A stretch of DNA of 64,000 nucleotides, from NCBI GenBank assembly GCA_965651205.1, contig CBFGRM010000003.1, positions 16,181 through 80,180 on the forward strand. Direction: 5' to 3'. Shown here piece by piece: positions 1 through 64,000 of this stretch. The position numbers and the translations under genes are program-made. The number at the start of each line of letters is the position of its first letter. Positions within the stretch are counted from its first letter, which is position 1. The notes under the pieces are model-generated. The model did not search any database. It saw only the letters and a list, made by a program, of their open reading frames with translations, and was not told the DNA's origin. Origin of the DNA: an uncultured bacterium. Lineage in GTDB: Bacteria; Gemmatimonadota; Gemmatimonadetes; Gemmatimonadales; GWC2-71-9.

Positions 1-494
1 ATGCCCTCCGCGTCGCTCATCACCCTGGAGACCAGGATGCCGGTCTGGGTGCTGTCGAAGGTTCCGATCGGCAGGCGCACCAGGTGCGCCTGCACGGCAC
101 GCCGCATCTCGGTGATGGCGCGTTGCGCTGCGACGCCGAGGATCTGCGACAGCGCGAACGACGAACCCGACTGGATCAGGGTGGCGACTCCGACGACAAT
201 CGCGAGGGTGGTCAGCCTGGACGGGTCACCCGAGGGCAGCACGTCGTCGATCAACTGCTTGGAGGATCCGGGCAGCACCAAGCCGGCAGCGCGATTGATG
301 AGCATTATCACGAAGCCGAGCGCCAGGCGGCTGCGATGCTGCCAGACCAGCTCGCGCGCCTCGCGCCAGGCCACGCTGGCCGTCACCTTGCGCCTGGGTT
401 CGGTGGATCTGTTCTGTCCGCCCCTGCCCGGTCCCTCACCAGTCGCGCGCGCACCCTGGCCCGCAACCCCCAATCCACGTCCCGGCATCGTCAT
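1..494 (-). CDS. ABC exporter, fused permease/ATPase (MsbA-like), N-terminal part; runs off window start
   Basis: Manual minus-strand translation from ATG at 494: ...VAWREARELVWQHRSRLALGFVIMLINRAAGLVLPGSSKQLIDDVL...ILVSRVMSDAEG, typical ABC_membrane TM1-3 and SRxxxD motif; absent from ORF track because truncated. Confidence 0.85.
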   Translation of the reverse strand, partial: MTMPGRGLGVAGQGARATGEGPGRGGQNRSTEPRRKVTASVAWREARELVWQHRSRLALGFVIMLINRAAGLVLPGSSKQLIDDVLPSGDPSRLTTLAIVVGVATLIQSGSSFALSQILGVAAQRAITEMRRAVQAHLVRLPIGTFDSTQTGILVSRVMSDAEG

Positions 495-652
495 TCCCAA
501 CGATAATCGGGGACCGGACCCGGGGCAGGCCAGACCCGCTGCGCCACGATCACGATCCCGATGCAATCGTGAAACGTCGCGGCCCCCGACCGGTTCGGGC
601 GCAGTATCTTTGGGGAGCCGTTCGGAATCACACTTTCGCCCAGGAGGAAACC

Positions 653-931
653 GTGGACGAGTCACAGTCACCCCAGGAGATCGAATTGTCTGTCAACCGG
701 GAACCGGATCCGGCGGCCAATCGCAAGGGCGAGATCTTCGACCGGGCCCGGGCCAAGATCGAACGTGCCCTCGAAGAGGCGCGCGAGGAACTGGGCGAAC
801 TGGCTGAGGATGCCAGGGAGGAGTTTGACGAGCTGAGGGAGAAGGCACCAGGCTGGATCAACGATGCGCGCCGCAAGGTGGCCGACTTCCTCGAGCCGGA
901 TCCGAAGGACAAGCCACCGGCGGCGGGCTGA
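653..931 (+). CDS. Small helical hypothetical protein (apolipoprotein/YtxH-like charge pattern)
   Basis: GTG at 653 preceded by AGGAGG; amphipathic E/R/A-rich helix (RAKIERALEEAREELGELAEDAREEFDELREK). Confidence 0.7.
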   Translation: MDESQSPQEIELSVNREPDPAANRKGEIFDRARAKIERALEEAREELGELAEDAREEFDELREKAPGWINDARRKVADFLEPDPKDKPPAAG

Positions 932-940
932 GCGCTTGCG

Positions 941-1693
941 CTACAGCTCCACCGCGACGCCCAGTCGCACTGTGGACACCGACGGAGTGACCAGTGGCCG
1001 CTGCAGGGTGAGTTCGCCGCTGGTTGCCAGGCGGAAACTCTGCAGATCGGGGAACGCCACTTCACCGCCGGTGCTCCAGTCGGCACCGGCGACCAGCCCC
1101 ACGGCAGTACCGTAGGGCCCGCGGAACAGGGCCAGGTGCAGGTCGACCGCCACCTTGCCTGCCAGGGCGAAGTCGCTCTCCGAGATCAGCGCGCTGTGCG
1201 CCGTGGCACCCTCTCCTCCCCGCACGTTGGCGTCGGTGATCACCCGCACGAACCCGCCCATTATGCCCGCGCCGATCGCGAACGGGCCCAGCCTGCCCTC
1301 CAGCCTCGGCCCGGCACCCGTGAAACCGATGGTGCCGCGTGCGGTCACGGTGATTTCCTGGTGCTCACCATCTGCTGCAATCAGGATCGCCCTCTCGGGG
1401 AATGTCAGCACCGAGAACTCGGCCCGGATGCCGACCGCAGTGTTTCGCGCCAGTGGCAACGCGAGCTGGGCCGTGAAGCCACCCGGCGCCTCGGCGATGG
1501 TACCGAGGTTGCCGTGAGGCGAACCACTGGTCCACGCCACCGCGAACCGGATGGGTGACGCACTTTCCTGACCGGCCAGCGGGGACGCGACCAGCAGCAA
1601 TGCGACGAGGGGGTGGCCCGGAAGCCACCCCCACCAGCGCCGCCCCAGCCTGTCCCACGGCTCGTTGCCGCGACCGACAGTGCGCACAGGCAT
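941..1693 (-). CDS. Hypothetical exported protein, probable outer-membrane beta-barrel
   Basis: Signal-like segment (LVALLLVASPLAGQ), alternating hydrophobic beta-strands, C-terminal strand VRLGVAVEL; directly downstream of efp; start uncertain. Confidence 0.6.
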   Translation of the reverse strand: MPVRTVGRGNEPWDRLGRRWWGWLPGHPLVALLLVASPLAGQESASPIRFAVAWTSGSPHGNLGTIAEAPGGFTAQLALPLARNTAVGIRAEFSVLTFPERAILIAADGEHQEITVTARGTIGFTGAGPRLEGRLGPFAIGAGIMGGFVRVITDANVRGGEGATAHSALISESDFALAGKVAVDLHLALFRGPYGTAVGLVAGADWSTGGEVAFPDLQSFRLATSGELTLQRPLVTPSVSTVRLGVAVEL

Positions 1694-1702
1694 TCGTCCG
1701 AC

Positions 1703-2260
1703 CTACTTGACCCGCTCGATGTAGGCACGCTCGCGCGGATTGACGCGCACCTTCTCGCCATTCTCCACGAACTCCGGTACCTGGATCGTCACGCCGTTGC
1801 TGAGCACCGCCGGCTTGGTGCTGGCCGTCTTGGTGGCGGTCTTCATCGCCGGGTTGGTCTCGACGATTTCGAGTTCCATCGAGCTGGGCAGCGTGAACGA
1901 GATTGGCTTGCCCTCCAGCCACACGGCGTCGAATGTCATTTCCGGCAACATCCACGGTGCATCGTCACCGACCATTTCGTTGTCGAACGTGAACTGCTCG
2001 AAGGTCTGCGCATCCATCACGTGAACACCGTTGCCGTCGGCGTAAAGCACCTGCATCGCCTTGGTGTCGAGCCGCGCCTCCTCGACCACCTCGGTCGCGC
2101 TGAAGCGATGATCGAGCGACATACCAGATGCGAGGTTGCGCAACCGCACCTGCACGAAGGCGCGCAGGTTGCCCGGTGTGCGGTGAGTGAAGTCCATCAC
2201 GAGGTGCGGCTTGCCCTCGAAATAGATGACGTTGCCCTTGCGGATGTCGTTCGCTTTCAT
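1703..2260 (-). CDS. efp: Translation elongation factor P
   Basis: MKANDIRKG...HRTPGNLRAFVQVRLRNL...KPAVLSNGVTIQVPEFVENGEKVRVN...YIERVK; ATG at 2260. Confidence 0.95.
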   Translation of the reverse strand: MKANDIRKGNVIYFEGKPHLVMDFTHRTPGNLRAFVQVRLRNLASGMSLDHRFSATEVVEEARLDTKAMQVLYADGNGVHVMDAQTFEQFTFDNEMVGDDAPWMLPEMTFDAVWLEGKPISFTLPSSMELEIVETNPAMKTATKTASTKPAVLSNGVTIQVPEFVENGEKVRVNPRERAYIERVK

Positions 2261-2326
2261 CGGCCTCTCTCTCTCGCTGCCCGTGGCCCGGGCGAATCCC
2301 GGACCGGAGGCCAATATAATTTGCGC

Positions 2327-3469
2327 TCAGGCGGTGCCGGCGACCGCTGCGAGGAGTTCCTGACGGGAGAACGGCTTGAGGAGCACCGGCCGGGAATCCC
2401 GCACCGCGGTGGTCGGATCCGTCATCTGGCCGGTCATCAGCACCACTCGCGTGGCCGGGAAGCGGACCGCGATCTCGTCGGCGAGTGCGCGGCCCGACAT
2501 CCCCGGCATCCCGATGTCAGCAAGGACGACCTCGACGCATCCACCGGCCACATCGGCCAGGACGTCCAGCGCCTCGGCGGCATCACCGGCCTCCAGCACG
2601 CCGTAGCCGGCACGTCGAAGAGACCGGGCGGTAACCGCACGCACCCATTCGTCATCGTCTACCACCAGCACACCGACTCCGGCGGCACCGCCCCTCGCCA
2701 GCACCTCCTTCGGAGTTCCCGACGGCAGCCAGACGGTCACCTCGGCGCCATTGCCGGGGCTCGACTGCACCGATACCTGCCCTCCGAGCTGGTGGGCGAT
2801 ACCCCAGACGGTGGCCAGACCGAGTCCCGAGCCACGGCCGGGCGGCTTGGTCGTGAAGAATGGCTCGAACAAGCGGGAGAGCACTTCCTCCGACATCCCC
2901 TCGCCCGAATCGCGCACCTCAATCGTGACCCAGCGACCGGGTGCGATCGTTCCGAAGCGGTGGGTCCGCTTCGCATCGAGCTCGTTGTGCCGCACCGATA
3001 TCCCGATCTCACCGCCGTCGGGAAGGGCGTCGCGAGCATTCACCACCAGGTGGAAGATGATCTGCTCCACCTGGCCCGGATCAGTGGTGGCCCACGCGTC
3101 GGGATCGATCCCGGTGGCGTCGATCGTCACCGCCGGACCGGCCAGGCGTTCCGCCAGCGGCAGCAGATCGGCGACCGTGCGACCGATAGCGCGCGGCTCG
3201 GGCCGCGACGGGGCACTCCGCGCAAGCGACTCGAGCTGGCGGGTGATCAGTGATGCACGGGAGAGCGACGCACTCGCCTCCTCGAGCCGGTGGCGGGTGC
3301 TCTCGGTGGTCGACGCAGTGGCCATCGCCTCGCGTATTGTTGCGGCGGCGAGGTCGACAAGATCACCAACATCGTGCGACAAGCCGCCAGCCACGCGAGC
3401 CACTGCACCCATCTTGGCGGCGTGCGGGCCAGGGGTGGTGGCCGTCGGTGGCACCTGATCGAAGTCCAA
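2327..3469 (-). CDS. Hybrid histidine kinase/response regulator (CckA-like) without sensor domain
   Basis: H-box AGGLSHDVGDL, N-box QIIFHLVVNARDA, G1 DSGEGM, F FEPFFTTK, G2 GSGLGL; REC VLVVDDD...LADIGMP...KPF; TTG start at 3469 with GGAG RBS. Confidence 0.85.
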   Translation of the reverse strand: MDFDQVPPTATTPGPHAAKMGAVARVAGGLSHDVGDLVDLAAATIREAMATASTTESTRHRLEEASASLSRASLITRQLESLARSAPSRPEPRAIGRTVADLLPLAERLAGPAVTIDATGIDPDAWATTDPGQVEQIIFHLVVNARDALPDGGEIGISVRHNELDAKRTHRFGTIAPGRWVTIEVRDSGEGMSEEVLSRLFEPFFTTKPPGRGSGLGLATVWGIAHQLGGQVSVQSSPGNGAEVTVWLPSGTPKEVLARGGAAGVGVLVVDDDEWVRAVTARSLRRAGYGVLEAGDAAEALDVLADVAGGCVEVVLADIGMPGMSGRALADEIAVRFPATRVVLMTGQMTDPTTAVRDSRPVLLKPFSRQELLAAVAGTA

Positions 3470-3533
3470 GTCTGTTCTCCAAGCCGTCTGGCCCCTCGGG
3501 GGCCGGTGATCCGATCTTCCTGCTCGGCCTGAA

Positions 3534-3549
3534 TGCAAGCGGTGGGCCG
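3534..3549 (-). promoter_or_regulatory. Putative sigma54 (-24/-12) promoter for the hybrid kinase
   Basis: Minus strand CGGCCCACCGCTTGCA (GG-N10-GC); IHF-like AT-rich tract at ~3577-3599. Confidence 0.55.
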
Positions 3550-3739
3550 CCACAGCCACTCCGCCACCTGCGCCGCAAGCTCTTTTGCGACAACAACTTC
3601 CAATGCAGGCGCCAAAGCCGGTCGAAGCCCGGTTGGCAACTGTGGTCCGGCTCCGACAGCTCGACGCGACAGCCCGACACCCGGCCTGCAACTCCGCCGA
3701 CGCCCTTGTGCCCTTGCCCCGGACCGGGAACCTTACGGG

Positions 3740-5941
3740 ATGAATCGCCGCCGTTGGACCGGACTCGCCGTGGCCGGCGTGGTGTTGCTGGCGGTGGGCT
3801 GGCATTTCCGGTGGGACATCGGTCTACGCGCCATCCGGATTGTCGATCCTGTCGTTCGTCGCTGGGCGACACGAGAGGTAGATCGGCTGAGCCAGGGGGC
3901 ATACCAACTGGTTGCCTCGCCGATCCGGGTCGAGACCGATGCCCGACGGGTCTCGCTCGACACCATCCTGATAACCACTGATTCCGCAGCCAACGCGCGC
4001 CGTGAGTCGCCACTGCCGACGTTGACATTGCGCTTCCACAACTGTGCCCTGGAAGGCATCGAGCTCGATGTGCTTGCCGCTGGCGACGGCCTGCGTGCGG
4101 CGCGGGCCGGCTGCGACACTGTCGCGGTGGACGGAACGGTGCCGCAGGGCGTGTCGGGCGACAGCAGCGGTTCGTTCCTGTCGCTGCGCGAGGATCTCGA
4201 CCTGCCGCGTACGGTGCCATCCATCGAGGTCGACAGCATCGACTTCCCCGATGTCAGCGTGGCACTTGCCATCGAGGGTCGCACCGGTCACCGGACCGCT
4301 TTCGCATTCGAGCGACTGGGAGTGCGGCTGGATTCGCTGTATTATCGCCGCAACTTGCCGGAGGAGCAGGAACGCACCCTCTACTCCCGCAACGTGACCG
4401 TGCAGCTCGACGAGTTCACCGGTTCACGTGAGGCATCCGACCGGCTGGACATCGCAATGATCCGGGCCGACCTGGCCACCGGGTCTTTCGCGATGCACGG
4501 CTTCGCGTGGGCTCCCCTCCCCGGTGCGTTCAGCGACTCGCTGGGGCTGCGCGAACTGGAGGTCGACACGCTGGCACTCGAGGGCGTGGACTGGCGCGCC
4601 TTCCTGACTCGTGGCGACGCGGTGATCGGCAGCATCAAGCTGCGCGGTGCGCGGGTGGCGATGCACCAGGCCACGACCGATGAAAGTGTTGACGCCACGG
4701 ACCAGTCGACCTCCCCGACTCGTCGCTGGGTGCTGGAACGGTCTCTCCGGGCACTCGACCGCGGTGTTCACCTCGACAGTCTCGATGCCCGCGCAGTCCG
4801 GGTGATCGAGCCGGGCGCCGACAGCGGCGCGGTGATCACTGCCGACACCCTGACCGTGGCCGGCGTGCACTTCGGGTTCGACCTGGCGGCGTGGGGCGGC
4901 AACCTGCCACTGGGACCGGTGCGCCTCACGGCGAGTGGCGTGCAACGGAACTGGGAGGACTACCGCACCGCCCTGGAGACGTTCTCACTCGACCTGCCGG
5001 AAGGCGTCGCCACTGCGACCGGCGTGAGCTACGGCACTGTCGGCAGCGATGCCGATTTCAGCCGTCGCCGACGCTGGCGCACCGACCGGATCGGCGTCAC
5101 CGCCGACAGCCTGGCCATCACCGGCATCGACGACGCCGCCTGGGTGCGACGAGGTGCGTACCGGGCGGAACACATCGGCGTCAAGGGTCTCCACCTCGAC
5201 GTGTTCAGCGACAAGCGACGGCCATCGCGAGGCACACGCACGCGACACGATTATCCGCAGCAGTGGTTCCGTGCCACTCCACTGGACCTGCACGTCGACT
5301 CCGCCACGGTGACCGGCCGGATCACCTATCGCGAGCGCGGTGCCAGCAACCCGCGCACCGGCGTGCTCCGCTTCGAGGACCTCGAGGCGACGCTGGCCAA
5401 CGGCGGGATCGATCCGGGCCGGATCCGGGGCGACTCCACCATCCGCCTCAACGCCTCGGCGCGACTTATGGGTGCCGCGCCGCTGCAGGTGAGTGTTTCA
5501 CTGCCGGCATTCGCGCAACGATTCGACGCCGACTGGTCGGGGTCGCTGGGCCGGATGTCGGTGCTGCCGCTCAACGAGCTGGTCACCGGCATCTCCACGC
5601 TCCGTTTCACCAACGGAACCATCGACCGGATCGACTTCCGGGCGACCACCCGCAACGGTGTGAGCCGCGGCACCGTGCAGCCGCGCTGGCGCGACCTGTC
5701 GGTGGACCTCCCGGGAATCGCCCGGAGCGGCATCCTGCAGGGGCTGCGTCGCGCCATCGCCAAGTTCGCCGCCAATCAGTTCGTGGTCCGGATCGACAAC
5801 CACGTGGGGATGGGCGACGAGGACAATCCCAAGCAGCCGGTCAACGGCACCATCCAGCACCGCTGGGTGCCGAGCGAGACCCTGCTGCAACACCTCTGGT
5901 TCTCGCTCCGCGACGCGCTGCTGGTGACGGTCACGCTGTAG
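3740..5941 (+). CDS. AsmA/DUF748-like large periplasmic beta-rich protein with N-terminal membrane anchor
   Basis: MNRRRW + hydrophobic helix, then ~700 aa of repetitive beta-strand sequence; ATG at 3740. Confidence 0.6.
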   Translation: MNRRRWTGLAVAGVVLLAVGWHFRWDIGLRAIRIVDPVVRRWATREVDRLSQGAYQLVASPIRVETDARRVSLDTILITTDSAANARRESPLPTLTLRFHNCALEGIELDVLAAGDGLRAARAGCDTVAVDGTVPQGVSGDSSGSFLSLREDLDLPRTVPSIEVDSIDFPDVSVALAIEGRTGHRTAFAFERLGVRLDSLYYRRNLPEEQERTLYSRNVTVQLDEFTGSREASDRLDIAMIRADLATGSFAMHGFAWAPLPGAFSDSLGLRELEVDTLALEGVDWRAFLTRGDAVIGSIKLRGARVAMHQATTDESVDATDQSTSPTRRWVLERSLRALDRGVHLDSLDARAVRVIEPGADSGAVITADTLTVAGVHFGFDLAAWGGNLPLGPVRLTASGVQRNWEDYRTALETFSLDLPEGVATATGVSYGTVGSDADFSRRRRWRTDRIGVTADSLAITGIDDAAWVRRGAYRAEHIGVKGLHLDVFSDKRRPSRGTRTRHDYPQQWFRATPLDLHVDSATVTGRITYRERGASNPRTGVLRFEDLEATLANGGIDPGRIRGDSTIRLNASARLMGAAPLQVSVSLPAFAQRFDADWSGSLGRMSVLPLNELVTGISTLRFTNGTIDRIDFRATTRNGVSRGTVQPRWRDLSVDLPGIARSGILQGLRRAIAKFAANQFVVRIDNHVGMGDEDNPKQPVNGTIQHRWVPSETLLQHLWFSLRDALLVTVTL

Positions 5942-6010
5942 CCGCTCGGCGGGGGTGGCAGCCCCCCGCACCGCCACGTATACTCTCCCGTTGCAAACCC
6001 GGGGGGCACG

Positions 6011-8842
6011 TTGTCCGATCCGTCCGCAATCCTGCAGGCTGAGCTCGGGCCGCGATACGCAGTCCTTGAGGTCATCGGCAAGGGCGGGATGGCCACGGTC
6101 TACCGCGCCACCGACCGCGACCTCGGTCGCACTGTCGCCATCAAGGTGCTCTCCCCCGACCTCGCCCCACTGCTGGGCGAGCACCGCTTCCAGCGCGAGA
6201 TCGAGTTCGCAGCCAGGCTGCAACACCCGGGCATAGTTCCGCTGTACGAAGCGGGAGGCAGCGGGGCCGTGCGCTACTACACGATGCCGTTCGTGACCGG
6301 TGAGACACTGCGACAGCGACTCGACCGTTCACCCCAGCTACCGGTCGACGAGGCGGTGCACATTGCGCTCGAAGTGGCCGAAGCGCTGCGCTACGCGCAC
6401 GAACAGGGCGTAGTACATCGCGACATCAAGCCGGAGAATATCCTGCTCACCGGCGAGCGAGTGCAGGTTGCCGACTTCGGCATCGCCCACGCCATCAGCC
6501 TGGCGGGACACGACCGACTTACATCGGCAGGCGTGGCAATCGGCACGCCCTCCTATATGAGTCCGGAACAGGCGACCAGCTTCGACACCATCGACGGGCG
6601 GGCGGACATCTATTCGCTGGGCTGCCTGCTGTTCGAGATGCTGACCGGCCAGCCACCATTCACCGGTGCCACACCGCAGGTGGTGATGGCCCGTCACGTC
6701 GGGGAACCGGCACCGTCGCTCACGCTTCTCAGGCCGACGGTGCCCGCCCCGATCGGCAGCCTGGTTGCCCGGACGCTTGCAAAGTCCCCAGCCGACCGAC
6801 CCGATGCCGCACAATTCCTGGCCGACCTGCACGCTGCCCTGACTCGAGCGGACGCCAATGCTGCCCCGCGTTCAAGCCGGCGGCGCGTCGCGATCGCTGC
6901 GCTGTCGACATTGACCGCGGCAGCAGCGGGATTCGCGTTGATGGCTCGCGGCAATCCCCCAGGCGACCCCGACGCCGTGGTGGTGTTCCCGCTAACCTCG
7001 CCCGGCACCTCGTCCAGCGACGGCAAGTTGGTCGCACTCCTGATCGGCAGGGCACTGGAGCACACCGAACCGCTGCGCTGGATGGCCGGCTGGAAGGAAC
7101 TCGAGCCCGGTGTGCGCGACGACCCGGCTGCCCTCTCGATGCGGGTCGCCGAGCGCACCGCGGCGCGGATGGGAGCAAAGTGGTACATCGATGGTGACCT
7201 GGTGCCGCACGGCGACTCGCTCAGCGTGATCCTGCGCCTGCACGACATCGCCGACGGCAGCACCAGGACGGCGAGCGCCGGCTCACTGGTTGGCGACGAG
7301 ACGGTGCAGACAGCCACCACGCTTGCCCTCAAGGCGGTGATCCCGCTGCTGGAGACACTGGTCGGCCCCACTCGCCACGTTGACCTTGCGTCACTCACCA
7401 ACCGCAACCCGGCCGCGGTCGCACTCTGGCTCCGCGGCGAGCAGCAGATGCGCTCCGCCGATTTCCGCGGCGCCCTCGACAGTTACCGCAGGGCGCTTGC
7501 CCTCGACTCGACCCTGGCCGTGGCCGCACTGACCGGTGCAGGCGTGGCAATCTGGACCTACGAGGAGGCGTTCGCCGACTCGCTGGCGCACCTGGCATTG
7601 CTGCACAGCCACGGCCTGCCACCTCGCAACCTGGCCTACACCCGCGGCCTGGTGAGCTACCTCGCCGGCGACGCTGACTCTGCGGTGGCCCAGTTCACCA
7701 CTGCGTTGCGGGCAGACAGCCTTTGGTCGCACGGCTGGATGATGCTGGGTGATACCTACCACCACCTGATCACCAGCAGCAGCTCGCCCGACGAGATGTC
7801 GGAATCCGCGTTCCGCCGCAGTGTCGAGCTCGATCCCGGATTCTCCCCCGCGATCTTTCACCTGGCTGAGGCGGTGCTCCGTCGTGGCGACACCCGTGCC
7901 GGAACGGAGCTGCTCCGCCAGTTCGAGCGCGAGGCACGCGATTCGGACCTGGCCAGTCAGCTCGAGATGATGCTGACCTGTCTCGAGCGCGGGCCGGCGG
8001 CGGTCGACTGGGATTCGATGGCCGTGGCCGCGCCGCAGCGCGTGTTGATGGTGGCCGCGAACTTCGGCACTGGCGCAGCCCACCTGCCCTGCGCCCGGGC
8101 CGCCGCCAGGGCGCTCTACCAGGGCGACACCGAGCAGGTGGGGCAGGCGTCTCGTTGGGCCGCATTCAAGTGGCTGCATCACGACCTGGTCGCAGGCGGC
8201 CAGCTCGCACACGCCACGGCACTCACCGACTCCGCGGTTCGGTCTCTCACCATCGAGGCCATCGGTTTGCACATCCTCGATGCCGTGGAACTCGGCGCCG
8301 ACACCACCGCCGCACTCCGGGCAATCGACGTGATCGGGTCCTCGCTCGAGGGAATCCCGGTCAACCAGCTCTGGCACCTGGCGATCTGGGGCCTGTTCCG
8401 GCACGACCTGCCCCTTATCGACTCGATTCGCGCAGAACTGGGGAGTCGCCTCAACGATCGCGAGGCCGCCGTGCTTCGCGACCTTATCGATGCCCGACGG
8501 CTACTGCTCACAGGCGATACCACCGCCGCGATCGGTGCGCTGGCCAGTCTGCGAGCCGGCTCGGAGGACGTGCAATGGGACCTGTGGCACTCAATGGCAT
8601 CGGAACAGTTGCTGCGGGCTCGACTGTTGCTCGCCAAGGGACGGGCAGACGAGGCGTTCGAGGTGGCCTCAAGGTTCGACAACAGCCAGAGCGCCATCTA
8701 CCTGTACTACCTGCCCGCCTCGCTGGTTGTCCGGCGAGCGGCAGCGAGACAACTCGGTCGCGGCGCAACCGTCGAGTTGATGGAGGAACGGTTGCGCAAC
8801 CTGGGACGGGCCGACCTGCTGCTGACGAACACCGTCCCCTGA
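6011..8842 (+). CDS. Hanks-type Ser/Thr protein kinase with TM helix and TPR-like C-terminal region
   Basis: GKGGMATVY, VAIKVL, HRDIKPEN, DFG, GTPSYMSPEQ, DIYSLG; TM at RRRVAIAALSTLTAAAAGFALM; TPR-like helices. Confidence 0.93.
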   Translation: MSDPSAILQAELGPRYAVLEVIGKGGMATVYRATDRDLGRTVAIKVLSPDLAPLLGEHRFQREIEFAARLQHPGIVPLYEAGGSGAVRYYTMPFVTGETLRQRLDRSPQLPVDEAVHIALEVAEALRYAHEQGVVHRDIKPENILLTGERVQVADFGIAHAISLAGHDRLTSAGVAIGTPSYMSPEQATSFDTIDGRADIYSLGCLLFEMLTGQPPFTGATPQVVMARHVGEPAPSLTLLRPTVPAPIGSLVARTLAKSPADRPDAAQFLADLHAALTRADANAAPRSSRRRVAIAALSTLTAAAAGFALMARGNPPGDPDAVVVFPLTSPGTSSSDGKLVALLIGRALEHTEPLRWMAGWKELEPGVRDDPAALSMRVAERTAARMGAKWYIDGDLVPHGDSLSVILRLHDIADGSTRTASAGSLVGDETVQTATTLALKAVIPLLETLVGPTRHVDLASLTNRNPAAVALWLRGEQQMRSADFRGALDSYRRALALDSTLAVAALTGAGVAIWTYEEAFADSLAHLALLHSHGLPPRNLAYTRGLVSYLAGDADSAVAQFTTALRADSLWSHGWMMLGDTYHHLITSSSSPDEMSESAFRRSVELDPGFSPAIFHLAEAVLRRGDTRAGTELLRQFEREARDSDLASQLEMMLTCLERGPAAVDWDSMAVAAPQRVLMVAANFGTGAAHLPCARAAARALYQGDTEQVGQASRWAAFKWLHHDLVAGGQLAHATALTDSAVRSLTIEAIGLHILDAVELGADTTAALRAIDVIGSSLEGIPVNQLWHLAIWGLFRHDLPLIDSIRAELGSRLNDREAAVLRDLIDARRLLLTGDTTAAIGALASLRAGSEDVQWDLWHSMASEQLLRARLLLAKGRADEAFEVASRFDNSQSAIYLYYLPASLVVRRAAARQLGRGATVELMEERLRNLGRADLLLTNTVP

Positions 8843-8858
8843 CACCAGAGGTACCGAT

Positions 8859-9140
8859 ATGGCCAACAAGCGCAAGTCGGGCAGCACCGCCAGGCAGTCG
8901 ACCAAGGCGGCAAGGAAGAAGGCCACCACGCGGGGCGGAGCCGAGGCACTCCGCCGCCCGCTGAGTCCGGCCGGCAGGTTGAGGCGATTGGAGCTCTTCG
9001 CCGGCAGGACGTCGGAATGGATGGCCGGTATGTATGAGTGGGCGATCTTCGTGCACGAGGAACTGGTGGATCGACTGGCAGACCCACCACCCAAGCCACC
9101 GACCTGGGACAAGCCGCCCAGGCCGGGACAGGACGACTGA
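8859..9140 (+). CDS. Small hypothetical protein with basic S/T-rich N-terminus and Pro-rich C-terminus
   Basis: ATG 16 nt after kinase stop with AGAGG RBS; 93 aa. Confidence 0.65.
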   Translation: MANKRKSGSTARQSTKAARKKATTRGGAEALRRPLSPAGRLRRLELFAGRTSEWMAGMYEWAIFVHEELVDRLADPPPKPPTWDKPPRPGQDD

Positions 9141-9144
9141 GGCG

Positions 9145-9234
9145 CGAGACGTGAGACGCGAGACGTGAGACGTGAGACGTGAGACGCCAGGGATGGGACG
9201 AGTCGAATCCCGTCTCACCCCTGGCGTCTCACGT
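9145..9234. repeat. Tandem heptamer (YGAGACG)x6 continuing into a 24-bp-arm inverted repeat
   Basis: Six units 9145-9186; arms 9177-9200 and 9211-9234 (2 mismatches), 10-nt loop; between convergent small CDS and tRNA-Ile. Confidence 0.9.
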
Positions 9235-9243
9235 TCGTGGAAA

Positions 9244-9317
<74 letters not shown>

Positions 9318-9422
9318 CGAAACCAGCCGCAACGCTAAGGGATCGCCCCTTGACGGTCAACCCTGCGCCGTGGCCGCTGCCCTGCCCGAGCCGCCGCGGA
9401 TACGGCCCCTGCCGCCCCCCGG

Positions 9423-9449
9423 TAAGATCGCCGCCCGGCGAACCGATAA
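9423..9449 (+). promoter_or_regulatory. sigma28 (FliA) promoter for motAB operon
   Basis: TAAG-N15-ACCGATAA matches TAAA-N15-GCCGATAA consensus. Confidence 0.8.
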
Positions 9450-9487
9450 CCCACGTCGGAGCGTGCATTCACCGGTGAGGAGCCGCT

Positions 9488-10357
9488 GTGGTCGCTATTG
9501 TCGGGATCATCGTTGTCGTCGTGGCCGTGCTGGGCGGATTCGCTATGGCGAACGGCCCGTTTGGCGTGCTGCTGGCCTGGTCCGAATGGGTGATCATCGT
9601 CGGCACCGGCCTCGGCACGATGCTGGTCGCCACCCCGGCCCCGGTGCTCAAGTCGATGTTTGCCCGGATCCCCAAGGTGTTCAGGCCCAGCCCATACGAC
9701 CGCTCGTTGTACCTGGACGTGTTGCGGCTGCTGTTCGAGCTGTTCCAGACCGCCCGGCGCGACGGCCTGATCGCAATCGAGTCCCACATCGAACGGCCCG
9801 AGGAAAGCGAGATCTTCAAGCGGTATCCCCGCTTCCTCGCCAACCATCACGCAGTCGAGTTCCTCAGTGACGCGCTCCGAACCGTGCTGGTGGGCAGCGT
9901 GTCGGCGTTCGACCTCGAGGCGATGCTCGAAGCGGAGATCGAGGTGCACCACGACAGCGCGGCCCTGCCCGTTACCGCACTCAACCGGGTGGCCGATTCG
10001 CTGCCGGGCATCGGCATCGTGGCCGCCGTCCTCGGCATCGTCGTGACGATGCAGAGTCTGGGCGGACCGATCGAGGAGATCGGTCACCACGTCGGCGCGG
10101 CACTGGTGGGCACCTTCCTCGGCATCCTGCTGTCCTACGGTTTCCTGGCGCCGATCGCGGCCAATATGGAGGCCCGCAACGGCGAGGAACACGGGCTCTA
10201 CTTCGCACTCAAGGCCGGCATCGTGGCGTTCGCCAAGAACCTGCCGCCGATGGTGGCGGTCGAGTTCGCGCGCAAGGCAATCAACGGTGATTCCCGGCCG
10301 ACGTTCCTGGAGATGGAAGCCGCCTGCAAGGCAACCAGGAAGGAAGCCACGGCGTGA
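9488..10357 (+). CDS. motA: Flagellar stator protein MotA
   Basis: ARRDGLIAIESHIE, LPGIGIVAAVLG, ALVGTFLGILLSYG, VEFARK. Confidence 0.96.
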   Translation: MVAIVGIIVVVVAVLGGFAMANGPFGVLLAWSEWVIIVGTGLGTMLVATPAPVLKSMFARIPKVFRPSPYDRSLYLDVLRLLFELFQTARRDGLIAIESHIERPEESEIFKRYPRFLANHHAVEFLSDALRTVLVGSVSAFDLEAMLEAEIEVHHDSAALPVTALNRVADSLPGIGIVAAVLGIVVTMQSLGGPIEEIGHHVGAALVGTFLGILLSYGFLAPIAANMEARNGEEHGLYFALKAGIVAFAKNLPPMVAVEFARKAINGDSRPTFLEMEAACKATRKEATA

Positions 10358-11175
10358 AGACCGAGCGCGAGCAGGTGATTCGCGTGGTCCGCAAGCGGCG
10401 CAAGGCGCACGGCCATCACGGCGGGGCGTGGAAGGTGGCGTTCGCCGACTTTATGACGTCGATGATGGCGCTGTTCCTGGTGCTGTGGCTGATCACCCAG
10501 AGTTCCGAGGTGCGCACCGCAATCGCCGGCTACTTCCAGGACCCGCTGGGACGCGCCAAGCAATTCGGTTCGTCGGTGGTGCCGGGCGAGGGTCAGCCCT
10601 TGCTGCCCGCCAAGCCTACGGTACAGGTGACGATGGCCGACGGCCGACGCGAGCAGTTGATCGCGCTCAGCGAGAAGCTGCGCAACGCACTGCCCGACAG
10701 CACCGACCTGGACGATCTCCGCGATCACGTCGAGATCGTGATCACCGACGACGGCCTGCGGATCTCGCTGCTGGAGGATTCCACCGACGTGTTCTTCGCC
10801 AGTGGCGACCCGCGACCGCTGCCACGCGCCGTGGTGCTGTTCGCCGCGATCGGACAGGTACTGAGCACCACCGGCTACACCGTGGTTATCGAGGGGCACA
10901 CCGACGCGATGCCGTATCGCGGTCGCGACGACTATGACAACTGGGAGCTCAGCGCTGGTCGAGCCAATTCGGTGCGCCGGGCCCTGCTCAAGGGCGGGCT
11001 GGGTGACGTGCAGGTAAGCGCGGTGCGCGGCCTGGCCGATCGCGAGCCCCGCATCGCAGCCGATCCATACGCCCCGCAGAACCGCAGGGTGACGATCCTG
11101 GTGTCGGTGCCTGATCCGCTGGCGGAGGCCGATCCCACCGTGGCAGCGTTCTCCACCGGAAAGTCCTCCACTTGA
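10354..11175 (+). CDS. motB: Flagellar stator protein MotB
   Basis: HGGAWKVAFADFMTSMMALFLVLWL TM with conserved Asp; OmpA-like EGHTD, NWELSAGRA, NRRV. Confidence 0.96.
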   Translation: MKTEREQVIRVVRKRRKAHGHHGGAWKVAFADFMTSMMALFLVLWLITQSSEVRTAIAGYFQDPLGRAKQFGSSVVPGEGQPLLPAKPTVQVTMADGRREQLIALSEKLRNALPDSTDLDDLRDHVEIVITDDGLRISLLEDSTDVFFASGDPRPLPRAVVLFAAIGQVLSTTGYTVVIEGHTDAMPYRGRDDYDNWELSAGRANSVRRALLKGGLGDVQVSAVRGLADREPRIAADPYAPQNRRVTILVSVPDPLAEADPTVAAFSTGKSST

Positions 11176-12332
11176 GTGGCCAGGCCGGGCAGCGACTGCT
11201 GCTTGTCGACGACAGCGCCCCCCGTCGAGCCGAGCTCGGCTTTACGCTGGAATCGAGTCACGGCTTCCGGGTGACTTCGTGCGCAACCGTTCGCGAGGCG
11301 CGCGACCGACTGGCCGAGTTTCCCGACTACGTGGCAGTGGTGACGCGCGCCACGCTGGGCGACCAGGACACCATTCCGTTGCTGCAGCGGGTGGCACGCG
11401 CCGGTTCCACCGGTCCCGTCGTGGTGGTGATCGCCACCGCCGCAGAGCAGGGATTGCGCCGATTGGCGTGGAGCGAGCGCGCAACCGCCGTGATCACCGA
11501 GCCGTTCGACGACACCGAGCTTGCCGCAGCACTCAGGTCGGCGCTGCTTCAGCGGCAGGCCCGCATCGACGCCATATCAGTGCAGCACGAACTGGCCAGC
11601 AGTGTCGACCACCTGCTGGACGTGCTGGTTCGGGTGCTCGACGCCGCGGTGCCGGGTTCGGCCGATCGCGCCGCCGAGCTGGTCCGACTGGTGAGCGGCA
11701 TCGGCGCGCACTTCACGATGGAATCGGTCCTCAGTGACGACCTGCTCCGAGCCGCGCGACTTGCGGAAGTGGGCCGGATCAATGCCGGCGTTGCGTCCGG
11801 TGATCGTGCCTCTCCCGGCGGCGGCTGGCCGCTGGCCTCCGCGCGCGTGGTGGCCCAGGTGCCGTTCCTGGAGAATGTCGCCACGTTGCTGGAACACGTC
11901 AGCGCCAACTGGGATGGCAGCGGCTGGCCGCAGGGCGTGCAGCGCGGCGAGATCCCGCTGCGGTCACGGATCCTGCGAGTGGCCCTCGACGCCCTGGCAC
12001 TGACATCGGGCGGTGGCGACACGCCGATGAGCCTGGCCGATGCCGCGACGCACCTGTCGACCGACAGCGGTCGGCGCTACGACCCTGCCGTGGTGGCGGC
12101 GCTCAGTGCGCTGGCTGCAGAAGGAAGGCCGTCGCTATCGGGGGAACAGACCAGCTCGGTCAGTTATGACCGCCTTGCGGAGGGAATGCAGCTCGCTGCC
12201 GACCTGCACACGATGTCGGGAGTCAAGCTGCTGTCGGCAGGCACGGTGCTCACCGGAACCACGCTGCAGTTCCTGCGACGTCGCCACGAGCTCGATCCAC
12301 TGGTGCTGCCGATACCGGTGCTGCAACGCTGA
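11172..12332 (+). CDS. Pseudo-receiver + degenerate HD-GYP domain protein, coupled to motB
   Basis: REC fold (LLLVDD...EPF) lacking phospho-Asp and Lys; HD-GYP-like AARLAEVGRI, EHVSANWDGSGWPQG...EIPLRSRIL; C-terminal LAEGMQLAADL...GVKLLSAGTVLT module; 4-nt overlap with motB. Confidence 0.8.
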   Translation: MSGQAGQRLLLVDDSAPRRAELGFTLESSHGFRVTSCATVREARDRLAEFPDYVAVVTRATLGDQDTIPLLQRVARAGSTGPVVVVIATAAEQGLRRLAWSERATAVITEPFDDTELAAALRSALLQRQARIDAISVQHELASSVDHLLDVLVRVLDAAVPGSADRAAELVRLVSGIGAHFTMESVLSDDLLRAARLAEVGRINAGVASGDRASPGGGWPLASARVVAQVPFLENVATLLEHVSANWDGSGWPQGVQRGEIPLRSRILRVALDALALTSGGGDTPMSLADAATHLSTDSGRRYDPAVVAALSALAAEGRPSLSGEQTSSVSYDRLAEGMQLAADLHTMSGVKLLSAGTVLTGTTLQFLRRRHELDPLVLPIPVLQR

Positions 12333-12338
12333 CACGAC

Positions 12339-12593
12339 TCAGTCGTCGGCGGCCCCGGGCCGGGGACGTGCCAGGGCCGGAATGAGCCCGTCGGGCAGGG
12401 CGACATCCGCGGTCACCGCCGCGCGACGGTTTTCCTCGGCCACCTGCTGCAGCAGTTCCTCGCGCAGCACCGACCGCTCGCGCGGCGCTTCGATGCCGAG
12501 CCTTACGCCCCGATGATCGCTTGAGAGCACCACGACGCGCACGTCACCGTCGATGACGATCGCCTCACCTTCCCTGCGCGTCAGGACCAGCAT
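12339..12593 (-). CDS. csrA: Carbon storage regulator CsrA (FliW-binding type with C-terminal extension)
   Basis: MLVLTRREGEAIVI...VRLGIEAPR...REEL...EENRRAA. Confidence 0.95.
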   Translation of the reverse strand: MLVLTRREGEAIVIDGDVRVVVLSSDHRGVRLGIEAPRERSVLREELLQQVAEENRRAAVTADVALPDGLIPALARPRPGAADD

Positions 12594-12595
12594 CG

Positions 12596-13963
12596 TCAGA
12601 CCATCCGCAGCACGTCTTGCATCATCTCGTCGGCGATGACCACCAGGCGGGAGGCCGCGGAGAATGCCTGTTGCTGCTGGATCAGCTTGATCATTTCCTC
12701 GTCGGTCGACACGCCGTGCACCGCCTGCCGCTGGGATTCGATGCTGGCTGTCAGCACGCCGGACGACTCGGCTGCCTGTGAGACATCGCGCACGATGCCA
12801 CCGAGACTGGCCACAACACCCGACAGGAATCCGGCCGGCGTGTCGCCGTTGAGGGAGGCGAACGGTGTGTGCCGCAAGGCGGCGATCTGCAGCGCCACGG
12901 CGTTGTCACCACTCGCTGCCGTGGCACCCGCGGCGATGTTGCGTACATCGGCAAGCGCGTCGCTCGACAGCGCGATGGTGCTGGCGGTGACTCCGGCCGG
13001 ATCGAACAGCGCCACTCCGGTGGTGCCGTTGCCGGTGTATCCCGCAGCGTGCGCCGAGTTGACCGCCGTCACCACTGCCTGGGCCAGCCGGTCCAGTTCG
13101 GCGCGCACGCCGGGGATTCCCTCGTTGATCAGTTCGGTGAGCCCCTGCAGCTTGCCGGCACCGTTGTTGACCAGCCGGGTGGAGCCGACAGTGCCCACCG
13201 CCAGCGCGCCGCCACCTTGCGGCCGTACTTCGAGGTCCTGTGCAACGCCGCCATCTACCAGCATTGCGTCGCCACCCATCACTGCAACCACACCGTGATC
13301 GCGGGGCAGCACCCTCACCTGGATCAGCCCGCTCAACTCGTCGATCCGGGCGTCGCGGATGTCCTCGAGATCGGGCGCGGTGTTGAGCGGACCGCCGCGA
13401 GCGGCAATCTCCTTGTTGAGACCGGCGATCTCGCGGGACAGGGTGTTGATCCGGGCCACCGTGTCATCGTACTCGCGACGGATCGCCACGCCTTCGCTGT
13501 CGAATCGCGCACCGGTCTCCCGGAGCCGGCTCGCCACCAGTGCCGCGGCGCTGCGCACCGCCACTCGCGCCGAACCGCTGGTGGGAGAATCGGCCAGATC
13601 GCTGAATGCGTTCCAGAAGCCATCGAGCGCCGCGCTGATTCCCAGCTCTCCCGGCTCCATCAGGGCGCCCTCGACTCGGGCCAGCGCGGTGCGCAGCGTG
13701 TCGGCGCGGGCGAAGTTGCCCTGTTCGCGCCTGAACGCAGCATCCAGGAACTGGTCACGGGCATTGAAGACCGCGACACCGCGAACACCGCGACCTACGC
13801 TGCCGTACGGGGTGTACAGCGGTGTCTCGGCCGCAAGTTCCAGCCGCTGACGGGTGTACCCCGGAGTGGTGGCGTTGGCGATGTTGTGCGACGTGACCGC
13901 CATCGCACGCTGGTGGGTGGTGAGCGCGGTCCGCGCGATGCTGAGAAGTGAGGCAAGCGACAC
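12596..13963 (-). CDS. flgK: Hook-filament junction protein FlgK
   Basis: SHNIANATTPGYTRQR; C-terminal GVSTDEEMIKLIQQQQAFSAASR. Confidence 0.95.
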   Translation of the reverse strand: MSLASLLSIARTALTTHQRAMAVTSHNIANATTPGYTRQRLELAAETPLYTPYGSVGRGVRGVAVFNARDQFLDAAFRREQGNFARADTLRTALARVEGALMEPGELGISAALDGFWNAFSDLADSPTSGSARVAVRSAAALVASRLRETGARFDSEGVAIRREYDDTVARINTLSREIAGLNKEIAARGGPLNTAPDLEDIRDARIDELSGLIQVRVLPRDHGVVAVMGGDAMLVDGGVAQDLEVRPQGGGALAVGTVGSTRLVNNGAGKLQGLTELINEGIPGVRAELDRLAQAVVTAVNSAHAAGYTGNGTTGVALFDPAGVTASTIALSSDALADVRNIAAGATAASGDNAVALQIAALRHTPFASLNGDTPAGFLSGVVASLGGIVRDVSQAAESSGVLTASIESQRQAVHGVSTDEEMIKLIQQQQAFSAASRLVVIADEMMQDVLRMV

Positions 13964-13965
13964 GG

Positions 13966-14475
13966 TCAGGCGCTCCGGTTGACGAGCGTGCCCCCGGGCA
14001 TCGCTGGTTGCGCCTTGCGGCGCTGCGGATCGCCGTACGATGTGGACTGCGGCACCACCGAACTGAACAGCGCCTGCAGGTAGGCATTGCCGGCGTGCAT
14101 CGCGCCCTGAAGCACTTCCTGTGTCAGCGCCAGGTCACGGATCGTCGCCTCGGCTTCGCGACGCAGCGCGGCGCGCGATTCCTTGAGACCCTCGACCGGA
14201 CCGAGCTCCTGTTCGAGAGTGTCGAGTCGCACCGGCCGGCCGCCCGACGCCAGCCGCAGCAGGTCCTCCCGGCGGCGCCTGGCAGCGTCGAGAGTCAGCA
14301 CCGTGCTGGCCACCGCGCGCGATGCCAGTTCGATCGCCTCGGGGTCGCTGCTCGCCACTCCATCGCGTTGCTGCCCCAGCGCCAGCCGCAGTTGTCGGAG
14401 CAGTTGCTGCTCGCCGCGCGTGGACGCCACGATTTGTTGCGCGGCGTCGCGGGCTGATTCAGCGATCGGATCCAT
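13966..14475 (-). CDS. flgN: Flagellar export chaperone FlgN-like
   Basis: Helical 169 aa between flgJ and flgK; C-terminal SYG...TLVNRSA tail typical of FlgN. Confidence 0.7.
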   Translation of the reverse strand: MDPIAESARDAAQQIVASTRGEQQLLRQLRLALGQQRDGVASSDPEAIELASRAVASTVLTLDAARRRREDLLRLASGGRPVRLDTLEQELGPVEGLKESRAALRREAEATIRDLALTQEVLQGAMHAGNAYLQALFSSVVPQSTSYGDPQRRKAQPAMPGGTLVNRSA

Positions 14476-14794
14476 CTGCCGCCTCCAATGTCCCCTGGGG
14501 CACGACTGCAGTCGCTCCCTCGGGTGGCAGGTGGCGACTCAATTGGCGATAAAGCGACACTGCAAGCCCGCGATCATTCTGCCTGACGGCTTCCAGTGCC
14601 ACCTGTTCATCCAGCATCCCGCGGAAGATCCGTTCCCCCGCCGACGGCTCCATCAGGCCGCCCTCCGGAACAGCATCCCGCATCGCCTGCAACATCTGCT
14701 GCAGGAACACCGCTTCGAGCGCCTGCGCCTGCTCAAGCAACCTGGCGTGATCGCTGCCCGGCGGCGGTGCCACGGGCCTGATCGGTGGCGTCAT
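14459..14794 (-). CDS. flgJ: FlgJ rod-binding (rod-cap) domain only, no muramidase domain
   Basis: AQALEAVFLQQMLQAMRDAVP...FRGMLDEQVA...GLAVSLYRQL; 111 aa. Confidence 0.9.
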   Translation of the reverse strand: MTPPIRPVAPPPGSDHARLLEQAQALEAVFLQQMLQAMRDAVPEGGLMEPSAGERIFRGMLDEQVALEAVRQNDRGLAVSLYRQLSRHLPPEGATAVVPQGTLEAADGSDR

Positions 14795-15831
14795 CGCACC
14801 ACCACCGCTGCGGTGACCGCACCGGCCGCCCTGAGCCCGTCGAACACTGCCACCACATCGCTGGCACGCGCGCCGAGGGCGCGCAGGCCGGTTGCGATGT
14901 CCTGCACCGTTGCCCCGGCTTGCAGTGCGATCAGTCCCTCGGGCAATACCGCATTGCTGTCGGCGACCGAGCCACCGACCCGCAAGGTCAGCCCCTCGAG
15001 CGACACCACTGCATCGCTCACCATCACCCCGCCACCGGCTACCACCGTGCCGGTGCGGCCGTCGATGACGATCCTGGCCGGTGCCGACACGGCAACCGGG
15101 ATGGTGTCGATCGAGGCCAGAAAGCTGACGAGGTTATCGGTCGAGCCCTGGGGTGGGCTGAGTTCGACCGCACCGGGGTCGATCGCCCGCGCCGTACCAT
15201 CGCCGAGTGCTCCGTCGATCGCCTCGGCGATCCGGGCGGCGGTGGTCAGGTCCGGTGTCTTGAGAAGCAGCCTCGGCGTGCCGCCGTCGCCCACCGCCGG
15301 CAGCGGGGCCTCCAGGATCCCGCCGTCGGGGATCCGCCCGCTGGCTCCACCGCGACTGCCCCAGCGACGACGACCCTCACCGACCTCCACCGGCAACGCG
15401 CCCTGCGCGCTCGCCAGGGGCGGCGCATCGGGCGAGGCAAGCATCGGCGTGATCCACAGTACGCCGCCCTTGAGCGAGGTCGCATCGCCCAGTGACGCCA
15501 CCTGCACCTCGAAGCGGCCACCGGGCCTGGTGTGGGGCAGCAATTCGGCTGTCACCACCACCGCCGCGACGTTGCGCAGCCGCAGCCTCTCGGCGGGGAT
15601 CTCGACATTGAAGCGGCGCAGCAGGTTGGTCACCGAGCGCACCGTGTGAACCGCGCCGACATTGCTGCCGAACGAACGATCGCCCGTGCCGTCGAGTCCG
15701 ACCACCAGACCGTAGCCGACCAGTCGCACCGGGATCTCGCCCTCACGGAAGGTCAGATCGCCGACCAGCGACTGCGCGACCAGTGCTGTCGGCAGCAGCA
15801 GGGCGAGCAGGCCCAGTCGGATCACGGCCAC
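14791..15831 (-). CDS. flgI: Flagellar P-ring protein FlgI
   Basis: LVGYGLVVGLDGTGD, NVAAVVVTA, SLGDATSLKGG, IVIDGRTGTVV. Confidence 0.95.
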   Translation of the reverse strand: MAVIRLGLLALLLPTALVAQSLVGDLTFREGEIPVRLVGYGLVVGLDGTGDRSFGSNVGAVHTVRSVTNLLRRFNVEIPAERLRLRNVAAVVVTAELLPHTRPGGRFEVQVASLGDATSLKGGVLWITPMLASPDAPPLASAQGALPVEVGEGRRRWGSRGGASGRIPDGGILEAPLPAVGDGGTPRLLLKTPDLTTAARIAEAIDGALGDGTARAIDPGAVELSPPQGSTDNLVSFLASIDTIPVAVSAPARIVIDGRTGTVVAGGGVMVSDAVVSLEGLTLRVGGSVADSNAVLPEGLIALQAGATVQDIATGLRALGARASDVVAVFDGLRAAGAVTAAVVVR

Positions 15832-16433
15832 AGGAACCCCAGCAGCTTGCCCAGGATGCCGGTCTTGGGGCCGATCTTCTTGCCGAGATAGTAGATCTCG
15901 CCGTCGGCAATGCGCGAAGAGAGCACCGTGTTCTGTTGCGACACGTCCTCCGAGCGCACCACGCCGGTGATCCGCAACTCCTGACGGCGGCCATCGATGG
16001 TCACCAGCTTGTTGCCCTCAACCGTGGCCAGCCCGGCCTGGTCCACGGTCAGAACACGGACGCTGACGACCGCTATCAGCGAGCCGGAGCGCTCGCGCCT
16101 GCCGGTCTGATCGGACGATGCACCGTAGCCGATCCCCAGCGCCTCAAGATCTTCAGGGGCAAACTTGGCGCTGAGTGAGGCGCGCTGATTGCGGTCGGAT
16201 CGCGCCACGTCGGAAGCCCGTTCGGTGGCCAGGGCTCGCTCGTCGACCACCACTGTCAGGATGTCGCCCACTCGAAGCGGCCGACGATCGCTGGTCCACG
16301 ACTGCCGCACCGGTGGCCCCGAGATCACCACTTGAGCGCCGCTGTCCGCCACCGCAGGCACCTGGGCCGGTGCCAGTGCGATGTCCAGCATCAGCAGCAG
16401 GGCGCACACCACTGCACAGGTTCGCATCTTCAT
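15822..16433 (-). CDS. flgH: Flagellar L-ring protein FlgH
   Basis: DRRPLRVGDILTVVVDE, EGNKLVTIDG, ITGVVRSEDV...NTVLSSRIAD; ATG at 16433 overlaps flgA stop. Confidence 0.9.
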   Translation of the reverse strand: MKMRTCAVVCALLLMLDIALAPAQVPAVADSGAQVVISGPPVRQSWTSDRRPLRVGDILTVVVDERALATERASDVARSDRNQRASLSAKFAPEDLEALGIGYGASSDQTGRRERSGSLIAVVSVRVLTVDQAGLATVEGNKLVTIDGRRQELRITGVVRSEDVSQQNTVLSSRIADGEIYYLGKKIGPKTGILGKLLGFLWP

Positions 16434-17104
16434 CGTGAGCCGCCTTCCAGAATGGCCTCTCCGGGGCCGGTGGCACGGCCGGTCAACCGCGCGTCTCCTG
16501 CCCGGGCACGGACCGATTCTCCCAGCCGTGCCGATGCGATCGCGGTGGCCACCCTTTCGAGTCGCACCGCACCGCGTTGCCACACGAACGCCACCTTGTC
16601 GCCGGCCGCAATCACCCGAGGTGATTGCAGCATAGACTGATCCAGCGGCTCGCCGGTTGCCACCGCGCGGCGCACTTCCCACCCGATCGGCAACTCGTCC
16701 TGCAGGCTGTGGTTGGCGCTGCCCCACGCCACAGCACAATCCCAGGTGACATCGGTATCGGCTATGATGTGGCCGCGCCCGAGCGGTCGCGATGCGACCG
16801 GCAACCGTGACACCACGCCGCCTCGTACTCTCACCGCCACCGGTCCGGCTTCGCCGCGCCGCACCGTGGCGACCAGCCAGCCGCCCTTGCCAACCGGCCC
16901 CAGTCTCACGGTCACCGCACCGGTGTCGGCCGCCCAGGCGGGCAGTCGCCCCCACTCCAGCACCAGTTCTTCCGGATCGGCGTCCAGTTGCTGCGCAAGC
17001 GCCTCGCGCACCGCCCGCGACACCGGCAACGGCGGCACGGTGTCGGCAGTCGGCGCGGGGAGGCCCGCCACCAGTGTCAGCAGCAACTCAGCGGATGAGA
17101 TCAT
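16430..17104 (-). CDS. flgA: P-ring assembly chaperone FlgA
   Basis: SAF-like VASRPLGRGHIIADTDV, VIAAGDKV, ARLGESVRAR; between flgG and flgH. Confidence 0.85.
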   Translation of the reverse strand: MISSAELLLTLVAGLPAPTADTVPPLPVSRAVREALAQQLDADPEELVLEWGRLPAWAADTGAVTVRLGPVGKGGWLVATVRRGEAGPVAVRVRGGVVSRLPVASRPLGRGHIIADTDVTWDCAVAWGSANHSLQDELPIGWEVRRAVATGEPLDQSMLQSPRVIAAGDKVAFVWQRGAVRLERVATAIASARLGESVRARAGDARLTGRATGPGEAILEGGSR

Positions 17105-17870
17105 TGATCGACTGCATCATCGTCTCCGCGGTGCGGATCGCCCGCGAATTGATTTCGTATGCGCGCTGAGCCGCGATCATATCGGTCATTTCCTGCACGA
17201 TCTCGACGTTGCTCGACTCCAGCGCGCCCTGCACGATGCGGCCGTAGCCCTCCTCGCGCGGGAAGCCGACCATTGCGAAGCCCGATGCCACCGACTCGGT
17301 GAACAGGTTGCCACCAATCGCCAGCAAGCCGGTCGGATTGGCGAAGCGGGCCAGCTCGAGCCGACCGATCTCGATGGTCGAACCGTCGGCAGTGTTGGTC
17401 ACCGTCACGGCGCCTGTCTCCGAGATCGTCACGGCGGTGGCGTCGGGCGGCAGCACGATCTCGGGCACCAACGCGTGCCCGGCCGAGGTGACTATCTGAC
17501 CGGTGTCGGACAAGGTGAACGAGCCATCGCGCGTGTAGGCGAGGGTGCCATCGGCGAGTTCCACCTGGAAGAACCCCTCGCCCTCGATCGCCAGGTCGAG
17601 CGGTCGACCGGTGATTTCGGCCCCGCCCTGCGCGTGGATCCGGGTGATCGTCGCGAGCCTGACGCCGTGTCCGACCTGCATCGCGCCGATGGTTCCCTCG
17701 CCGGCGGTGGCCCGCGGTCCCTGCACCGTTTCGTAGAGCAGGTCCTCGAAGTTGGTGCGGCTGCGCTTGAAGCCGGTGGTGTTGACGTTGGCCAGGTTGT
17801 TGGCGATCACGTCGACGCGCTTCTGCTGGGCGATCATTCCGCTGGCCGAGGTACGCAGGCTGTCGGTCAT
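17088..17870 (-). CDS. flgG: Distal rod protein FlgG
   Basis: ANNLANVNTTGFK, FEDLLY, YTRDGSF, LESSNV...AQRAYEINSR; 260 aa. Confidence 0.96.
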   Translation of the reverse strand: MTDSLRTSASGMIAQQKRVDVIANNLANVNTTGFKRSRTNFEDLLYETVQGPRATAGEGTIGAMQVGHGVRLATITRIHAQGGAEITGRPLDLAIEGEGFFQVELADGTLAYTRDGSFTLSDTGQIVTSAGHALVPEIVLPPDATAVTISETGAVTVTNTADGSTIEIGRLELARFANPTGLLAIGGNLFTESVASGFAMVGFPREEGYGRIVQGALESSNVEIVQEMTDMIAAQRAYEINSRAIRTAETMMQSINDLIR

Positions 17871-17901
17871 TGCAGGTTCTCCAGGCTGGGCAGGTGGCGC
17901 A

Positions 17902-18585
17902 TCAGAAACGCCCGATGTCCGTGGTCACGGTTGTCATCACCATATCGTGCGTCCGCATCGCGTCGACACCGGCGGCATAGGCGCGCTGGATCCGGATCAT
18001 CTCCACTGTTTCCTCCAGTGTCTCGACGTTGCCGTCCTCCAGCGCGCCCTGACGCACCCTCGCCGAGTCGAGGGTGAAGGTCGGAGTGGTGGCACGGAAG
18101 CGGCCGTGCCCTTCCTTCTCCAGTGTCATCGGATTGGCCACCGTTTCGATCCGGAGCCGGTCGACCCTCGCGCCATCGACTATGATCGTGCCGTCGGGTT
18201 CGATCACCAGTTCGCGTCCGTTGACGTGCAGCTCACCTTCGCGCCCGAGCAGCCGGTGGCCGTCGCGGTTGACCAGGAAACCCTGGCCGTCGATCTCGAG
18301 ACCGCCACCGCGAGTGAGTCGTTCACCGGCGGGAGTCTGCACGACCAGGAACCCCTCGGTCTCGAGCGCGACATCGAGCACCCGATGGGTGTCGCGCAAC
18401 ACGCCCTGACTCAGGTCGAGACGCATCAACGCCTCGGGCCAGTGCGACTCGAAGCTCTGCGCCGACATCCGGTCGGCCTTGAACGCCTCCGACGATGCGT
18501 TGGCGAGATTGTTGGCGGTGACCTCCTGCAGCCGGGAGTAGTAGGCCAGGCTGCGGGCTGTCACCACCACGCTGGGGACCGTCAT
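17902..18585 (-). CDS. flgF: Proximal rod protein FlgF
   Basis: ANNLANAS, DVALETEGF, LTRGG, QGALEDGNV...IQRAY; upstream of flgG. Confidence 0.88.
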   Translation of the reverse strand: MTVPSVVVTARSLAYYSRLQEVTANNLANASSEAFKADRMSAQSFESHWPEALMRLDLSQGVLRDTHRVLDVALETEGFLVVQTPAGERLTRGGGLEIDGQGFLVNRDGHRLLGREGELHVNGRELVIEPDGTIIVDGARVDRLRIETVANPMTLEKEGHGRFRATTPTFTLDSARVRQGALEDGNVETLEETVEMIRIQRAYAAGVDAMRTHDMVMTTVTTDIGRF

Positions 18586-18616
18586 TTCACCTCCAGAGCG
18601 GTGTCAAGTGACAGGG

Positions 18617-18632
18617 AGCAAGCGGCGTGCCG
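18617..18632 (-). promoter_or_regulatory. sigma54 promoter for flgF-flgG-flgA-flgH-flgI-flgJ-flgN-flgK-csrA
   Basis: Minus strand CGGCACGCCGCTTGCT; IHF-like tract ~18648-18672. Confidence 0.8.
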
Positions 18633-18698
18633 CCCATTGACAGACCATAACTCCTTGCCAGGCAACACTTTGCAGACCTTCCCCGGGCCCTCCCGAGG

Positions 18699-18730
18699 CG
18701 GACATTCCTGCCGGTCGGCAACGGCTGCCG
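18699..18730. promoter_or_regulatory. Tandem enhancer (UAS) sites for sigma54 activator
   Basis: CGGAC-ATTCC-TGCCG (18699-18713) and CGGCA-ACGGC-TGCCG (18716-18730). Confidence 0.7.
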
Positions 18731-18731
18731 G

Positions 18732-18956
18732 TCACCTGTCACCCAGCACCGAACGGACCGCATCGCGAGCCAGCCGGGTGTGTCGGGCGATCGATCCCAG
18801 GTCGGCACCGTCCGCTGCGAGTCGGGCCACCTGGACCCGGCGCGGGTCGCCGCCCTGCATTGCGGCCTGTTCGAGCACCGCTCCGAATTGCTGCGCCTCG
18901 GCTGCAGGCACGGTGCCCCTGTCGCGCCGCAGCAACTTCCGCATCAGGCCGATCAC
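18732..18956 (-). CDS. Small HTH-like protein downstream of fliA (DUF2802-like)
   Basis: VARLAADGADLGSIARHTRLARDAVRSVL HTH pattern; GTGA overlap with fliA stop. Confidence 0.6.
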   Translation of the reverse strand: MIGLMRKLLRRDRGTVPAAEAQQFGAVLEQAAMQGGDPRRVQVARLAADGADLGSIARHTRLARDAVRSVLGDR

Positions 18957-19714
18957 GCTGCCAGCCGCTGCTTGAGCGAACGGATGGCGGCGGTCCTGAT
19001 CTGGGAGACCCGGGATTCTGTCACGTGAAGCACCTCTGCTATCTGGCGATGGGACAATCCTTCGTAGTGGCCCAGCGCGAGCACCGTGCGTTGCTGTTCG
19101 GGCAGTTCCCGGATCGCCTCGCGCAGCAGTCGACGCTGTTCCTCCTCTTCAATCGCCGCACCGGGAACCGGTGCGTCGTGGTCGGCTAGTTGTTCGCCGC
19201 GCGAGATGCCGGCCCCGTCGGCGTCGGCCAGCGCGGCATCCAGGGGAACGGTCACGCCGCCCTCCGCGTCGCCTCGCCAGCGAAAGTAGGTCTCGCGATC
19301 GATCTCCAGTTCGGTGACGACTTCGTCCACCGTGGGCGGGCGCTGCAGACGCTCCTGCAACTCGCGCGTGGTGGTGGCGATGCGGCGGGCGCGTTCACGC
19401 ACCGATCTCGGTCGCCAGTCGGCCGCGCGCAACTCGTCCAGGATCGCGCCCCGCACCCGCGTGGTGGCGTACGTCACGAAACTGACCCCACGGTCGGCAT
19501 CGAAGCTGCCCAGCGCCTGGACCAGCCCGAGCGAGCCGGCGCCGACCAGGTCGTCAAACTCGACCGCGTCCCCGACCCGGTTGGCGATCTGCCGCGCCAC
19601 GTGGTGCACCAGTCCCATCAACTGCGACAGCAGCTCAGCGCGCGCCTCCGGGTCGCCATCACGGTGATAGCGAAGCCAGAGGGCGTCGGTGGTTGCCGGC
19701 GCGGTCCCGGTCAC
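18953..19714 (-). CDS. fliA: Flagellar sigma factor FliA (sigma28)
   Basis: DDLVGAGSLGL, RVRGAILDELRAADWRPRSVR, TESRVSQI; GTG at 19714 overlapping flhG stop. Confidence 0.95.
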   Translation of the reverse strand: MTGTAPATTDALWLRYHRDGDPEARAELLSQLMGLVHHVARQIANRVGDAVEFDDLVGAGSLGLVQALGSFDADRGVSFVTYATTRVRGAILDELRAADWRPRSVRERARRIATTTRELQERLQRPPTVDEVVTELEIDRETYFRWRGDAEGGVTVPLDAALADADGAGISRGEQLADHDAPVPGAAIEEEEQRRLLREAIRELPEQQRTVLALGHYEGLSHRQIAEVLHVTESRVSQIRTAAIRSLKQRLAA

Positions 19715-20532
19715 GGCTGCAATTCGTCCGGCATCAGGTGGTTGGCGAGGATGTCGCGCACCTGCCGCTGGGCCAGCCCGCTCGCCGCCGGATCGACCAG
19801 TCGCGCCGGATGGGCCAGGCTCGCCCGCATCGCGGCATCTTCCTCGACCGCGCCGAGGTAGCGCACGTCGCGACCGAGGAAACGTCGGCACGCCTCGTGG
19901 ATCCTGGTCGCGGCTGCTGCACCCTCGTCGGCGTGGACGGTGCGATTGACCAGCAGGTCGATCGGCAACCGCGGCAACCTGCCGTGCACCAGCTTGATCA
20001 GTGCGTACACGCTGGTCAGCGCTGCCGGTTCCGGGGTGGTGACCAGCAGCAGTCGCGACGCCTGCATCGCGGTCACCCGGAGTGCCCCATCGAGCCCGGC
20101 TCCGCAGTCGACTATCACCGCGTCGTAATCGGGAAAGATCCCGGTGACGCGCCGGTGCCAGCGGACCCGTTCGTGCGGCCCGAGACGCTGCAGCGACTCG
20201 GCGCCGCTGGCAGCCGGCATCAGCCACAGGTTGTGGCACACCGGGATCACCAGCGACTCCACCGATGCATCCGGATCCATCAGCGTCTCGGGTTGCACCT
20301 CCGGTCGCACGCCAAGCAGGACGTGCAGGGTGCCGAGGTTGAAGTCGGCATCGACCAGCAGGACCCGCTTGCCGGCCGCCGCGAGTGACGACGCGATCGT
20401 CACCGCAACCAGCGACTTGCCGACGCCGCCTTTGCCGCTACCCACCACCAGTGCGCTGCCGCTATCGACGTGAGCAGGTGGCTCGAACGTCAGCGGCCGG
20501 GTGTTGCGCAGTGCCTTGGCCTGGTCGGTCAC
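19711..20532 (-). CDS. flhG: MinD-like ATPase FlhG/FleN
   Basis: N-terminal DQAKALR, GSGKGGVGKS, VDAD, DCGAG, TTPEPAALT. Confidence 0.92.
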   Translation of the reverse strand: MTDQAKALRNTRPLTFEPPAHVDSGSALVVGSGKGGVGKSLVAVTIASSLAAAGKRVLLVDADFNLGTLHVLLGVRPEVQPETLMDPDASVESLVIPVCHNLWLMPAASGAESLQRLGPHERVRWHRRVTGIFPDYDAVIVDCGAGLDGALRVTAMQASRLLLVTTPEPAALTSVYALIKLVHGRLPRLPIDLLVNRTVHADEGAAAATRIHEACRRFLGRDVRYLGAVEEDAAMRASLAHPARLVDPAASGLAQRQVRDILANHLMPDELQP

Positions 20533-21488
20533 GCGAACGCCTCCACCGCAATGCGGCGAGCCGCGAGGTGTGCCTTGGCTGCCTCCAGCCGACCGGTGGC
20601 AGCGTGCAGGTCACCGGGCACCTCCTGGCCATCGGTGTACCAGCGCATCTGGCAGCCCTCGCGTGCAACCACGTCGAACACGCGCGAGTCAACCGGGCAC
20701 TCATCCAGCTTGGTACAGAGCGTGTGAGTCACCCCGAACACCCTGAACTGCTGCAGGGTTCGACGGATCACGTGCGGCATCAGCGAGGCTGGCAGAGCCA
20801 GGTGCACCTCATCGGGATCGAGTAGCTCGAACCAGTTGCGCACCGTGGCGAGGTCTTCCGACTGCCTCGGCCCGCGGCCCGGCGTGTCCACCAGCACCAC
20901 GTCGCACTCGATCAGGCGTCGGAGTGCGGGTTCGATGTCGCTGGAGTCGTACACCACCTGGCACGGCAGGTCGGCGAGCTGAGCGTATGTCTCCAGTTGC
21001 TCGACCGCACCGACACGATAGGTGTCGAGCCCGAGCAGCCCGACGCGACCGCGACCGTATGCTCGTGAGTTGGTGGCGAGCTTTGCGATGGTGGTCGTCT
21101 TGCCGGCACCGGTGGGACCCACCAGCGCGATGATCGGGGGCCGGATCCGTCCGGCCCTGGGCCTGCTCCTCGGCATTGTCGGCCTGGTCGACGGCGACCG
21201 GACGGCAGGGCTGGCAGGCGCAGGGGCGGCCTCCCGCGGCATCGCCGGCATCGCCGGCGCCGCACCGCGGAAGAACAGCGGATCGAAGTCGTCGACGGCG
21301 GTGCGCACCACCGGGTCGGCGTGCTGCGGCGGATGGAACGGATGCGCGGTCACCGCGATCTCCGACGCAACGACCTCGACTCGTCCGTTGTCGCAGGTGA
21401 CGTCCACCACGCAAGCATTGTCGCCCAGCGTGCGACGGACTTCCGCGAGGACGGACGGCAGTTGTGTACCCGAAAAGACTCTAAGCAC
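20529..21488 (-). CDS. flhF: SRP-family GTPase FlhF (short B domain)
   Basis: GPTGAGKTTTIAKLA, DTYRVGA, DTPG, TKLDE, GQEVP. Confidence 0.93.
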   Translation of the reverse strand: MLRVFSGTQLPSVLAEVRRTLGDNACVVDVTCDNGRVEVVASEIAVTAHPFHPPQHADPVVRTAVDDFDPLFFRGAAPAMPAMPREAAPAPASPAVRSPSTRPTMPRSRPRAGRIRPPIIALVGPTGAGKTTTIAKLATNSRAYGRGRVGLLGLDTYRVGAVEQLETYAQLADLPCQVVYDSSDIEPALRRLIECDVVLVDTPGRGPRQSEDLATVRNWFELLDPDEVHLALPASLMPHVIRRTLQQFRVFGVTHTLCTKLDECPVDSRVFDVVAREGCQMRWYTDGQEVPGDLHAATGRLEAAKAHLAARRIAVEAFA

Positions 21489-23655
21489 GCGGCAACTCCC
21501 AGAGTGCGGTTCCCTCGACGGGGATCGTCGGCGGCAGTTCGCCGAGCGAGATCACCGGCAAGTCAGGCAGAATCGGTTCGACCAGGCGACGCACGCCGAC
21601 CCGGAGTCCGGGCGGCGTGATCAGGATGCGACCGCGCTGGTCTCGACGTGCCCTGGTGACCAGGTCAGTCAGTTGACGCAGCAGGTTGCTGAGTTGCTCC
21701 GGCCCGAGCGGCGGGCCGCTCTCGTCGCCCTTTGCGGTCGGCGCGAACAGTTGCATCAGTGCTGTCTCGAGTCGCGGCCCCAGCGTGATGCCACGGACCA
21801 TCCCGTCGGGATCGGCAACCAGTTGTGCGATCACCGTGGCGAGGGCACGACGCACCTGCTCGGTGAGCACCTCGGGATCCCGGCTGGCGTCGGCATTGTC
21901 GCTCAGTGTCTCGAGGATGGTGACGAGATCGCGAACCGGAATGCCCTCGCGGAGCAGGCGTTGCAGCACCCGGTGGAAGGTGCCCAGCGCCAGTCGGCCG
22001 GGGATCAGGTCCTCCACCAGTGCCGGGTGAGTCGAGCGCAGACCATCGACCAGCTCGCGCGCATCCTGCCTACTGAGCAGGTCGGCGGCGTGACGACGAA
22101 TCGTTTCCAGCAGGTGAGTCACCATCACCGTGGCTGCTTCCACCACGTTGTAGCCGGCCAGCTCCGCTTCCTCGCGACGATCGGCGGTGATCCACACCGC
22201 CGGCATCTGGTAGGTCGGATCCTTGGTGCGGATTCCTTCGATCGGGACCGCACCCCCGCTGGAATCCAGTGCCAGCAGGTAGCGCGGCATCGCCTCGCCA
22301 CCGGCCACCTTGACGCCGCGGATCCGGATCGCGTATTCGGTGGGAGCCAACTGGATGTTGTCACGGATTCGCGCCGAGGGCACCACGATGCCCAGTTCGA
22401 GCGCGACCTGGCGCCGCATCAACGCGATCCGCCGGAGCAGGTCGCCCTGGGCAGACTCGTCTGCGAGGGTCACCAGGGCATAACCCATCTCGATCTCGAG
22501 CGCCTCGACGCCGAGCAGTTCACCGATTTCCGGCTGCTGTGCTCCGGCCACCTTCTCTGCACTGGCGGCGGCGCCGGCCTGCACGGTGCGCTGCTGACGC
22601 CGCCAGGCAACCGCAGCGATACCGGCGGCGAGGAACAGGAACGGTGCGGCGGGCAGCCCGGGCACCAGTGCCAGGGCGGCGACCACGCCCGACGCAAGCC
22701 ACAACGCCCGCGGCCTGGCGGAAAGTTGCGCACCCAGTTGAGAGCCGGGGCTGTTCGATGAGGCGCCATAGGTGACGATGATGCCGGCGGCAGTGCTCAC
22801 GATCAGCGCCGGGATCTGGCTCACCAGACCGTCACCCACCGTGAGGGAGCTGTACGTGGCGGCACTCTCCGCGGCACTGAGGCCGCGCTGCAGCATTCCG
22901 ATCGCGAAGCCACCGATCAGGTTGATCGCCGTGATGATCAGGCCGGCAACCGCATCACCGCGCACGAACTTGGCCGCACCGTCCATCGCGCCATAGAAGT
23001 CCGAGTAGCGGGCAATTTCGGTGCGCCGCCGCCGCGCCTCGGCCTCGTCGATCAGTCCGGCGCCGAGGTCGGCATCGATCGCCATCTGCTTGCCCGGCAT
23101 CGCGTCGAGCGTGAACCGCGCGGCAACTTCGGCGATGCGACCGGCACCCTTGGTGATCACCACGAAGTTGATCACTACCAGGATGAGAAAGATCACCAGC
23201 CCCACGACGACATCGCCGCCGATCAGGTAGCCGCCGAACGCCGCAATGACCTCGCCGGCGTGACCGTCAGCCAGGATCAGCCGGGTGCTGCTCACGTTGA
23301 GTCCGAGCCGGAACAGCGTCAGCAACAGCAGGAGGCTCGGAAATGCACTGAACTCGAGCGGATCGCCGGTGCTCAGGGTGACGATCAGCACCACTATCGA
23401 CAGCGCCAGCGACAGGGCCAGCAGGCCATCGAGCAGCAACGGCGGCAGTGGCACCACCAGCAGGGCCACGATGATGACTACGCCCAGTGCCAGCCAGGTT
23501 TCGGTGCTCGAGTTGAGCAGGTCGCGCATCCGGCGTGCAGGGGAAGCGCCGGTGGGAGGCTTGCCCGGAGGCGGGGTGCCGACCCGGGCGCTGTTTCCGG
23601 GCGCGGTTGCGGTCGGTGCCACTGCGGTGCCGGGAACGGTGGCGATCGAACTCAT
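21481..23655 (-). CDS. flhA: Flagellar export gate protein FlhA
   Basis: FPSLLLLLTLFRLGLNVSSTR, ITKGAGRIAEVAARFTLDAMPGKQMAIDADL, FYGAMDGAAKFVRGDA. Confidence 0.97.
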   Translation of the reverse strand: MSSIATVPGTAVAPTATAPGNSARVGTPPPGKPPTGASPARRMRDLLNSSTETWLALGVVIIVALLVVPLPPLLLDGLLALSLALSIVVLIVTLSTGDPLEFSAFPSLLLLLTLFRLGLNVSSTRLILADGHAGEVIAAFGGYLIGGDVVVGLVIFLILVVINFVVITKGAGRIAEVAARFTLDAMPGKQMAIDADLGAGLIDEAEARRRRTEIARYSDFYGAMDGAAKFVRGDAVAGLIITAINLIGGFAIGMLQRGLSAAESAATYSSLTVGDGLVSQIPALIVSTAAGIIVTYGASSNSPGSQLGAQLSARPRALWLASGVVAALALVPGLPAAPFLFLAAGIAAVAWRRQQRTVQAGAAASAEKVAGAQQPEIGELLGVEALEIEMGYALVTLADESAQGDLLRRIALMRRQVALELGIVVPSARIRDNIQLAPTEYAIRIRGVKVAGGEAMPRYLLALDSSGGAVPIEGIRTKDPTYQMPAVWITADRREEAELAGYNVVEAATVMVTHLLETIRRHAADLLSRQDARELVDGLRSTHPALVEDLIPGRLALGTFHRVLQRLLREGIPVRDLVTILETLSDNADASRDPEVLTEQVRRALATVIAQLVADPDGMVRGITLGPRLETALMQLFAPTAKGDESGPPLGPEQLSNLLRQLTDLVTRARRDQRGRILITPPGLRVGVRRLVEPILPDLPVISLGELPPTIPVEGTALWELPRA

Positions 23656-24743
23656 CGGCGGCCCCCGGCAAGCACCGCAGGCAGTCGGCCGCGCTGGCGG
23701 TATACGAAGGCAAGTATCTCGGCGATGGCACCGTAAAGTGCCGGCGGTATCGGGCGGCCCACCTTGGCGGTGGCGAGCAGTGTCCGCGCCACGGGAACGT
23801 TCCGGACCAGCGGAATGCCCTTGCTGATGGCGATGGCGCGAATCCGCTCGGCCAGCTTGCGCTGGCCCATCGCCAGCACCATCGGTGCCGAGGAATCGCC
23901 ACCGTCGTACTTGATTGCCACTGCGATATTGGTCGGGTTCACGATCACCACATCGGCTTCGGCAACGCTCTGCAGCATCCGCCGTCGCGTCAGTTGCTGT
24001 GCCAGCGACCGCATCCTGCTCTTGAGCAGCGGATCACCCTCGCTCTCGCGGTGCTCCTGGATGATCTCCTGTCGGGTCATCCGGAGCTGCTTCTGGTGCC
24101 GCCAACTTGCAAACAGATAATCGACCACCGACAGGGCCAGGAACGCGAGCGCGGTCAGCACCACGATCCGGATCGACACCGAGCGCGTCACTGCGAGGGC
24201 AGCGGCCGTCTCACCGCCCAGCAGGGTGGCGATCGTGGGCCAGGCCGACTCGATCGCAACCCAGGTGATGAGCCCCAGCACCACAACCTTGACCACTGCC
24301 TTGAACAGCGTGAACCAGCCCTCGGCGCCGAACAACCGCTTGATTCCCTTGATCGGATCGAGGCGCGACAGGTCGGGGGTCACGGGCTTGGCGGACATCA
24401 CTCCTCGCGCCTGCATACCGCCCACCAGCAGCACCGGGGCAAGCACCATCAGCATCACCGGCAACAGTGCCAGCAGCGCCCCCTTCATCACGCTCCGTAG
24501 CATCGCAACCGCATCACCCTCGGCCATCGGGTCCGCCGCCAGCGTCCAGCCCAGGTCGTGCATCAACCCGACGGCGTGGCGACCCAGTCCGCCGCCGAGC
24601 CAGGCGATCGTCGCGGCACCACTCAACAGCACGGTCGCGGCCAGCAATTCCTGGCTGCGCGGGACCTGGCCTTCCTGCTGCGCCTTGTCGAGCCGTCTCG
24701 GTGTCGGCTGTTCGGTGCGTTCCTGTGCGGGCTGCTCGGCCAT
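23652..24743 (-). CDS. flhB: Flagellar export switch protein FlhB
   Basis: ERTEQPTPRRL...GQVPRSQEL, LRMTRQEI...EGDP, NPTN cleavage loop. Confidence 0.96.
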   Translation of the reverse strand: MAEQPAQERTEQPTPRRLDKAQQEGQVPRSQELLAATVLLSGAATIAWLGGGLGRHAVGLMHDLGWTLAADPMAEGDAVAMLRSVMKGALLALLPVMLMVLAPVLLVGGMQARGVMSAKPVTPDLSRLDPIKGIKRLFGAEGWFTLFKAVVKVVVLGLITWVAIESAWPTIATLLGGETAAALAVTRSVSIRIVVLTALAFLALSVVDYLFASWRHQKQLRMTRQEIIQEHRESEGDPLLKSRMRSLAQQLTRRRMLQSVAEADVVIVNPTNIAVAIKYDGGDSSAPMVLAMGQRKLAERIRAIAISKGIPLVRNVPVARTLLATAKVGRPIPPALYGAIAEILAFVYRQRGRLPAVLAGGRR

Positions 24744-24746
24744 TGT

Positions 24747-25550
24747 TCAGGCGCCTCCCGCGGCAACCGGCCGCAGCGCACCTGTGAAGCGACCGATGTC
24801 GGACTCTATTCCGCTCACCCAGCGCGCCACCTCGGCGCCGAACAGCAGCAAGGTGGCGCCTATTGCGAGCAGGCCAACCACCACCGTGATCGGCACTGCA
24901 ACCATCATCGTGTTCAGTTGCGGCACCGCCCGGTTGAGCACGGCGAGTGCCAGATTGACCACCAGCAGCGCCACCATAACCGGTGCCGCAACGCGAACCG
25001 CCGCCACGAACACGCCACTCGACATCGATAGCAGGGTGCGGGCGCCCTCGCTGCCATCGAGTGCACTGCCCGGTGGCAGCGCAGACAGGGAACCACCGAT
25101 CGCGGCCACGATCAGCAGCGGCCCCCCGAGCGTGGCGAAGATCACCAGCGCCGACTGGCCGTAGAACTGGCCGATTCCCGGCGTGCCGATATCGGTCATC
25201 CCGCCGAGCGCCGCGCCCAGCGAGAGTCCCATCTGGAGCGACACGACCTCCGCTGCAACAGTGAGACCGTGGGTGAAGAACGCCGCCGTGAGGCCGATCG
25301 CCACGCCGACCAGGAACTCCACCGGCAGGCTGAGCAGCGGCATTGCGCTGGTCAGGTCGATCGGTGCAGCGGCAGCGGTGGGCATCAGCATCAACGTGAT
25401 CACCACGGTGGCCGCACCGCGCACTCGTGCCGGCACTGCCTGCATCGACCACAGCGGTGCGACCATCAGCACTCCCACCACCCGCGCACTCACCAGCGCG
25501 AACAGCGGCCAGTGCACCGGACGGAGCAGTTCAACCAATGCATCGCTCAT
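24747..25550 (-). CDS. fliR: Flagellar export protein FliR
   Basis: Hydrophobic; RVVGVLMVAP, QMGLS, RAVPQLN; ATG at 25550 overlapping fliQ stop. Confidence 0.92.
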   Translation of the reverse strand: MSDALVELLRPVHWPLFALVSARVVGVLMVAPLWSMQAVPARVRGAATVVITLMLMPTAAAAPIDLTSAMPLLSLPVEFLVGVAIGLTAAFFTHGLTVAAEVVSLQMGLSLGAALGGMTDIGTPGIGQFYGQSALVIFATLGGPLLIVAAIGGSLSALPPGSALDGSEGARTLLSMSSGVFVAAVRVAAPVMVALLVVNLALAVLNRAVPQLNTMMVAVPITVVVGLLAIGATLLLFGAEVARWVSGIESDIGRFTGALRPVAAGGA

Positions 25551-25816
25551 CCGGCGACCCCCGGGAGCCCGCGCAGCAACTGCACCGTAAAGGCGACCAT
25601 CGCCCGGATCATCCACGGCAACGCCAGCAGGAACACCAGCGCCGTGCACAGCAGCTTGGGAATGAACGTCAGGCTCTGTTCCTGTACCTGGGTCACGGCC
25701 TGCATCAGCGACACGGCCACGCCGACGATCAGCGCGGTCAGCAGCATCGGGGCCGCCACGGTCACCACCAGCGTGAGGGTCTGCTGCAGCAGGTCGAGGG
25801 CAAATTGCGCCGACAT
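25547..25816 (-). CDS. fliQ: Flagellar export protein FliQ
   Basis: VSLMQAVTQVQEQSLTFIPK; 89 aa. Confidence 0.95.
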   Translation of the reverse strand: MSAQFALDLLQQTLTLVVTVAAPMLLTALIVGVAVSLMQAVTQVQEQSLTFIPKLLCTALVFLLALPWMIRAMVAFTVQLLRGLPGVAG

Positions 25817-26928
25817 CAGGCCAGCCGGAACGAGGCGACGAGACCTTGCATCACCAGCGACCAGCCGTCGGCGAGCACGAACAGCAGCAGCTTGAACGGC
25901 AGTGACACCATCACCGGCGGCAGCATGAACATTCCCATACTCATCAGCACCGACGCGACGATCAGGTCGATCACCAGGAACGGGAGGAACAGCACGAAGC
26001 CCATCTGGAATGCGGTCCTGAGCTCGCTGGTGACGAAGGCCGACACCACCGTCATCGTGCTGACATCCTCCAGCGATGCGGCATCGGCCTCCCCCGACAT
26101 CTCGACGAAGGTGCGCAGGTCCTTGTCGCGGGTATTGGCGAGCATGAATCCGCGCATCGGCACCAGCGCCGCCCGGTAGGCATCGGTCTGGCCGATCTCA
26201 CCGCGCAGGTAGGGTTGCAGTGCAGTGTCGTTGGCTTCCAGCAGCACCGGGCGCATCACCAGTCCGGTGAGTATCAGCGCGATTGCGACCAGCAATTGAG
26301 TGGGTGGTGCGGTCTGGGTTCCCAGCGCGGAGCGCAGGAAGCCCAGCACGATCAGGATCCGGGTGAAGCTGGTCATCAGCAGCAGGATCGCGGGGATCAG
26401 GGTCAGCACGCCCATCAACACCACGACACCAACCGCGCCCGACAACTCCACTTCCTGGTCGCCGCTGCCGACGCGCAGGTCGATCGACGGCACGCCGGGG
26501 CCGTTGACCACCGGGCCGGCGGCTCCGACGGCGGGATTGGCAGCGGGCACGGGCTGCGGCGAGGTGACCACCTGCGCCTGCATTGCAGCCGGCAGCGCGA
26601 CCAGCGCCATCATCAGGCCGATACGGGCCAGCCAGTTCGGGGACATCGCACGGGTCGTGACCCTCGATTCCTCCAGTACCCGGCCCGATTCGCCCTCCGA
26701 GAGTTCGCCGATCAACGAGATGTCGTCGCCGAGCCCGACGATCAGCACCCGTTCGCCCACGCGCAGCAGGCCGATGCCCTGCCGCGGGCCGGTTGCGACA
26801 CGCTCCAGCAACTGCAGCTCACCGCCGCGACCGGTGCCACGTGGCACGCCCTGCATCCGGCCCAGCCACCGCAACGCCAGCAGCATCACGGCAATGGTGA
26901 CCAGCAGCGCTGCGAGCGCGGTCAGCAT
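25816..26928 (-). CDS. fliP: FliO-FliP fusion protein
   Basis: N-terminal TM + LQLLERVATGPRQGIGLLRVGERVLIVG (FliO-like) in frame with FliP motifs MTSFTRI, LPFLVIDLIVAS, MGMFMLPP, LPFKLLLFVLADGW. Confidence 0.9.
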   Translation of the reverse strand: MLTALAALLVTIAVMLLALRWLGRMQGVPRGTGRGGELQLLERVATGPRQGIGLLRVGERVLIVGLGDDISLIGELSEGESGRVLEESRVTTRAMSPNWLARIGLMMALVALPAAMQAQVVTSPQPVPAANPAVGAAGPVVNGPGVPSIDLRVGSGDQEVELSGAVGVVVLMGVLTLIPAILLLMTSFTRILIVLGFLRSALGTQTAPPTQLLVAIALILTGLVMRPVLLEANDTALQPYLRGEIGQTDAYRAALVPMRGFMLANTRDKDLRTFVEMSGEADAASLEDVSTMTVVSAFVTSELRTAFQMGFVLFLPFLVIDLIVASVLMSMGMFMLPPVMVSLPFKLLLFVLADGWSLVMQGLVASFRLA

Positions 26929-26931
26929 CAA

Positions 26932-27240
26932 TCACGATCCTCGCGGCGACACTTCGGAGATGACCCGGGTGATCCGCACGCCGAAGTGATCGCCGACGAC
27001 CACCACTTCTGCCTCCGCCAGGCGGCGGTCGCTCACCAGGATCTCCACCGGATCGCCCATCAGGCGGTCGAGCTGGATCACCGAGCCGCTCTCCAGCGCC
27101 AGCAGCTCCTGGATGGTCATCGTGGTGCGACCGAACTCGACGGTGACCGGCAGCGTCATATCGAGCAGCGAGTCGAGTCGCTGATCGGCGCCGGGGCTGA
27201 GCGGAGCGTCGACGGCCTCGACGCGGGCGGGGTCACTCAT
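26932..27240 (-). CDS. fliN: C-ring protein FliN
   Basis: LLDMTLPVTVEFGRT...GSVIQLD...EVVVVGDHFGVRIT. Confidence 0.95.
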   Translation of the reverse strand: MSDPARVEAVDAPLSPGADQRLDSLLDMTLPVTVEFGRTTMTIQELLALESGSVIQLDRLMGDPVEILVSDRRLAEAEVVVVGDHFGVRITRVISEVSPRGS

Positions 27241-28175
27241 AGGTTGTCCATTCTCCTGAGCAGGCGTGGTGGACTGGCAGCGCTATCGGCACGCTCGAGC
27301 AGGCGAAGCGCTACCCGCTCCTCGTTCTTGCCGAGTGCGCCGAAGAAGGCGGGCTTGCCGTTGAAGTCGATCTCGACGGTGCCGGCGAAGATGTGCGGTG
27401 CGGCGTAGACCTGTCCGACAGAGAGGCGGGCGCTCTCGCGCGCGGTGAGCCGCAGCGAGGTGAGTCGGGCGCGCACCGGCACCCGGGCCCCCAGCAGCAC
27501 CCGGGCTATCGACGCGCGCACTTCCGCCGCTGGCTGCGGCAGGGGGTCAATCTCGCCGCTCTTGCCGGCGGCGAACCGTGCAATCCTGCTCGCCGGCAAC
27601 ACCAGCGTGACGACGCCGCGATCGGTGCCGACCACGATCGCCATCTCCACCACCAGCAGGCGTTCGTGCGGCTCGACGATCGCCAGCGATTCGGCGATCG
27701 ACTCGTATCGTGACTGGCCGGGCGTGAACACCGCAACTTCACGGTAGGCATCACTGGTCGCGCCCAACAGCCGGTCCGCCAGCTTGCCGAGCACTGCCTG
27801 CTCGACTGCAGTGAGCGCTGCTGGCCGGTTCGTCACGTCCCCGCTGCCACCCAGCATCCGGTCCACCAGGCGGCAGGCCAGAGTCGGCTCGAACAGCAGC
27901 GCAACCTCGCCACCCTGCTCGGGACCCAGCGGGGCGACGAACGCGGTGATCGGGGTGCTGATACCACTTCGCCAGTCGCTGAAGGCCACCTGCAGCGAAT
28001 CGCCGATCTCGACTGACACCTCCGGACGCACCGCCTGGGTGACCAGGCGTTCGAGCTCCGCGGTCAGCCGCTCGTGAACGCCGTCAAGCACCGCGCGCCG
28101 TTGCCGGGAAATCCAGGGAGGCCGCCGGAAGTCGTACGGCTGGATCAACTCGGAGGAAGGATCGACGATCGGCAC
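27237..28175 (-). CDS. fliM: C-ring protein FliM, lacking N-terminal CheY-binding peptide
   Basis: PYDFRRP, LVDRMLGGSG, LTAVEQ, C-terminal SpoA-like domain; GTG at 28175 just after fliL stop. Confidence 0.88.
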   Translation of the reverse strand: MPIVDPSSELIQPYDFRRPPWISRQRRAVLDGVHERLTAELERLVTQAVRPEVSVEIGDSLQVAFSDWRSGISTPITAFVAPLGPEQGGEVALLFEPTLACRLVDRMLGGSGDVTNRPAALTAVEQAVLGKLADRLLGATSDAYREVAVFTPGQSRYESIAESLAIVEPHERLLVVEMAIVVGTDRGVVTLVLPASRIARFAAGKSGEIDPLPQPAAEVRASIARVLLGARVPVRARLTSLRLTARESARLSVGQVYAAPHIFAGTVEIDFNGKPAFFGALGKNEERVALRLLERADSAASPPRLLRRMDNL

Positions 28176-28176
28176 G

Positions 28177-28677
28177 CTACTGGACGATGAACTGTGGCAG
28201 GTAGACCTCGACACTGCCGCCCTTGAGGTATGGTGCGACGATGGCGGCTAGTTCGCTGCGCAGGTCCTCGCGAATGCCGGGTGAGGTAAGCACATCGATC
28301 GACTTGCGCTCCAGCATCGATGCCACCGCGTCGCGCAGCATCACCTCGGAACCGCGCAGCTTCGCCTCGTCGGCAGCGGACTTGACCTTGTAGGCCACGG
28401 TCACGATCAGGTGGTTGCGTCCCCGGGAACCAGCCGGATTGACGATGATGCCATCCAACGTGAAGATCAGCGAGGTGGCCGCGCCGCCACCGTGCCCGTC
28501 ATCGCCGGCTGGTTCCTCCTCGGCGTGCTCGCCGCCCGAAGCCGCGAACGCCGGCCCGATGAACTGACGACCCACGCCGAAGCCGATCACCAGCGCCAGG
28601 GCGATGGTGACGATGTTCCTGATGCCGCCGGCCGATTTCGTGGCCGCCTCGCCTGTCGGCTCCCGGGATTGTTCCAT
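28177..28677 (-). CDS. fliL: Stator-associated protein FliL
   Basis: N-terminal TM, IIVNPAGS, LRDAV, VYLPQFIVQ; ATG at 28677 with GGAG RBS. Confidence 0.9.
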   Translation of the reverse strand: MEQSREPTGEAATKSAGGIRNIVTIALALVIGFGVGRQFIGPAFAASGGEHAEEEPAGDDGHGGGAATSLIFTLDGIIVNPAGSRGRNHLIVTVAYKVKSAADEAKLRGSEVMLRDAVASMLERKSIDVLTSPGIREDLRSELAAIVAPYLKGGSVEVYLPQFIVQ

Positions 28678-28724
28678 CGATTGCTTCTCCGCTTCGCGGG
28701 TGGGACTGCCCACCAGTCGCAAGA

Positions 28725-28740
28725 AGCAACCGCTGTACCA
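28725..28740 (-). promoter_or_regulatory. sigma54 promoter for fliL...fliA operon
   Basis: Minus strand TGGTACAGCGGTTGCT; IHF-like tract ~28758-28781. Confidence 0.8.
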
Positions 28741-28827
28741 TCGCGGTCGAGCTTCGCAAGTTGTGTAGTGGCAATAGCTTGCAAGGCAGGTGTGCGGCGG
28801 TGCCGGGTCGTTCCGGACTCGCCGGGT

Positions 28828-28864
28828 CGGCAGCTTCTGCCGCCCGCTCCGGACCTCCTTGCCG
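28828..28864. promoter_or_regulatory. Tandem enhancer (UAS) sites
   Basis: CGGCA-GCTTC-TGCCG (28828-28842) and CGGAC-CTCCT-TGCCG (28850-28864). Confidence 0.7.
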
Positions 28865-28872
28865 GGTGGAAC

Positions 28873-28911
28873 GACCGGGCGGCGCCGCGGAGACCGCGAC
28901 GCCGCCCGGTC
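28873..28911 (-). terminator. GC-rich hairpin after flgE (terminator/RNA stabiliser)
   Basis: gaccgggcggcgccgcgg...ccgcgacgccgcccggtc inverted repeat 15 nt past flgE stop; no clear U-tract. Confidence 0.55.
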
Positions 28912-28926
28912 CTGCAACAGGCCAGC

Positions 28927-30177
28927 TCAGCGACGCAGGTTCACCAATTCGTTGAGCATCTCGTCCGAGGTGGTGATCACCCGGGCGCTGGCCTGGAAGC
29001 CGCGCTGAGTGACGATCATCGAGGTGAACTCCTGCGACAGGTCGACGTTGGAGTTCTCCAGGGCGCCGGCGGTGATGGTTGAGGCATTCGAGCTGCCGGC
29101 AAACCCCAGCACCGCCAGGCCGGAGTTGGCCGATTCGGCGAACATATTGTCGCCGCGCCGGAGCAGGCCGGTCGGGTTGTTGAACCTGGCCAGCGCGAGC
29201 TGCGCCAGGGCCTGGCTCACGCCGTTGGAGAACACGCCCGTGATCACGCCGGCGTTGTCGATCTCGATCGACAGCAACTGGCCGGACTGGTAGCCGTCCT
29301 GGGACGACGCAACCGCATTGGACGCACCGGCAAAGCCGGCCAGGCCATCGATGTCATCGACCGTGCCAGCGTTGACGACGAAGTCGAAGGCGTCGGCACC
29401 GCTGGTCGGCGTGACCGTGAGAGCCGCGCCGCCGCCCGGATATTCGAAGGTCGCGAGGGTACCGTCGGCGTTGAACGTGACGGTGCCGGTGCCGGCGGAG
29501 AGGTCGGCAGTGGGCGACGTGGCCTCCCACTCCCACGCGTTGATGCCGGTGTTGGTGAAGGTCATCTCCACCACGTACGGGGTGCCCGTCTGGTCATACA
29601 CCGTCACACCGAGCGAGTGAGTGTCGCCGACGTCGGCGTTGGCGTTGAGGTTGCCGGTGACGGTGACGTTCTCGGTCTGTCGCGGCGGAGTCTGCTGACC
29701 GAGCGGCAGGTTGACATCACCGATCTGGGACGACGACGAGAACACGCCGGCGGTGTCGGCGGTGATCCCCTGCACCACGAAGCCGTTGTTCGCCGCGATC
29801 AGGCGGCCGTCGGCATCGATCTGGAAGTTGCCTGCCCGGGTGTAGAAACGGCGATTGCCGCTGTTCACCACGAAGAAGGCGTCGCCCTGGATCGCCAGGT
29901 CGGTGTTCTGTCCGGTCGATTCGAGCGATCCCTGGGTGAACACCTGGTCGATGCTGCCGATGTTCATCCCGCTGCCGACCTGGATCGGGTTGACGCCGCC
30001 GAGGTCGCCCGGCGGGCGGGTGGCGCCCTGCAGGAGCTGGGTGAACGCTTCCTTGAACGTGACGCGCGAGGCCTTGAAGGCGACGGTGTTCACGTTGGCG
30101 ATGTTGTTGCCGATCACGTCGAGCCGGGTCTGGTGATTGCGCAGTCCCGAGACGGCGGCAAAGAGGGAACGCATCAT
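28927..30177 (-). CDS. flgE: Flagellar hook protein FlgE
   Basis: MRSLFAAVSGL...GNNIANVNTVAFK, YTRAGNF, LENSNVDLSQEFTSMIVTQRGFQ. Confidence 0.96.
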   Translation of the reverse strand: MMRSLFAAVSGLRNHQTRLDVIGNNIANVNTVAFKASRVTFKEAFTQLLQGATRPPGDLGGVNPIQVGSGMNIGSIDQVFTQGSLESTGQNTDLAIQGDAFFVVNSGNRRFYTRAGNFQIDADGRLIAANNGFVVQGITADTAGVFSSSSQIGDVNLPLGQQTPPRQTENVTVTGNLNANADVGDTHSLGVTVYDQTGTPYVVEMTFTNTGINAWEWEATSPTADLSAGTGTVTFNADGTLATFEYPGGGAALTVTPTSGADAFDFVVNAGTVDDIDGLAGFAGASNAVASSQDGYQSGQLLSIEIDNAGVITGVFSNGVSQALAQLALARFNNPTGLLRRGDNMFAESANSGLAVLGFAGSSNASTITAGALENSNVDLSQEFTSMIVTQRGFQASARVITTSDEMLNELVNLRR

Positions 30178-30881
30178 TGTTGGGGTTGCTCCTCGGTGGT
30201 TGTGGTGCCATCCGCGGCAGGACCCGCGGCAATGATTTCCACGATGTCGACCATCGGCACCAGCGTGCCGTTGATCCGCAGCCCGACCTCGCCACCGTGG
30301 AAGGAAACGCCGTCAACGTGACCGACGGTGTACAACTCGCTGCCGACTGCCTCGCCCTGCAATCCCATCGCAGTGACCCGGTACTCGTACACGCCGCCCT
30401 CCAGGTCGAGGCCCTCGAGCGGGACCATCTGCCGACCCGGGGCGAGATTCTCCATCTCGATGCTCCCAACCACCTCGCCGTCGGCGCCGATCACCTCGAT
30501 GATCACGTCGCGACTGGCCGCATCCAGCTCGAATGCCACCCGTGCCGGGGTCTCGCCGTCGCTGGTGAGCGTCGATCCGCGCAGCAACACGTCGCGACCG
30601 ATCAGCGAGCTGCCAAGCATCGTCTGGGTGGTGAGTGAGTTGGCGGCGGTGGCGGCTGTGGTCGCCTCCAGCTTCGAGTTGATCTCGATCAATTGTTCCA
30701 CTGTCGAGAACTGCGCCAATTGCGCAGCGAACTCGGTGCCGTCCATCGGCGACAGCGGGTCCTGGTTGCGCAACTGGGTGACCAGCAGCTTGAGGAAGTC
30801 CTCCTTCCCCATAGCCGGCCCCAGTGCATTGGCGGTGCTGGCCGTGTCGGTGCCGACTGTGGGACCCAACGGTGTTGTCAT
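30174..30881 (-). CDS. flgD: Hook capping protein FlgD
   Basis: DFLKLLVTQLRNQDPLSPMD...QLAQFSTVEQ. Confidence 0.96.
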   Translation of the reverse strand: MTTPLGPTVGTDTASTANALGPAMGKEDFLKLLVTQLRNQDPLSPMDGTEFAAQLAQFSTVEQLIEINSKLEATTAATAANSLTTQTMLGSSLIGRDVLLRGSTLTSDGETPARVAFELDAASRDVIIEVIGADGEVVGSIEMENLAPGRQMVPLEGLDLEGGVYEYRVTAMGLQGEAVGSELYTVGHVDGVSFHGGEVGLRINGTLVPMVDIVEIIAAGPAADGTTTTEEQPQQ

Positions 30882-32308
30882 TCTGCCTCCTCATCGGGAT
30901 GGCGACGATGATGACGCCCCTCATCGCGGCGCGGATCGGGATGGGCCGTCCGCTGCTCGGTGGGGTTGTGGTCGGCGCCAGCAGAGTTTCCTGGCTCGTT
31001 CCGACCGCCGGCAAGCAGCACCGGTGCTGCATCGACGCCGGCGGCCCGCACCGCAAGCTGGGGGTCGCCGAACCCCCTGGCCTCGAGGTTGCGGCGCAGT
31101 TCGGGCAGCCCCAGTTCAAGCGTGGCTACCACGCTCGGCTCGACCAGCATCGTGGCCCGCACCTGATCTCCGACAACGGCCACGCGCAACCGGCCAATGC
31201 CGCCATCAGGTGCCTCGAACGGCAGCGTGACAATCTTCGGTCCGACGGCGGACATCCCCGGATCAGCCACGGTCCGCAACGCCACCGGAGCATCCAGCTC
31301 ACGCACCGATGTGCTGGCGATGGTGCTGACTGCGGTGGGTTGAGCACGAACTGCAGCGCCACTGGCCTGTTCGATCTTCGCCCAGGCCTGATCACCACGA
31401 TGCTCGGCCGCCGCTTCCCCACCGCCGTCGTCATCATCTGCAATGGCGGCCGACAGTGCGGCGACCACCTCGTGAACCCACGATACCGGTTCCGATGACT
31501 TCGCCGGCTCCGCCGATTCCCGCGCCTGTCCCATCTCGACGGGGGCGACCTGGGCAGTCGGAGGAGCAGGTGGTGCAGCGCCGGACGGAGTCGGTGGTGC
31601 AGCCGCCGGCTCTCCAGCGGGCTCCGATGAAGACACCATCGAGGCTGCTGCCGGAGCAACGGGGACCGAGTCTTCGCGGCGAAGCGCCGCAAAGATCGAC
31701 TTCCGGACCGGAGGCCGAACGGTGTCGATCACCGCCTCTGCCACGGGTGGCGGCGCCGCCGATGCACCAATCGGTCCTGGTGCCTCGTCGGCCGGCTGCC
31801 TTGTGGTGGCAGTAACCTTCGCGACGGTTTCCGCCACAACTGATGGCTCGGCAACTTCGAAGCTCTCCCCAGCCATCTGCACCGGCAGGTCGGCACTTGC
31901 TTCCAGAATCGGCCGCGGTGGTGGCGCAGGACTCAACGCCGCCTGCGGCACCGGAGCCGGTGCTGCTTCGACCGCGGTTTCGTCATCGGCTTCTACCTCG
32001 ACGTCGGGCTCAGCATCCGCTGTGGATTCTGCAACCACCTTCGGTCGTGGCTCAGCATCCGCTGTTGATTCTGCGACCACCTTCGGTCGTGGTGCACCAT
32101 CCGCTGTTGATTCTGCGACCAGCGTCGATCGTGGTGCAGCATCCGCTAGCTGCTGTTGTTCACCGCCTGGCACGCCCTGGCTGGTCGCCGCAAGTACTGC
32201 GGCGAAAGTCGACTCAGCCGCCGCTGCGATCGACTCAGGGGCCGCCGTGCCGCTGGCGTCGGTCACCGGCAACAGGATTGCGGGGACAGGGCAGGTACTC
32301 ACGATCAC
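30878..32308 (-). CDS. fliK: Hook-length control protein FliK
   Basis: Long A/P/E-rich disordered N-region; C-terminal T3S4-like domain (GIGRLRVAVVGDQVRATM...LPELRRNLEARGF); immediately upstream of flgD. Confidence 0.75.
   Translation of the reverse strand: MIVSTCPVPAILLPVTDASGTAAPESIAAAAESTFAAVLAATSQGVPGGEQQQLADAAPRSTLVAESTADGAPRPKVVAESTADAEPRPKVVAESTADAEPDVEVEADDETAVEAAPAPVPQAALSPAPPPRPILEASADLPVQMAGESFEVAEPSVVAETVAKVTATTRQPADEAPGPIGASAAPPPVAEAVIDTVRPPVRKSIFAALRREDSVPVAPAAASMVSSSEPAGEPAAAPPTPSGAAPPAPPTAQVAPVEMGQARESAEPAKSSEPVSWVHEVVAALSAAIADDDDGGGEAAAEHRGDQAWAKIEQASGAAVRAQPTAVSTIASTSVRELDAPVALRTVADPGMSAVGPKIVTLPFEAPDGGIGRLRVAVVGDQVRATMLVEPSVVATLELGLPELRRNLEARGFGDPQLAVRAAGVDAAPVLLAGGRNEPGNSAGADHNPTEQRTAHPDPRRDEGRHHRRHPDEEAE
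32007..32147. repeat. 42-bp in-frame tandem repeat (~3.3 copies) inside fliK
   Basis: Units begin 32007, 32049, 32091, 32133; encode VAESTAD(A/G)(E/A)PRPKV. Confidence 0.9.
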
Positions 32309-32709
32309 GTGCCGGCCCCGGCCAGCAACAGCAGCCGGCTCAGTTCACTGCCCCGCTCTGGTGGCATCGCAGCCAGGATTTCGGACGCACGCGTCAGTGG
32401 CATTCCCTTGAGCACACCGATCGCCTCGGCGTTGCTCAGTCGCGCGACCATCGGCGCGGCCTCGGTCGCACCGAGTTCCGCAACCGCAGCGCGCAGCGCT
32501 TGCAGCGCGTCGGTGGTGTCGACCGGTGGTGGTTCACTCCTGGGCAGCTCCGACACCGGCTGTGGTACCACCGGAGTGGCCGACTGGACCACGGCATTGG
32601 TATCTGCGTGCTCGTCTTGCGGCACGACGGCGGTTCGCGCTGGCGACAGGTATGTGCCGAGTGCCAGCCCGAGCCCCAACGCCACGATGGCGAGGGTCGG
32701 GAACTTCAT
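32305..32709 (-). CDS. MotE/MgtE-N-like flagellar protein (YlxF/FlbB-like)
   Basis: N-terminal TM; EAAPMVARLSNAEAIGVLKGMPLTRASEILAAMPPER repeat; between fliJ and fliK. Confidence 0.75.
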   Translation of the reverse strand: MKFPTLAIVALGLGLALGTYLSPARTAVVPQDEHADTNAVVQSATPVVPQPVSELPRSEPPPVDTTDALQALRAAVAELGATEAAPMVARLSNAEAIGVLKGMPLTRASEILAAMPPERGSELSRLLLLAGAGT

Positions 32710-33152
32710 CTTGAGTCCTCCTTGCCGTGGCGCAGGCGACCGATCTCGTCGCTTGCGGCCTGTTCCTTCCTGCCGATATCCGTCGTCCAGTCCGTCTCGC
32801 GCTTTTCGCGCAGGCGCTCCAGTGACCGGCGGGCAACGTGGGCGTCGGTCAACCTGGCGAGTTCCTCCTGCTGCGCCGCCTCGGCGATCCGCAGTTGATC
32901 ACCGGCAAGTTCGAGTCGGCACCTTGCCGCATCGGTGGCCATCCCCCAGGCAGACCGGATCCCAGCCGGTGTCACTTCGGTGGCGCTGGCCTGGGCGGCT
33001 ACTGCATCCAGTTCGGAAGCCCGCTCCGACGACACCTCACGCCGACGCTCCGTCTCCTGGGTTGCCCGACCGGTGGCTGCCGCCTGCGCCCGTTCCGCTG
33101 CCTTGCGCAGGTCGAGCAGTCGTTGCAGCGCAAATCGGAATCCCGACATCAA
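32706..33152 (-). CDS. fliJ: Flagellar export protein FliJ
   Basis: FRFALQRLLDLR...LERLREK...EQAASDE; follows fliI. Confidence 0.9.
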   Translation of the reverse strand: MMSGFRFALQRLLDLRKAAERAQAAATGRATQETERRREVSSERASELDAVAAQASATEVTPAGIRSAWGMATDAARCRLELAGDQLRIAEAAQQEELARLTDAHVARRSLERLREKRETDWTTDIGRKEQAASDEIGRLRHGKEDSR

Positions 33153-34474
33153 CTCGCCCCGCTTTCGATCGATTCGGCACGCCGCGCCAGCTCGATCACC
33201 GCGGCGCGGGTCTGCGCGAATGTGCTGTGGTGCTCGGGACGCTGTTGCAGCAGCGTGAGCAGTTCACCGCGCACGACGATCGCCGTGTCCACGGTCGGAT
33301 TGGCACCGCGCTGGTAGGCACCCACCGCGATCAGGTCCTCGTGCGCCCGGTATGCCGCCTCCAACCGGACCAGCGCGTTGGCCGCGTCACGATGCTCGGC
33401 GTCGATCACCGAGTCGCGTACCCGGCTCACGCTCTCGAGCACGTCGATCGCCGGGTAATGCTTGGCCACGGCGAGTCGGCGAGCCAGCACCACGTGACCA
33501 TCGAGGATCGAGCGTGCCGCATCGGTCACCGGCTCGTTGAAGTCGTCACCCTCCACCAGCACCGTGTACAGGCCAGTTATGGTGCCGGTGGCAGAGGCCC
33601 CTGCGCGCTCCAGCAATCGCGGCAACCCGGCAAACACCGACGGCGGATATCCCTTGGTGGTCGGCGGCTCTCCAACCGCCAGCCCGACCTCCCGCCAGGC
33701 CATGGCCACCCGGGTGACCGAGTCCATAAGCAGCAGGACGTCCTTGCCGGAGTCGCGGAAGTACTCGGCGATAGTGGTTGCCACCAGCGCCCCGGCGGAA
33801 CGGATCACCGGCGACTGGTCGGAGGTGGCCACGATCACAACCGACCTTGCCAGTCCTTCCGGCCCGAGGTCGCGCTCGATGAACTCGCGCACTTCGCGAC
33901 CGCGCTCACCCAGCAGCGCAATCACGTTGACATCCGACGACGCACCCCGCGCGATCATCCCGAGCATCACGCTCTTGCCGACGCCGGAGCCGGCAAGAAT
34001 GCCGACCCGTTGACCTCGCCCGAGTGACTCCAGGCCATCGATAGCGCGGATGCCGGTGGTGAACGGCGTGGTCACCGGCGGACGGTCGAGCGGCGATGGT
34101 GGATCGGCGTGCATCGAGCGAAGTGCAACCGGACCGACCGGGCCACGCCCGTCGATCGGATTGCCGAGCCCGTCGAGCACCCGGCCGATCAGGCCCTCGC
34201 CGACACCCACATACAGCGGTCTCCCCAGCGGTGCCACGATCGCGCCCGGCTGGATTCCTTCGAGGTCACCGATCGGCAGCAGCATCACGCCACGCTCCTG
34301 GAACCCGGCGACCATCGCGAGTACGGTCCGCGAGCCAGTCATAAGCCGACACACCTCGCCCACCGCAACCGGCAGCGCCGACGCCTCGACCACCTGACCG
34401 ATCACCCGGGTCACCCGACCGTAGGTCACCAGCCGCTGCGCGGTGCGCACCTTTTCGAGCAGTGCCTCACTCAC
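33149..34474 (-). CDS. fliI: Flagellar export ATPase FliI
   Basis: GQRVGILAGSGVGKS, GERGREV, MDSVTR, GEPPTTKGYPPS, DGHVVL; start GTG 34474 (or ATG 34489). Confidence 0.96.
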   Translation of the reverse strand: MSEALLEKVRTAQRLVTYGRVTRVIGQVVEASALPVAVGEVCRLMTGSRTVLAMVAGFQERGVMLLPIGDLEGIQPGAIVAPLGRPLYVGVGEGLIGRVLDGLGNPIDGRGPVGPVALRSMHADPPSPLDRPPVTTPFTTGIRAIDGLESLGRGQRVGILAGSGVGKSVMLGMIARGASSDVNVIALLGERGREVREFIERDLGPEGLARSVVIVATSDQSPVIRSAGALVATTIAEYFRDSGKDVLLLMDSVTRVAMAWREVGLAVGEPPTTKGYPPSVFAGLPRLLERAGASATGTITGLYTVLVEGDDFNEPVTDAARSILDGHVVLARRLAVAKHYPAIDVLESVSRVRDSVIDAEHRDAANALVRLEAAYRAHEDLIAVGAYQRGANPTVDTAIVVRGELLTLLQQRPEHHSTFAQTRAAVIELARRAESIESGAS

Positions 34475-35051
34475 TGACGAGTCGCTCATAGATGTCGAGC
34501 AGCACGCGGTCGATGCGACCATCCACCACCGAACTCGGTCCCTCGATCACGCAGCCACCGCGCAACAGCGATGGATCGGCCAGCCACCGAAGTTCCACCG
34601 CACTCTGGGTCGACTCGCGCACCACCGGCAGGTCACGAACCGATTCGAGGTCGTCGGGATGCAGATGAACCGTCAGTGGCCCACCCAGCGGCGCCAGCGA
34701 CAGGGCTCGCGCAACCAGCGACCGGATGTGCTCGGGATTGCGCTCCAGCTCGGCACCAAGCACGTGCCTGGCCACCCCGATCGACAACGCGTGCACGCTC
34801 TCGGTGAAACGCTGCTGCAGCAGTTCGGCCGCCTGCGCCAGCGCCCTCTCCACCGCGGCAAGCGTGGCGAGCCGGGCAGTGAGTGAAGTCTGGTCGTCCT
34901 CGCGCAGCGCGTTGCGTCCCTCCTCCCAACCGCGCTGATAGGCGGCTTCCTCGGGCGACGGGCCCTGATCCGCGCCGCCCGGCGCAGCCACAGTGCGCAG
35001 ATCGGGGAGCCGCCAGGCGGCAACTCCCCGGGACTCAGGCGATCGTGTCAT
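34467..35051 (-). CDS. fliH: Flagellar assembly protein FliH
   Basis: WRLPDL, YQRGWEEG, VHLHPDD, DPSLLRGGCVIE. Confidence 0.9.
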   Translation of the reverse strand: MTRSPESRGVAAWRLPDLRTVAAPGGADQGPSPEEAAYQRGWEEGRNALREDDQTSLTARLATLAAVERALAQAAELLQQRFTESVHALSIGVARHVLGAELERNPEHIRSLVARALSLAPLGGPLTVHLHPDDLESVRDLPVVRESTQSAVELRWLADPSLLRGGCVIEGPSSVVDGRIDRVLLDIYERLVSE

Positions 35052-36054
35052 CATCGCCACCGCGGTCGATAGTGATTTCCCCTGCTTCCTGCAGTGAGCG
35101 CGCGGCGGCAAGGATCTCGGCGTGTGCACCTTGCACGTCCTTGACCTTGACCGCGCCCAGCATCTCCATCTCCTCGCGGAGAGTCTCGACTGCACGCTCC
35201 GACATATTGCGGAACACCTTGGCCTTGAGCGGCTCGCTGGCGGCCTTGAGCGCCAGCGCGAGGTCGCGGCTCGGCACGTCGCGCAGCAGCCGCTGCAAAC
35301 CCCGGTCGTCGAGCAGTTGCAGGTCCTCGAACACGAACATCAGTTCGCGCACTTCGTTGGCCAGTTCCGGCTCCACCGCGGCGAGTCCCTCGAGCAGCGC
35401 CTGATCGCGGCCGCCACCCACGCGGTTCAGCAACCGCGCCACCGCTGCCGGGCCTCCCACGGTCGACGGTGCGGCAGAGAGCGTCAGGGTGGCCTCACCA
35501 CCGAGCACCGCCTCCACCTGCTCCAGCACGTCGGTCGCGATCGGCGCGAGTGTCGCCATCCGTCGCAACACCTCCGAGGCGAGCTCGGCCGGCAACGCCG
35601 CGAGGGTACCGGCGGCAAGCGCCTGATCGACGTGGGCCAGCACCAGGGCAATGGTCTGCGCCTGTTCACCGCGCAGCAGGCCGAGCAGCACCGGCGGAGT
35701 CGCACGCGCCAGACTCGGCAGGCCGGTGGCAGGCGTGGGTGTCACGATCCGTTCAACGGCCGCGCGTGCGCGTTCGGTGCCGAGCGCGGCCTCAAGCAGT
35801 GATTGGGCAACCGGAATGCCGCCATCGGCCACTTCGGACACCTTGGCGACCGCACCGAGATACTCCTCCACCACCTGGCTGATCACGTCGCGCCCGACGG
35901 CCGGAATCCGGGCGATCTCCTCGGTCACCCGTTCCACCTCGTCAGGCGTGAGTTGCCGCAGGATCACCGCGGCCTGTTCGGTGCCCAGCGCCAGGCAGAG
36001 AATTGCTGCCTTGCGAACTCCGGTGAGCGGTTCCGCGATTGCGCGCGCGGTCAC
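35035..36054 (-). CDS. fliG: C-ring rotor protein FliG
   Basis: KAAILCLALG, GG hinge, MFVFEDL, NMSERA; GTG 36054 overlapping fliF stop. Confidence 0.95.
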   Translation of the reverse strand: MTARAIAEPLTGVRKAAILCLALGTEQAAVILRQLTPDEVERVTEEIARIPAVGRDVISQVVEEYLGAVAKVSEVADGGIPVAQSLLEAALGTERARAAVERIVTPTPATGLPSLARATPPVLLGLLRGEQAQTIALVLAHVDQALAAGTLAALPAELASEVLRRMATLAPIATDVLEQVEAVLGGEATLTLSAAPSTVGGPAAVARLLNRVGGGRDQALLEGLAAVEPELANEVRELMFVFEDLQLLDDRGLQRLLRDVPSRDLALALKAASEPLKAKVFRNMSERAVETLREEMEMLGAVKVKDVQGAHAEILAAARSLQEAGEITIDRGGDDDTIA

Positions 36055-37496
36055 GTCGACTCGGTGAGCCACGAGCGCAGCACTCGGGCACTGGTCTGCG
36101 GAGCCGGCAGGGTGTCACCAACCCGGCTGCTGATCCCGGTCGCGCCGGGTGCCCCTCCGAGTTCACCCGCACGGCTGCCGGCAGCGATGGCCTCCTCCTC
36201 GCTGGTGCGGATCGTTCGCACGGCGCGCCAGCCGATCGCTGCCGCCGCGATCAATGCGAACAACGCCAGCACCGGGAAGGCCAGCCGCGACACTATCTCC
36301 AGGGCACCCGGGCCGGTTGGTGCCGCCAGATCCGCCGGTGTTTCAGCCAGCGGACCCGCCACTTCCACGCCGTTGAAGGCGATCGCCATCACGCTCACCC
36401 GGTCACCGCGTGCTTCGTCAAATCCGATCGCGTCACGGATGATCCCCTCGAGCTGGGCACGGTCCGAGTCGAGCATCTCGCCTCCCGAACCACTGCGACG
36501 GCTGTCGACCAGCGCGCTCACCGTGAGGCGGGTGACACCACCCACGCTGCCGACGATTCGTTCGACCGTGCGCGAGTTGAGATATTCGTTGTTCTCGACC
36601 GTGGCGGTGGCCCCACCCGAGAGCGAATCAGTGCGCGACTGGCTGAGCTGCTCCACCTTGAGCACCGCTCCCGCGGTGTCGTACGCCTCGATGGTGCGCT
36701 CCACCTGGTCGAAATTGAGCCGCGCCGCCACCTGCACTCGCACCGCGTCTGGACCGATCGCCGCGTCGAGCAGATTCTGCACCTTCGCCTGCAAGTGTCC
36801 CTCGACACCGCGCTGAAGCTCGAGCTGCCGACTGGTCAGTCCGGCGATGTCGTCGGCCGCCGGGACACCGACCAGGGGCCGACCGCTGTCGTCGAGCACT
36901 GCCACGTTCTCGGGCGCAAGCTGTTCGACGCTGCTGCTGACCAATTGGGCAATGCCGCGCACCTGTTCCGCAGTGAGCGACAATCCCGACTGGAGCGCCA
37001 CCACCACCGCCGCCTGTGCCGGAGTGTCCAGTTTCCGCAGCGCACTCGATTCCGGGATCGCGAGGTGTACCTGGGCCCTTTCGACCCCGCGCAACGTGCC
37101 GATAGTCCGCGCCAGCTCACCCTCGAGTGCCCGGCGGTAAGTGACGTGCTGGGTGAAGTCGGTCATTCCCCACGTCGGCTTGTCGAACAGCTCCAGTCCG
37201 GGTCGACCTGCTCCCGGCATCCCCTGCTGTGCCAGAGTGACGCGGGCGCGGGCGGCATCGGCTTCCGCCACCGAGATGCTGCCACCGATGCCCTCCAGTT
37301 TGTGATCGATGCCGGCCTTGCTGAGTGCCTCGCTCATCTGGCCGGCTTCGGCCAGATCCGCGCCCTGGAACAGCGTCACCCGCTTGGTGGAGGTGGCGGT
37401 GCGCGCCAGCATCAGGGCGGCCACCAGCAGCACCGCGACCGCCGAGAGCGCGACCACGCGACCGTTGCCACTCAGCCGTGTGAAGGCAGCGAGCAT
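36051..37496 (-). CDS. fliF: MS-ring protein FliF
   Basis: GLELFDK...TDF...YRRALEGELARTI, AQVHLAIP, AIGFDEARGD; two TMs. Confidence 0.95.
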   Translation of the reverse strand: MLAAFTRLSGNGRVVALSAVAVLLVAALMLARTATSTKRVTLFQGADLAEAGQMSEALSKAGIDHKLEGIGGSISVAEADAARARVTLAQQGMPGAGRPGLELFDKPTWGMTDFTQHVTYRRALEGELARTIGTLRGVERAQVHLAIPESSALRKLDTPAQAAVVVALQSGLSLTAEQVRGIAQLVSSSVEQLAPENVAVLDDSGRPLVGVPAADDIAGLTSRQLELQRGVEGHLQAKVQNLLDAAIGPDAVRVQVAARLNFDQVERTIEAYDTAGAVLKVEQLSQSRTDSLSGGATATVENNEYLNSRTVERIVGSVGGVTRLTVSALVDSRRSGSGGEMLDSDRAQLEGIIRDAIGFDEARGDRVSVMAIAFNGVEVAGPLAETPADLAAPTGPGALEIVSRLAFPVLALFALIAAAAIGWRAVRTIRTSEEEAIAAGSRAGELGGAPGATGISSRVGDTLPAPQTSARVLRSWLTEST

Positions 37497-37500
37497 CGCG

Positions 37501-37812
37501 TCAGGCCTGGATGTTCATCACCGTGCGATACGCCTCGGTGAGCTTGTTCCGGGTCTCGACCAGCAGCTCGAGCGACAGGCTTGCCTCCTCTGCTGCGGCC
37601 ATCACCTGGTGCAACTCGACCGGCTCGCCGCGCAGGAACGCCGCGATGATGTCTGCCTTCTGCTCCTGCACCCGCACCACGTCGCCGAGGGCACGTGACA
37701 ACAAGTCGCCGAAGGGCGACTCCGGCTGCTCGGTGCCGAGCGGTGCACCGATGCCGCGCTCGATGGGCGAAACGACCTGCCCGGGTCCGTTGGGACGAAT
37801 CGGAATCGTCAT
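37501..37812 (-). CDS. fliE: Hook-basal body protein FliE
   Basis: FGDLL...LHQVMAAAEEASLSLELLVETRNKLTEAYRTVMNIQ. Confidence 0.95.
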   Translation of the reverse strand: MTIPIRPNGPGQVVSPIERGIGAPLGTEQPESPFGDLLSRALGDVVRVQEQKADIIAAFLRGEPVELHQVMAAAEEASLSLELLVETRNKLTEAYRTVMNIQA

Positions 37813-37815
37813 CGC

Positions 37816-38046
37816 TCAGCCCCGGACGTCGAGTTGGCGGCCGAGCGCCGGTGCAGCCACTGTGGTGCTGCCCGCCGTGTCATAGCCAAGTGCCTGCTCG
37901 CCATCGGGCGCCAGGAAAAAGGCGCGCTCTGCATTGGACAGCATCGCCCAGAGCGTCGGTTCGCGAGGAGTCGAGGATCGGGTGGCGTTGGCACCGTGCA
38001 CCGACTGGATCGGCGCGGCACCGCCGGGAATTCCGGAGATCGTCAC
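37816..38046 (-). CDS. Small hypothetical flagellar-operon protein
   Basis: 76 aa filling flgC-fliE gap (12 nt and 3 nt spacers); ends GRQLDVRG. Confidence 0.65.
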   Translation of the reverse strand: MTISGIPGGAAPIQSVHGANATRSSTPREPTLWAMLSNAERAFFLAPDGEQALGYDTAGSTTVAAPALGRQLDVRG

Positions 38047-38058
38047 TTTGGCATCATC

Positions 38059-38481
38059 CTAGAGATCGAGGGCTCGGCGCAGCATCGCCTTGGCGGCCTG
38101 GAACACGCTCACGTTGGCATCGTGCATCCGGCGTGCAAGCATCAGGTCCACCGTTTCGTAGGCCAGATCGACATTGGGGTATTCGACATAGCCGTCGGCG
38201 TTGGCATCGGGATGAGAGGGGTTGTAGACCAGCCGACCCGGCGACGTGTCGGTGATCACCTGGGTCGTCGGGGCACCGGTCACGGGATCGATGGTGGCGA
38301 TCGCCATCTGTCGCTGGTACGGGCCGCCCTCGGCGGTCCGGGTCACGTCGGCGTTGGCGATGTTGCGGGTGATCACGTCGATGAACCGCTGCTGTCGCGC
38401 CATCCCGGTCGCACTGATGCCGAGCGGTCCCAGCAGGGTACGGATCGGCCGGCCACCGGCCCCTCCTGTCGGATCAGCCAC
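38059..38481 (-). CDS. flgC: Rod protein FlgC
   Basis: NIANADVTRTAEGGPYQRQ, YNPSHPDANADGYVEYPNV. Confidence 0.95.
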   Translation of the reverse strand: MADPTGGAGGRPIRTLLGPLGISATGMARQQRFIDVITRNIANADVTRTAEGGPYQRQMAIATIDPVTGAPTTQVITDTSPGRLVYNPSHPDANADGYVEYPNVDLAYETVDLMLARRMHDANVSVFQAAKAMLRRALDL

Positions 38482-38761
38482 GGTCGCGGATCGCCGTGCG
38501 CAGGTCGGCGTAACTCTTCTGCAGCAACCGGGCAGTTGCCTCGTAGCGAAGCTGGGTGTCGGCCAGTGCCGCCATCTGTCGGGTCAGCTCGGCGTCGCTG
38601 TTGGCGATCGAGTCGTTCAACTCTCCTGCGAACCCGGTGATGCTGCTCTGGCGAACATCGGCCACTCGTTCAGCGATCGCGCGGTGGGTCGCCGATGCCT
38701 CGTCCAGGCCACCACGCAGTGCCTGAGTCACCGTGCCTGCCCCGAACAACCTGCTGATCAC
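38474..38761 (-). CDS. flgB: Rod protein FlgB, unusually short/divergent
   Basis: First gene upstream of flgC; GLDEASATHRAIAERVAD...QMAALADTQLRYEATARLLQKSYADLRTAI matches FlgB terminal helices. Confidence 0.8.
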   Translation of the reverse strand: MISRLFGAGTVTQALRGGLDEASATHRAIAERVADVRQSSITGFAGELNDSIANSDAELTRQMAALADTQLRYEATARLLQKSYADLRTAIRDRG

Positions 38762-38797
38762 GCTGCCTCCCGGATGGTATGGTCCGGAATGCGGAGG

Positions 38798-38813
38798 AGC
38801 AAGCGCCGTACCA
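38798..38813 (-). promoter_or_regulatory. sigma54 promoter for flgB...flgE operon
   Basis: Minus strand TGGTACGGCGCTTGCT; IHF-like tract ~38832-38854. Confidence 0.82.
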
Positions 38814-38891
38814 GTTCAACGGGTGTGGCGGAACTTGTTGTGTTATAAGGAGTTGACGCGCTCGACCGGGCAGTGATGGGGGATTGTCGGG

Positions 38892-38910
38892 CGGCAGGAA
38901 TTTCCTGCCG
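38892..38910. promoter_or_regulatory. Palindrome: enhancer site(s) for flgB promoter and/or terminator of activator gene
   Basis: CGGCAGGAATTTCCTGCCG perfect inverted repeat with CGGCA/TGCCG half-sites. Confidence 0.6.
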
Positions 38911-38934
38911 GATGGTCCGACCTTCCGGCCCCTG

Positions 38935-40308
38935 TCAGGCGCTGAGCGGCAGGTTCAACCGGTTGCGGAGGGTCCGCTCGGAGATCCCGAGCAGTTGTGC
39001 CGCCTTGGATCGCACTCCACCGGACAGGTCAAGTGCGCGCTGGATCGCCAGCGATTCGAGCTCGGCAAGATTGACCGGCAGGTCGTCGGTGGCCGGAGCA
39101 GTTCGGTCTGCCGCGGAAAGACGGGGCCTGCCGCCGTGCGACGGTGCGGTGTCGAGCAGGAAGTGCTCGACCGTCAGCCGGGCGCCGTCCGCCAGGATCA
39201 AGCCCCGATAGGTGGCATTGATCAGTTCGCGAACATTGCCTGGCCAATCGTAGGCCATCAGTTCCTCGAGTGTCTCGTTCGGCAGGGTCGGTGTCGGGAT
39301 CCCCATCGAGTGCGAAGCCAGTGCCATCGCGTGGTTGAGGAGTTCAGGCACGTCATCCGGGCGCTCGCGCAGCGGCGTGGTCTTGAGCGGCACCACCTGC
39401 AACCGGTAATAGAGGTCTGCCCGGAACCTGCCCGCCTCCACCTCGGCCTGGAGGTTCCGGTTGCTGCTGGACACCAGTCGCACGTCGACCCGGATGGTGT
39501 CGCGCCCGCCGACTCGCTCGAAGTCGGACTCCTGTATCACGCGGAGCAACTTGGCCTGGAGGTCGAGCCGCATCTCGGAAATCTCGTCGAGGAACAGGGT
39601 GCCGTTGTCGGCGCGCTCGAACGCGCCGAGCTGCCGCTGGGTGGCACCGGTGAAAGCGCCCTTCTCGTGTCCGAACAAGGTGCTCTCGATCAGTCCCTCG
39701 GGCATCGCGGCGCAGTTGATCGAAACGAAGGGCCCGTCGGCGCGGCGGCTGCGCTCGTGCACCGAGCGCGCCACCAGCTCCTTGCCGGTGCCGGACTCTC
39801 CCTCGATCAGCACCGAAACGTCACTGGCGGCAACCAGCCCGATCATCCGCCGCAGCTCCTGCATCTGACGCGACACCCCCACCAGGGCGCGTGAGCCGCT
39901 GGCGCCATCAGCCTGACGGCGGACTGCCCGGCGATCCCGCTTGAGTGCCGCACCGGTGCGGGCGTGCTCCAGGGCCAGAGCGAGTGCCTCGACCCGCACC
40001 GGCATCGGCAGATAGTCGGCGGCCCCGCTGCGCATCGCGTGCACGGCGTGCTCCACGGTGCCATCGCCTGAGAGGATGACTATCGGAGTGGGGCAGTTGT
40101 CGGGGTCGATGCGGCCGAGGAGCTCGAGGCCAGGATGATGGGGGCGCTGACAGACGACGACGGCGAGGTCGCCAACTCCGAGGCTGAAGGGTCGCCAGAC
40201 GCTGTCGACGTCGGCAAAGAATTGCGACTCGTAGCCCAGTCGTTCGAGGTGTGCTTCCAGATTTGCGGCATCGGCAGGGTCCTCAGCCACACAAAGGATC
40301 CGCGTCAT
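38935..40308 (-). CDS. sigma54-dependent flagellar master activator (FleQ/FlrA-like) with pseudo-receiver
   Basis: GESGTGKE, GAFTGA, FLDEI, RADLYYRL, WPGNVREL, Fis HTH; N-terminal REC lacks phospho-Asp; ATG at 40308. Confidence 0.9.
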   Translation of the reverse strand: MTRILCVAEDPADAANLEAHLERLGYESQFFADVDSVWRPFSLGVGDLAVVVCQRPHHPGLELLGRIDPDNCPTPIVILSGDGTVEHAVHAMRSGAADYLPMPVRVEALALALEHARTGAALKRDRRAVRRQADGASGSRALVGVSRQMQELRRMIGLVAASDVSVLIEGESGTGKELVARSVHERSRRADGPFVSINCAAMPEGLIESTLFGHEKGAFTGATQRQLGAFERADNGTLFLDEISEMRLDLQAKLLRVIQESDFERVGGRDTIRVDVRLVSSSNRNLQAEVEAGRFRADLYYRLQVVPLKTTPLRERPDDVPELLNHAMALASHSMGIPTPTLPNETLEELMAYDWPGNVRELINATYRGLILADGARLTVEHFLLDTAPSHGGRPRLSAADRTAPATDDLPVNLAELESLAIQRALDLSGGVRSKAAQLLGISERTLRNRLNLPLSA

Positions 40309-40356
40309 CGGATCATTCTGGTCTGTCCAAGTGGGTTCCGTCCGTTGTCGGGTGGC

Positions 40357-40383
40357 TAAGCAACAAAAGAAAGCATCCGATAA
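40357..40383 (+). promoter_or_regulatory. sigma28 promoter for flgL-fliW
   Basis: TAAG-N15-TCCGATAA. Confidence 0.8.
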
Positions 40384-40412
40384 CCGTGTGTCAACCAACC
40401 ACCGGAACCAGG

Positions 40413-41285
40413 ATGCGCATCTCCGACAGTCAACGTTTCGATTCGCTCGCCAGACAGCTTGCCGTACAGCAGGCAGCACTGGTTCGGGCAAGCGAGCAGA
40501 TGAGTTCCGGACAGCGGTGGTCGAGGGTCTCGGAGGATCCGGTTGCTGGTCGTGAAGTGCTTGACATCGACACCACGCTTCGTGCCCTGGCCCAGTCGCG
40601 GCGCGCCATTGGGCGGGCCCGCGAACGATTGGCAACCGAGGAGACTGCGCTGCAGCAGCTCACCGACATCACCGCCCGGGCCAAGGAGCTGGCAACAGGT
40701 CAAGGGAGCGCAAATGCCACCGCGAGCTCCCGCGCAGCCACCGCTGCCGAGATCGGACAGCTTCGTCGCGAGATGATCTCGATCGGCAACCAACGCGTCG
40801 GCGGCGAGTACATCTTCGGTGGACTCGAAACCGCCACGGCTCCGTTTGCGGCCGACGGCAGTTACCTGGGCACCCCCACTGCACGAGTCACAACCTTCGG
40901 ACCGGGGTCCGAATCCGAAGTTATCCACAGTGGCCAGCAGATCTTCGTCGACACCGGATTGCTCACCGCGCTGGCCGACCTCGAGGCGGCACTGCTCGCC
41001 AACGACGTCGATGCAATACAGGACAGCGTGACGGCCCTCGACCAGGGGTTCGATGGCGTCCAGTACCTGCTGACCGAAATCGGCGCCCGCGACCGGACCC
41101 TGGACCAGACGGTGGCGACTCTCGACAGCCGCGAGGACACGCTGAGTGTCCGCCGGGCCGAACTGGCGGAGATCCCGCTGGAGGAGGCGACGATGAATCT
41201 CGCCACGGTACAGACCGCGCTTCAGGCCGCCTATCTCGCGACATCCCGGATCCAGTCTCTCTCGCTCGCGGAGTACCTGCGATGA
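40413..41285 (+). CDS. flgL: Hook-filament junction protein FlgL
   Basis: MRISDSQ...QMSSGQRWSRVSEDP, GEYIFGG, IGAR, LQAAY...LSLAEYLR. Confidence 0.93.
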   Translation: MRISDSQRFDSLARQLAVQQAALVRASEQMSSGQRWSRVSEDPVAGREVLDIDTTLRALAQSRRAIGRARERLATEETALQQLTDITARAKELATGQGSANATASSRAATAAEIGQLRREMISIGNQRVGGEYIFGGLETATAPFAADGSYLGTPTARVTTFGPGSESEVIHSGQQIFVDTGLLTALADLEAALLANDVDAIQDSVTALDQGFDGVQYLLTEIGARDRTLDQTVATLDSREDTLSVRRAELAEIPLEEATMNLATVQTALQAAYLATSRIQSLSLAEYLR

Positions 41286-41698
41286 CCGCCGCACGCGCGC
41301 TGCCGCTGCCCAGCACTCTCGAGGTGGTGACCCTTCGGTTCGGCACCCTGACGGTGCCGGCCGAATCGGTGGTTCACTTTCCGGAGGGGCTGCCAGGCTT
41401 CGACGGGCTGCGGCAGTTCGTGCTGATCGACATCCGGCCCGACCTGGCCTGGCTTCAGTCGATGGAGCATCCGGCACTGGCGTTCCTGCTGGTGCGTCCG
41501 TGGCGAGTTGTGGCTGGTGCCTGGGACGACGACGCCACCGCCTGGGCCATCGTCACCCCCGGAGCTGGCCCCGACAGCGCCACCGCCAACCTGATGGCAC
41601 CGATCCGGATCGATGCCGACAAGCGGATCGGTCGGCAATGGATCCACCCCGACGCCGCCTGGTCTGCCACCGAACCGGTCGACATCGCCGCGACCTGA
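41282..41698 (+). CDS. fliW: Flagellar assembly factor FliW
   Basis: RFGTL...FPEGLPGF...WLQS...AFLLVRP...TANLMAPI...GRQ. Confidence 0.92.
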   Translation: MTAARALPLPSTLEVVTLRFGTLTVPAESVVHFPEGLPGFDGLRQFVLIDIRPDLAWLQSMEHPALAFLLVRPWRVVAGAWDDDATAWAIVTPGAGPDSATANLMAPIRIDADKRIGRQWIHPDAAWSATEPVDIAAT

Positions 41699-41708
41699 TC
41701 CCTCCCGC

Positions 41709-41735
41709 TCAGCAGCACCGCCTCCCGTCCGATAA
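41709..41735 (+). promoter_or_regulatory. sigma28 promoter for fliC
   Basis: TCAG-N15-TCCGATAA. Confidence 0.8.
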
Positions 41736-41760
41736 CGAACTGCGGCCACTTCCGGTCGCG

Positions 41761-41816
41761 CAGGATCGTCCCGGGGCAAGGATGCCCCGCACCCACTGTT
41801 AAGGGAGTAACAGGAA
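41761..41816 (+). promoter_or_regulatory. CsrA-binding GGA hairpins in fliC 5' leader
   Basis: CGGGGCA-AGGA-TGCCCCG (41772-41789) and CTGTTA-AGGGAG-TAACAG (41796-41813, loop is the SD); extra CAGGA at 41761 and 41811. Confidence 0.75.
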
Positions 41817-42899
41817 ATGTCACGTATTCAGACCAACGTGGCCGCCAATTCCGCGTACCGGAACCTGGCCACCACCTCGGCGGCGCTTGAGCGCCAGATC
41901 ACCAAGCTCTCGTCGGGCTACCGGATCAACCGGTCGGGCGACGACGCAGCCGGCCTGGCGATCGCCAACAAGCTCCGCGCCGAGAGCCGTTCGCTGCAGC
42001 AGGCGTCGCGCAACGCCGCCCAGGGCATCTCGATGCTGCAGATTGCCGACGGTGCAGTGAACACCGTGTCGGGCATCCTCGACCGGATGAAGGAACTCGC
42101 TTCGGCGGCCAACTCGGCGTCGATCGGCACCCAGACCGACAAGCTGAACGCCGAGTTCCAGCAGCTCATCTCGGAAATCGGCCGCATCGCCGCAACCACC
42201 AAGTACCAGGGCTCGGCACTGGTCAATGGCACCCTCGGCAACACGGTCGACGCCTCCAGCACCTACGCTGGCCAGGTCACGCTCAGCGGAGCCGCCAGCG
42301 GCACCTACACCTTCACCAGCACCGGTGGCGTGGCAACACTGAGCTTCGGCGCGGGTGCCACGTTGCAGACCCAGGCGATCTCGATGCCCGCCGGCGCCGG
42401 CACCTACAACTTCGACGCCTTCGGCATCACGGTCACCAACGCCGGTGGCTACACGGCCGATGGGGTGAACAATCAGACCATCGTCGTCGCGGGCACCGCG
42501 GTCGAGTTTATGGTGTCGTCGTCTGGCTCCTACAGCGGTGACGACCTCGTGTCGCTGAGCCAGGTCAACCTGACCACCGCCAATCTCGGCGTGGCCGGCC
42601 TGGTCCTCACCGACGCCGACACGGCCCAGGCCGCGCTGACGGCGATCGACACCGCCATCAACACGGTCAACACCGCCATCGGCACCATCGGTGCGGCCCA
42701 GTCGCGGATGGAGTTCGCCGCGGCCAACGTCGCCACGATCACCCAGAACGTGATGGCGGCGGAGTCGACGATTCGCGACGCCGATATGGCGCTCGAGTCG
42801 ACTGCGTTCACCAAGTACCAGATCCTCCAGCAGGCTGGCACCGCGATGCTCGCCCAGGCGAACGTTTCGGCCCAGTCCGTGCTCGACCTGCTGCGCTGA
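41817..42899 (+). CDS. fliC: Flagellin
   Basis: RIQTNVAA, KLSSGYRINRSGDDAAGLAIA, IRDADMA, QQAGTAMLAQAN; 360 aa. Confidence 0.98.
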   Translation: MSRIQTNVAANSAYRNLATTSAALERQITKLSSGYRINRSGDDAAGLAIANKLRAESRSLQQASRNAAQGISMLQIADGAVNTVSGILDRMKELASAANSASIGTQTDKLNAEFQQLISEIGRIAATTKYQGSALVNGTLGNTVDASSTYAGQVTLSGAASGTYTFTSTGGVATLSFGAGATLQTQAISMPAGAGTYNFDAFGITVTNAGGYTADGVNNQTIVVAGTAVEFMVSSSGSYSGDDLVSLSQVNLTTANLGVAGLVLTDADTAQAALTAIDTAINTVNTAIGTIGAAQSRMEFAAANVATITQNVMAAESTIRDADMALESTAFTKYQILQQAGTAMLAQANVSAQSVLDLLR

Positions 42900-42918
42900 T
42901 AGCGCGGCCGGAACAACA

Positions 42919-42947
42919 GGCGCGGGGTCGCTCCGGCGGCCCCCGCC
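42919..42947 (+). terminator. Hairpin between fliC and fliD (attenuator/stabiliser)
   Basis: GGCG-C-GGGGTCGC-TCCG-GCGGCCCC-CGCC stem-loop. Confidence 0.55.
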
Positions 42948-42966
42948 ATTCCGGGACTGACACAAG

Positions 42967-44904
42967 ATGACGGCACCACTCGTTTCATTCAGCGGACTGG
43001 CCTCGGGGTTCGACTATCGCAGCCTGGTTGATGCCATCATCGATCAGGAGCGGCAACCTGCCGTCCGCCTCGAGTCCCGGATCAACAAGCTGGACAGCCA
43101 GCAGGCCGCACTGGAAACACTGCGCAGCCTGGTGGGCAGGCTCGAGTCGGCAGCGTCGGCACTGCGCGACGGCAGCGCATTCGACGCCACCACCAGCACC
43201 ACCGCGATCCTGAGCGGCACCAGGGCACTGGCCACGGTAGCCACCACGCCCGGAGTGCAGCAGGGGAGTCACACCCTCACCGTGAGCCAGCTCGCTCGTG
43301 CCCAGAAGCTGGTCGGCACCGGGGTCGCGGCCACCGTCGATGCGATCGGTGCCACCGGCACCATCAGCATCAATGGCCAGGCGATCGACATCGGGGCCAC
43401 CGATACACTTGCAACGATCCGCGACCGGATCAATGCGCTCAACACCGGCGCCACGCCGAGCGGTGTGGCAGCCACGATCCTGTCGGTGTCTTCCACCGAT
43501 CACCGCCTGGTGCTCACCAGCAGCACGACCGGCGCTGCCGGCATCGACCTCGCCGACACCAGCGGCACGATCCTGCAGCAGCTCGGCTTCCTCGATGGAG
43601 GGGGCGAAGTTGCGGCTGCGGCCATCCTGACCGAAGGCAGCGACGCGATATTTGCCATCGACGGCATCGAGATGACCCGCAGCAGCAACGTCATCTCCGA
43701 CGCACTCGAGGGCATCACGCTGACACTGGTTGCCGACGACGCCGGTGCCGAGACCGTGATCACCACCGGTCGGTATGCCGATGCCGCCCGCAACTCGATG
43801 CAGGCGTTCGTCGACGGCTACAACGAGTTGGTCGCATTCATCAAGTCGCAGGGCACCGCATCCGAGTCGTCGGTGCCGGCGCTGTACAACGACCCGATGC
43901 TGCGCGGCCTGAGGCGCGACCTGCCATCAGCGCTGCTGGCGGGCGTGCTCGGCGCCAGCAGCGATATGCAGACCGCCGCCAGCGTGGGCCTGTCGCTGTC
44001 ACGCGAGGGCGTGCTGTCGCTCGACGCCAGCACCTTCGACAGCGCATTCAACGATCGACACTCCGACCTGCGCAGCCTGTTCACCGAACAGCGCACCAGC
44101 AGCAACCCCGAACTGCACTTCGTGTCATCCGCGAGCGGAGTCGCCAGCGGTACCTGGGACGTGGAGATCAGCGCCCTTGCCACCGCAGCCACCGTGGTCA
44201 CCAGCGGCTTCAGCGGCGTCTACGATGCCGGTGCCACTGCCGACACGATCACCCTGACCGACACCCGCACTGGTCGCCAGGCAAGTGTCGCACTCACCAC
44301 CGGGATGACCACCGTCGACATCGTGGGAGCCCTGACCGATGCGATCGACAACGAGGGTCTGTCGATCGATGTTGTCGCCGAGGGCAACGACATCCGGCTG
44401 ACCCACAGGTCGACGGGATCGGCCAGCGGGATTTCGATTTCCCTTGCAGCCGTGGGCGATGGTGCGTCCGAGGCGTGGTCGGCCGACGCAACCGTTGCAG
44501 GCACCGACATCGCAGGCACCATAGGTGGCCAGGCTGCCACCGGATCCGGCAACGTGCTGGTGGGCGCGAACGGCACCGATGCGGCCGGGCTCACTGCCCG
44601 CTACGAGGGCAGCACCACCGGAGTGATCGCGACACTCTCGCTCACCGTCGGCACCGGTGCCGCGATCGAGCGGATCCTCGATCGCTACATCGAAACCGGC
44701 GGCACGTTCGACCTGCGTCGGATGTCGATCGACGACCAGATGAGCCGTGCCAGTGACCGCATAACCGAGATCGACGGTCGGCTCGAGCGGCGCCGGGCCA
44801 ATCTGCTGGCCCGATTCGTGGCGATGGAAGCAGCCATCGCCCGCTTGCAGCAGGCGTCGACCGGCTTCCTCAACGCACTCAATCCGAGCAACCGGAGCGA
44901 CTGA
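42967..44904 (+). CDS. fliD: Filament cap protein FliD
   Basis: SGLASGFD, VSQLARAQ, RSSNVISD..GITLTL, FVDGYN, LLARFVAMEAAI. Confidence 0.95.
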   Translation: MTAPLVSFSGLASGFDYRSLVDAIIDQERQPAVRLESRINKLDSQQAALETLRSLVGRLESAASALRDGSAFDATTSTTAILSGTRALATVATTPGVQQGSHTLTVSQLARAQKLVGTGVAATVDAIGATGTISINGQAIDIGATDTLATIRDRINALNTGATPSGVAATILSVSSTDHRLVLTSSTTGAAGIDLADTSGTILQQLGFLDGGGEVAAAAILTEGSDAIFAIDGIEMTRSSNVISDALEGITLTLVADDAGAETVITTGRYADAARNSMQAFVDGYNELVAFIKSQGTASESSVPALYNDPMLRGLRRDLPSALLAGVLGASSDMQTAASVGLSLSREGVLSLDASTFDSAFNDRHSDLRSLFTEQRTSSNPELHFVSSASGVASGTWDVEISALATAATVVTSGFSGVYDAGATADTITLTDTRTGRQASVALTTGMTTVDIVGALTDAIDNEGLSIDVVAEGNDIRLTHRSTGSASGISISLAAVGDGASEAWSADATVAGTDIAGTIGGQAATGSGNVLVGANGTDAAGLTARYEGSTTGVIATLSLTVGTGAAIERILDRYIETGGTFDLRRMSIDDQMSRASDRITEIDGRLERRRANLLARFVAMEAAIARLQQASTGFLNALNPSNRSD

Positions 44905-45305
44905 TGACCGCGCCCACTCCCGCCACGTTGTACCGCCAGATGGACGTGATGGCGATGTCGCCGGCTCAGCGGATCGTCGCGCTCACCGCCCGGGTGCACC
45001 TTTCGTTGCGTCAGGCCCGCATCGCGATCGAATCCGACGACGTGGAACAGCGCGAGGCACGCCTGAACACCGCCACCGCGATCCTGCACGAACTTGCCGG
45101 GGCGCTCGACATCGAACGCGGTGGCGAGATCGCCACCCGACTGGCTGGCCTGTACACCTGGCTGATCCGGGAATGTCTCGCGGTACACCTCGAACCGGTC
45201 GCAGCCCGACTCGATTCGCCCATCGCCGTGGTCGCCGAACTGCACTCGGCCTGGTCCGAGGCGGCCCGGGTGTCGCTGCAACCCAGCGTGGCCGGTGCCG
45301 CGTGA
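44904..45305 (+). CDS. fliS: Flagellin chaperone FliS
   Basis: YRQMDVMAMSPAQ, ELAGALDIERGGEIATRLAGLY, ELHSAW. Confidence 0.92.
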   Translation: MTAPTPATLYRQMDVMAMSPAQRIVALTARVHLSLRQARIAIESDDVEQREARLNTATAILHELAGALDIERGGEIATRLAGLYTWLIRECLAVHLEPVAARLDSPIAVVAELHSAWSEAARVSLQPSVAGAA

Positions 45306-45748
45306 GCAGGCCCGAGGTTGCCGCGGCAGAGGAACTGCTGGCTGCTCAGCTTGCCGACCTGGTACGCTTTCGGGACGTGGTCGAGGCCCAGCGCGCAGTG
45401 CTGCGCTCGGACGACGCCAGGCTGCTGGAGCGGTTCTCGCACGAAGCCGAAGAACTGGCTGCCACCGTGGCCGGACGGGAAGTCCGCCTGCTGGCGCTGC
45501 GCCGCAGCATCCAGATGGCCGACGCCGGGCGGGAACCGCCATCGATCCGGTCGCTCGCGGCCCAGGTCGATCGGGCCCGCAGCGTAGCCACCGCCGAGGC
45601 CAGCGCCCTGGCCCGGATGATCGAAGCCGATGCCAAGGAACTGGCGCGCGAGCTGGAGGCCACCTCGCGCCAGCTCGGTCAGGTGCTGGGCGGCTATTCC
45701 CGCCAGAGTGCACCGGGCCAGCCCCTGCTGATCAACCGACGGGCCTGA
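45302..45748 (+). CDS. Second FlgN/FliT-like helical chaperone
   Basis: GTG overlapping fliS stop; all-helical; C-terminal GY...LLINRRA tail; occupies the usual fliT position. Confidence 0.65.
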   Translation: MSRPEVAAAEELLAAQLADLVRFRDVVEAQRAVLRSDDARLLERFSHEAEELAATVAGREVRLLALRRSIQMADAGREPPSIRSLAAQVDRARSVATAEASALARMIEADAKELARELEATSRQLGQVLGGYSRQSAPGQPLLINRRA

Positions 45749-45753
45749 CCGAC

Positions 45754-45780
45754 TCAGCTTTCGCAGACCGCGACCGATAA
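45754..45780 (+). promoter_or_regulatory. sigma28 promoter for flgM
   Basis: TCAG-N15-ACCGATAA. Confidence 0.8.
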
Positions 45781-45847
45781 CCGGGTCAGGTGACGGGCGC
45801 CCCGCTGGGCGCTATGTTCGGATATACCGGCTAGGAGGGATGAGACG

Positions 45848-46138
45848 ATGGCAATCGATCCGCTGGGTTCCGGCAGTATTTCCGAATCAGGGCAGAAGAG
45901 CGTCGGTAGTGTGTCGCCTGCCGACAGCAAGGTGGCAACGACAGCACTGCGGCCAGCCGCCACCGACAGCGTCGAGGTGTCGGAGGAAGCCCGTCGACTG
46001 GCCGAACCCGACATTCCCGTGGGCAGCGTGTCGCCCGAGATGCTTCGCCAGGTTTCGTCCCGCATCAGCGACGGCAGCTACAACGTTGATTCGGTGATCG
46101 ACACCATCGCCGAGCAGTTGCGAGACCAGATCCTCTAG
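45848..46138 (+). CDS. flgM: Anti-sigma28 factor FlgM
   Basis: DSVEVSEEAR...RISDGSYNVD...IAEQL; AGGAGG RBS. Confidence 0.85.
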   Translation: MAIDPLGSGSISESGQKSVGSVSPADSKVATTALRPAATDSVEVSEEARRLAEPDIPVGSVSPEMLRQVSSRISDGSYNVDSVIDTIAEQLRDQIL

Positions 46139-47370
46139 AGCCTGATCACCAGGCCATCCTGCAGCGCATTGCGGTAGGCGCGCCACGCCGGAATCAGGCC
46201 CACGAGTATTCCTGCCACGACAACCCCGGCCACATAGATCCATTCCAGTCGGCCGGGCGCCGTGATCGGGATGAAGATCCCGAAATGCCGCTCCGCCATA
46301 CCGCGGCCGATCACCAGGATCACGTAGGTCGCGATCAGGCCGAAGATGGCGCCCAGAGCGGCCAGCACGCCCGATTCGATCACCAGCAATTGCGCCACCC
46401 GCAGCGGACCGGCTCCGAGCGAGCGGAGGATTGCCATCTCGCGACGTCGCTCCTGCAGCGTGCTGTAGAGCGCAACCAGCATTCCGAGCAGTCCCACCAC
46501 CACCACCGCCATCGTGATGATCCGGGCACCGTCCTCGGCGTAGCCGATGGTGTGCCACAGTTCGGTCAGCGCCACCGCAGGCAGGATGGCGCTGAGCGGC
46601 TCGTCGGTGTCGGTGTTGATCTCGCGTTGCAGTTGCAGCGACTCGATCCGGTTCCGGGTGCCCACCAGGAACGACGACAGCAGTGGTCCGCTGGCGGTGA
46701 GCGCCGGGTCGGGAGGCGGCGCACCGGGGAAATCCTCGTGCATCGCGTCAATTCCCTCGAGCGTCACGTACAACGACCGGTCGATCGGCGTGAACGTCGG
46801 CAACAGAATGCCGCTCACTCGGAACGGGTGCTGATCGTGGTCCATTATGCCGGTGCCGCGGAGCCCGTGGGTGATCGCCAGTTCGTCTCCCACCGCGAGG
46901 TTGCGGCTGGCCGCGACCTCGCTGCCCAGCACGACGTCGTGATCGTCGGCGGGAAGCTCGCCGCCGGGTGCCAGCGTGGGCCTGCCATCGTTCCGGAAGC
47001 GGTAGTGCTCGAAGAAGGCATCGGTGGTGCCCACCACCCGATAGCCGAAATAGCTGTCGCCCAGTGCCAGCGGGATGGTCCAGTCCACCGCACCGTGCGA
47101 CGACCAACGCTGGTATGTCCCCCAGGTGACCGAGCCCGCGGGCGCGCCGAGTCCGAAGATGGACGACAGCAACAACTGCTGGCTGCCGCCGCGGGCACCC
47201 ACGATCAGGTCGGTGCCCCGGATGGTACCCGCGAACGACTCGCGGATTCCGCGGCGCACCGTCTCGACTCCTACCAGCAGTGACACCGACAGCGCAATCG
47301 ACGCGATGGTGAGGATCGTCGTGAGTCGGCGGTTGGCAAGCGAACGAAGCGCCAGTCGAAGGGTGAGCAT
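46135..47370 (-). CDS. ABC transporter permease (MacB/FtsX family, ZrgC-like)
   Basis: DLIVGARGGSQQLLLSSIF, IPLALGDS, ERRREMAILRSLGA. Confidence 0.9.
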   Translation of the reverse strand: MLTLRLALRSLANRRLTTILTIASIALSVSLLVGVETVRRGIRESFAGTIRGTDLIVGARGGSQQLLLSSIFGLGAPAGSVTWGTYQRWSSHGAVDWTIPLALGDSYFGYRVVGTTDAFFEHYRFRNDGRPTLAPGGELPADDHDVVLGSEVAASRNLAVGDELAITHGLRGTGIMDHDQHPFRVSGILLPTFTPIDRSLYVTLEGIDAMHEDFPGAPPPDPALTASGPLLSSFLVGTRNRIESLQLQREINTDTDEPLSAILPAVALTELWHTIGYAEDGARIITMAVVVVGLLGMLVALYSTLQERRREMAILRSLGAGPLRVAQLLVIESGVLAALGAIFGLIATYVILVIGRGMAERHFGIFIPITAPGRLEWIYVAGVVVAGILVGLIPAWRAYRNALQDGLVIRL

Positions 47371-48068
47371 CAGGCCTGCACCCCGGCGCCGTTGAGTTCA
47401 GGAAGTGAAAGCTGACGGTCGAACGCTGCCCCGAGCGACAGGTCGTGGCTCACGAACAACAGGGTGGAACCGGCCCGTTCACACTCGGCAAACAGCAGGT
47501 CGAGAAACGCATTGCGGCGATCCGCATCGAGCGACGAAGTCGGTTCATCCGCGATCAGCAAGGCCGGACTGCCGATCAATGCCCTGGCGGCCGCCACCCG
47601 CTGCTGCTGGCCCACCGACAGGTCGCTCACCGGTGTGTCGAGGAAGGCGGCGAGGTCCAGTCGCTCGAGCAGTGCGCGAGCAGCGTCACGCGGCGCGACA
47701 CCGTCCAGCCTGCCGCGCCGGGCCGGGTGCAGTTCCACCGGCAGGGTGACGTTCTCGGTTACCGACAACCACGGCAGCAGGTTGAACAACTGGAACAGGT
47801 AGCCGAGATGCTCACCGCGCAGGCGGTCGCGCTCACCCTGCGACAACCGGGTCAGGTCCTGACCCAGTACTTCCACCCGACCGGATGTCGGTACGAGTAC
47901 TCCGGCGATCACACCGAGGAGAGTTGTCTTGCCGCTACCGGAGGGACCGTGCAGGAACACCCGCTCGCCGCGGGGCACCACCAGTCCGGCGATGTCGAGT
48001 ACCTCCGGACCGCGGCGATATGCAAAGCGGAGCGCCTCCAGGCGCACCGCCGGCGGCTGTTCCGTCAC
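47370..48068 (-). CDS. ABC transporter ATP-binding protein (ZrgB-like)
   Basis: GPSGSGKTT, LSVGQQQRV, IADEPTSSLD, VSHD; GTG at 48068. Confidence 0.93.
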   Translation of the reverse strand: MTEQPPAVRLEALRFAYRRGPEVLDIAGLVVPRGERVFLHGPSGSGKTTLLGVIAGVLVPTSGRVEVLGQDLTRLSQGERDRLRGEHLGYLFQLFNLLPWLSVTENVTLPVELHPARRGRLDGVAPRDAARALLERLDLAAFLDTPVSDLSVGQQQRVAAARALIGSPALLIADEPTSSLDADRRNAFLDLLFAECERAGSTLLFVSHDLSLGAAFDRQLSLPELNGAGVQA

Positions 48069-48565
48069 TTCGATGGCGGAGTATAGGGCTTGCTCTCGAG
48101 TCCTTCCATCTCGAAGTAGCTGGGACCGTACACCGAATCGACCTGCTTGAGATGAAGCACGCCCTCGAAGTTGACCGGATCCCACCAACCGATCTTGATC
48201 ATCTTCCGGTCCTTCATCTTGACGTACACCATCTGGTTGGGCGGCGGGGGCGGCGTGTGCACGCAGGCGCCGAAGTACGGCACCAACAGGAATTCATCGG
48301 CCCGCTGCATATCGTCTTCCAAGGGCACGATGAACGCCGCGATCACCACCCGCTTGCCATCAAGGGCAGTCAGTGCCGGCGGCGCCTTGCCGTCTTCGAG
48401 TGAGAGCGAGGCCAGCATTCGCCAGTCGATCGGCACCGGCTCGTCGGCCACCACGCTCAGGACCTCGCGGAACGACTTGCCGTCTCCCCAGGAATCGGCC
48501 AGCAGAACCCCGCCAGGCAACGACAGGACGGCCACAGTGACCGCCAATCGCCTCAGAAACCGCAT
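48065..48565 (-). CDS. DUF3299 family exported protein (ZrgD-like)
   Basis: EFLLVPYFGACVHTPPPPPNQMVYV signature; signal peptide. Confidence 0.88.
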   Translation of the reverse strand: MRFLRRLAVTVAVLSLPGGVLLADSWGDGKSFREVLSVVADEPVPIDWRMLASLSLEDGKAPPALTALDGKRVVIAAFIVPLEDDMQRADEFLLVPYFGACVHTPPPPPNQMVYVKMKDRKMIKIGWWDPVNFEGVLHLKQVDSVYGPSYFEMEGLESKPYTPPSK

Positions 48566-48674
48566 CGCACCCCCCTACTTGAGAACAAATTACCGGCAAC
48601 GTGCTACCTTAAAGATACGTACAACCCGGTACTATCGTTGGGTTCCCCATAGTCCCTCCACTCCGGAGTGCCTG

Positions 48675-50288
48675 ATGTCCCGTCTGAAGTTCGGGGCTGC
48701 CGCACGGCTGGCCGTGCTCGCAGCGATTGCCCTTCCCGTCACCGCAAGCGCCCAGCGCGGTGGATTCCAGCAAAACCTGATCGACAGCGCCCGCTACGTC
48801 CGCACCTCGGCGCCCACCGATCCCGTGATCCAGCAGATGTGGGTCGAGGGGATGGAAAAGGGCCGTGCGATGGAGCTTGCGCAGGTCCTTCTCGACTCGA
48901 TCGGGCCGCGCCTCAACAACACCGACCGTTTCGATGCCGGCCAGCACTGGCTGATCCGCGAGTACGCCAAGTGGGGCATCCCTGCGTCGCAGGTCCCCTA
49001 CGGCACCTGGGTCAAGTGGGTTCGTGGTCCCACATATATGGACCTCACCGCGCCCCGGCTGCGCACCCTCGAAGCGACGATGCTGGGCTGGAGCCCTGGC
49101 ACAAACGGACAGTGGGTGGAGGGCGAAGTGGCCCTGATTCCGCCCAAGACCACCCCGGAGGACTTCGCGGCGTGGCTCCCCACCGTGCGCGGCAAGTTCC
49201 TGCTCGGCTCCGCTCTCAACCCGAGCTGTCGGATGCCGTCCCAGATCGCCGAGTACGCCGAACCGGCCACCAAGGCGCGGCTGGATTCGGTGCGTAGCGC
49301 CAACGCAGCCGACTATGCCGACCGCTTCCTGCAGGGTGGCAATCGCTACGAATGGCCCAAGGAAGCCGGGGTCGCGGCAGTCCTGACCACGACCTTCTCG
49401 AACTATCCCGGCATCAACAAGATTTTCGGCACCCCCAAGCAGCAGGTGCCCACGCTTGATGTCTCGTGCGAGGACTACTCGCTGCTGTACCGTCTCGCCG
49501 AGAACGGCCAGTCGCCCAGGGTGCGGTTGTTCGCGCAGTCGCAAGACCTCGGCGAACAGCCGGTCCACAACGTGATCGGCCGGATCGAGGGTTCCGAGTT
49601 CCCCGACCAGTACATCGTGCTCTCGGCCCACTACGACTCGTGGGACGGCGCATCTGGTGCCACCGACAACGGCACCGGCACCATCACGATGATGGAAGCG
49701 ATGCGGATTCTCAAGAAGGTCTACCCCAACCCGAAGCGGACCATCATCGTCGGCCACTGGGGTGGTGAGGAGCAGGGCCTCAACGGTTCGCGCGCCTGGG
49801 TTGCCGACAACCCCGAAATAGTGTCGCGAGTGCACGCCGGCTTCAACCAGGACAACGGCACCGGCCGGATTGTCAACATCGGCCCGGGTCCGTTCGTCGA
49901 GGGAGTCGACGCCCTGATCCGCTATATGTCGGCGATCCCCTCGGAGATGACCGGTCGGATCCGGATGACCGGCACCGGCAGGCCTGCCACCGGCGGCACC
50001 GACAACGCCGCGTTCCAGTGTATGAAGTCACCGGTTTACGGCACCGGCGGCCTGAGCTGGGACTACGGCAGCACCACCTGGCACACCAACCGCGACACCT
50101 TCGACAAGGTGATCGCCGAGGATCTGCAGAACAACGCCACGCTGATCGCTATGCTGGTGTATATGGCAGACCAGGACGCCGAGCTGCTGTCGCACGAGGT
50201 GATCGAACTCACGGACCGTGAGGGTGCCCCGGCGCCCTGGCCGACCTGCGGCACGGGTGATCGCAACACGGCGGCGTCGCCGAGGTAA
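48675..50288 (+). CDS. Secreted M28-family metallopeptidase (carboxypeptidase Q-like)
   Basis: Signal peptide; SAHYDSW, GATDNGTG, GEEQGL, WHTNRDT; ATG at 48675. Confidence 0.9.
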   Translation: MSRLKFGAAARLAVLAAIALPVTASAQRGGFQQNLIDSARYVRTSAPTDPVIQQMWVEGMEKGRAMELAQVLLDSIGPRLNNTDRFDAGQHWLIREYAKWGIPASQVPYGTWVKWVRGPTYMDLTAPRLRTLEATMLGWSPGTNGQWVEGEVALIPPKTTPEDFAAWLPTVRGKFLLGSALNPSCRMPSQIAEYAEPATKARLDSVRSANAADYADRFLQGGNRYEWPKEAGVAAVLTTTFSNYPGINKIFGTPKQQVPTLDVSCEDYSLLYRLAENGQSPRVRLFAQSQDLGEQPVHNVIGRIEGSEFPDQYIVLSAHYDSWDGASGATDNGTGTITMMEAMRILKKVYPNPKRTIIVGHWGGEEQGLNGSRAWVADNPEIVSRVHAGFNQDNGTGRIVNIGPGPFVEGVDALIRYMSAIPSEMTGRIRMTGTGRPATGGTDNAAFQCMKSPVYGTGGLSWDYGSTTWHTNRDTFDKVIAEDLQNNATLIAMLVYMADQDAELLSHEVIELTDREGAPAPWPTCGTGDRNTAASPR

Positions 50289-50290
50289 GA

Positions 50291-50369
50291 AGCAAGGGAG
50301 AAGGGAGAAGGGAGAAGGGAGAAGGGGTACGAGACCTTCTCCCTTCTCCCTTCTTTCTTCTCCCTTGCT
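50291..50369. repeat. Tandem heptamer (AAGGGAG)n forming a 35-bp-arm inverted repeat
   Basis: AGC(AAGGGAG)4AAGG at 50291-50325, 9-nt loop, near-perfect complement 50335-50369; between convergent genes. Confidence 0.9.
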
Positions 50370-50384
50370 GGAATCGGTGCTGCT

Positions 50385-51905
50385 TCAGACTCGATCCGGT
50401 GTACCACTGGCGAACTGCAGGTCGCCGTCCGCTGCAAGCTCGGCATCGGCACTGCGGGTTTCATCGCCGAGCAGGTAGTCGATCACGTCGACGGCGCTGT
50501 AGCGAGCCCGCCCGCGGAGGAACTTGCCGATTGCCATCAGGTCGTCGCCGCTGGTGACCAAGGGCGGTTCGCCGCCGCCATCGGCTGTCACCTGCGGCAG
50601 GCCGATGTCGGCCATCAGCGCGTTGCAGAGGCAGCGCCTGGAGGTGGTGGCCTCGATGTCGCCACCCTTGGCGACATAATCCTTGACCGGTTCCGCCGCG
50701 CAGCGGTAGCCCAGGCGGCCGTCATCGCGACGGTAGGCCACACGCAGGTAGCCCAGGTCGCAATTGCGGACCCGCGGTTCGGGCCTGCCACCGGTGGGAT
50801 CTTCGGCCCACTGCACCACCTTGAACGGATAGCCGGTGGGCGATGCCAGCGGGTCGGTGCGGACATTCACCTCGCCGCGGGCGGCGTGGTCGAGCACCGA
50901 GTGCTTGTACTTGGCCGCCAGCCCGGACTCCTCGCAGTAGGCGAACAGCGTACCCACCTGGATACCGGTGGCCCCCGCCTGCTGGGCGGCCACCAGGGCC
51001 TCCGGAGTACCGGCGCCGCCGGCGATCCAGAACGGTCGGCCCAATTCGACCATCTGGGGCAGGCTGACCTCGTCACGCGGCCCGTACACCGGTTCACCCT
51101 CGTTGTTGAGGGTGAGCGGCCCGCGTGGCGGCGCGTTGTGACCACCGGCGGTGGGACCCTCGATGATGAAGCCATCGACGTATCCGCTGGCCTTGCGCGT
51201 CAGCATCGTCGCAAGCGAGTTGCTGGCGATGATCGCGAGGAAACGCGGCCGGGTGAGCTTGATCGGAGCGTGCTCGCCCCAGTGGGCCATCGGCTCGAAT
51301 CGCAGCTCGGCCGAGAGACCCGGTTGTTCGTCTTCGACATCCAGCTTGAGCGTGGCCGGGCGGTGCTCGGCGTAGGCGTCGAGCACGCCGGGAATCTCCT
51401 TGGGGATTCCGGCGCCCATCAGCACGAAATCGACGCCAGCCAGCATCGCACCGTACAGTGATGGCAGGTTGGGCATCTGGACCTTGGTGAGCAGGTTGAT
51501 GCCCACCAACCCGTCGTGTCCCTCGCGGGCGAGGAACACTTCCACGAAGTTGGCGAGGATCACCACCTGTTCGCGCTCGAGCGATACCTTGGCACGCGGC
51601 ATCGACAGCAGCTTGTAGGGCTGACCCGGCTCGCGACCGCCCGGCAGGAAATACTTCTCGAGCACCGCGTCGGCCACGCCCGGAATCGGGAACGCCGACA
51701 TCGCCCGGCGGACGTCTCCATCGGGATCGCCGTCCTGGAGGCGTCTGACCAGCACCGAGTCGATCGAAGTCCCCGAGATCACGCCGAGCTGTCCGGCCCT
51801 GGACACCGCTCGGGCCAGGCGCCAGTCGGACACAGCAATCCCCATCCCGCCCTGGATGATGGCGGGCCAGCGGACTGGCGCTTGGGGCGGAACCTGCTGG
51901 ACCAC
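50385..51905 (-). CDS. Nitronate monooxygenase/FabK-like FMN-dependent oxidoreductase
   Basis: IIQGGMG, MGAGIP, EGPTAGGH, IAGG, GIQVGT; Cys-rich C-terminal part. Confidence 0.85.
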   Translation of the reverse strand: MVQQVPPQAPVRWPAIIQGGMGIAVSDWRLARAVSRAGQLGVISGTSIDSVLVRRLQDGDPDGDVRRAMSAFPIPGVADAVLEKYFLPGGREPGQPYKLLSMPRAKVSLEREQVVILANFVEVFLAREGHDGLVGINLLTKVQMPNLPSLYGAMLAGVDFVLMGAGIPKEIPGVLDAYAEHRPATLKLDVEDEQPGLSAELRFEPMAHWGEHAPIKLTRPRFLAIIASNSLATMLTRKASGYVDGFIIEGPTAGGHNAPPRGPLTLNNEGEPVYGPRDEVSLPQMVELGRPFWIAGGAGTPEALVAAQQAGATGIQVGTLFAYCEESGLAAKYKHSVLDHAARGEVNVRTDPLASPTGYPFKVVQWAEDPTGGRPEPRVRNCDLGYLRVAYRRDDGRLGYRCAAEPVKDYVAKGGDIEATTSRRCLCNALMADIGLPQVTADGGGEPPLVTSGDDLMAIGKFLRGRARYSAVDVIDYLLGDETRSADAELAADGDLQFASGTPDRV

Positions 51906-51932
51906 CGGCTACTCCGGAATCGAGGAGGGGTA

Positions 51933-51962
51933 GGCGATCATCAAACTAATCGGATGATCGCC
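51933..51962. promoter_or_regulatory. Operator-like inverted repeat flanking a -10-like element upstream of the NMO-family gene
   Basis: GGCGATCATC-N10-GATGATCGCC; spacer reads TAGTTT on minus strand. Confidence 0.45.
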
Positions 51963-52015
51963 ATCACGCCGGGGCGGCGCCGAACGGCGAGCGCGTGGCC
52001 CCCTGGGAGCGGCGC

Positions 52016-52291
52016 TCAGGATTCTTCGTCTTCGTCGCCGAATGAGAATCCGTCGTAGTCGACTTCTTCCGCTTCGTCGTCGTCGTCGTAATCCTCATCG
52101 TCGTCGTAGTCTTCGTCGTCCGAGTCCTCGTCCTCATCCTCGTCGTCGAAGCCGAAGCCCTCTTCTTCCTCTTCATCGTCGTCGAAACGACGCCTGAGCA
52201 GGACCTCGTCCGTCTCGTCGAGCAGGGTTCCGAGAGACGCCTCCCACGCCGGCATACCAGCCTCCATTGTGTTCCGGGTTGTGATTGTCAC
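52016..52291 (-). CDS. Small extremely acidic protein downstream of typA
   Basis: GTGA overlap with typA stop (alt ATG 52267); last 55 residues contain 39 Asp/Glu. Confidence 0.65.
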   Translation of the reverse strand: MTITTRNTMEAGMPAWEASLGTLLDETDEVLLRRRFDDDEEEEEGFGFDDEDEDEDSDDEDYDDDEDYDDDDEAEEVDYDGFSFGDEDEES

Positions 52292-54141
52292 GATGCGTCG
52301 GCCACCCGGTTGGCCGCGCGCTGGGCCTTCTTGCGGTCGTTTGCCAGCAACAGCCGCTTCCGGAGCCGGATGTTGTCAGGCGTGACTTCGATCAGTTCGT
52401 CTTCCTCGATGTACTCGAGGGCATACTCCAGCGAAATCTCCCGCGGCGGCTCCAACTGGATGTTCTCGTCGCTCGCGGTGGTCCGCATATTGGTCAGCTT
52501 CTTCTCCTTGCCGACGTTGACGTCCATATCCTCGGGACGCGAATTCTCGCCGACGATCATTCCCTCGTACACCTGTTCGCCCGGGGCCACGAACAACTGG
52601 GCCCGTTCCTGCAGGTTGTTGAGCGCGAAGCCCACCACCGGGGTCTCGCGATCGGCCACCAGCACGCCGCGCTTGCGGCCCGCCAGCGGCCCGGCCCACG
52701 GGCCGTACTCCAGAAACCGGTGGTTCATCATCCCGGTGCCGCGGGTGTCGGTCAGGAATTCGCTGCGGTAGCCGAACAGGCCGCGCGAGGGGATCCGGAA
52801 CGTGAGCCGCACGTTGCCCTGGCCGGGGTTCCGCATCTCGACCATCTCGGTGCGACGCGGGCCCAGCTTCTCCATCACCACGCCCATATACTCCTCGGGC
52901 ACGTCGATGATCAGCTCCTCATACGGTTCGAGCCGCTCGCCGGTTGGGCCGCGCTGCAGGATCACCCTCGGCCGGGACACCTGGAACTCGTAGCCCTCGC
53001 GCCGCATCGTCTCCATCAGGATGCCGAGGTGCAGCTCGCCCCGGCCGCTCACGGCGTGAGTGTCGGGCGAATCGGTCGGTTCGACCCTCAGGGCGACGTT
53101 GCGCTCCAGCTCCTTGAACAGCCGGTCACGGAGCTGGCGGGAAGTGACGAACTTCCCCTCCCTGCCCGCGAACGGCGAGTTGTTGACGATCACGTCGACC
53201 GAGATGGTCGGCTCCTCCACCGCGATGCCGGCCAGCCGCTCGGGGCGGTCGACCGCTGCGAAAGTTTTGCCGATCTCTATGGTCTCGAAGCCGGCCAGCG
53301 CCACGACATCGCCGGCGGCGGCCGTGTCGACCTCGACCCGGGCCAGCCCGTCGAAGGTATACAGCTTGGTGATCCGGCCACGCTCCACGCCCGGCTCGTC
53401 GGTCACCAGGCCGGGCTCGCCCATCGGCAGCAGCGCCACCTGGTCACCCACCGCCAGGTGGCCCCGCTCGATCCGGCCGATCGCGATCCGACCCAGGAAG
53501 CTGGAGAAGTCCAGCGTGCTGACCAGCATCTGGAACGGGCCCTTGGGGTCGCCGCTGGGCGCCGGAACGTGGGCCAGGATGGTGTCGAACAACGGTTCCA
53601 GCGTGCTGCCGGGCGCGTCGAGTTCGGTGGTGGCCGTGCCGGCCCGGCTCGATGTGTACAGGAACGGGCACTCGAGCTGTTCCTCGGTGGCGTCTAGATC
53701 GAGAAACAGCGACAGCACCTCGTCGTGGACCCGGAGCGGTTCGGCGTCGGCGCGGTCGATCTTGTTGATCGCCACGATCGGTCGCAGCCCCAGTCCCAGC
53801 GCCTTGCGGGTCACGAACCGGGTCTGCGGCATCGGGCCCTCGGCGGCATCGACCAGAATCAGCACACCGTCGACCATCCGCAGGATCCGCTCGACCTCGC
53901 CGCCGAAGTCGGCGTGACCCGGCGTGTCGATGATGTTGATCTTGGTGCCCTTCCAGGTCACTGCGGTGTTCTTGGCCAGGATGGTGATGCCCCGCTCGCG
54001 CTCGAGCGGGTTGGAATCCATCACGCGCTCCTCGACCTGCTGGTGCGCTCGAAACGCACCGGCCTGGCGCAGCATCTGATCGACCAGCGTCGTCTTGCCG
54101 TGGTCGACGTGTGCGATGATGGCAATGTTCCTGATCTCCAC
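52288..54141 (-). CDS. typA: Translational GTPase TypA/BipA
   Basis: [55 protein letters not shown]; GTG at 54141. Confidence 0.97.
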
Positions 54142-54215
54142 CTGGTCCCGCCCGTATTCGAGTCCGCCCTTCAAGGGCGCCATATATAGGGGGCGCAACC
54201 AGTCATCGCAAGGCG

Positions 54216-55238
54216 TCAGGTTTCCCGGTCGTCCACGATGGTTCCGCTCACCGGCAGGTCGCCGCAGTCCTCGCCGATGCAGGGGCCGCCAGTCTCCAAC
54301 TGGATCGTGACGTGTTCGATGCCAAGCTGCTGCATCTGTTCCCCCAGCAGCCGCAGCGTATCGGGGTGGGCATCGAGTTCGGGTACCACCGCGTGGGCGC
54401 TCATCGCGACCAGCCCGCTGGTCACGGTCCAGACGTGGACGTCGTGCACCGCCTCGACCCCTGGTACCGACCTGAGGCGACGTTCCACCTCCGGCACCTC
54501 GAGGTGAGACGGCACCTTGTCGAGCAGGATGGTGGCCGACTCACTGATCAGCCGCCAGGCCGACACCAGAATCAGCAGCGAGATGAACGCCGAGATGAGC
54601 GGGTCGATCGGCAGCCAGCCGGTGAAGTGGATCACCACCGCTGCGGTGACCGCGGCCAGCGAGCCGAGCACGTCGCCCATTATGTGCAGGTAGGCACCGC
54701 GAACGTTGAGGTCGTGGGCGTGGTGGCCGTGCAGCAACCGGAGACCGGTCAAATTGACGCCCAGTCCAGCCAGCGCGACGATGCCGAACAACACGGCGTT
54801 GATCTCGTGCGGCTCCTTGAGCCGCTCCAGTGCCTCCAGGGAGATACCGATCGCCATTGCCACCAGGATCACCCCGTTGACCATCGCGATCAGGATTTCC
54901 CAGCGCAGGTTGCCGAATTTGTGGGCCGAACTGGCTCTGCGCTGGGCGATCCGGGATCCCACGGTGGCCAGGGTGAGCGCCGCGACGTCGGTGGCCATAT
55001 GTCCGGCGTCGGCCAGCAGCGCCAATGACCCCGACACCAGCCCACCGATCACCTCGATGATCAGGAATGTGGCGGTCAGCCCCAGCACCAGCAGCAATCG
55101 GCGACTGGCCAGGATCGAGGCCGGACGGGCGAATGCACCGTGATAGTGCCCCGGATCAGGCAGGGTGTCGGCCCCTGCCGTGCCTTCTCGCTCCGAGTTA
55201 CCCTTGTGGTACAATGGAATCTGATCTGAACTGGGCAT
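54216..55238 (-). CDS. Cation diffusion facilitator (CzcD/ZitB-type Zn/Co/Cd exporter)
   Basis: SLALLADAGHMATD, HGHHAHDLNVRGAYLHIMGD, HDVHVW, HVTIQLE; start codon uncertain. Confidence 0.9.
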   Translation of the reverse strand: MPSSDQIPLYHKGNSEREGTAGADTLPDPGHYHGAFARPASILASRRLLLVLGLTATFLIIEVIGGLVSGSLALLADAGHMATDVAALTLATVGSRIAQRRASSAHKFGNLRWEILIAMVNGVILVAMAIGISLEALERLKEPHEINAVLFGIVALAGLGVNLTGLRLLHGHHAHDLNVRGAYLHIMGDVLGSLAAVTAAVVIHFTGWLPIDPLISAFISLLILVSAWRLISESATILLDKVPSHLEVPEVERRLRSVPGVEAVHDVHVWTVTSGLVAMSAHAVVPELDAHPDTLRLLGEQMQQLGIEHVTIQLETGGPCIGEDCGDLPVSGTIVDDRET

Positions 55239-56536
55239 CAATCGCTCTCGGCCTTGCTGCCGTGGTCGGGCTGGTTGCATTCAATGCGTTCTTCGTAGCG
55301 GCCGAATTCGCCCTCGTGGGAGCCCGGCGCACCCGACTCGAGGAACTGTCCCTCGGCGGCGACCGCAAAGCTACCTTGGCCCTTCGGGCGGTCCAACATC
55401 TCGACCAGTACATCTCCGCCACCCAGCTCGGCATCACCCTGGCCTCGCTGGGCCTTGGCTGGGTGGGTGAGCCGGCCCTGGCCGGGCTGCTCGACTGGAT
55501 TTTCGGCAGCCTGCCCGACAATCTGGGCGGCGCGCTGACCCACACCGCCTCGGTGGCAATCGCCTTCGCCACCATCTCGGTGCTGCACATCGTCCTCGGA
55601 GAGCTGGTGCCCAAGGCACTGGCGCTGCTCTACCCGGAAGCGGTATCGCGCTGGGTGGTGATGCCCCTGATCGCGTTCTCGTGGCTGATGCACTACCCGA
55701 TCCTGGTCCTCAACGGCACCGCCAACTGGCTGCTGCGACGGGTCGGCGTGGAGCCGCCGGGTTCGCACGAGCGGCTGCACTCGCCCGACGAGATCCGGAT
55801 GCTGGTGGAGCAGTCCGGCGAGGGTGGCTCATTGCGCGACCGCGACGCCCGACTGCTCGAGGGAGTATTCGAGTTCAGCGAGAAGACCGCGCTCGAGGTG
55901 ATGACGCCGCGGACCGAGATCGCCGCGCTGGAATCCGACCTGACCGTCGAGGAGGCCGCCGACGTGGTGGCCGAGGCAGGCCGCAGCCGCTATCCGGTGT
56001 ACACCGAGTCGCTCGACGAGATCGTCGGCCTGGTGCTCGCCAAGGACATCCTCCGCGCGCTCAGGAACGCACCGGGCACGTCGGTTTCCCGGCTGGCCCG
56101 TGCGCCGCTGTTCGTGCCCGGTACCCGCGAGGTGGAGGATGTGCTGGCCGATATGAAGCGGCTCAAGATGCATCTGGCGGTGGTGCTCGACGAGTACGGC
56201 GGCACAGCGGGTCTGGTCACTATGGAAGACCTGCTTGAGGAAATCGTCGGCGAGATCTTCGACGAGCACGATCCGGTGGATGCCTCCCTGGCCACCACCG
56301 CCGACGGTTCCGCCGCGATCGACGGTGCCACCACTATCAGCGAGTTCAATGCCCGCTTCGACTGCAACCTCGATGACACCGACTACACCACCATCGGTGG
56401 CTACCTGTTCGGGCTGCTCGGCCGACTCCCCAAGGTGGGTGACCGTTCCGTGGTCGAGGAGATGGTGTTCGAAATAACCGAGATGGACGGGCGCAGGGTC
56501 GGCAGCGTTCGGGTGGAGAAGCTCCCGGCCGCCTGA
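55214..56536 (+). CDS. CNNM/CorB (HlyC/CorC 'hemolysin') Mg/Co transporter family
   Basis: [51 protein letters not shown], CorC domain. Confidence 0.93.
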
Positions 56537-56557
56537 GCCACACCGAAGCGCGGCAGA

Positions 56558-57337
56558 CTACCCCTCGGTGAGTTGTGATCCCTTGCGCGGGAAGGGCGGC
56601 TGTTCGAACGGCGACCGATCGCGCTGGCGCACCCGGGCATTGCGCGGCGGGAATATGTTGAAGCGCAGGATGTGCCAGAACGCCGCCACACCGTCGCGCC
56701 AGCCGATCTTCTTGCCTTCCTCGTAAGTGCGGCCGCTGTACGAGATCGGCATTTCCCAGATCCGGGCGTGGGCCTGCGCCAGCCGTGCGGTCACCTCGGG
56801 CTCGAAGCCGAACCGGTCGGTGGTCAGGATCAGCTTCTTGGCCAGCGGGGTACGGATAACCTTGTAGCAGGTTTCCATATCGGTGAGGTTGAGATCGGTG
56901 AACATATTGCTCACCAGCGTGAGCAATGCGTTGCCGACGCTGTGCCAGAAGTAGAGCACCCGGTGCGGGCCGCCCAGGAAGCGCGAGCCGAACACCGCAT
57001 CGGCCTTGCCGGCCTCGATCGGTTCCAGCAGGCCGGGAATCTCCGCCGGGTTGTATTCCAGGTCGGCGTCCTGCACCACCAGCACGTCGCCGGTTGCCAA
57101 CCCGATCGCGTGGCGGATTGCGGCACCCTTGCCGCGATTGACGGGTTGATGGTGGAGCTGGTCGATCTTGCCCTCGGCCAGCAGCCGGTCGAGAATCTCG
57201 GTGCTGCCATCGCTCGAGCCGTCGTTGACGCAGACGATCTCGTGCTCCATCGGCACGGCGCGCACCTGCTCCACCAGCGACTCGATGGTCGCCGCTTCGT
57301 TGTACACCGGGATCAGGACCGACACACGCAGGCTCAT
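56558..57337 (-). CDS. Glycosyltransferase family 2 (DPM1-like)
   Basis: IPVYNE, NDGSSD, NRGKGAA, QDADLEY, TDMETCYK. Confidence 0.92.
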   Translation of the reverse strand: MSLRVSVLIPVYNEAATIESLVEQVRAVPMEHEIVCVNDGSSDGSTEILDRLLAEGKIDQLHHQPVNRGKGAAIRHAIGLATGDVLVVQDADLEYNPAEIPGLLEPIEAGKADAVFGSRFLGGPHRVLYFWHSVGNALLTLVSNMFTDLNLTDMETCYKVIRTPLAKKLILTTDRFGFEPEVTARLAQAHARIWEMPISYSGRTYEEGKKIGWRDGVAAFWHILRFNIFPPRNARVRQRDRSPFEQPPFPRKGSQLTEG

Positions 57338-58248
57338 CGGGTTCGGCTCCGAGTCGCAAGATCAATGGCCAGCGCCAGGGCGGCCTTCATACTTGAGGGA
57401 TCGGCACGTCCCGTGCCAGCGATGTCGATCGCGGTGCCGTGATCGGGCGACGTGCGCACATACGGCAGGCCCAGCGTGATATTCACGCCCTTGCCGAAGG
57501 AGGCGACCTTTATCGCTGTCATCCCGACATCGTGGTAGGGTGCCAGGACAACATCGAATTCGCCCTGCATCGCCCGAACGAAAACGGTGTCGGCCGGAAT
57601 CGGCCCGGCGGCCCCGAGCCGCTCGGCGGCCGGTGCCAGGATCCGCTGCTCCTCGTCGCCGAACAGTCCCTGCTCACCGGCGTGCGGATTGAGGGCACAA
57701 ATGGCGATCCGCGGTTCGCCGATCCCCCACCAGTCGCGGATGCCGCGGCGGGTGACTTCACCGACGCGCACCACCCGATCGGCGGTGAGAATGAGCGGCA
57801 CGTCGCGCAGTGGCAGATGAGTGGTCACCAGCACCACCCGGAGTCGGTCGCTGGCGAGCATCATCGCCACCTCGACCCCACCAGCCAGATGCGCCAGCCA
57901 CTCGGTGTGACCGGGATACGGAAAGCCGGCCAGGTGCAATGCGTGCTTTTCGACCGGGGCAGTCACGATCGCGTCGACCTCGCCGCTGCCGGCCAGTTGC
58001 GCGGCGCGTTCGACAGCACGACCGGCAATCAGGCCCGCATCGACCGCACCGCCGCGGCCCTGGGCGGCACCGGCGCGCCAGGAACCCACTGCCTCGTGCG
58101 CTCCGGCCGGGAGGGATTCGATCTGTTCACGGGCGCCGATCACGGTGATCTCGGCCCGGGGTGAATCTGCCAGCGCGGCCGCGACGATCTCCGGCCCGAT
58201 GCCTCTCGGGTCGCCGAGAGTCACCGCGAGCCGGACCGGCCTGGTCAC
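57334..58248 (-). CDS. pdxA: 4-hydroxythreonine-4-phosphate dehydrogenase
   Basis: GDPRGIGPE, GHTE, LNPHAGE, YHD, NITLGLPYVRTSPDHGTA; GTG at 58248. Confidence 0.95.
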   Translation of the reverse strand: MTRPVRLAVTLGDPRGIGPEIVAAALADSPRAEITVIGAREQIESLPAGAHEAVGSWRAGAAQGRGGAVDAGLIAGRAVERAAQLAGSGEVDAIVTAPVEKHALHLAGFPYPGHTEWLAHLAGGVEVAMMLASDRLRVVLVTTHLPLRDVPLILTADRVVRVGEVTRRGIRDWWGIGEPRIAICALNPHAGEQGLFGDEEQRILAPAAERLGAAGPIPADTVFVRAMQGEFDVVLAPYHDVGMTAIKVASFGKGVNITLGLPYVRTSPDHGTAIDIAGTGRADPSSMKAALALAIDLATRSRTR

Positions 58249-59579
58249 AGCTCGCGAATCTCGATGTGAACCTTCTGACGCATCTCGTTGAAGTATTTCT
58301 GCCATCCCATCGACTCACCGAGCACTTTGCGAATTCGTTCGCGCAACTGGTCGTACGGCTGCGGACCTGCTGGCCGCCGCTCCAGCACCCGCACGAAGGC
58401 GTACTTGGGCGGTGCCCCGGATCCGTCTATCGCGAGGGCGAACACCTCACTCACGCCGCCGTCGGGCACCCCTTCGATCGCGCGACCGTAAACCGGACCC
58501 AGCGAATCGATGATGGCACCCACCGCTTCGCGCTCCTCCGACGGATCGTGGTAGAGCACCTGCAGTGAGTCGAACGACGCCCCGGCGACAACGAGAGCGC
58601 GGAGTGAATCGGCCAGTGATCGGGCGCGAGCCATATCGGTCGAATCCACCGTCGGCATAATCAGGATGTGCCGCGCCTTCACTTCGGTGGGTTGCACCTG
58701 CTGCACCTGGATCACGTGGAATCCGAACACCGTCTCGACCGGATCGGACACCGTGCCGCGCGGCAGCGAGAAGGCGACCTCCTCGAACGGCCGCACCATC
58801 CGGCCGCGCCGGAACCAGTCGAGGTCGCCGCCGCGCTGGGCACTGGCTACGTCCTGCGAGAAGCGCCGGGCGGCGACCGCGAAGTCGGCACCCTCGCGGA
58901 TCGCCACCGCCAGCGAGTCGGCGAGCCTGAAGGCCGAGTCGCGGCTGGCCTGGCTCGGCTTGGGCCGGATGACGATCTGCTTGAGTGATACGGTGGGCGG
59001 CTGAGGCGGCAGCAGGTTCTTGCGCTCGTCGTAGAAGGCGCGAACCTCCCGCTCGGTCGGTGCCACGGGCGCAACCACGCCCTCCGACAGCAGCCGCTCA
59101 CGCTTGCGGCGCTGCATCAATTCACGTCCCTGCTGCTCGGCCAGCCAGCGCCGGTAGTCGTCGATGCCGAGGAAGCCGGCCCGACGCAACTCGGCCTGGA
59201 ACGCAACCTCCGACGAGACCTGCTGGCGCATCTGGCGCATCGTCTCGTCGACGGCATCGTTGATCTCGATCGCGGAGACGGTGATCATCGTGTCCTGCAA
59301 CGCTTCCTGATACAGCAGTTCCGCGTTGATCAACGTGTCGACCAGCATCCGCATTTCCCGGCGCACGGTGGCCGGGTCGGTGGGCGGCTGCAACCCGCGC
59401 ACGCTGTAGCGGGTGAAGAACTCTTCCTGCAACTGGGTGTAGGTGATGGCCGACGAGCCGACCACCGCGATCACGCGGTCGATCGGCTCATCGGCGGCCT
59501 GCCCGCTGAGCGGCGCGGACCAGCCCGTTGCCAGGCAAAGCGCCGCCAGCCACACCCGAACCCGCATCACGCGACTCAC
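58245..59579 (-). CDS. surA: SurA-like periplasmic chaperone/PPIase
   Basis: IDRVIAVV, parvulin domains (FSQD...GGDLDWF...FEEVAF, FGFHVI, ARHILI); upstream of pdxA. Confidence 0.85.
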   Translation of the reverse strand: MSRVMRVRVWLAALCLATGWSAPLSGQAADEPIDRVIAVVGSSAITYTQLQEEFFTRYSVRGLQPPTDPATVRREMRMLVDTLINAELLYQEALQDTMITVSAIEINDAVDETMRQMRQQVSSEVAFQAELRRAGFLGIDDYRRWLAEQQGRELMQRRKRERLLSEGVVAPVAPTEREVRAFYDERKNLLPPQPPTVSLKQIVIRPKPSQASRDSAFRLADSLAVAIREGADFAVAARRFSQDVASAQRGGDLDWFRRGRMVRPFEEVAFSLPRGTVSDPVETVFGFHVIQVQQVQPTEVKARHILIMPTVDSTDMARARSLADSLRALVVAGASFDSLQVLYHDPSEEREAVGAIIDSLGPVYGRAIEGVPDGGVSEVFALAIDGSGAPPKYAFVRVLERRPAGPQPYDQLRERIRKVLGESMGWQKYFNEMRQKVHIEIREL

Positions 59580-61033
59580 GGGGTCTCGGCACCTTCGTTG
59601 ATCGGCGGGCCACCCGGAGCCGGCGTGATGACCTGCGGCGCCTGCCCGGGACCGGTCGGGGTACCGGAGGAATCACCACCGTTGCGCACATTGGCCAGGG
59701 CGACCGCGTGCTGCACCCCGGCCGGGTTGACCTTGGCGCCATACTTCTCGCGCAGCGTCCAGGTGAGCATTCCTGGCAGCAACCGGACCTGCGCCTCACC
59801 GGTCACCATCTTGTCGAAGAACGCGTCGACCCGCAGCGCGGCGGCACGCTTGCGGTCCGCTTCGGGCGCGGCCGGATCGATCACGTCGGGGCCGAGTCCG
59901 ATGGTCGCCTTGAGGGTGTCGAGTTGCGAGCTGAACGCCTCGGAGATCATCTGCCACTCGTCCGGAGTGACGGTGATTCCGGCGCGCTGTGCCTCTCGCA
60001 GGAACAGGTAGCGCGAGGCGGTCTGGTGGATGCCGAGCTCGAGAGTCGAGTCGGGCAGCTTGCGCATCGCCTCGAGGTTCTGCGGGCCCTGGATCGGGTT
60101 GGCAACGTCGGCCTGGATCCAGCGCGCGAACGCACCGACGGTGAGTTCACCGTCGTTGAACCCGACCAGCCTGCTGCCATCGTCGGCCGACCCGGCGAGA
60201 TTGGCAAGTGCACCGCGCGCCTTGCCGACGGCTCCACCGGCAAGCTTCAGCTCGAAGATCGAATCAAGCTCCTCGTAGTAGGCCTGCTCCATCGCGGGTA
60301 CCATCTGCGAGATCAGCAGTTTGCCGAGCCGTTCCTTGGCCTGCGCCTCGGTGGCCCGGCGAATCACGTGGAAGCCAAAGTTGGTCGCCACGACGCCCGA
60401 GATCTGGCCCGGGGCGAGTAGCCAGGCCGCCGAGTCGAAGGCGGCCACGAACGCGCCGCGCGGCGCGGCGGGCAGGAACCCGGAGTCGGCCTGTGCCGCC
60501 TGCTCCTGGGAGTGTTCCAGCGCCAGCTCCCCGAAGTCGGTGCCCCCGCGCGCCTCGGCCAGGACACCGTTGATGGCGCGCCGCGCTGCTGCCCGGCCGG
60601 CATCGTCGTTGGTGGCTGGCCGGATCAACACGTGCTGGAATACCCGCACGCTGTCCACGGCATAGGCGGAATCAATCCGTTCCTGCGACGGAGTGGCCCG
60701 AGTCGCGATCAGCGAGTCGAACCAGTGCCCGGCGGTGAACTCGGCCACGTCACGCCACATTGCCTCGTGTATGGTGGCCGAGTCGGTTTCCAACTCGCCT
60801 TCGGCGACCGCGTTGGCAAACAGGGTGTAGTCGGCCCACAGGCTGCCGACGAAAGTTGCAGCTTCTGCGGTGACCGGAATCCCCTTGACGCTGGTGAGGA
60901 TCTCAGCGACGCGCTCGGCCGACAGGGTCTGTCCCGCGGCCTCGGCAACCACGTCGGGGTGGGCTGAGAAGGCATCGCCGTCGCAGCCGAGGGACAGGAC
61001 CAGTAAACCGACCAGCAACGACAGACGACGCAT
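59576..61033 (-). CDS. Parvulin-type PPIase lipoprotein (PrsA/PpiD-like)
   Basis: Lipobox LSLGC; QHVLI, FGELALEHS, FVAAFDSAA, FGFHVI; ATG 61033 with GAGGAG RBS. Confidence 0.85.
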   Translation of the reverse strand: MRRLSLLVGLLVLSLGCDGDAFSAHPDVVAEAAGQTLSAERVAEILTSVKGIPVTAEAATFVGSLWADYTLFANAVAEGELETDSATIHEAMWRDVAEFTAGHWFDSLIATRATPSQERIDSAYAVDSVRVFQHVLIRPATNDDAGRAAARRAINGVLAEARGGTDFGELALEHSQEQAAQADSGFLPAAPRGAFVAAFDSAAWLLAPGQISGVVATNFGFHVIRRATEAQAKERLGKLLISQMVPAMEQAYYEELDSIFELKLAGGAVGKARGALANLAGSADDGSRLVGFNDGELTVGAFARWIQADVANPIQGPQNLEAMRKLPDSTLELGIHQTASRYLFLREAQRAGITVTPDEWQMISEAFSSQLDTLKATIGLGPDVIDPAAPEADRKRAAALRVDAFFDKMVTGEAQVRLLPGMLTWTLREKYGAKVNPAGVQHAVALANVRNGGDSSGTPTGPGQAPQVITPAPGGPPINEGAETP

Positions 61034-61072
61034 CGGACTCCTCACATCAGTGAAAGGAACGGCTGGTGCGAC

Positions 61073-64000
61073 TCAGGCGGCGACTTGCCGCAGGGCGCGC
61101 ACCAGCGCGGGTATCATCGGCTCGCCTCCCAGCCGGATCAGCCGGAGGGACAGCGGCACTGTGCGGCGAACTTCGGCCGCCAACTGGACCTGGTCGAGCG
61201 CCTGGGTCAGCCCGGCAAGCCGGGGCACTGCACCCTGCCGGAACGACAACCGGGCCTCGTCACCCCTGACTATCACGTGCTGGACCCCCAAGCTGGCGCC
61301 CAGGGTGCGCAGGCGGCTCATATCGAGCAGCGCCTCCGCTTCGACCGGAAGGGGCCCGAAACGCTCGCGCAGCTCGTCCCGCAGGTCATCAATGTCGCCC
61401 GGCGCGGACGCCCGCGCCAGTCGCCGATACAAGTCGAGCTTGGTCGCGTCGTCCACCACGTACTCGTCGGGCAGCCGGGTCGGCCGGTCGAAATGGACAT
61501 CCGGCGGGGCCGGCGCCTCCACCTGGCCGGGGGTTCCCCTGAGCGCGGTGACCGTCTCCTCCAGCCAGCGGAGGTACAGATCGAAGCCGATCGCCTGGGC
61601 GTGGCCCGACTGCTCGGCCCCCAGCAGGTTGCCGGCCCCGCGCAGTTCGAGATCGCGGAGAGCGATCCGATAGCCCGCTCCCAGGTCTGTATGATGCTCA
61701 AGCACCTTGAGCCGTTCCTCGGCCGCCTCGTCGATCGTGTCCGGCACCAGCAGGTAGCAGGCGGCCCGGCGGTGGCTGCGGCCCACCCGGCCACGGAGCT
61801 GGTAGAGCTGGGCCAGCCCGAAGCGGTGGGCGTCGTGGACGATCATCGTGTTGGCGTTGGGCACGTCCAACCCCGACTCGACGATCATCGTCGACACGAG
61901 GATGTCGACTTCGCCGGTGGCAAACGCCTGCATCACGTTCTCAAGCTCGTCGGCCGGCATCTGCCCGTGACCCACCCCGACCCTGGCCCTCGGCGCCAAC
62001 GCGCGCACCCGCGCCGCAATCGATTCGATCGTCTCGATCCGGTTGTGAACGAAGAACACCTGGCCACCGCGATCGAGTTCGCGGGCGATCGCCTCCTCCA
62101 GCAATCCGTCGTCCCACGGCTCGACGAAGGTGAGAATCGGCGAGCGATCGCGGGGCGGAGTCTCGATAACGGTGAGATCGCGCAGTCCCGCCAGCGAGAG
62201 GTGCAGTGTCCGCGGGATCGGTGTTGCGGTGAGCGTGAGCACGTCCACCGACAGTCGCAATTGCTTCAGCCGTTCCTTGTGCTTGACGCCGAAACGATGT
62301 TCCTCGTCGACAATCAGCAGTCCCAGATCCTTGAAGGCGACGTCGCGTGAAAGCAGGCGGTGGGTGCCGATCGCGATGTCGCAGGTTCCTTCCGCCAGCC
62401 GCGCCACGCTGGCCTTGAGCTCGCGCGAGGTGCGGAAGCGCGACAACACCTCGACGTTGACCGGATAACCGGCCAGCCGGTCGGCAAAGGTACGGTAGTG
62501 CTGCTCGGCCAACACCGTGGTGGGAACCAGTACCGCCACCTGCTTGCCACCCTGCACCGCCTTGAATGCGGCCCGCACCGCCACTTCGGTCTTGCCGTAA
62601 CCGACATCGCCGACCAGCAGCCGATCCATCGGTTGCGGTCGCTCCATATCGCGCTTGATGCTCTCGGTGGCAGCGCGCTGGTCGCGGGTGTCCTCGTACA
62701 GGAACGACGACTCGAGCTCGCGCTGCCAGCGGCCATCGGGCGGGAACGCGAAGCCCGCACTCACGGTGCGCCGGGCGTACAACTCCAGCAACTCGGCTGC
62801 CATCGCCTGGATCGCCGCGCGGGTCTTGTCGCGGACCTTCTTCCACGTGCTGCCGCCCAGACGGTGGATCCTGGGCGGCGGTCGATCACCGTCGTCGCCG
62901 GCGGCGCGGTATCGCTCCAGTTGGTCGAGTCGGTACAGCGGCACGTTGAGGCGATCACCACCCTCGTACTCCAGCACCGCCACCTCGATCTCGCCGCCCT
63001 CCGATGGCAGCGTCGCGATGCCGCGATACACCCCGATGCCGTGTTCCAGGTGCACCACATAGTCGCCGATCTCTAGGGTGCCGGTGAGCGTCGAGGGCGC
63101 GGCCTGACGGTAGCGCCTGGACCGACGCAATCGCCTGGCCCGGCGGAAGATCTCGTGGTCGGTGAGCACCCTCAACGTGGGCATCACGAACCCGCCGTCG
63201 AGCGCACCCACCGCCAGCGTGGTGCCGGCCGGTCGGTAGCCGCCTTCCTCCAGCAATTCGTCGAGCCGCTCGCGCTGGCCTTCGTTGTCGCACAGGATCA
63301 GGGTCGGAGTGCCGTGGCCCAGTACCGCACGCAGGGCACGCAGGTCGCGGTTGACCTTCTCCGGCGGAAAGAATCCGACTTGCAGTTCGGCCCGTTCGTC
63401 GCGGGTGCTGATCCGGGCGAATCGGTCGATTCGTGCCTGCCAGTCGGCAGGTTCCAGGAACAGTTCCTCACGAGGCGGTCCGGCCTCACCCAACCTGAGT
63501 GCAACCTCACGATGGTGCTCGGCTTCGCGCCAGGCACGATCCACTTCCTCGCTGTTGGGTCCGGCAGACTCCTGGATCAGCAGCGCGTCGCCGGGCAGCA
63601 GTTCCAGCAGCGAGCGGCGGGTTGCCGGGCCCTCTCCCGGTGGCAACGCGGGCCCAGCGCTCCGAATCGGCAGGATGGTGGCGTCACTCAGCTCGGGGCC
63701 GCTGCGCTGGGTGGTGAGGTCGAAACTGCGCAGGGTGGCAATGTCGTCGCCCCACCATTCGATCCGGATCGGCGTGGCCATTCCGAAGCCGTACGCGTCG
63801 ACGATGCCACCACGCACCGAGAACTCGGCGATCTCGGTCACCTGACTGGTGCGGCGGTATCCCATCTTCTCGAGCGCCTGCACGACCTCGCCGAGCGACC
63901 GGGTGGCGCCTGGTCGAATCTCGAATCGGAGGGAGTCAATTGCATCGGGCACGGCGGTTCGTTCGGCCGTGGCGCGAGCGGTGGTGACGAGAATCCGCAG
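61073..64000 (-). CDS. mfd: Transcription-repair coupling factor Mfd (5' end outside window)
   Basis: FSVRGGIVD, GDYVVHLEHGIG, GDVGYGKTEVA, DEEHRFGV, ATPIPRT, QLRGRVGR, RDLELRGAGNLLG; frame open to 64000. Confidence 0.97.
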   Translation of the reverse strand: MRILVTTARATAERTAVPDAIDSLRFEIRPGATRSLGEVVQALEKMGYRRTSQVTEIAEFSVRGGIVDAYGFGMATPIRIEWWGDDIATLRSFDLTTQRSGPELSDATILPIRSAGPALPPGEGPATRRSLLELLPGDALLIQESAGPNSEEVDRAWREAEHHREVALRLGEAGPPREELFLEPADWQARIDRFARISTRDERAELQVGFFPPEKVNRDLRALRAVLGHGTPTLILCDNEGQRERLDELLEEGGYRPAGTTLAVGALDGGFVMPTLRVLTDHEIFRRARRLRRSRRYRQAAPSTLTGTLEIGDYVVHLEHGIGVYRGIATLPSEGGEIEVAVLEYEGGDRLNVPLYRLDQLERYRAAGDDGDRPPPRIHRLGGSTWKKVRDKTRAAIQAMAAELLELYARRTVSAGFAFPPDGRWQRELESSFLYEDTRDQRAATESIKRDMERPQPMDRLLVGDVGYGKTEVAVRAAFKAVQGGKQVAVLVPTTVLAEQHYRTFADRLAGYPVNVEVLSRFRTSRELKASVARLAEGTCDIAIGTHRLLSRDVAFKDLGLLIVDEEHRFGVKHKERLKQLRLSVDVLTLTATPIPRTLHLSLAGLRDLTVIETPPRDRSPILTFVEPWDDGLLEEAIARELDRGGQVFFVHNRIETIESIAARVRALAPRARVGVGHGQMPADELENVMQAFATGEVDILVSTMIVESGLDVPNANTMIVHDAHRFGLAQLYQLRGRVGRSHRRAACYLLVPDTIDEAAEERLKVLEHHTDLGAGYRIALRDLELRGAGNLLGAEQSGHAQAIGFDLYLRWLEETVTALRGTPGQVEAPAPPDVHFDRPTRLPDEYVVDDATKLDLYRRLARASAPGDIDDLRDELRERFGPLPVEAEALLDMSRLRTLGASLGVQHVIVRGDEARLSFRQGAVPRLAGLTQALDQVQLAAEVRRTVPLSLRLIRLGGEPMIPALVRALRQVAA

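Follow-up and report, generated by a model that had tools for sequence, protein, structure and literature searches.

A third gene in a Gemmatimonadota motAB operon encodes a putative non-catalytic, HD-GYP-derived protein linked to the flagellar stator

What does a protein built from two degenerate signaling domains do when its gene sits inside a flagellar stator operon? The question is raised by a 64,000-nt stretch of DNA from an uncultured member of the Gemmatimonadota (here, the window), in which motA and motB are followed by a third gene, orf386, referred to here as X. Once assembled, flagellar motors are controlled by CheY at the switch, by PilZ-type brakes, by the EpsE clutch, and, as recently recognized, by FapA and FlgX at the stator base.

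An earlier note had read the locus as motA-motB-orf386 with 4-nt overlaps behind a sigma28 promoter. The open reading frame coordinates agree (Table 1): all three genes lie on the plus strand, the shared letters being GTGA for motA/motB and TTGA for motB/X, and the motA product additionally matches MotA_N and MotA_ExbB of Pfam. The promoter held up as well. A related two-box site, (C)TCAAG/TAAT/TAAG..N15-16..CCGATA(A/C), was present 5' of motA in 57 of 61 loci, in 54 of them 16 to 77 nt before the start codon. Because the two-box site recurs at this rate, while CCGATA is expected by chance in 260 nt at only ~0.04 per locus (our own estimate), the predicted promoter is above chance level. The overlaps and the shared FliA-type promoter are signals that X is probably coexpressed with motAB.

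Table 1. Features of the stator operon and domains of protein X (positions in the window)
Feature	Position	Strand	Description
tRNA-Ile(GAT)	9244..9317	-	Upstream boundary of the operon
Predicted sigma28 (FliA)-type promoter	9423..9449	+	TAAG-N15-ACCGATAA, 38 nt 5' of motA start; CCGATAA match
motA	9488..10357	+	289 aa, GTG start; NCBIfam TIGR03818 MotA1, 355 bits (cutoff 303.8)
motB	10354..11175	+	273 aa; Pfam MotB_plug and OmpA; 4-nt overlap with motA
X (orf386), third gene	11172..12332	+	386 aa, TTG start; 4-nt overlap with motB stop
X residues 8-125, pseudo-receiver	11193..11546	+	D13 and D14 kept; R59 at phospho-Asp, A88, E110 at Lys
X residues 151-318, HD-GYP-like	11622..12125	+	0/7 canonical metal ligands; own family-invariant residues
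X residues 326-386, BEAN-like beta/alpha module	12147..12329	+	Most conserved domain; name and member list from an excerpt of PMC11515920
csrA	12339..12593	-	Convergent with X, 6 nt from X stop; operon end; no kinase gene here

The motA-motB-REC/HD synteny, whose conservation the earlier note had left to be checked, proved to be conserved. In genomes of the same genus, all 10 orthologue loci read motA-motB-X, and convergent csrA-flgK comes next in each of the 9 whose contigs extend to that point. Across 73 contig loci, motB lies directly 5' of X in 69, and the other 4 have less than 350 bp of upstream sequence; all 69 informative loci, which span Gemmatimonadota and Ca. Eisenbacteria, thus have motB immediately 5' of X. 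A draw of 301 genomes from the phylum gave the same picture, with 24 of 24 X orthologues abutting motB (coordinates compared by eye). These locus counts overstate the support, since related genomes are not independent. The two genes also come and go together: of 24 same-genus genomes drawn, exactly the 10 with X encode MotB and 14 have neither, and in the family of the window a full X was present in 24 of 25 genomes with this type of MotB (at least 49% identity). On the other hand, X is dispensable for rotation as such, since 39 of the 301 drawn genomes, belonging to other families of the phylum, are flagellated with a different MotB (35 to 42% identity) and no X. The MotA proteins of lineages with and without X were uninformative, differing by just 21 point differences and no insert.

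The N-terminal part of X retains the shape of a receiver. The AF2 model of the whole protein has a pLDDT of 90.1 and a pTM of 0.76. The Response_reg (PF00072) match scores 28 bits, just below the 30.2 cutoff, and the CheY-like fold is evident in the model, where the strands and helices of residues 8 to 125 have pLDDT >90, and in Foldseek matches to receivers with TMt of 0.8 to 0.9. The acidic pair after beta1 is retained. Where beta3 ends, the phospho-acceptor Asp that 29 of 73 family members have is replaced by Arg in the protein of the window; the Lys (KP) after beta5, present in 25 of 73, is replaced by Glu; and the Thr/Ser column after beta4 holds Ala. By alignment, the protein is as the earlier note had described it, a receiver that keeps the DD pocket and has VVTRAT in place of the phospho-Asp and EPF for KPF.

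The second domain is degenerate as well. Residues 151 to 307 match HD_5 (PF13487) with an E value of 2e-19, and Foldseek relates the domain to the HD-GYP fold of 4r8z (E 2e-6, TMt 0.64). Metal ligands were mapped by aligning X to canonical RR-HD-GYP paralogues of related genomes and applying the ligand list of PmGH (PMC4159591, excerpted text). When the profile of the X family was compared with the PDB, receiver matches dominated; because these swamp the search, the HD-GYP mapping relies on a single-sequence PDB match and the paralogue alignment. On this mapping, the PmGH ligands H189, H221, D222, H250, H276, H277, and D305 correspond to R166, A198, E199, W219, V243, S244, and L272 of the window protein. 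The state is shared by the family, in which H189 is invariably replaced by Arg, D222 by Glu, and H250, H276, H277, and D305 are lost, the consensus keeping only H221. The GYP motif reads G251-W252-P253, with W, F, Y, V, Q, M, L, I, S, T, A, or H as its middle residue across the family, and no counterpart of the R314/K317 substrate residues of PmGH was found in X in the alignment to canonical paralogues. The earlier note had claimed loss of the metal ligands, GYP changed to GWP, and absence of RxYK, all of which agree with the alignment; for its reading of HHE as HVS the loss stands, while the register is one residue off (VSA by alignment), which leaves the conclusion unaffected. The domain does have family-invariant residues of its own (R166, W247, G249, G251, I261, P262, R264, R266, Y303, and D304). 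By every sequence criterion tested, X is predicted to be non-catalytic, as the note had proposed, with the loss extending through the family.

The C-terminal module described in the note, of about 60 aa and with the motif LxxGMxLAxDLxTxSGxKLL, is real and is the best-conserved part of the X family. Alone it matched no Pfam family (noise only, at E 0.06 to 0.08), Foldseek of its model against the PDB gave no match at E<=0.001, and the ESM Atlas returned only unnamed small clusters for residues 320 to 386. Possible relatives emerged from structural comparison. The BEAN domain (CATH 3.90.105.10), which pairs two antiparallel, bracket-like elements of one alpha and two beta parts, has as members inserts of the RNA polymerase (RNAP) beta and beta' subunits, MoeA, the C terminus of Orn/Lys/Arg decarboxylases, and archaeal uL10 (PMC11515920, in excerpt), and exactly this set was matched by the AF2 model of residues 320 to 386 in VIA-align: MoeA 1uz5 with Z 7.0 (rmsd 2.4, 61 aligned residues), decarboxylase 2x3l with 6.8, gephyrin E with 6.1, RNAP beta'/beta with 5.5 to 6.0, and P0/uL10 with 2.1 to 2.4, although Z values below 8 may reflect just a common arrangement. 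A family profile also weakly matches a stretch of RNAP beta' (E 0.0096). The excerpted BEAN literature reports none fused to HD-GYP or in a flagellar setting (PMC11515920).

The neighbors of X suggest a two-component ancestry. Where the receiver is intact (D59 and K110), a HisKA/HATPase open reading frame follows within 700 bp 3' in 20 of 22 informative loci, and in the other 2 the kinase comes after an extra REC gene. Among loci with a degenerate receiver, the kinase is kept in 19 of 44 and absent in 25, the locus of the window being one of the latter. This operon kinase is 234 to 266 aa long and consists of HisKA and HATPase only, with no sensor domain. In a tree rooted with canonical paralogues, the lineages with both intact receiver and kinase branch first, and loss proceeded from intact receiver with kinase to pseudo-receiver to disappearance of the kinase; the tree is a quick search with many long branches. 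The clade of the window has, by sequence, lost both the kinase and the phosphorylation site. The claim that X is phosphorylation independent therefore holds for this derived clade only, since early branches keep the Asp and the Lys with a kinase gene directly 3'.

Could X be a decaying pseudogene, or an enzyme of an unconventional kind? The loss of hallmark residues from both signaling domains would fit decay. However, a full-length open X frame is present in 73 of 77 non-redundant loci, with identities to the window protein of 26 to 58% across the aligned set, 3 of the other loci being cut by a contig end and one (L072) encoding 273 aa. For the 40 closest pairs, NG86 dN/dS over the gene as a whole is 0.04 to 0.27, and degenerate receivers give 0.02 to 0.20, indicating purifying selection in all three domains; 32 columns are at least 95% conserved in 72 X sequences, every one in the HD-like and BEAN parts. 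We regard a functionless pseudogene as barely credible. Checks on the observations that the earlier note had named as counting against it, namely orthologues unlinked to motAB, retained catalytic residues, and neutral evolution, all three favoured the finding. A residual enzyme with an unconventional active site could draw on the His that most family members have at the HD position, the Glu that replaces Asp, and the conserved D273, which is offset by one position from the canonical Asp. Yet the family retains at most 1 to 2 of 7 to 8 ligands and the window protein none unchanged, and for most ligands of PmGH a single replacement by alanine is enough to abolish activity (PMC4159591, excerpted text), which makes residual catalysis highly improbable.

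If X is selected for something other than catalysis, its pocket might have become a sensor. X might be a ligand-gated brake or clutch whose remodeled pocket takes up c-di-GMP, pGpG, cGAMP, or some other nucleotide but does not hydrolyze it, the bound ligand then deciding whether X acts on the motor, a role filled elsewhere by the PilZ proteins YcgR, MotI, and MotL. Pocket residues have been replaced rather than randomized: R166 stands invariantly in place of the first His ligand, E199 and R/K202 are retained, and neither the NWDG(S/T)GxP loop nor IPLRSR.LR varies in the family. Inactive HD-GYP and EAL domains that work through binding have been described (PMC4159591, part of the text). With 5 matches to GGDEF and, besides X, 6 to HD_5, the genome of the window supports c-di-GMP turnover. 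A search for PilZ (PF07238) came back empty for this genome (95.5% complete) and for all 24 same-genus genomes; overall, just 2 of the 41 relatives have it. The absence of PilZ says little, since the domain is rare in the whole order, flagella or not, and a receptor for c-di-GMP in the canonical mode is weakened because the contact residues of PmGH are not conserved, Y285 being variable in the X family and R314 and K317 lacking a counterpart. On balance, we consider such a ligand-gated brake or clutch unlikely. Signaling in the opposite direction is also conceivable: the operon kinase and X may report the state of the stator (load, ion flux, or surface contact) to another target, for example a GGDEF cyclase docked via the GYP-like loop as in RpfG. 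Kinase input would have to come from a partner protein, since the kinase lacks a sensor domain; the RpfG GYP loop mediates HD-GYP::GGDEF contacts independently of catalysis (PMC4159591, in excerpt), and within the HD-like domain of X no stretch is more invariant than the GYP-like loop. But no cyclase gene is linked in the flanks, which were scanned only for MotA, MotB, CsrA, FlgK, HK, and REC, and a phosphorelay cannot be the core function in the window's clade, because kinase and phosphorylation site were lost while X stayed under selection. Such an outward relay is quite unlikely, and we give still less weight to X being a general signaling protein, such as a regulator of gene expression or of a different late-motility function, that is coexpressed with late flagellar genes and makes no motor contact. 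Its place within a FliA-type operon, convergent with csrA, would suit that role, and PA2572, with a receiver and a degenerate HD-GYP domain, has broad regulatory effects (PMC3411652, excerpted text). In this case, however, one would have to explain why the position after motB is fixed in every informative locus of two phyla while the remaining neighborhood (kinase, extra REC, csrA) varies, and why X is missing wherever this MotB type is missing.

The reading that we prefer, with a probability of roughly 0.5, is that X is a non-catalytic, stator-linked motor regulator or adaptor. We infer the motor as target, the contact with MotA (from gene context only), and the direction of the effect; binding is poorly predicted by gene neighborhood alone. 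It also counts against this reading that X evolves much faster than its neighbors, with a mean column identity of 51%, compared to 73% for MotA at the same 39 loci. X would be a non-enzymatic accessory of one H+-type MotAB stator lineage, derived from a response regulator whose gene lay in the stator operon together with that of a small sensor-less kinase (motA-motB-X-HK). Through its output, the remodeled HD-GYP domain with the BEAN-like module, X would make direct protein contact with the motor, the likeliest sites being the cytoplasmic face of MotA5B2 and the MotA-FliG interface, and in this way adjust torque or how the stators engage. Phosphorylation may switch this output in early-branching members, whereas in the clade of the window X may be constitutive or gated otherwise, for example by a partner protein or by a ligand held where the active site used to be. 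The suggestion that X replaces CheY control was not borne out, as the genome encodes CheA and CheW and the window encodes FliM.

Several known systems resemble X in part. PA2572 of Pseudomonas aeruginosa is likewise of the response-regulator type with a degenerate HD-GYP ("YN-GYP") domain; it shows no detectable c-di-GMP hydrolysis, and its mutants have reduced swimming and swarming. Unlike X, it has a working receiver and, as partner, an orphan chemoreceptor-like sensor, and the excerpted text describes neither a C-terminal module nor a motAB neighborhood (PMC3411652). The losses in X, with none of 7 ligands left in the window protein, exceed those of PA2572. MotL of Shewanella putrefaciens, which tunes motor output and is named alongside YcgR, MotI, and FlgZ, is encoded directly 3' of motB as X is, yet MotL consists of one c-di-GMP-binding PilZ domain (PMC8203827, in excerpt), while X has an unrelated architecture and gave no match to PilZ, the domain with RxxxR and D/NxSxxG motifs, in a profile search at E<=0.1. 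Bdellovibrio Bd1817 and the N-terminal pseudo-HD-GYP domain of V-cGAP3 (PDB 5z7c) are inactive domains of HD-GYP fold, as X is predicted to be; 5z7c is its best PDB sequence match (E 2.4e-6), X aligning to both HD-GYP domains of the entry. Bd1817 still binds a di-iron center via conserved ligands (PMC4159591, partial text), and X has lost those ligands. For binding at the stator base, the precedents would be Borrelia FapA and Campylobacter FlgX, cytoplasmic accessory proteins at the base of MotA5B2 that control engagement or stability; their folds (ferredoxin-like with a beta-solenoid, and tetrameric PilZ) are unrelated to X (bioRxiv 10.64898/2026.10.14.759253, in excerpt), whose binding to MotA is putative.

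A more far-reaching reading, which we offer tentatively, is that MotA-MotB-RR-HK constitutes a second, CheY-independent line of motor control, in which the BEAN-like module would be a new kind of domain for docking to the stator and switching would fall to the gutted HD-GYP domain, phospho-gated in early branches and hard-wired or ligand-gated in the clade of the window; alternatively, signals would travel outward along this line, which would then sense load or surface. If this is true, Gemmatimonadota and Ca. Eisenbacteria, both little-studied phyla, would have a different solution to motor control: a response regulator whose output is a pseudo-enzyme, whose gene keeps a fixed place beside the stator genes, and which has its own kinase in early-branching forms. 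A candidate signaling role would also be added to the BEAN-type module, known until now as an insert of RNA polymerase and certain enzymes. The family also offers a natural series, from live receiver with kinase through pseudo-receiver with kinase to pseudo-receiver alone, that should be useful for studying how a phospho-switch becomes hard-wired. Even without motor contact, X and its orthologues make up a new and well-delimited family among degenerate HD-GYP proteins; full-text searches of the non-subscription literature turned up no description of the family or of an HD-GYP-type gene in a motAB operon.

One apparent MotB-X fusion, P0267 (682 aa, MotB_plug+OmpA+HD_5), was considered as a Rosetta stone and rejected: the sequence at its junction is out of frame and rich in Arg and Gly, and the C-terminal motif of MotB is lost, so we read it as an assembly frameshift. 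The profile search also returned short forms of ~116 aa. The one checked in its genome (G156) is the single exception among the 25 genomes of the window's family with this MotB type; it is a 116-aa open reading frame that starts 1 nt after motB and has kept nothing of X but the BEAN module and the last helices of the HD part. The others may be artefacts of gene calling or contig ends.

The third gene of the motA-motB operon, orf386 (X hereafter, for gene, 386-aa product and family), follows motA and motB head to tail. The 4-nt overlaps described in the earlier note are GTGA (motA/motB) and TTGA (motB/X), within 9488-12332. A tRNA-Ile gene lies upstream on the opposite strand; csrA is convergent with the operon, 6 nt past the X stop codon. 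Beyond csrA come flgK and an extensive group of flagellar genes (flgJ-like, flgI, flgA, flgG, flgF, flhG-like, flhF, flhA, flhB, fliR, fliOP, fliM, flgE, fliI). The sigma28 promoter that the same note had placed ahead of the operon proved real. When the 260 nt 5' of motA were surveyed in the window and 60 related loci, CCGATA(A/C), with (C)TCAAG, TAAT or TAAG 15-16 nt before it, was found in 57 of the 61, and 16-77 nt ahead of the start codon in 54 of those 57. Since this two-box site recurs so widely, against a chance occurrence of the hexamer that we estimate at ~0.04 per locus, motA-motB-X is, by its predicted promoter, a late flagellar operon of FliA type, the site being named after the consensus that we assume for FliA.

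Features of the operon and of the X protein, and kinase genes at two related loci
Feature	Position	Strand	Remark
Predicted promoter, TAAG-N15-ACCGATAA	9423-9449	+	ends 38 nt ahead of motA start
motA	9488-10357	+	TIGR03818, 355 bits, over its cutoff
motB	10354-11175	+	MotB_plug and OmpA domains
X	11172-12332	+	HD_5 (PF13487), E 2e-19, residues 151-307
CheY-like domain of X	residues 8-125		AF2 model
Long helix of X	residues 114-159		AF2 model
Helical HD-type domain of X	residues about 163-318		AF2 model
Small beta/alpha module of X	residues 326-385		AF2 model
Column of PmGH H189	R166		family: invariant Arg
Column of PmGH H221	A198		family: His in most members
Column of PmGH D222	E199		family: Glu throughout
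Column of PmGH H250	W219		family: lost
Column of PmGH H276	V243		family: lost
Column of PmGH H277	S244		family: lost
Column of PmGH D305	L272		family: lost
Kinase gene, locus L045	about 7270-7975		downstream of X
Kinase gene, locus L109	1385-2089	-	downstream of X

The X protein was modeled with AF2 from an alignment of 31 sequences (pLDDT 90.1, pTM 0.76). Its receiver, which scores 28 bits with Response_reg, slightly under the 30.2 cutoff, retains D13 and D14 and has R59 at the phospho-acceptor column and E110 at the Lys column. The family profile of this domain (A5, residues 5-140) scored best with both PleD receiver domains; PleD's non-phosphorylated second receiver was among the best matches, at E about 6e-40. 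The HD-GYP-like part was mapped by aligning X with canonical receiver-HD-GYP paralogues of related genomes, with metal ligands as given in the accessible text of the structure paper on the canonical enzyme PmGH (PMC4159591). All seven ligand columns are changed in the window protein. The Tyr of GYP is Trp, in a position that varies freely across the family, and R314 and K317, through which PmGH contacts its substrate, are without equivalent in X in this alignment. The degenerate receiver, the loss of metal ligands, the GWP and the missing RxYK had been read correctly from the sequence, apart from HHE->HVS, which is shifted by one residue (VSA in our alignment), and we regard a residual enzyme as very improbable. 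GLP replaces GYP in several receiver-HD-GYP paralogues of related genomes that look catalytically intact (L014, L016, L018, L023), so that even probable HD-GYP enzymes do not all carry the Tyr. Invariant residues new to the X family are R166, the loop N246-W247-D248-G249-x-G251-x-P253 and G259-Q-I-P-L-R264-S-R266-x-L-R269. Among PDB sequences, X matches V-cGAP3 best (5z7c, E 2.4e-6) and can be aligned with both of its HD-GYP domains, the active and the degenerate one.

A full-length open frame is present at 73 of 77 non-redundant loci, the aligned set being 26-58% identical to the window protein; three of the other four end at a contig edge, and L072 encodes 273 aa. Nei-Gojobori dN/dS over the 40 closest pairs was 0.04-0.27 for the whole gene and 0.02-0.20 for the degenerate receiver. 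In L035/L036, a pair from the window's kinase-less clade, it was 0.19 for the receiver, 0.05 for the HD part and 0.19 for the C-terminal module. In the pseudo-receiver clade, conservation is strong over alpha4-beta5-alpha5 (LRRLAW..G..AVLT.P.D..EL.AAL). X is thus not evolving neutrally, and a decaying pseudogene is the least credible of the readings considered. As judged from its sequence, X is a non-catalytic three-domain protein under selection.

The C-terminal module, which matches no Pfam family, is the most conserved part of X (mean pairwise identity over 72 sequences 0.49, with the HD-like part at 0.43 and the receiver at 0.28). Modeled separately (AF2, pLDDT 91.6), it matched MoeA (Z 7.0), the C-terminal end of an Orn/Lys/Arg decarboxylase (Z 6.8), gephyrin E (Z 6.1) and inserts of RNA polymerase beta' and beta (Z 5.5-6.0), with a weak match to P0/uL10. 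Together these make up the "BEAN" domain membership given in PMC11515920. The X-family profile also had a weak match to an RNA polymerase beta' stretch (E 0.0096). Because Z values below 8 are no proof of membership, we call the predicted module BEAN-like, not BEAN.

A sequence search returned about 45 X relatives of close length. In a set of 1.84 billion representatives, the module profile detected 176 clusters at E<=1e-10; of the best 150 of these 176, almost every one measures 375-414 aa and carries the module C-terminally. Species-representative genomes, when scanned, yielded 73 X loci, with record titles naming Gemmatimonadota (49), Ca. Eisenbacteria (17), "Burkholderiaceae" (1) or unclassified (6). 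The linkage to motAB on which the earlier note had built extends across these loci: motB is directly upstream of X in 69 of 73, the other four having <350 bp of upstream sequence. All 10 same-genus orthologue loci have the order motA-motB-X, with convergent csrA-flgK following in all nine whose contig extends there, and among 24 same-genus genomes drawn, MotB occurs in exactly the 10 with X and neither occurs in 14. In a 301-genome draw from the phylum, true orthologues (profile E<=1e-85, with the match extending to the C-terminal module) were found in 24 genomes, all in the window's family and all with motB adjoining X; the genomes behind the X/motB counts are related and so not independent, and the unpublished G207, G127, G183 and G089 enter solely as non-carriers in denominators. 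Ordinary receiver-HD-GYP paralogues match at about 1e-40 and end ahead of the module. The window's MotB type occurs in 25 genomes of its family, all but one (G156) with X. Other families contribute 39 flagellated genomes to this draw; their MotB is of another kind (35-42% identity), and the three inspected read flgK-motA-motB without X. X is locked to one MotAB lineage.

In G156, a 116-aa ORF (L108:4839-5189) begins 1 nt past motB and retains, of X, just the final helices of the HD-like domain plus the BEAN-like module; next come a separate gene for a CheY-like protein (5419-5802) and one for a kinase (5943-6743). This may be a natural "split" form of X, which would suggest that the module is the part nearest the stator. 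An apparent MotB-X fusion, the 682-aa metagenome protein P0267, was set aside as an assembly frameshift, its junction being out-of-frame Arg/Gly-rich text. The "Burkholderiaceae" contig and a Ca. Eisenbacteria MAG (L083 and L084) encode an identical X protein, under isolate names with the same prefix; the label is probably a binning error.

Directly 3' of X at many loci lies a same-strand ORF of 230-266 aa that combines HisKA with HATPase_c and lacks a sensor domain. This kinase gene is present at 39 of 66 informative loci (>=900 bp downstream of X) and absent from the window. Where D59 and K110 are intact, a kinase gene lies within 700 bp at 20 of 22 informative loci, the other two having an extra receiver gene and then the kinase; loci with a degenerate receiver (n=44) divide into 19 with and 25 without it. 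Both kinase and phospho-site are missing from the window and from its six nearest relatives. A quick maximum-likelihood tree was computed for 72 X sequences, with six canonical paralogues as root; L104, whose sequence includes a masked run, was left out, as were two paralogues judged atypical. In this tree, lineages with both intact receiver and kinase branch first. A 43-row clade (SH-aLRT 99) has only degenerate receivers, and the window falls in a 7-row clade (SH-aLRT 100) without kinase or phospho-site; the minimum is four changes of receiver state and six of kinase. On these sequence grounds, X derives from a stator-operon two-component system. The order of events, with receiver and kinase intact at first, is only provisional, given the paralogue root and the many long branches.

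We favor a reading in which X would act on the flagellar motor by contact, at a probability of roughly one-half. A ligand-gated version of this action ranks next and is possible but doubtful. The window's genome has five GGDEF and six HD_5 matches besides X; PilZ (PF07238) had no match in this genome (G000, 95.5% complete) or in the same-genus genomes drawn (0/24), and was found in 2 of 41 relatives overall, regardless of flagellation. An outward relay from the stator via X is unlikely, and a regulator merely co-expressed with the stator somewhat less likely still. The genome also has a CheW and an ORF of CheA size that includes a CheW domain, and the window encodes FliM; chemotactic switching is therefore not replaced, and the earlier suggestion that X takes over CheY control is not sustained. 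As far as the accessible texts describe them, the systems nearest to X are PA2572 by architecture, as a degenerate HD-GYP regulator (PMC3411652), MotL by genomic logic, its gene being downstream of motB (PMC8203827), and FapA, a stator-base binder, by the action proposed for X (bioRxiv 10.64898/2026.10.14.759253). A full-text literature search, with most subscription journals outside its scope, found the X gene described nowhere, nor does the accessible text of a MotAB evolution paper (PMC12505986) describe it. X is outside the families of PA2572, MotL and FapA.

A 943-aa ORF at 6011-8842 (+) has a long helical-repeat-like C-terminal part. Its N-terminal part contains HRDIKPENILL and resembles a Ser/Thr protein kinase. 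Between flgK and the flgJ-like gene, a 169-aa ORF (13966-14475, -) had no Pfam match at E<=1e-5; a flagellar chaperone, FlgN for example, is commonly encoded in this slot. Between a small ORF (8859-9140) and tRNA-Ile, positions 9141-9235 hold short GAGACGT/GAGACGC-type repeats and then a long inverted repeat, GAGACGCCAGGG ... CCCTGGCGTCTC, which looks like a strong hairpin.

What the first reader, a model, noticed from the sequence alone, without database searches (positions are those of the whole stretch)
9423..46138. Complete flagellar block apparently unplugged from chemotaxis and phosphorelay
Seen: a ~36.7 kb block has essentially all structural and regulatory flagellar genes but no cheA/W/Y/R/B, no MCP and no histidine kinase. 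Both receiver domains in the block lack the phospho-Asp, and FliM lacks its CheY-docking peptide. FlhF/FlhG presence suggests a polar, number-controlled flagellum. Inference: a non-switching or non-CheY-steered flagellum (dispersal/swarmer stage or surface sensing) regulated by protein-protein interactions or nucleotides.
Basis: partly seen in the sequence, partly recalled or inferred. Interest (0 to 1): 0.7.

Follow-up and report, generated by a model that had tools for sequence, protein, structure and literature searches.

The report
Flagellum missing its CheY docking peptide
A soil-type Gemmatimonadota bacterium carries a complete, intact set of flagellar genes whose motor switch protein has lost the short peptide that normally lets the chemotaxis signal steer it, a loss that recurs in many of its relatives.

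Summary
Window 9488-46138 is an intact flagellar regulon of 40+ genes with no che, MCP or histidine-kinase gene. FliM starts 13 residues before its conserved YDF core and has no LSQxEIDxLL (EIDAL) peptide. Both receiver domains lack the phospho-Asp and the conserved Lys.

The genome is not che-less. Another contig carries one operon, CheW-CheY-CheA-CheC followed by PATAN/Roadblock/TPR genes, and there are two MCPs. No CheR or CheB was found in a genome 95.5% complete. This operon is syntenic, with CheY 82-93% identical, in flagellated and non-flagellated congeners alike, so it is not a dedicated flagellar pathway.

In the genus, 19 of 44 genomes have flagella. Nine keep the EIDAL peptide and ten lack it, in at least two or three clades. 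In a phylum sample, 10 of 63 FliM genes lack it.

Best reading (0.55): the only flagellum has been uncoupled, lineage by lineage, from canonical CheY steering, and from FlhG docking on FliM. A non-canonical coupling is not excluded, because six of the ten peptide-less genomes still hold CheR-type systems.

This is a new variant of a known kind. Interest is moderate.

The parts
9488..10357 (+). MotA stator protein
   Evidence: PF20560 87.6 bits, PF01618 40.8 bits
10354..11175 (+). MotB stator protein
   Evidence: MotB_plug 61.4 bits, OmpA 39.8 bits
11172..12332 (+). Pseudo-receiver + degenerate HD-GYP protein directly after motAB
   Evidence: HD_5 70.4 bits; REC 28.0 bits, below the 30.2 cut-off. 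No Asp or Lys in the receiver. The HD dyad reads AE here and HE in relatives; GYP reads GWP. Kept after motAB in 6 of 9 relatives' loci compared.
12339..12593 (-). CsrA
   Evidence: PF02599 66.9 bits
12596..13963 (-). FlgK hook-associated protein 1
   Evidence: FlgK_D1 166 bits
13966..14475 (-). Conserved ORF of no family (FlgN position)
   Evidence: No Pfam or NCBIfam hit; 29-52% identical ORF at the same place in 7 relatives
14459..14794 (-). FlgJ-like rod-binding protein
   Evidence: PF10135 48.2 bits
14791..15831 (-). FlgI P-ring
   Evidence: PF02119 262 bits
15822..16955 (-). FlgH L-ring (the longest ORF overlaps flgA; the true start is later)
   Evidence: PF02107 101.6 bits at residues 217-359
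16430..17104 (-). FlgA
   Evidence: ChapFlgA 60.5 bits
17088..17870 (-). FlgG distal rod
   Evidence: three rod/hook domains
17902..18585 (-). FlgF proximal rod
   Evidence: Flg_bbr_C and D1 domains
18618..18632 (-). Sigma54 promoter-like site upstream of flgF
   Evidence: CGGCAC-N5-TTGC, 1 mismatch. The window's total count is not above chance (9 found, 5.2 expected); only its position is suggestive.
18953..19720 (-). FliA (sigma28)
   Evidence: TIGR02479 213 bits, above the 189.6 cut-off
19711..20532 (-). FlhG (MinD-like ATPase)
   Evidence: AAA_31/ParA/CbiA hits; position between flhF and fliA
20529..21488 (-). FlhF GTPase
   Evidence: SRP54 92.7 bits; TIGR03499 129.5 bits, below the cut-off
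21481..23655 (-). FlhA export gate
   Evidence: FHIPEP 835 bits
23652..24743 (-). FlhB
   Evidence: Bac_export_2 365 bits
24747..25649 (-). FliR
   Evidence: Bac_export_1 154 bits
25547..25816 (-). FliQ
   Evidence: Bac_export_3 89 bits
25816..26931 (-). FliO-FliP in one ORF
   Evidence: FliP 252 bits and FliO 28 bits in the same ORF
26932..27240 (-). FliN
   Evidence: FliMN_C 88 bits; TIGR02480 92.7 bits, above the cut-off; no EIDAL peptide
27237..28175 (-). FliM without the N-terminal CheY/FlhG docking peptide
   Evidence: PF02154 83.7 bits and FliMN_C 31.8 bits. TIGR01397 covers only positions 31-318 of 320, at 115.9 bits against a 219.6 cut-off. N-terminus read.
28177..28917 (-). FliL
   Evidence: PF03748 38.4 bits
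28927..30177 (-). FlgE hook
   Evidence: four hook domains
30174..30881 (-). FlgD
   Evidence: FlgD 84 bits
30878..32308 (-). ORF at the FliK position, no family hit
   Evidence: No Pfam or NCBIfam hit; 30-43% identical ORF in relatives
32305..32709 (-). MgtE_N-like small protein
   Evidence: PF03448 24.7 bits, below the cut-off
32706..33152 (-). FliJ (weak)
   Evidence: PF02050 20.7 bits, below the cut-off; position
33149..34522 (-). FliI ATPase
   Evidence: ATP-synt_ab 285 bits, T3SS_ATPase_C 69 bits
34467..35195 (-). FliH
   Evidence: PF02108 72 bits
35035..36072 (-). FliG (the EHPQ motif reads EQAQ)
   Evidence: FliG_N/M/C hits; alignment
36051..37496 (-). FliF MS-ring
   Evidence: YscJ_FliF 183 bits
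37501..37812 (-). FliE
   Evidence: PF02049 75.6 bits
38059..38481 (-). FlgC
   Evidence: rod domains
38474..38761 (-). ORF at the FlgB position
   Evidence: No family hit at E<=0.001; 38-73% identical ORF in relatives
38799..38813 (-). Sigma54 promoter-like site upstream of flgB
   Evidence: TGGTAC-N5-TTGC, 1 mismatch; rpoN is present in the genome
38935..40308 (-). Sigma54-dependent activator with a pseudo-receiver
   Evidence: Sigma54_activat 237 bits, HTH_8 and REC 38.8 bits. The phospho-Asp is Val and the Lys is Met. The ATG at 40308 is taken as the start because flgL occupies the upstream DNA.
40251..41285 (+). FlgL hook-associated protein 3
   Evidence: Flagellin_N 49 bits and Flagellin_C 25.7 bits
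41282..41698 (+). FliW
   Evidence: PF02623 69.6 bits
41817..42899 (+). Flagellin
   Evidence: Flagellin_N 119 bits, Flagellin_C 81 bits
42967..44904 (+). FliD cap
   Evidence: FliD_C 127 bits, FliD_N 67 bits
44904..45305 (+). FliS
   Evidence: PF02561 90 bits
45848..46138 (+). FlgM-like anti-sigma28 factor (weak)
   Evidence: PF04316 20.6 bits and TIGR03824 21.1 bits, both below their cut-offs

Best explanation
The window holds the only flagellar regulon of an uncultured Gemmatimonadales bacterium. It is intact and probably makes a working flagellum.

Shown: FliM has lost the N-terminal EIDAL peptide, which is the high-affinity tether for CheY-P and, in polar flagellates, for FlhG. The sigma54 activator has become a non-phosphorylatable pseudo-receiver. 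No kinase or che gene lies in the block.

Inferred: the motor is no longer steered by CheY-P through the canonical route. It most likely runs as a smooth, largely unidirectional propeller for dispersal. Expression would be set by the sigma54 activator, either constitutively or through protein partners such as FlhG, then by FliA/FlgM and the CsrA/FliW-flagellin checkpoint. Any control of torque would act at the stator, and the pseudo-REC/pseudo-HD-GYP protein encoded right after motAB is the candidate.

The genome's single CheA-CheY pathway sits in an operon with PATAN and Roadblock genes and is kept by non-flagellated congeners. It most likely serves another output, such as type IV pili or cell polarity.

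The peptide loss is one of several independent losses in this genus and phylum.
For: - FliM N-terminus. No EIDAL-like peptide was found in any frame of the assembly, and there is only one fliM.
- Genus pattern: 10 of 19 FliM-bearing genomes lack the peptide and 9 keep it. On a FlhA tree the peptide-less genomes fall in separate, well supported clades, with at least 4 state changes. Holding them as one clade is disfavoured (p-AU 0.026, group named after seeing the tree).
- Intactness: the other flagellar genes are syntenic and 50-87% identical to relatives. FliM keeps its full length and dN/dS below 1, so this is not decay of the organelle.
- FliM core rate: it evolves faster where the peptide is gone. 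The ratio dN(FliM)/dN(FlhA) is 2.7-5.1 in 4 peptide-less pairs and 2.0-2.4 in 5 peptide-bearing pairs.
- The che operon is syntenic in 4 of 4 non-flagellated and 7 of 7 flagellated congeners compared. CheY is 82-93% identical, and its alpha4-beta5-alpha5 face does not vary with flagellar state.
- No CheR or CheB was found. There is one CheA per genome except in G022 and G004, which keep the peptide and hold a second CheA-CheW-MCP cluster near their flagellar genes.
- PilB-PilT genes are present.
- Activator: the Asp is kept in 11 relatives and replaced by Val only in G000 and G013.
- Literature (passages read): FliM_N deletion or E9K gives straight swimming and/or extra flagella (bioRxiv 10.1101/2022.04.21.489128). 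CheY reaches its other FliM/FliN sites only once tethered to FliM_N (PMC4642947).
Against: - In the phylum sample, 6 of 10 peptide-less genomes still have CheR-type systems. In G239 a cheR lies about 41 kb from fliM, as in its peptide-bearing congeners. Peptide loss therefore does not generally go with loss of chemotaxis, and an unknown coupling may exist in this phylum.
- The che operon includes a CheC-type CheY-P phosphatase. Its CheA and CheY score best against archaeal motility-type models, which is typical of motility pathways.
- Five peptide-bearing congeners (G006, G010, G015, G044, G045) have only this one CheA, so the same CheY may address the motor there.
- In G000's own clade the FliM rate is only slightly raised (2.7 against 2.0-2.4).
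- The assembly is 95.5% complete, so a gene could be missing.
- No behaviour or binding was measured.
Confidence: 0.55

Rival explanations
1. The motor is still steered by CheY-P, through a non-canonical contact or an adaptor that replaces the EIDAL tether. The contact could be the FliM middle domain, FliN, FliG or an unrecognised protein.
For: - The genome keeps CheA, CheW, CheY, CheC and 2 MCPs, and CheY is canonical with Asp, Ser and Lys in place.
- Peptide-less FliM coexists with CheR-type systems in 6 of 10 genomes of the phylum sample. In G239 one of these lies beside the flagellar genes.
- FliM and the FliG EHPQ motif keep changing in peptide-less lineages, which could reflect a remodelled interface.
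Against: - The che operon is equally conserved in congeners without flagella.
- No new conserved N-terminal motif appears among peptide-less FliMs.
- No gene in the cluster is specific to peptide-less genomes.
- In studied systems the secondary sites need the tether (PMC4642947, passage read).
Confidence: 0.25
2. The loss matters mainly for flagellar number and placement. Removing FlhG's docking site on FliM changes the flagellation pattern, for example to several flagella, and chemotaxis is a side issue.
For: - In polar flagellates FlhG binds FliM through the N-terminal EIDAL motif, and its deletion gives multiple flagella (PMC12826062 sections 7 and 10; bioRxiv 10.1101/2022.04.21.489128, passages read).
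- FlhF and FlhG are retained here and are 37-66% identical across relatives.
Against: - FlhG's partner differs between lineages: FliY in Bacillus (PMC12826062). The partner in Gemmatimonadota is unknown.
- This reading does not exclude the main one, since the same deletion removes both contacts.
Confidence: 0.1
3. The pattern is an artefact, or the system is decaying. The cause would be a mis-assembled or mis-called fliM start, or a flagellar cluster on its way to loss.
For: - The genome is a 152-contig assembly.
- 25 of 44 congeners have no flagellar genes, so loss is common.
- In G015 fliM is split over two frames.
Against: - The same short N-terminus occurs in 10 independent genomes of the genus and 7 more in the phylum.
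- An in-frame stop lies upstream.
- Every family-assigned flagellar ORF in the block is open, with no internal stop, though a few are only weakly assigned.
- FliM dN/dS is below 1.
Confidence: 0.05

Closest known systems
CheY-unresponsive secondary (lateral) flagellar systems of dual-flagellated gammaproteobacteria (Pseudoalteromonas SM9913 lateral FliM; Shewanella putrefaciens FliM2)
   Same: - A FliM that CheY does not address. In SM9913, CheY bound the polar FliMp but not the lateral FliM in a two-hybrid test (PMC10304486, section 3.4 and Fig. 7 legend read).
- That S. putrefaciens FliM2 lacks the EIDAL motif and escapes both CheY and FlhG is recalled, not seen in a call.
- A small regulator gene sits directly after motAB there: motL, a PilZ protein (PMC8203827, Fig. 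1 legend read). Here that position is taken by the pseudo-REC/HD-GYP gene.
   Different: - Those are second systems beside a CheY-steered polar flagellum. Here it is the only flagellar system, in another phylum.
- It carries FlhF and FlhG.
- The state is polymorphic between species of one genus.
FliM_N deletion and E9K mutants of Shewanella putrefaciens and Vibrio alginolyticus
   Same: Loss or damage of the same peptide. The reported phenotypes are straight swimming, abnormal chemotaxis and multiple polar flagella (bioRxiv 10.1101/2022.04.21.489128, introduction and discussion passages read).
   Different: Those are laboratory mutants. Here the deletion is natural, fixed and repeated in several lineages.
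Aquifex aeolicus flagellum
   Same: A flagellated bacterium with mostly smooth swimming and an unusual switch. It is reported to lack FliM (PMC7355467, section 4 passage read). That it has no che genes is recalled.
   Different: Here FliM is present without its tether, and one che pathway is retained.
FleQ/FlrA and FlbD-type sigma54 flagellar activators
   Same: A sigma54 AAA+ activator with an HTH at the head of a flagellar cluster, whose N-terminal receiver-like domain cannot be phosphorylated. FlhG/FleN modulates FlrA/FleQ (PMC12826062, section 7 read).
   Different: - No FleQ-domain hit was found. The best NCBIfam scores are to NtrC, AtoC and FlbD models, all below their cut-offs.
- The orthologues in 11 relatives keep the phospho-Asp, so the pseudo-receiver state is recent, in G000 and G013 only.
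Degenerate HD-GYP proteins (for example Pseudomonas aeruginosa PA2572; recalled)
   Same: A receiver plus an HD-GYP domain that lacks the catalytic residues, linked to motility.
   Different: Here the receiver is also degenerate, and the gene is fixed after motAB throughout the flagellated congeners. Ligand binding is unknown.

Membership tests
FliM flagellar switch protein (PF02154 / TIGR01397) | FliM middle (CheC-like) domain | tested here: met
   PF02154 83.7 bits against a cut-off of 27, residues 26-210 of the long ORF
FliM flagellar switch protein (PF02154 / TIGR01397) | C-terminal FliN-like (SpoA) domain | tested here: met
   PF01052 31.8 bits against a cut-off of 23.8
FliM flagellar switch protein (PF02154 / TIGR01397) | N-terminal LSQxEIDxLL (EIDAL) CheY-P docking peptide | tested here: not met
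   Only 13 residues precede the YDF core, with an in-frame stop upstream. The TIGR01397 match starts at profile position 31. No such peptide in any frame of the genome. Relatives with the peptide serve as positive controls.
FliM flagellar switch protein (PF02154 / TIGR01397) | NCBIfam equivalog score | tested here: not met
   115.9 bits against a cut-off of 219.6
Phosphorylatable response-regulator receiver (PF00072): sigma54 activator | Receiver fold match | tested here: met
   38.8 bits against a cut-off of 30.2
Phosphorylatable response-regulator receiver (PF00072): sigma54 activator | Phospho-acceptor Asp and conserved Lys | tested here: not met
   Val and Met at these columns, while own CheY, the kinase receiver and 11 orthologues have Asp
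Phosphorylatable response-regulator receiver (PF00072): REC-HD-GYP protein | Receiver fold match, phospho-Asp and Lys | tested here: not met
   28.0 bits, below the 30.2 cut-off. Ala/Arg and Glu at the Asp and Lys columns. Only the G017 orthologue has Asp.
HD-GYP c-di-GMP phosphodiesterase | HD_5 domain match | tested here: met
   PF13487 70.4 bits against a cut-off of 27.2
HD-GYP c-di-GMP phosphodiesterase | HD metal dyad and HHExxDGxGYP motif (motif recalled) | tested here: not met
   AE in place of HD (HE in the 6 orthologues); EHVSANWDGSGWP in place of HHE..GYP (read by eye)
FleQ/FlrA master regulator | Sigma54-interaction AAA+ domain and Fis-type HTH | tested here: met
   PF00158 237 bits, PF02954 40 bits
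FleQ/FlrA master regulator | FleQ-type N-terminal domain | tested here: not met
   No FleQ-domain family among the 9 Pfam hits; the N-terminus scores as an ordinary receiver
FleQ/FlrA master regulator | c-di-GMP binding and FlhG/FleN control | not testable with these tools
   Needs binding assays
Dedicated flagellar chemotaxis pathway | CheA, CheW, CheY and MCP present | tested here: met
   Contig C23 operon and two MCPs
Dedicated flagellar chemotaxis pathway | Adaptation enzymes CheR and CheB | tested here: not met
   No match in the 95.5% complete assembly
Dedicated flagellar chemotaxis pathway | Occurs with flagella (phyletic or physical linkage) | tested here: not met
   The operon is syntenic in 4 of 4 non-flagellated congeners checked. 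One CheA was found in 20 of the 25 genomes without FliM/FlhA. It lies on another contig than the flagellar block.
Dedicated flagellar chemotaxis pathway | Formal class assignment (F, Tfp or ACF classes of Wuichet and Zhulin; recalled) | not tested
   No class models are held here
Secondary/lateral flagellar system | A second, CheY-addressed flagellar system in the same genome | tested here: not met
   One FliM match and one FlhA match in the genome

The most novel reading that the evidence does not exclude
In Gemmatimonadota the CheY-FliM tether is evolutionarily disposable. It has been lost repeatedly: in at least 2-3 clades of one genus and in at least 6 genera of 3 families. The rest of the flagellum, FlhF/FlhG and a CheA-CheY pathway all persist.

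Two outcomes are possible. These bacteria may swim without taxis and leave steering to a PATAN/Roadblock-linked pathway acting on pili or polarity. Or the phylum may have a still unknown way of coupling CheY, or another signal, to the motor without the EIDAL peptide, for which the pseudo-REC/pseudo-HD-GYP protein fixed behind motAB is a candidate.
Probability: 0.3. Interest if true: 0.75.

Novelty: new variant of a known kind. Interest (0 to 1): 0.55.

Why it matters
The EIDAL peptide of FliM is treated as a near-universal link between chemotaxis and the flagellar motor. In polar flagellates it also links FlhG to the C-ring.

Here it is missing from the only flagellum of the cell. Sister species of one genus either keep it or lack it, while their flagellar clusters are otherwise syntenic. 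That gives a natural series of matched 'plugged' and 'unplugged' motors. Such a series could show three things:
- what the tether is needed for;
- how FliM and FliG evolve once it is gone;
- what a flagellum is used for without canonical taxis in a widespread but little studied soil and water phylum.

My searches found no paper describing this pattern in Gemmatimonadota. The library misses most subscription journals.

Tried and rejected
- A single-protein scan of genome contigs with FliM found no relative, so the genome search was used instead.
- The search of earlier findings was not open.
- Complex prediction of FliM with the genome's CheY, both without alignments, returned 'no answer' (score 0.00, controls not run). 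This counts neither for nor against binding.
- PilZ-type motor brake: no PilZ domain in the genome. Five GGDEF proteins exist.
- The hybrid histidine kinase at 2327-3805 as the activator's lost partner: rejected. It has matches (E <= 1e-30) in 42 of 44 congeners, and the most similar ones (52-58% identity) are in non-flagellated species.
- An 'empty site' for the flagellar cluster: in non-flagellated G014 and G062 only the left flank (EF-P, kinase, 802-aa protein) is syntenic. The right flank was not in the stretches fetched, so no clean deletion junction was shown.
- Using the TIGR01397 alignment start alone as a proxy for peptide loss over-calls. Two of the 11 candidates read (G195, G175) do have LTQRDVDQLL with a short linker, and G084 and G176 stayed unresolved.
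- The count of sigma54 promoter-like sites in the window is not above chance.
- GC3-based gene calling alone was too ambiguous at 67% GC. Gene calls rest on family hits.

Full report
**What is there**

The window is G000:C3:16181-80180 of a 2.38 Mb, 152-contig assembly. Its completeness is 95.5% and its contamination 0.28%. GC is about 67%, so ORF lists are crowded and gene calls rest on family matches.

Pfam and NCBIfam give a continuous flagellar regulon from motA (9488) to a weak flgM (46138). It holds:
- stator: motAB;
- rod, hook and rings: flgBCFGHIAJ, flgDE;
- export apparatus: flhAB, fliOPQR, fliHIJ;
- MS- and C-rings: fliF, fliG, fliM, fliN;
- fliL and fliE;
- filament, junction and cap: flgK, flgL, fliC, fliD, fliS;
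- regulators: a sigma54 activator, fliA, flgM-like, flhF, flhG, csrA, fliW.

flgL (40251-41285) was missed by my first pass. A genome-wide flagellin search found it. Its position shows that the activator starts at the ATG at 40308, not at the longest ORF.

rpoN is present elsewhere in the genome. Two -24/-12-like sites sit just upstream of flgB and flgF, but the window-wide count is not above chance.

All 80 best TypA relatives are MAGs labelled Gemmatimonadota, Gemmatimonadales or Gemmatimonadaceae, at 68-91% identity. The best named FlhA relative is also Gemmatimonadaceae.

**The three observations**

1. No che, MCP or kinase gene lies in the block. The genome-wide matches to CheW, MCPsignal, CheR, CheB, the CheA dimerisation domain and HATPase_c all fall elsewhere. 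The only HATPase_c on this contig is a hybrid kinase at window 2327-3805. It has matches (E <= 1e-30) in 42 of 44 congeners, and the most similar ones (52-58% identity) are in species without flagella. It does not belong to the flagellar module.
2. FliM begins at the GTG at 28175, right after the fliL stop, as in the closest orthologues. Thirteen residues precede the conserved YDF-RRP core, and an in-frame stop closes the frame upstream. TIGR01397 aligns only from profile position 31 and scores 115.9 bits against a cut-off of 219.6. A six-frame scan of the whole assembly finds no EIDAL-like peptide. There is one fliM.
3. I aligned the genome's own CheY, the receiver of the upstream kinase and the two receivers in the block. 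CheY and the kinase have Asp and Lys at the two key columns. The activator has Val and Met. The REC-HD-GYP protein has Ala/Arg and Glu.

**The genome is not che-less**

Contig C23 carries, on one strand, ileS-dksA-lspA-rluD, then cheW-cheY-cheA-cheC, followed by a TPR protein, two DUF4388 (PATAN) proteins, three Roadblock/LC7 proteins and a DnaA-like ATPase. Two MCPs lie on other contigs.

CheA has Hpt, dimerisation, ATPase and CheW-like domains. CheY is canonical. CheR and CheB were not found.

The same 15-gene neighbourhood is syntenic in all 11 congeners I compared. Seven are flagellated and four are not (G001, G002, G014, G023). CheY is 82-93% identical and CheC 75-88%. The alpha4-beta5-alpha5 face of CheY is invariant whatever the flagellar state.

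Nearly every genome of the genus has exactly this one CheA. Only G022 and G004 have a second one, in a CheA-CheW-3xMCP cluster some 20 kb from their flagellar genes.

The genome also has a PilB-PilT pair, five GGDEF proteins and no PilZ domain.

**The comparative pattern**

Among the 44 genomes of the genus that are at least 80% complete (G000 included), 19 have FliM and the same 19 have FlhA. The other 25 have neither.

I read the FliM N-terminus in all 19:
- Nine carry a canonical peptide such as LSQQDVDSLL, TNQKDVDSLL, LSQTDIDRLL or LSQQEIDAMV: G004, G006, G010, G015, G022, G042, G044, G045, G061.
- Ten do not: G000, G008, G012, G013, G017, G048, G049, G050, G064, G065.

Two less complete genomes (G005, G021) and two outgroups (G025, G037) have the peptide. 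Outgroup G029 does not.

The flagellar clusters are syntenic, and most proteins are 50-87% identical to G000's. The difference therefore arose within one inherited cluster.

A FlhA tree was built from 17 genus rows and 2 outgroups. G050 was dropped by the program and the partial G042 was left out. It places the peptide-less genomes in at least three positions:
- (G013,(G000,G012,G065)), support 99/97;
- (G008,G049,G017,G048), support 100/99, sister to the peptide-bearing G022/G004 at 90/92;
- G064 alone.

The state changes at least four times on the tree. Forcing the genus's peptide-less rows into one clade costs 19 log-likelihood units (p-AU 0.026; the group was named after I saw the tree).

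**FliM evolves faster without the peptide**

- At 81-85% FlhA identity, peptide-less pairs are only 28-39% identical in the FliM core. Peptide-bearing pairs at 76-79% FlhA identity are 53-55% identical (G015 and G050 dropped, G042 not included).
- dN(FliM)/dN(FlhA) is 2.0-2.4 in five peptide-bearing pairs. In peptide-less pairs it is 5.1 and 4.4 in the G008 clade but only 2.7 in G000's clade.
- dS is near saturation. FliM dN/dS stays below 1.
- Pfam FliM scores follow the same split: 38-94 bits without the peptide, 105-142 with it. The frameshifted fliM of G015, which matches in two fragments, is left out.
- The FliG EHPQ motif, which contacts FliM, reads EQAQ in G000 and varies in other peptide-less genomes, but also in peptide-bearing G061.

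**The phylum**

In an even sample of 251 genomes at least 85% complete, 63 have FliM. The TIGR01397 match starts at position 19 or later in 14 of them. I read the 11 I had not yet seen, plus five same-genus controls.
- Seven are truly peptide-less: G239, G090, G248, G188, G229, G140, G264.
- Two have the peptide with a short linker: G195, G175.
- Two are unresolved: G084, G176.

With G000, G049 and G029 this makes 10 of 63, in at least six genera of three families. Peptide-bearing congeners exist in genera g50, g51 and g52 as well as g1.

CheR was not found in 4 of these 10, against 6 of the other 53. That is a weak association, not a rule. In G239 a cheR lies about 41 kb from fliM, as in its peptide-bearing congeners.

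These tallies include genomes flagged unpublished. G058 is in the genus counts, G024 is, and G110, G147, G203 and G227 are in the phylum counts. No sequence of theirs is used.

**The two pseudo-receivers**

The activator's orthologues keep the phospho-Asp in 11 relatives, including the peptide-less G008, G017, G048, G049 and G029. Only G000 and G013 have Val, and only G000 has lost the Lys. The contigs of G012 and G065 end before this gene. This is a recent, clade-specific change, separate from the FliM change.

The REC-HD-GYP protein follows motAB in six of nine relatives' loci compared. It is a pseudo-receiver in all but G017. Its HD dyad reads HE in relatives and AE in G000, and GYP is replaced by G(W/M/I/A/T)P. 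It is an old, conserved pseudo-enzyme of this flagellar cluster, whatever the FliM state.

**Reading**

Shown:
- The canonical tether for CheY-P is absent from the only FliM.
- There is no flagellum-linked che cluster, no CheR or CheB, and no kinase for the activator.
- The flagellar genes are intact.
- The one che operon is a core feature of the genus that does not depend on flagella.

From the literature (passages read):
- The same peptide is FlhG's docking site in polar flagellates (PMC12826062).
- Damaging it gives straight swimming and extra flagella (bioRxiv 10.1101/2022.04.21.489128).
- CheY reaches its secondary sites only once tethered (PMC4642947).
- Lateral FliM of Pseudoalteromonas is not bound by CheY (PMC10304486).
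- Aquifex aeolicus is reported to lack FliM and to swim smoothly (PMC7355467).

Inferred:
- The motor is a non-tactic propeller.
- The che operon serves pili or polarity, given its PATAN/Roadblock context.
- The post-motAB pseudo-enzyme may tune the stator. It holds the position that the PilZ gene motL holds in Shewanella (PMC8203827).

The main caveat is that peptide-less FliM coexists with rich che repertoires elsewhere in the phylum. An unknown coupling cannot be dismissed.

Noticed in passing
G000 contig C23 (L005) 2056-13089, minus strand: A chemosensory operon, cheW-cheY-cheA-cheC, runs on into a TPR protein, two DUF4388/PATAN proteins, three Roadblock/LC7 proteins, a protein with two DnaA-type ATPase domains and another PATAN-TPR protein. 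It is syntenic in all 11 congeners compared, flagellated or not. It looks like a che-driven polarity or pilus module and would merit its own study.
   Followed up: partly
window 2327-3805 (-) and 6011-8842 (+): A hybrid histidine kinase (HATPase_c + receiver, no HisKA hit) and a 943-aa Ser/Thr kinase with TPR repeats lie just upstream of the flagellar block. The kinase has matches in 42 of 44 congeners and is not flagellum-specific. The Ser/Thr kinase was not found next to the kinase in two non-flagellated congeners.
   Followed up: partly
L021/L025 (G015:C7:178140-178698): In the peptide-bearing congener G015, fliM matches in two adjoining frames, a frameshift near residue 80. It is either a sequencing error or a pseudogene.
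   Followed up: no
window 25816-26931 (-): FliO and FliP domains lie in one 371-aa ORF, an apparent fliO-fliP fusion or an unresolved start.
   Followed up: no
L227 (G264:C415:11700-12330): A genome of another genus of the same family has a peptide-less FliM whose first residues (YDFRRPPWIGRDRRAILDG) closely resemble G000's clade. That FliM type may be older than the genus, or it may have moved between genera.
   Followed up: no
L164 (G022:C2:892418-902739) and G022:C2:909314-909865: The peptide-bearing congeners G022 and G004 hold a second CheA (with two CheW-like domains), a CheW and three MCPs. G022 also has a cheR immediately beside its flagellar cluster. This may be the remnant of a dedicated flagellar pathway that the rest of the genus has lost.
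   Followed up: partly
window 35035-36072 (-), FliG residues about 133-138: The FliG EHPQ(R) motif that contacts FliM reads EQAQ in G000, and EQPQ, ESPQ or ENPQ in several peptide-less relatives. It is EHPQ in most peptide-bearing ones, with G061 (ESPQ) as an exception.
   Followed up: partly
tallies (phylum sample): CheR is found in 96 of 112 sampled genomes of the family but in only 2 of 9 sampled genomes of this genus. The genus as a whole appears to have shed its methylation-dependent chemosensory systems.
   Followed up: no
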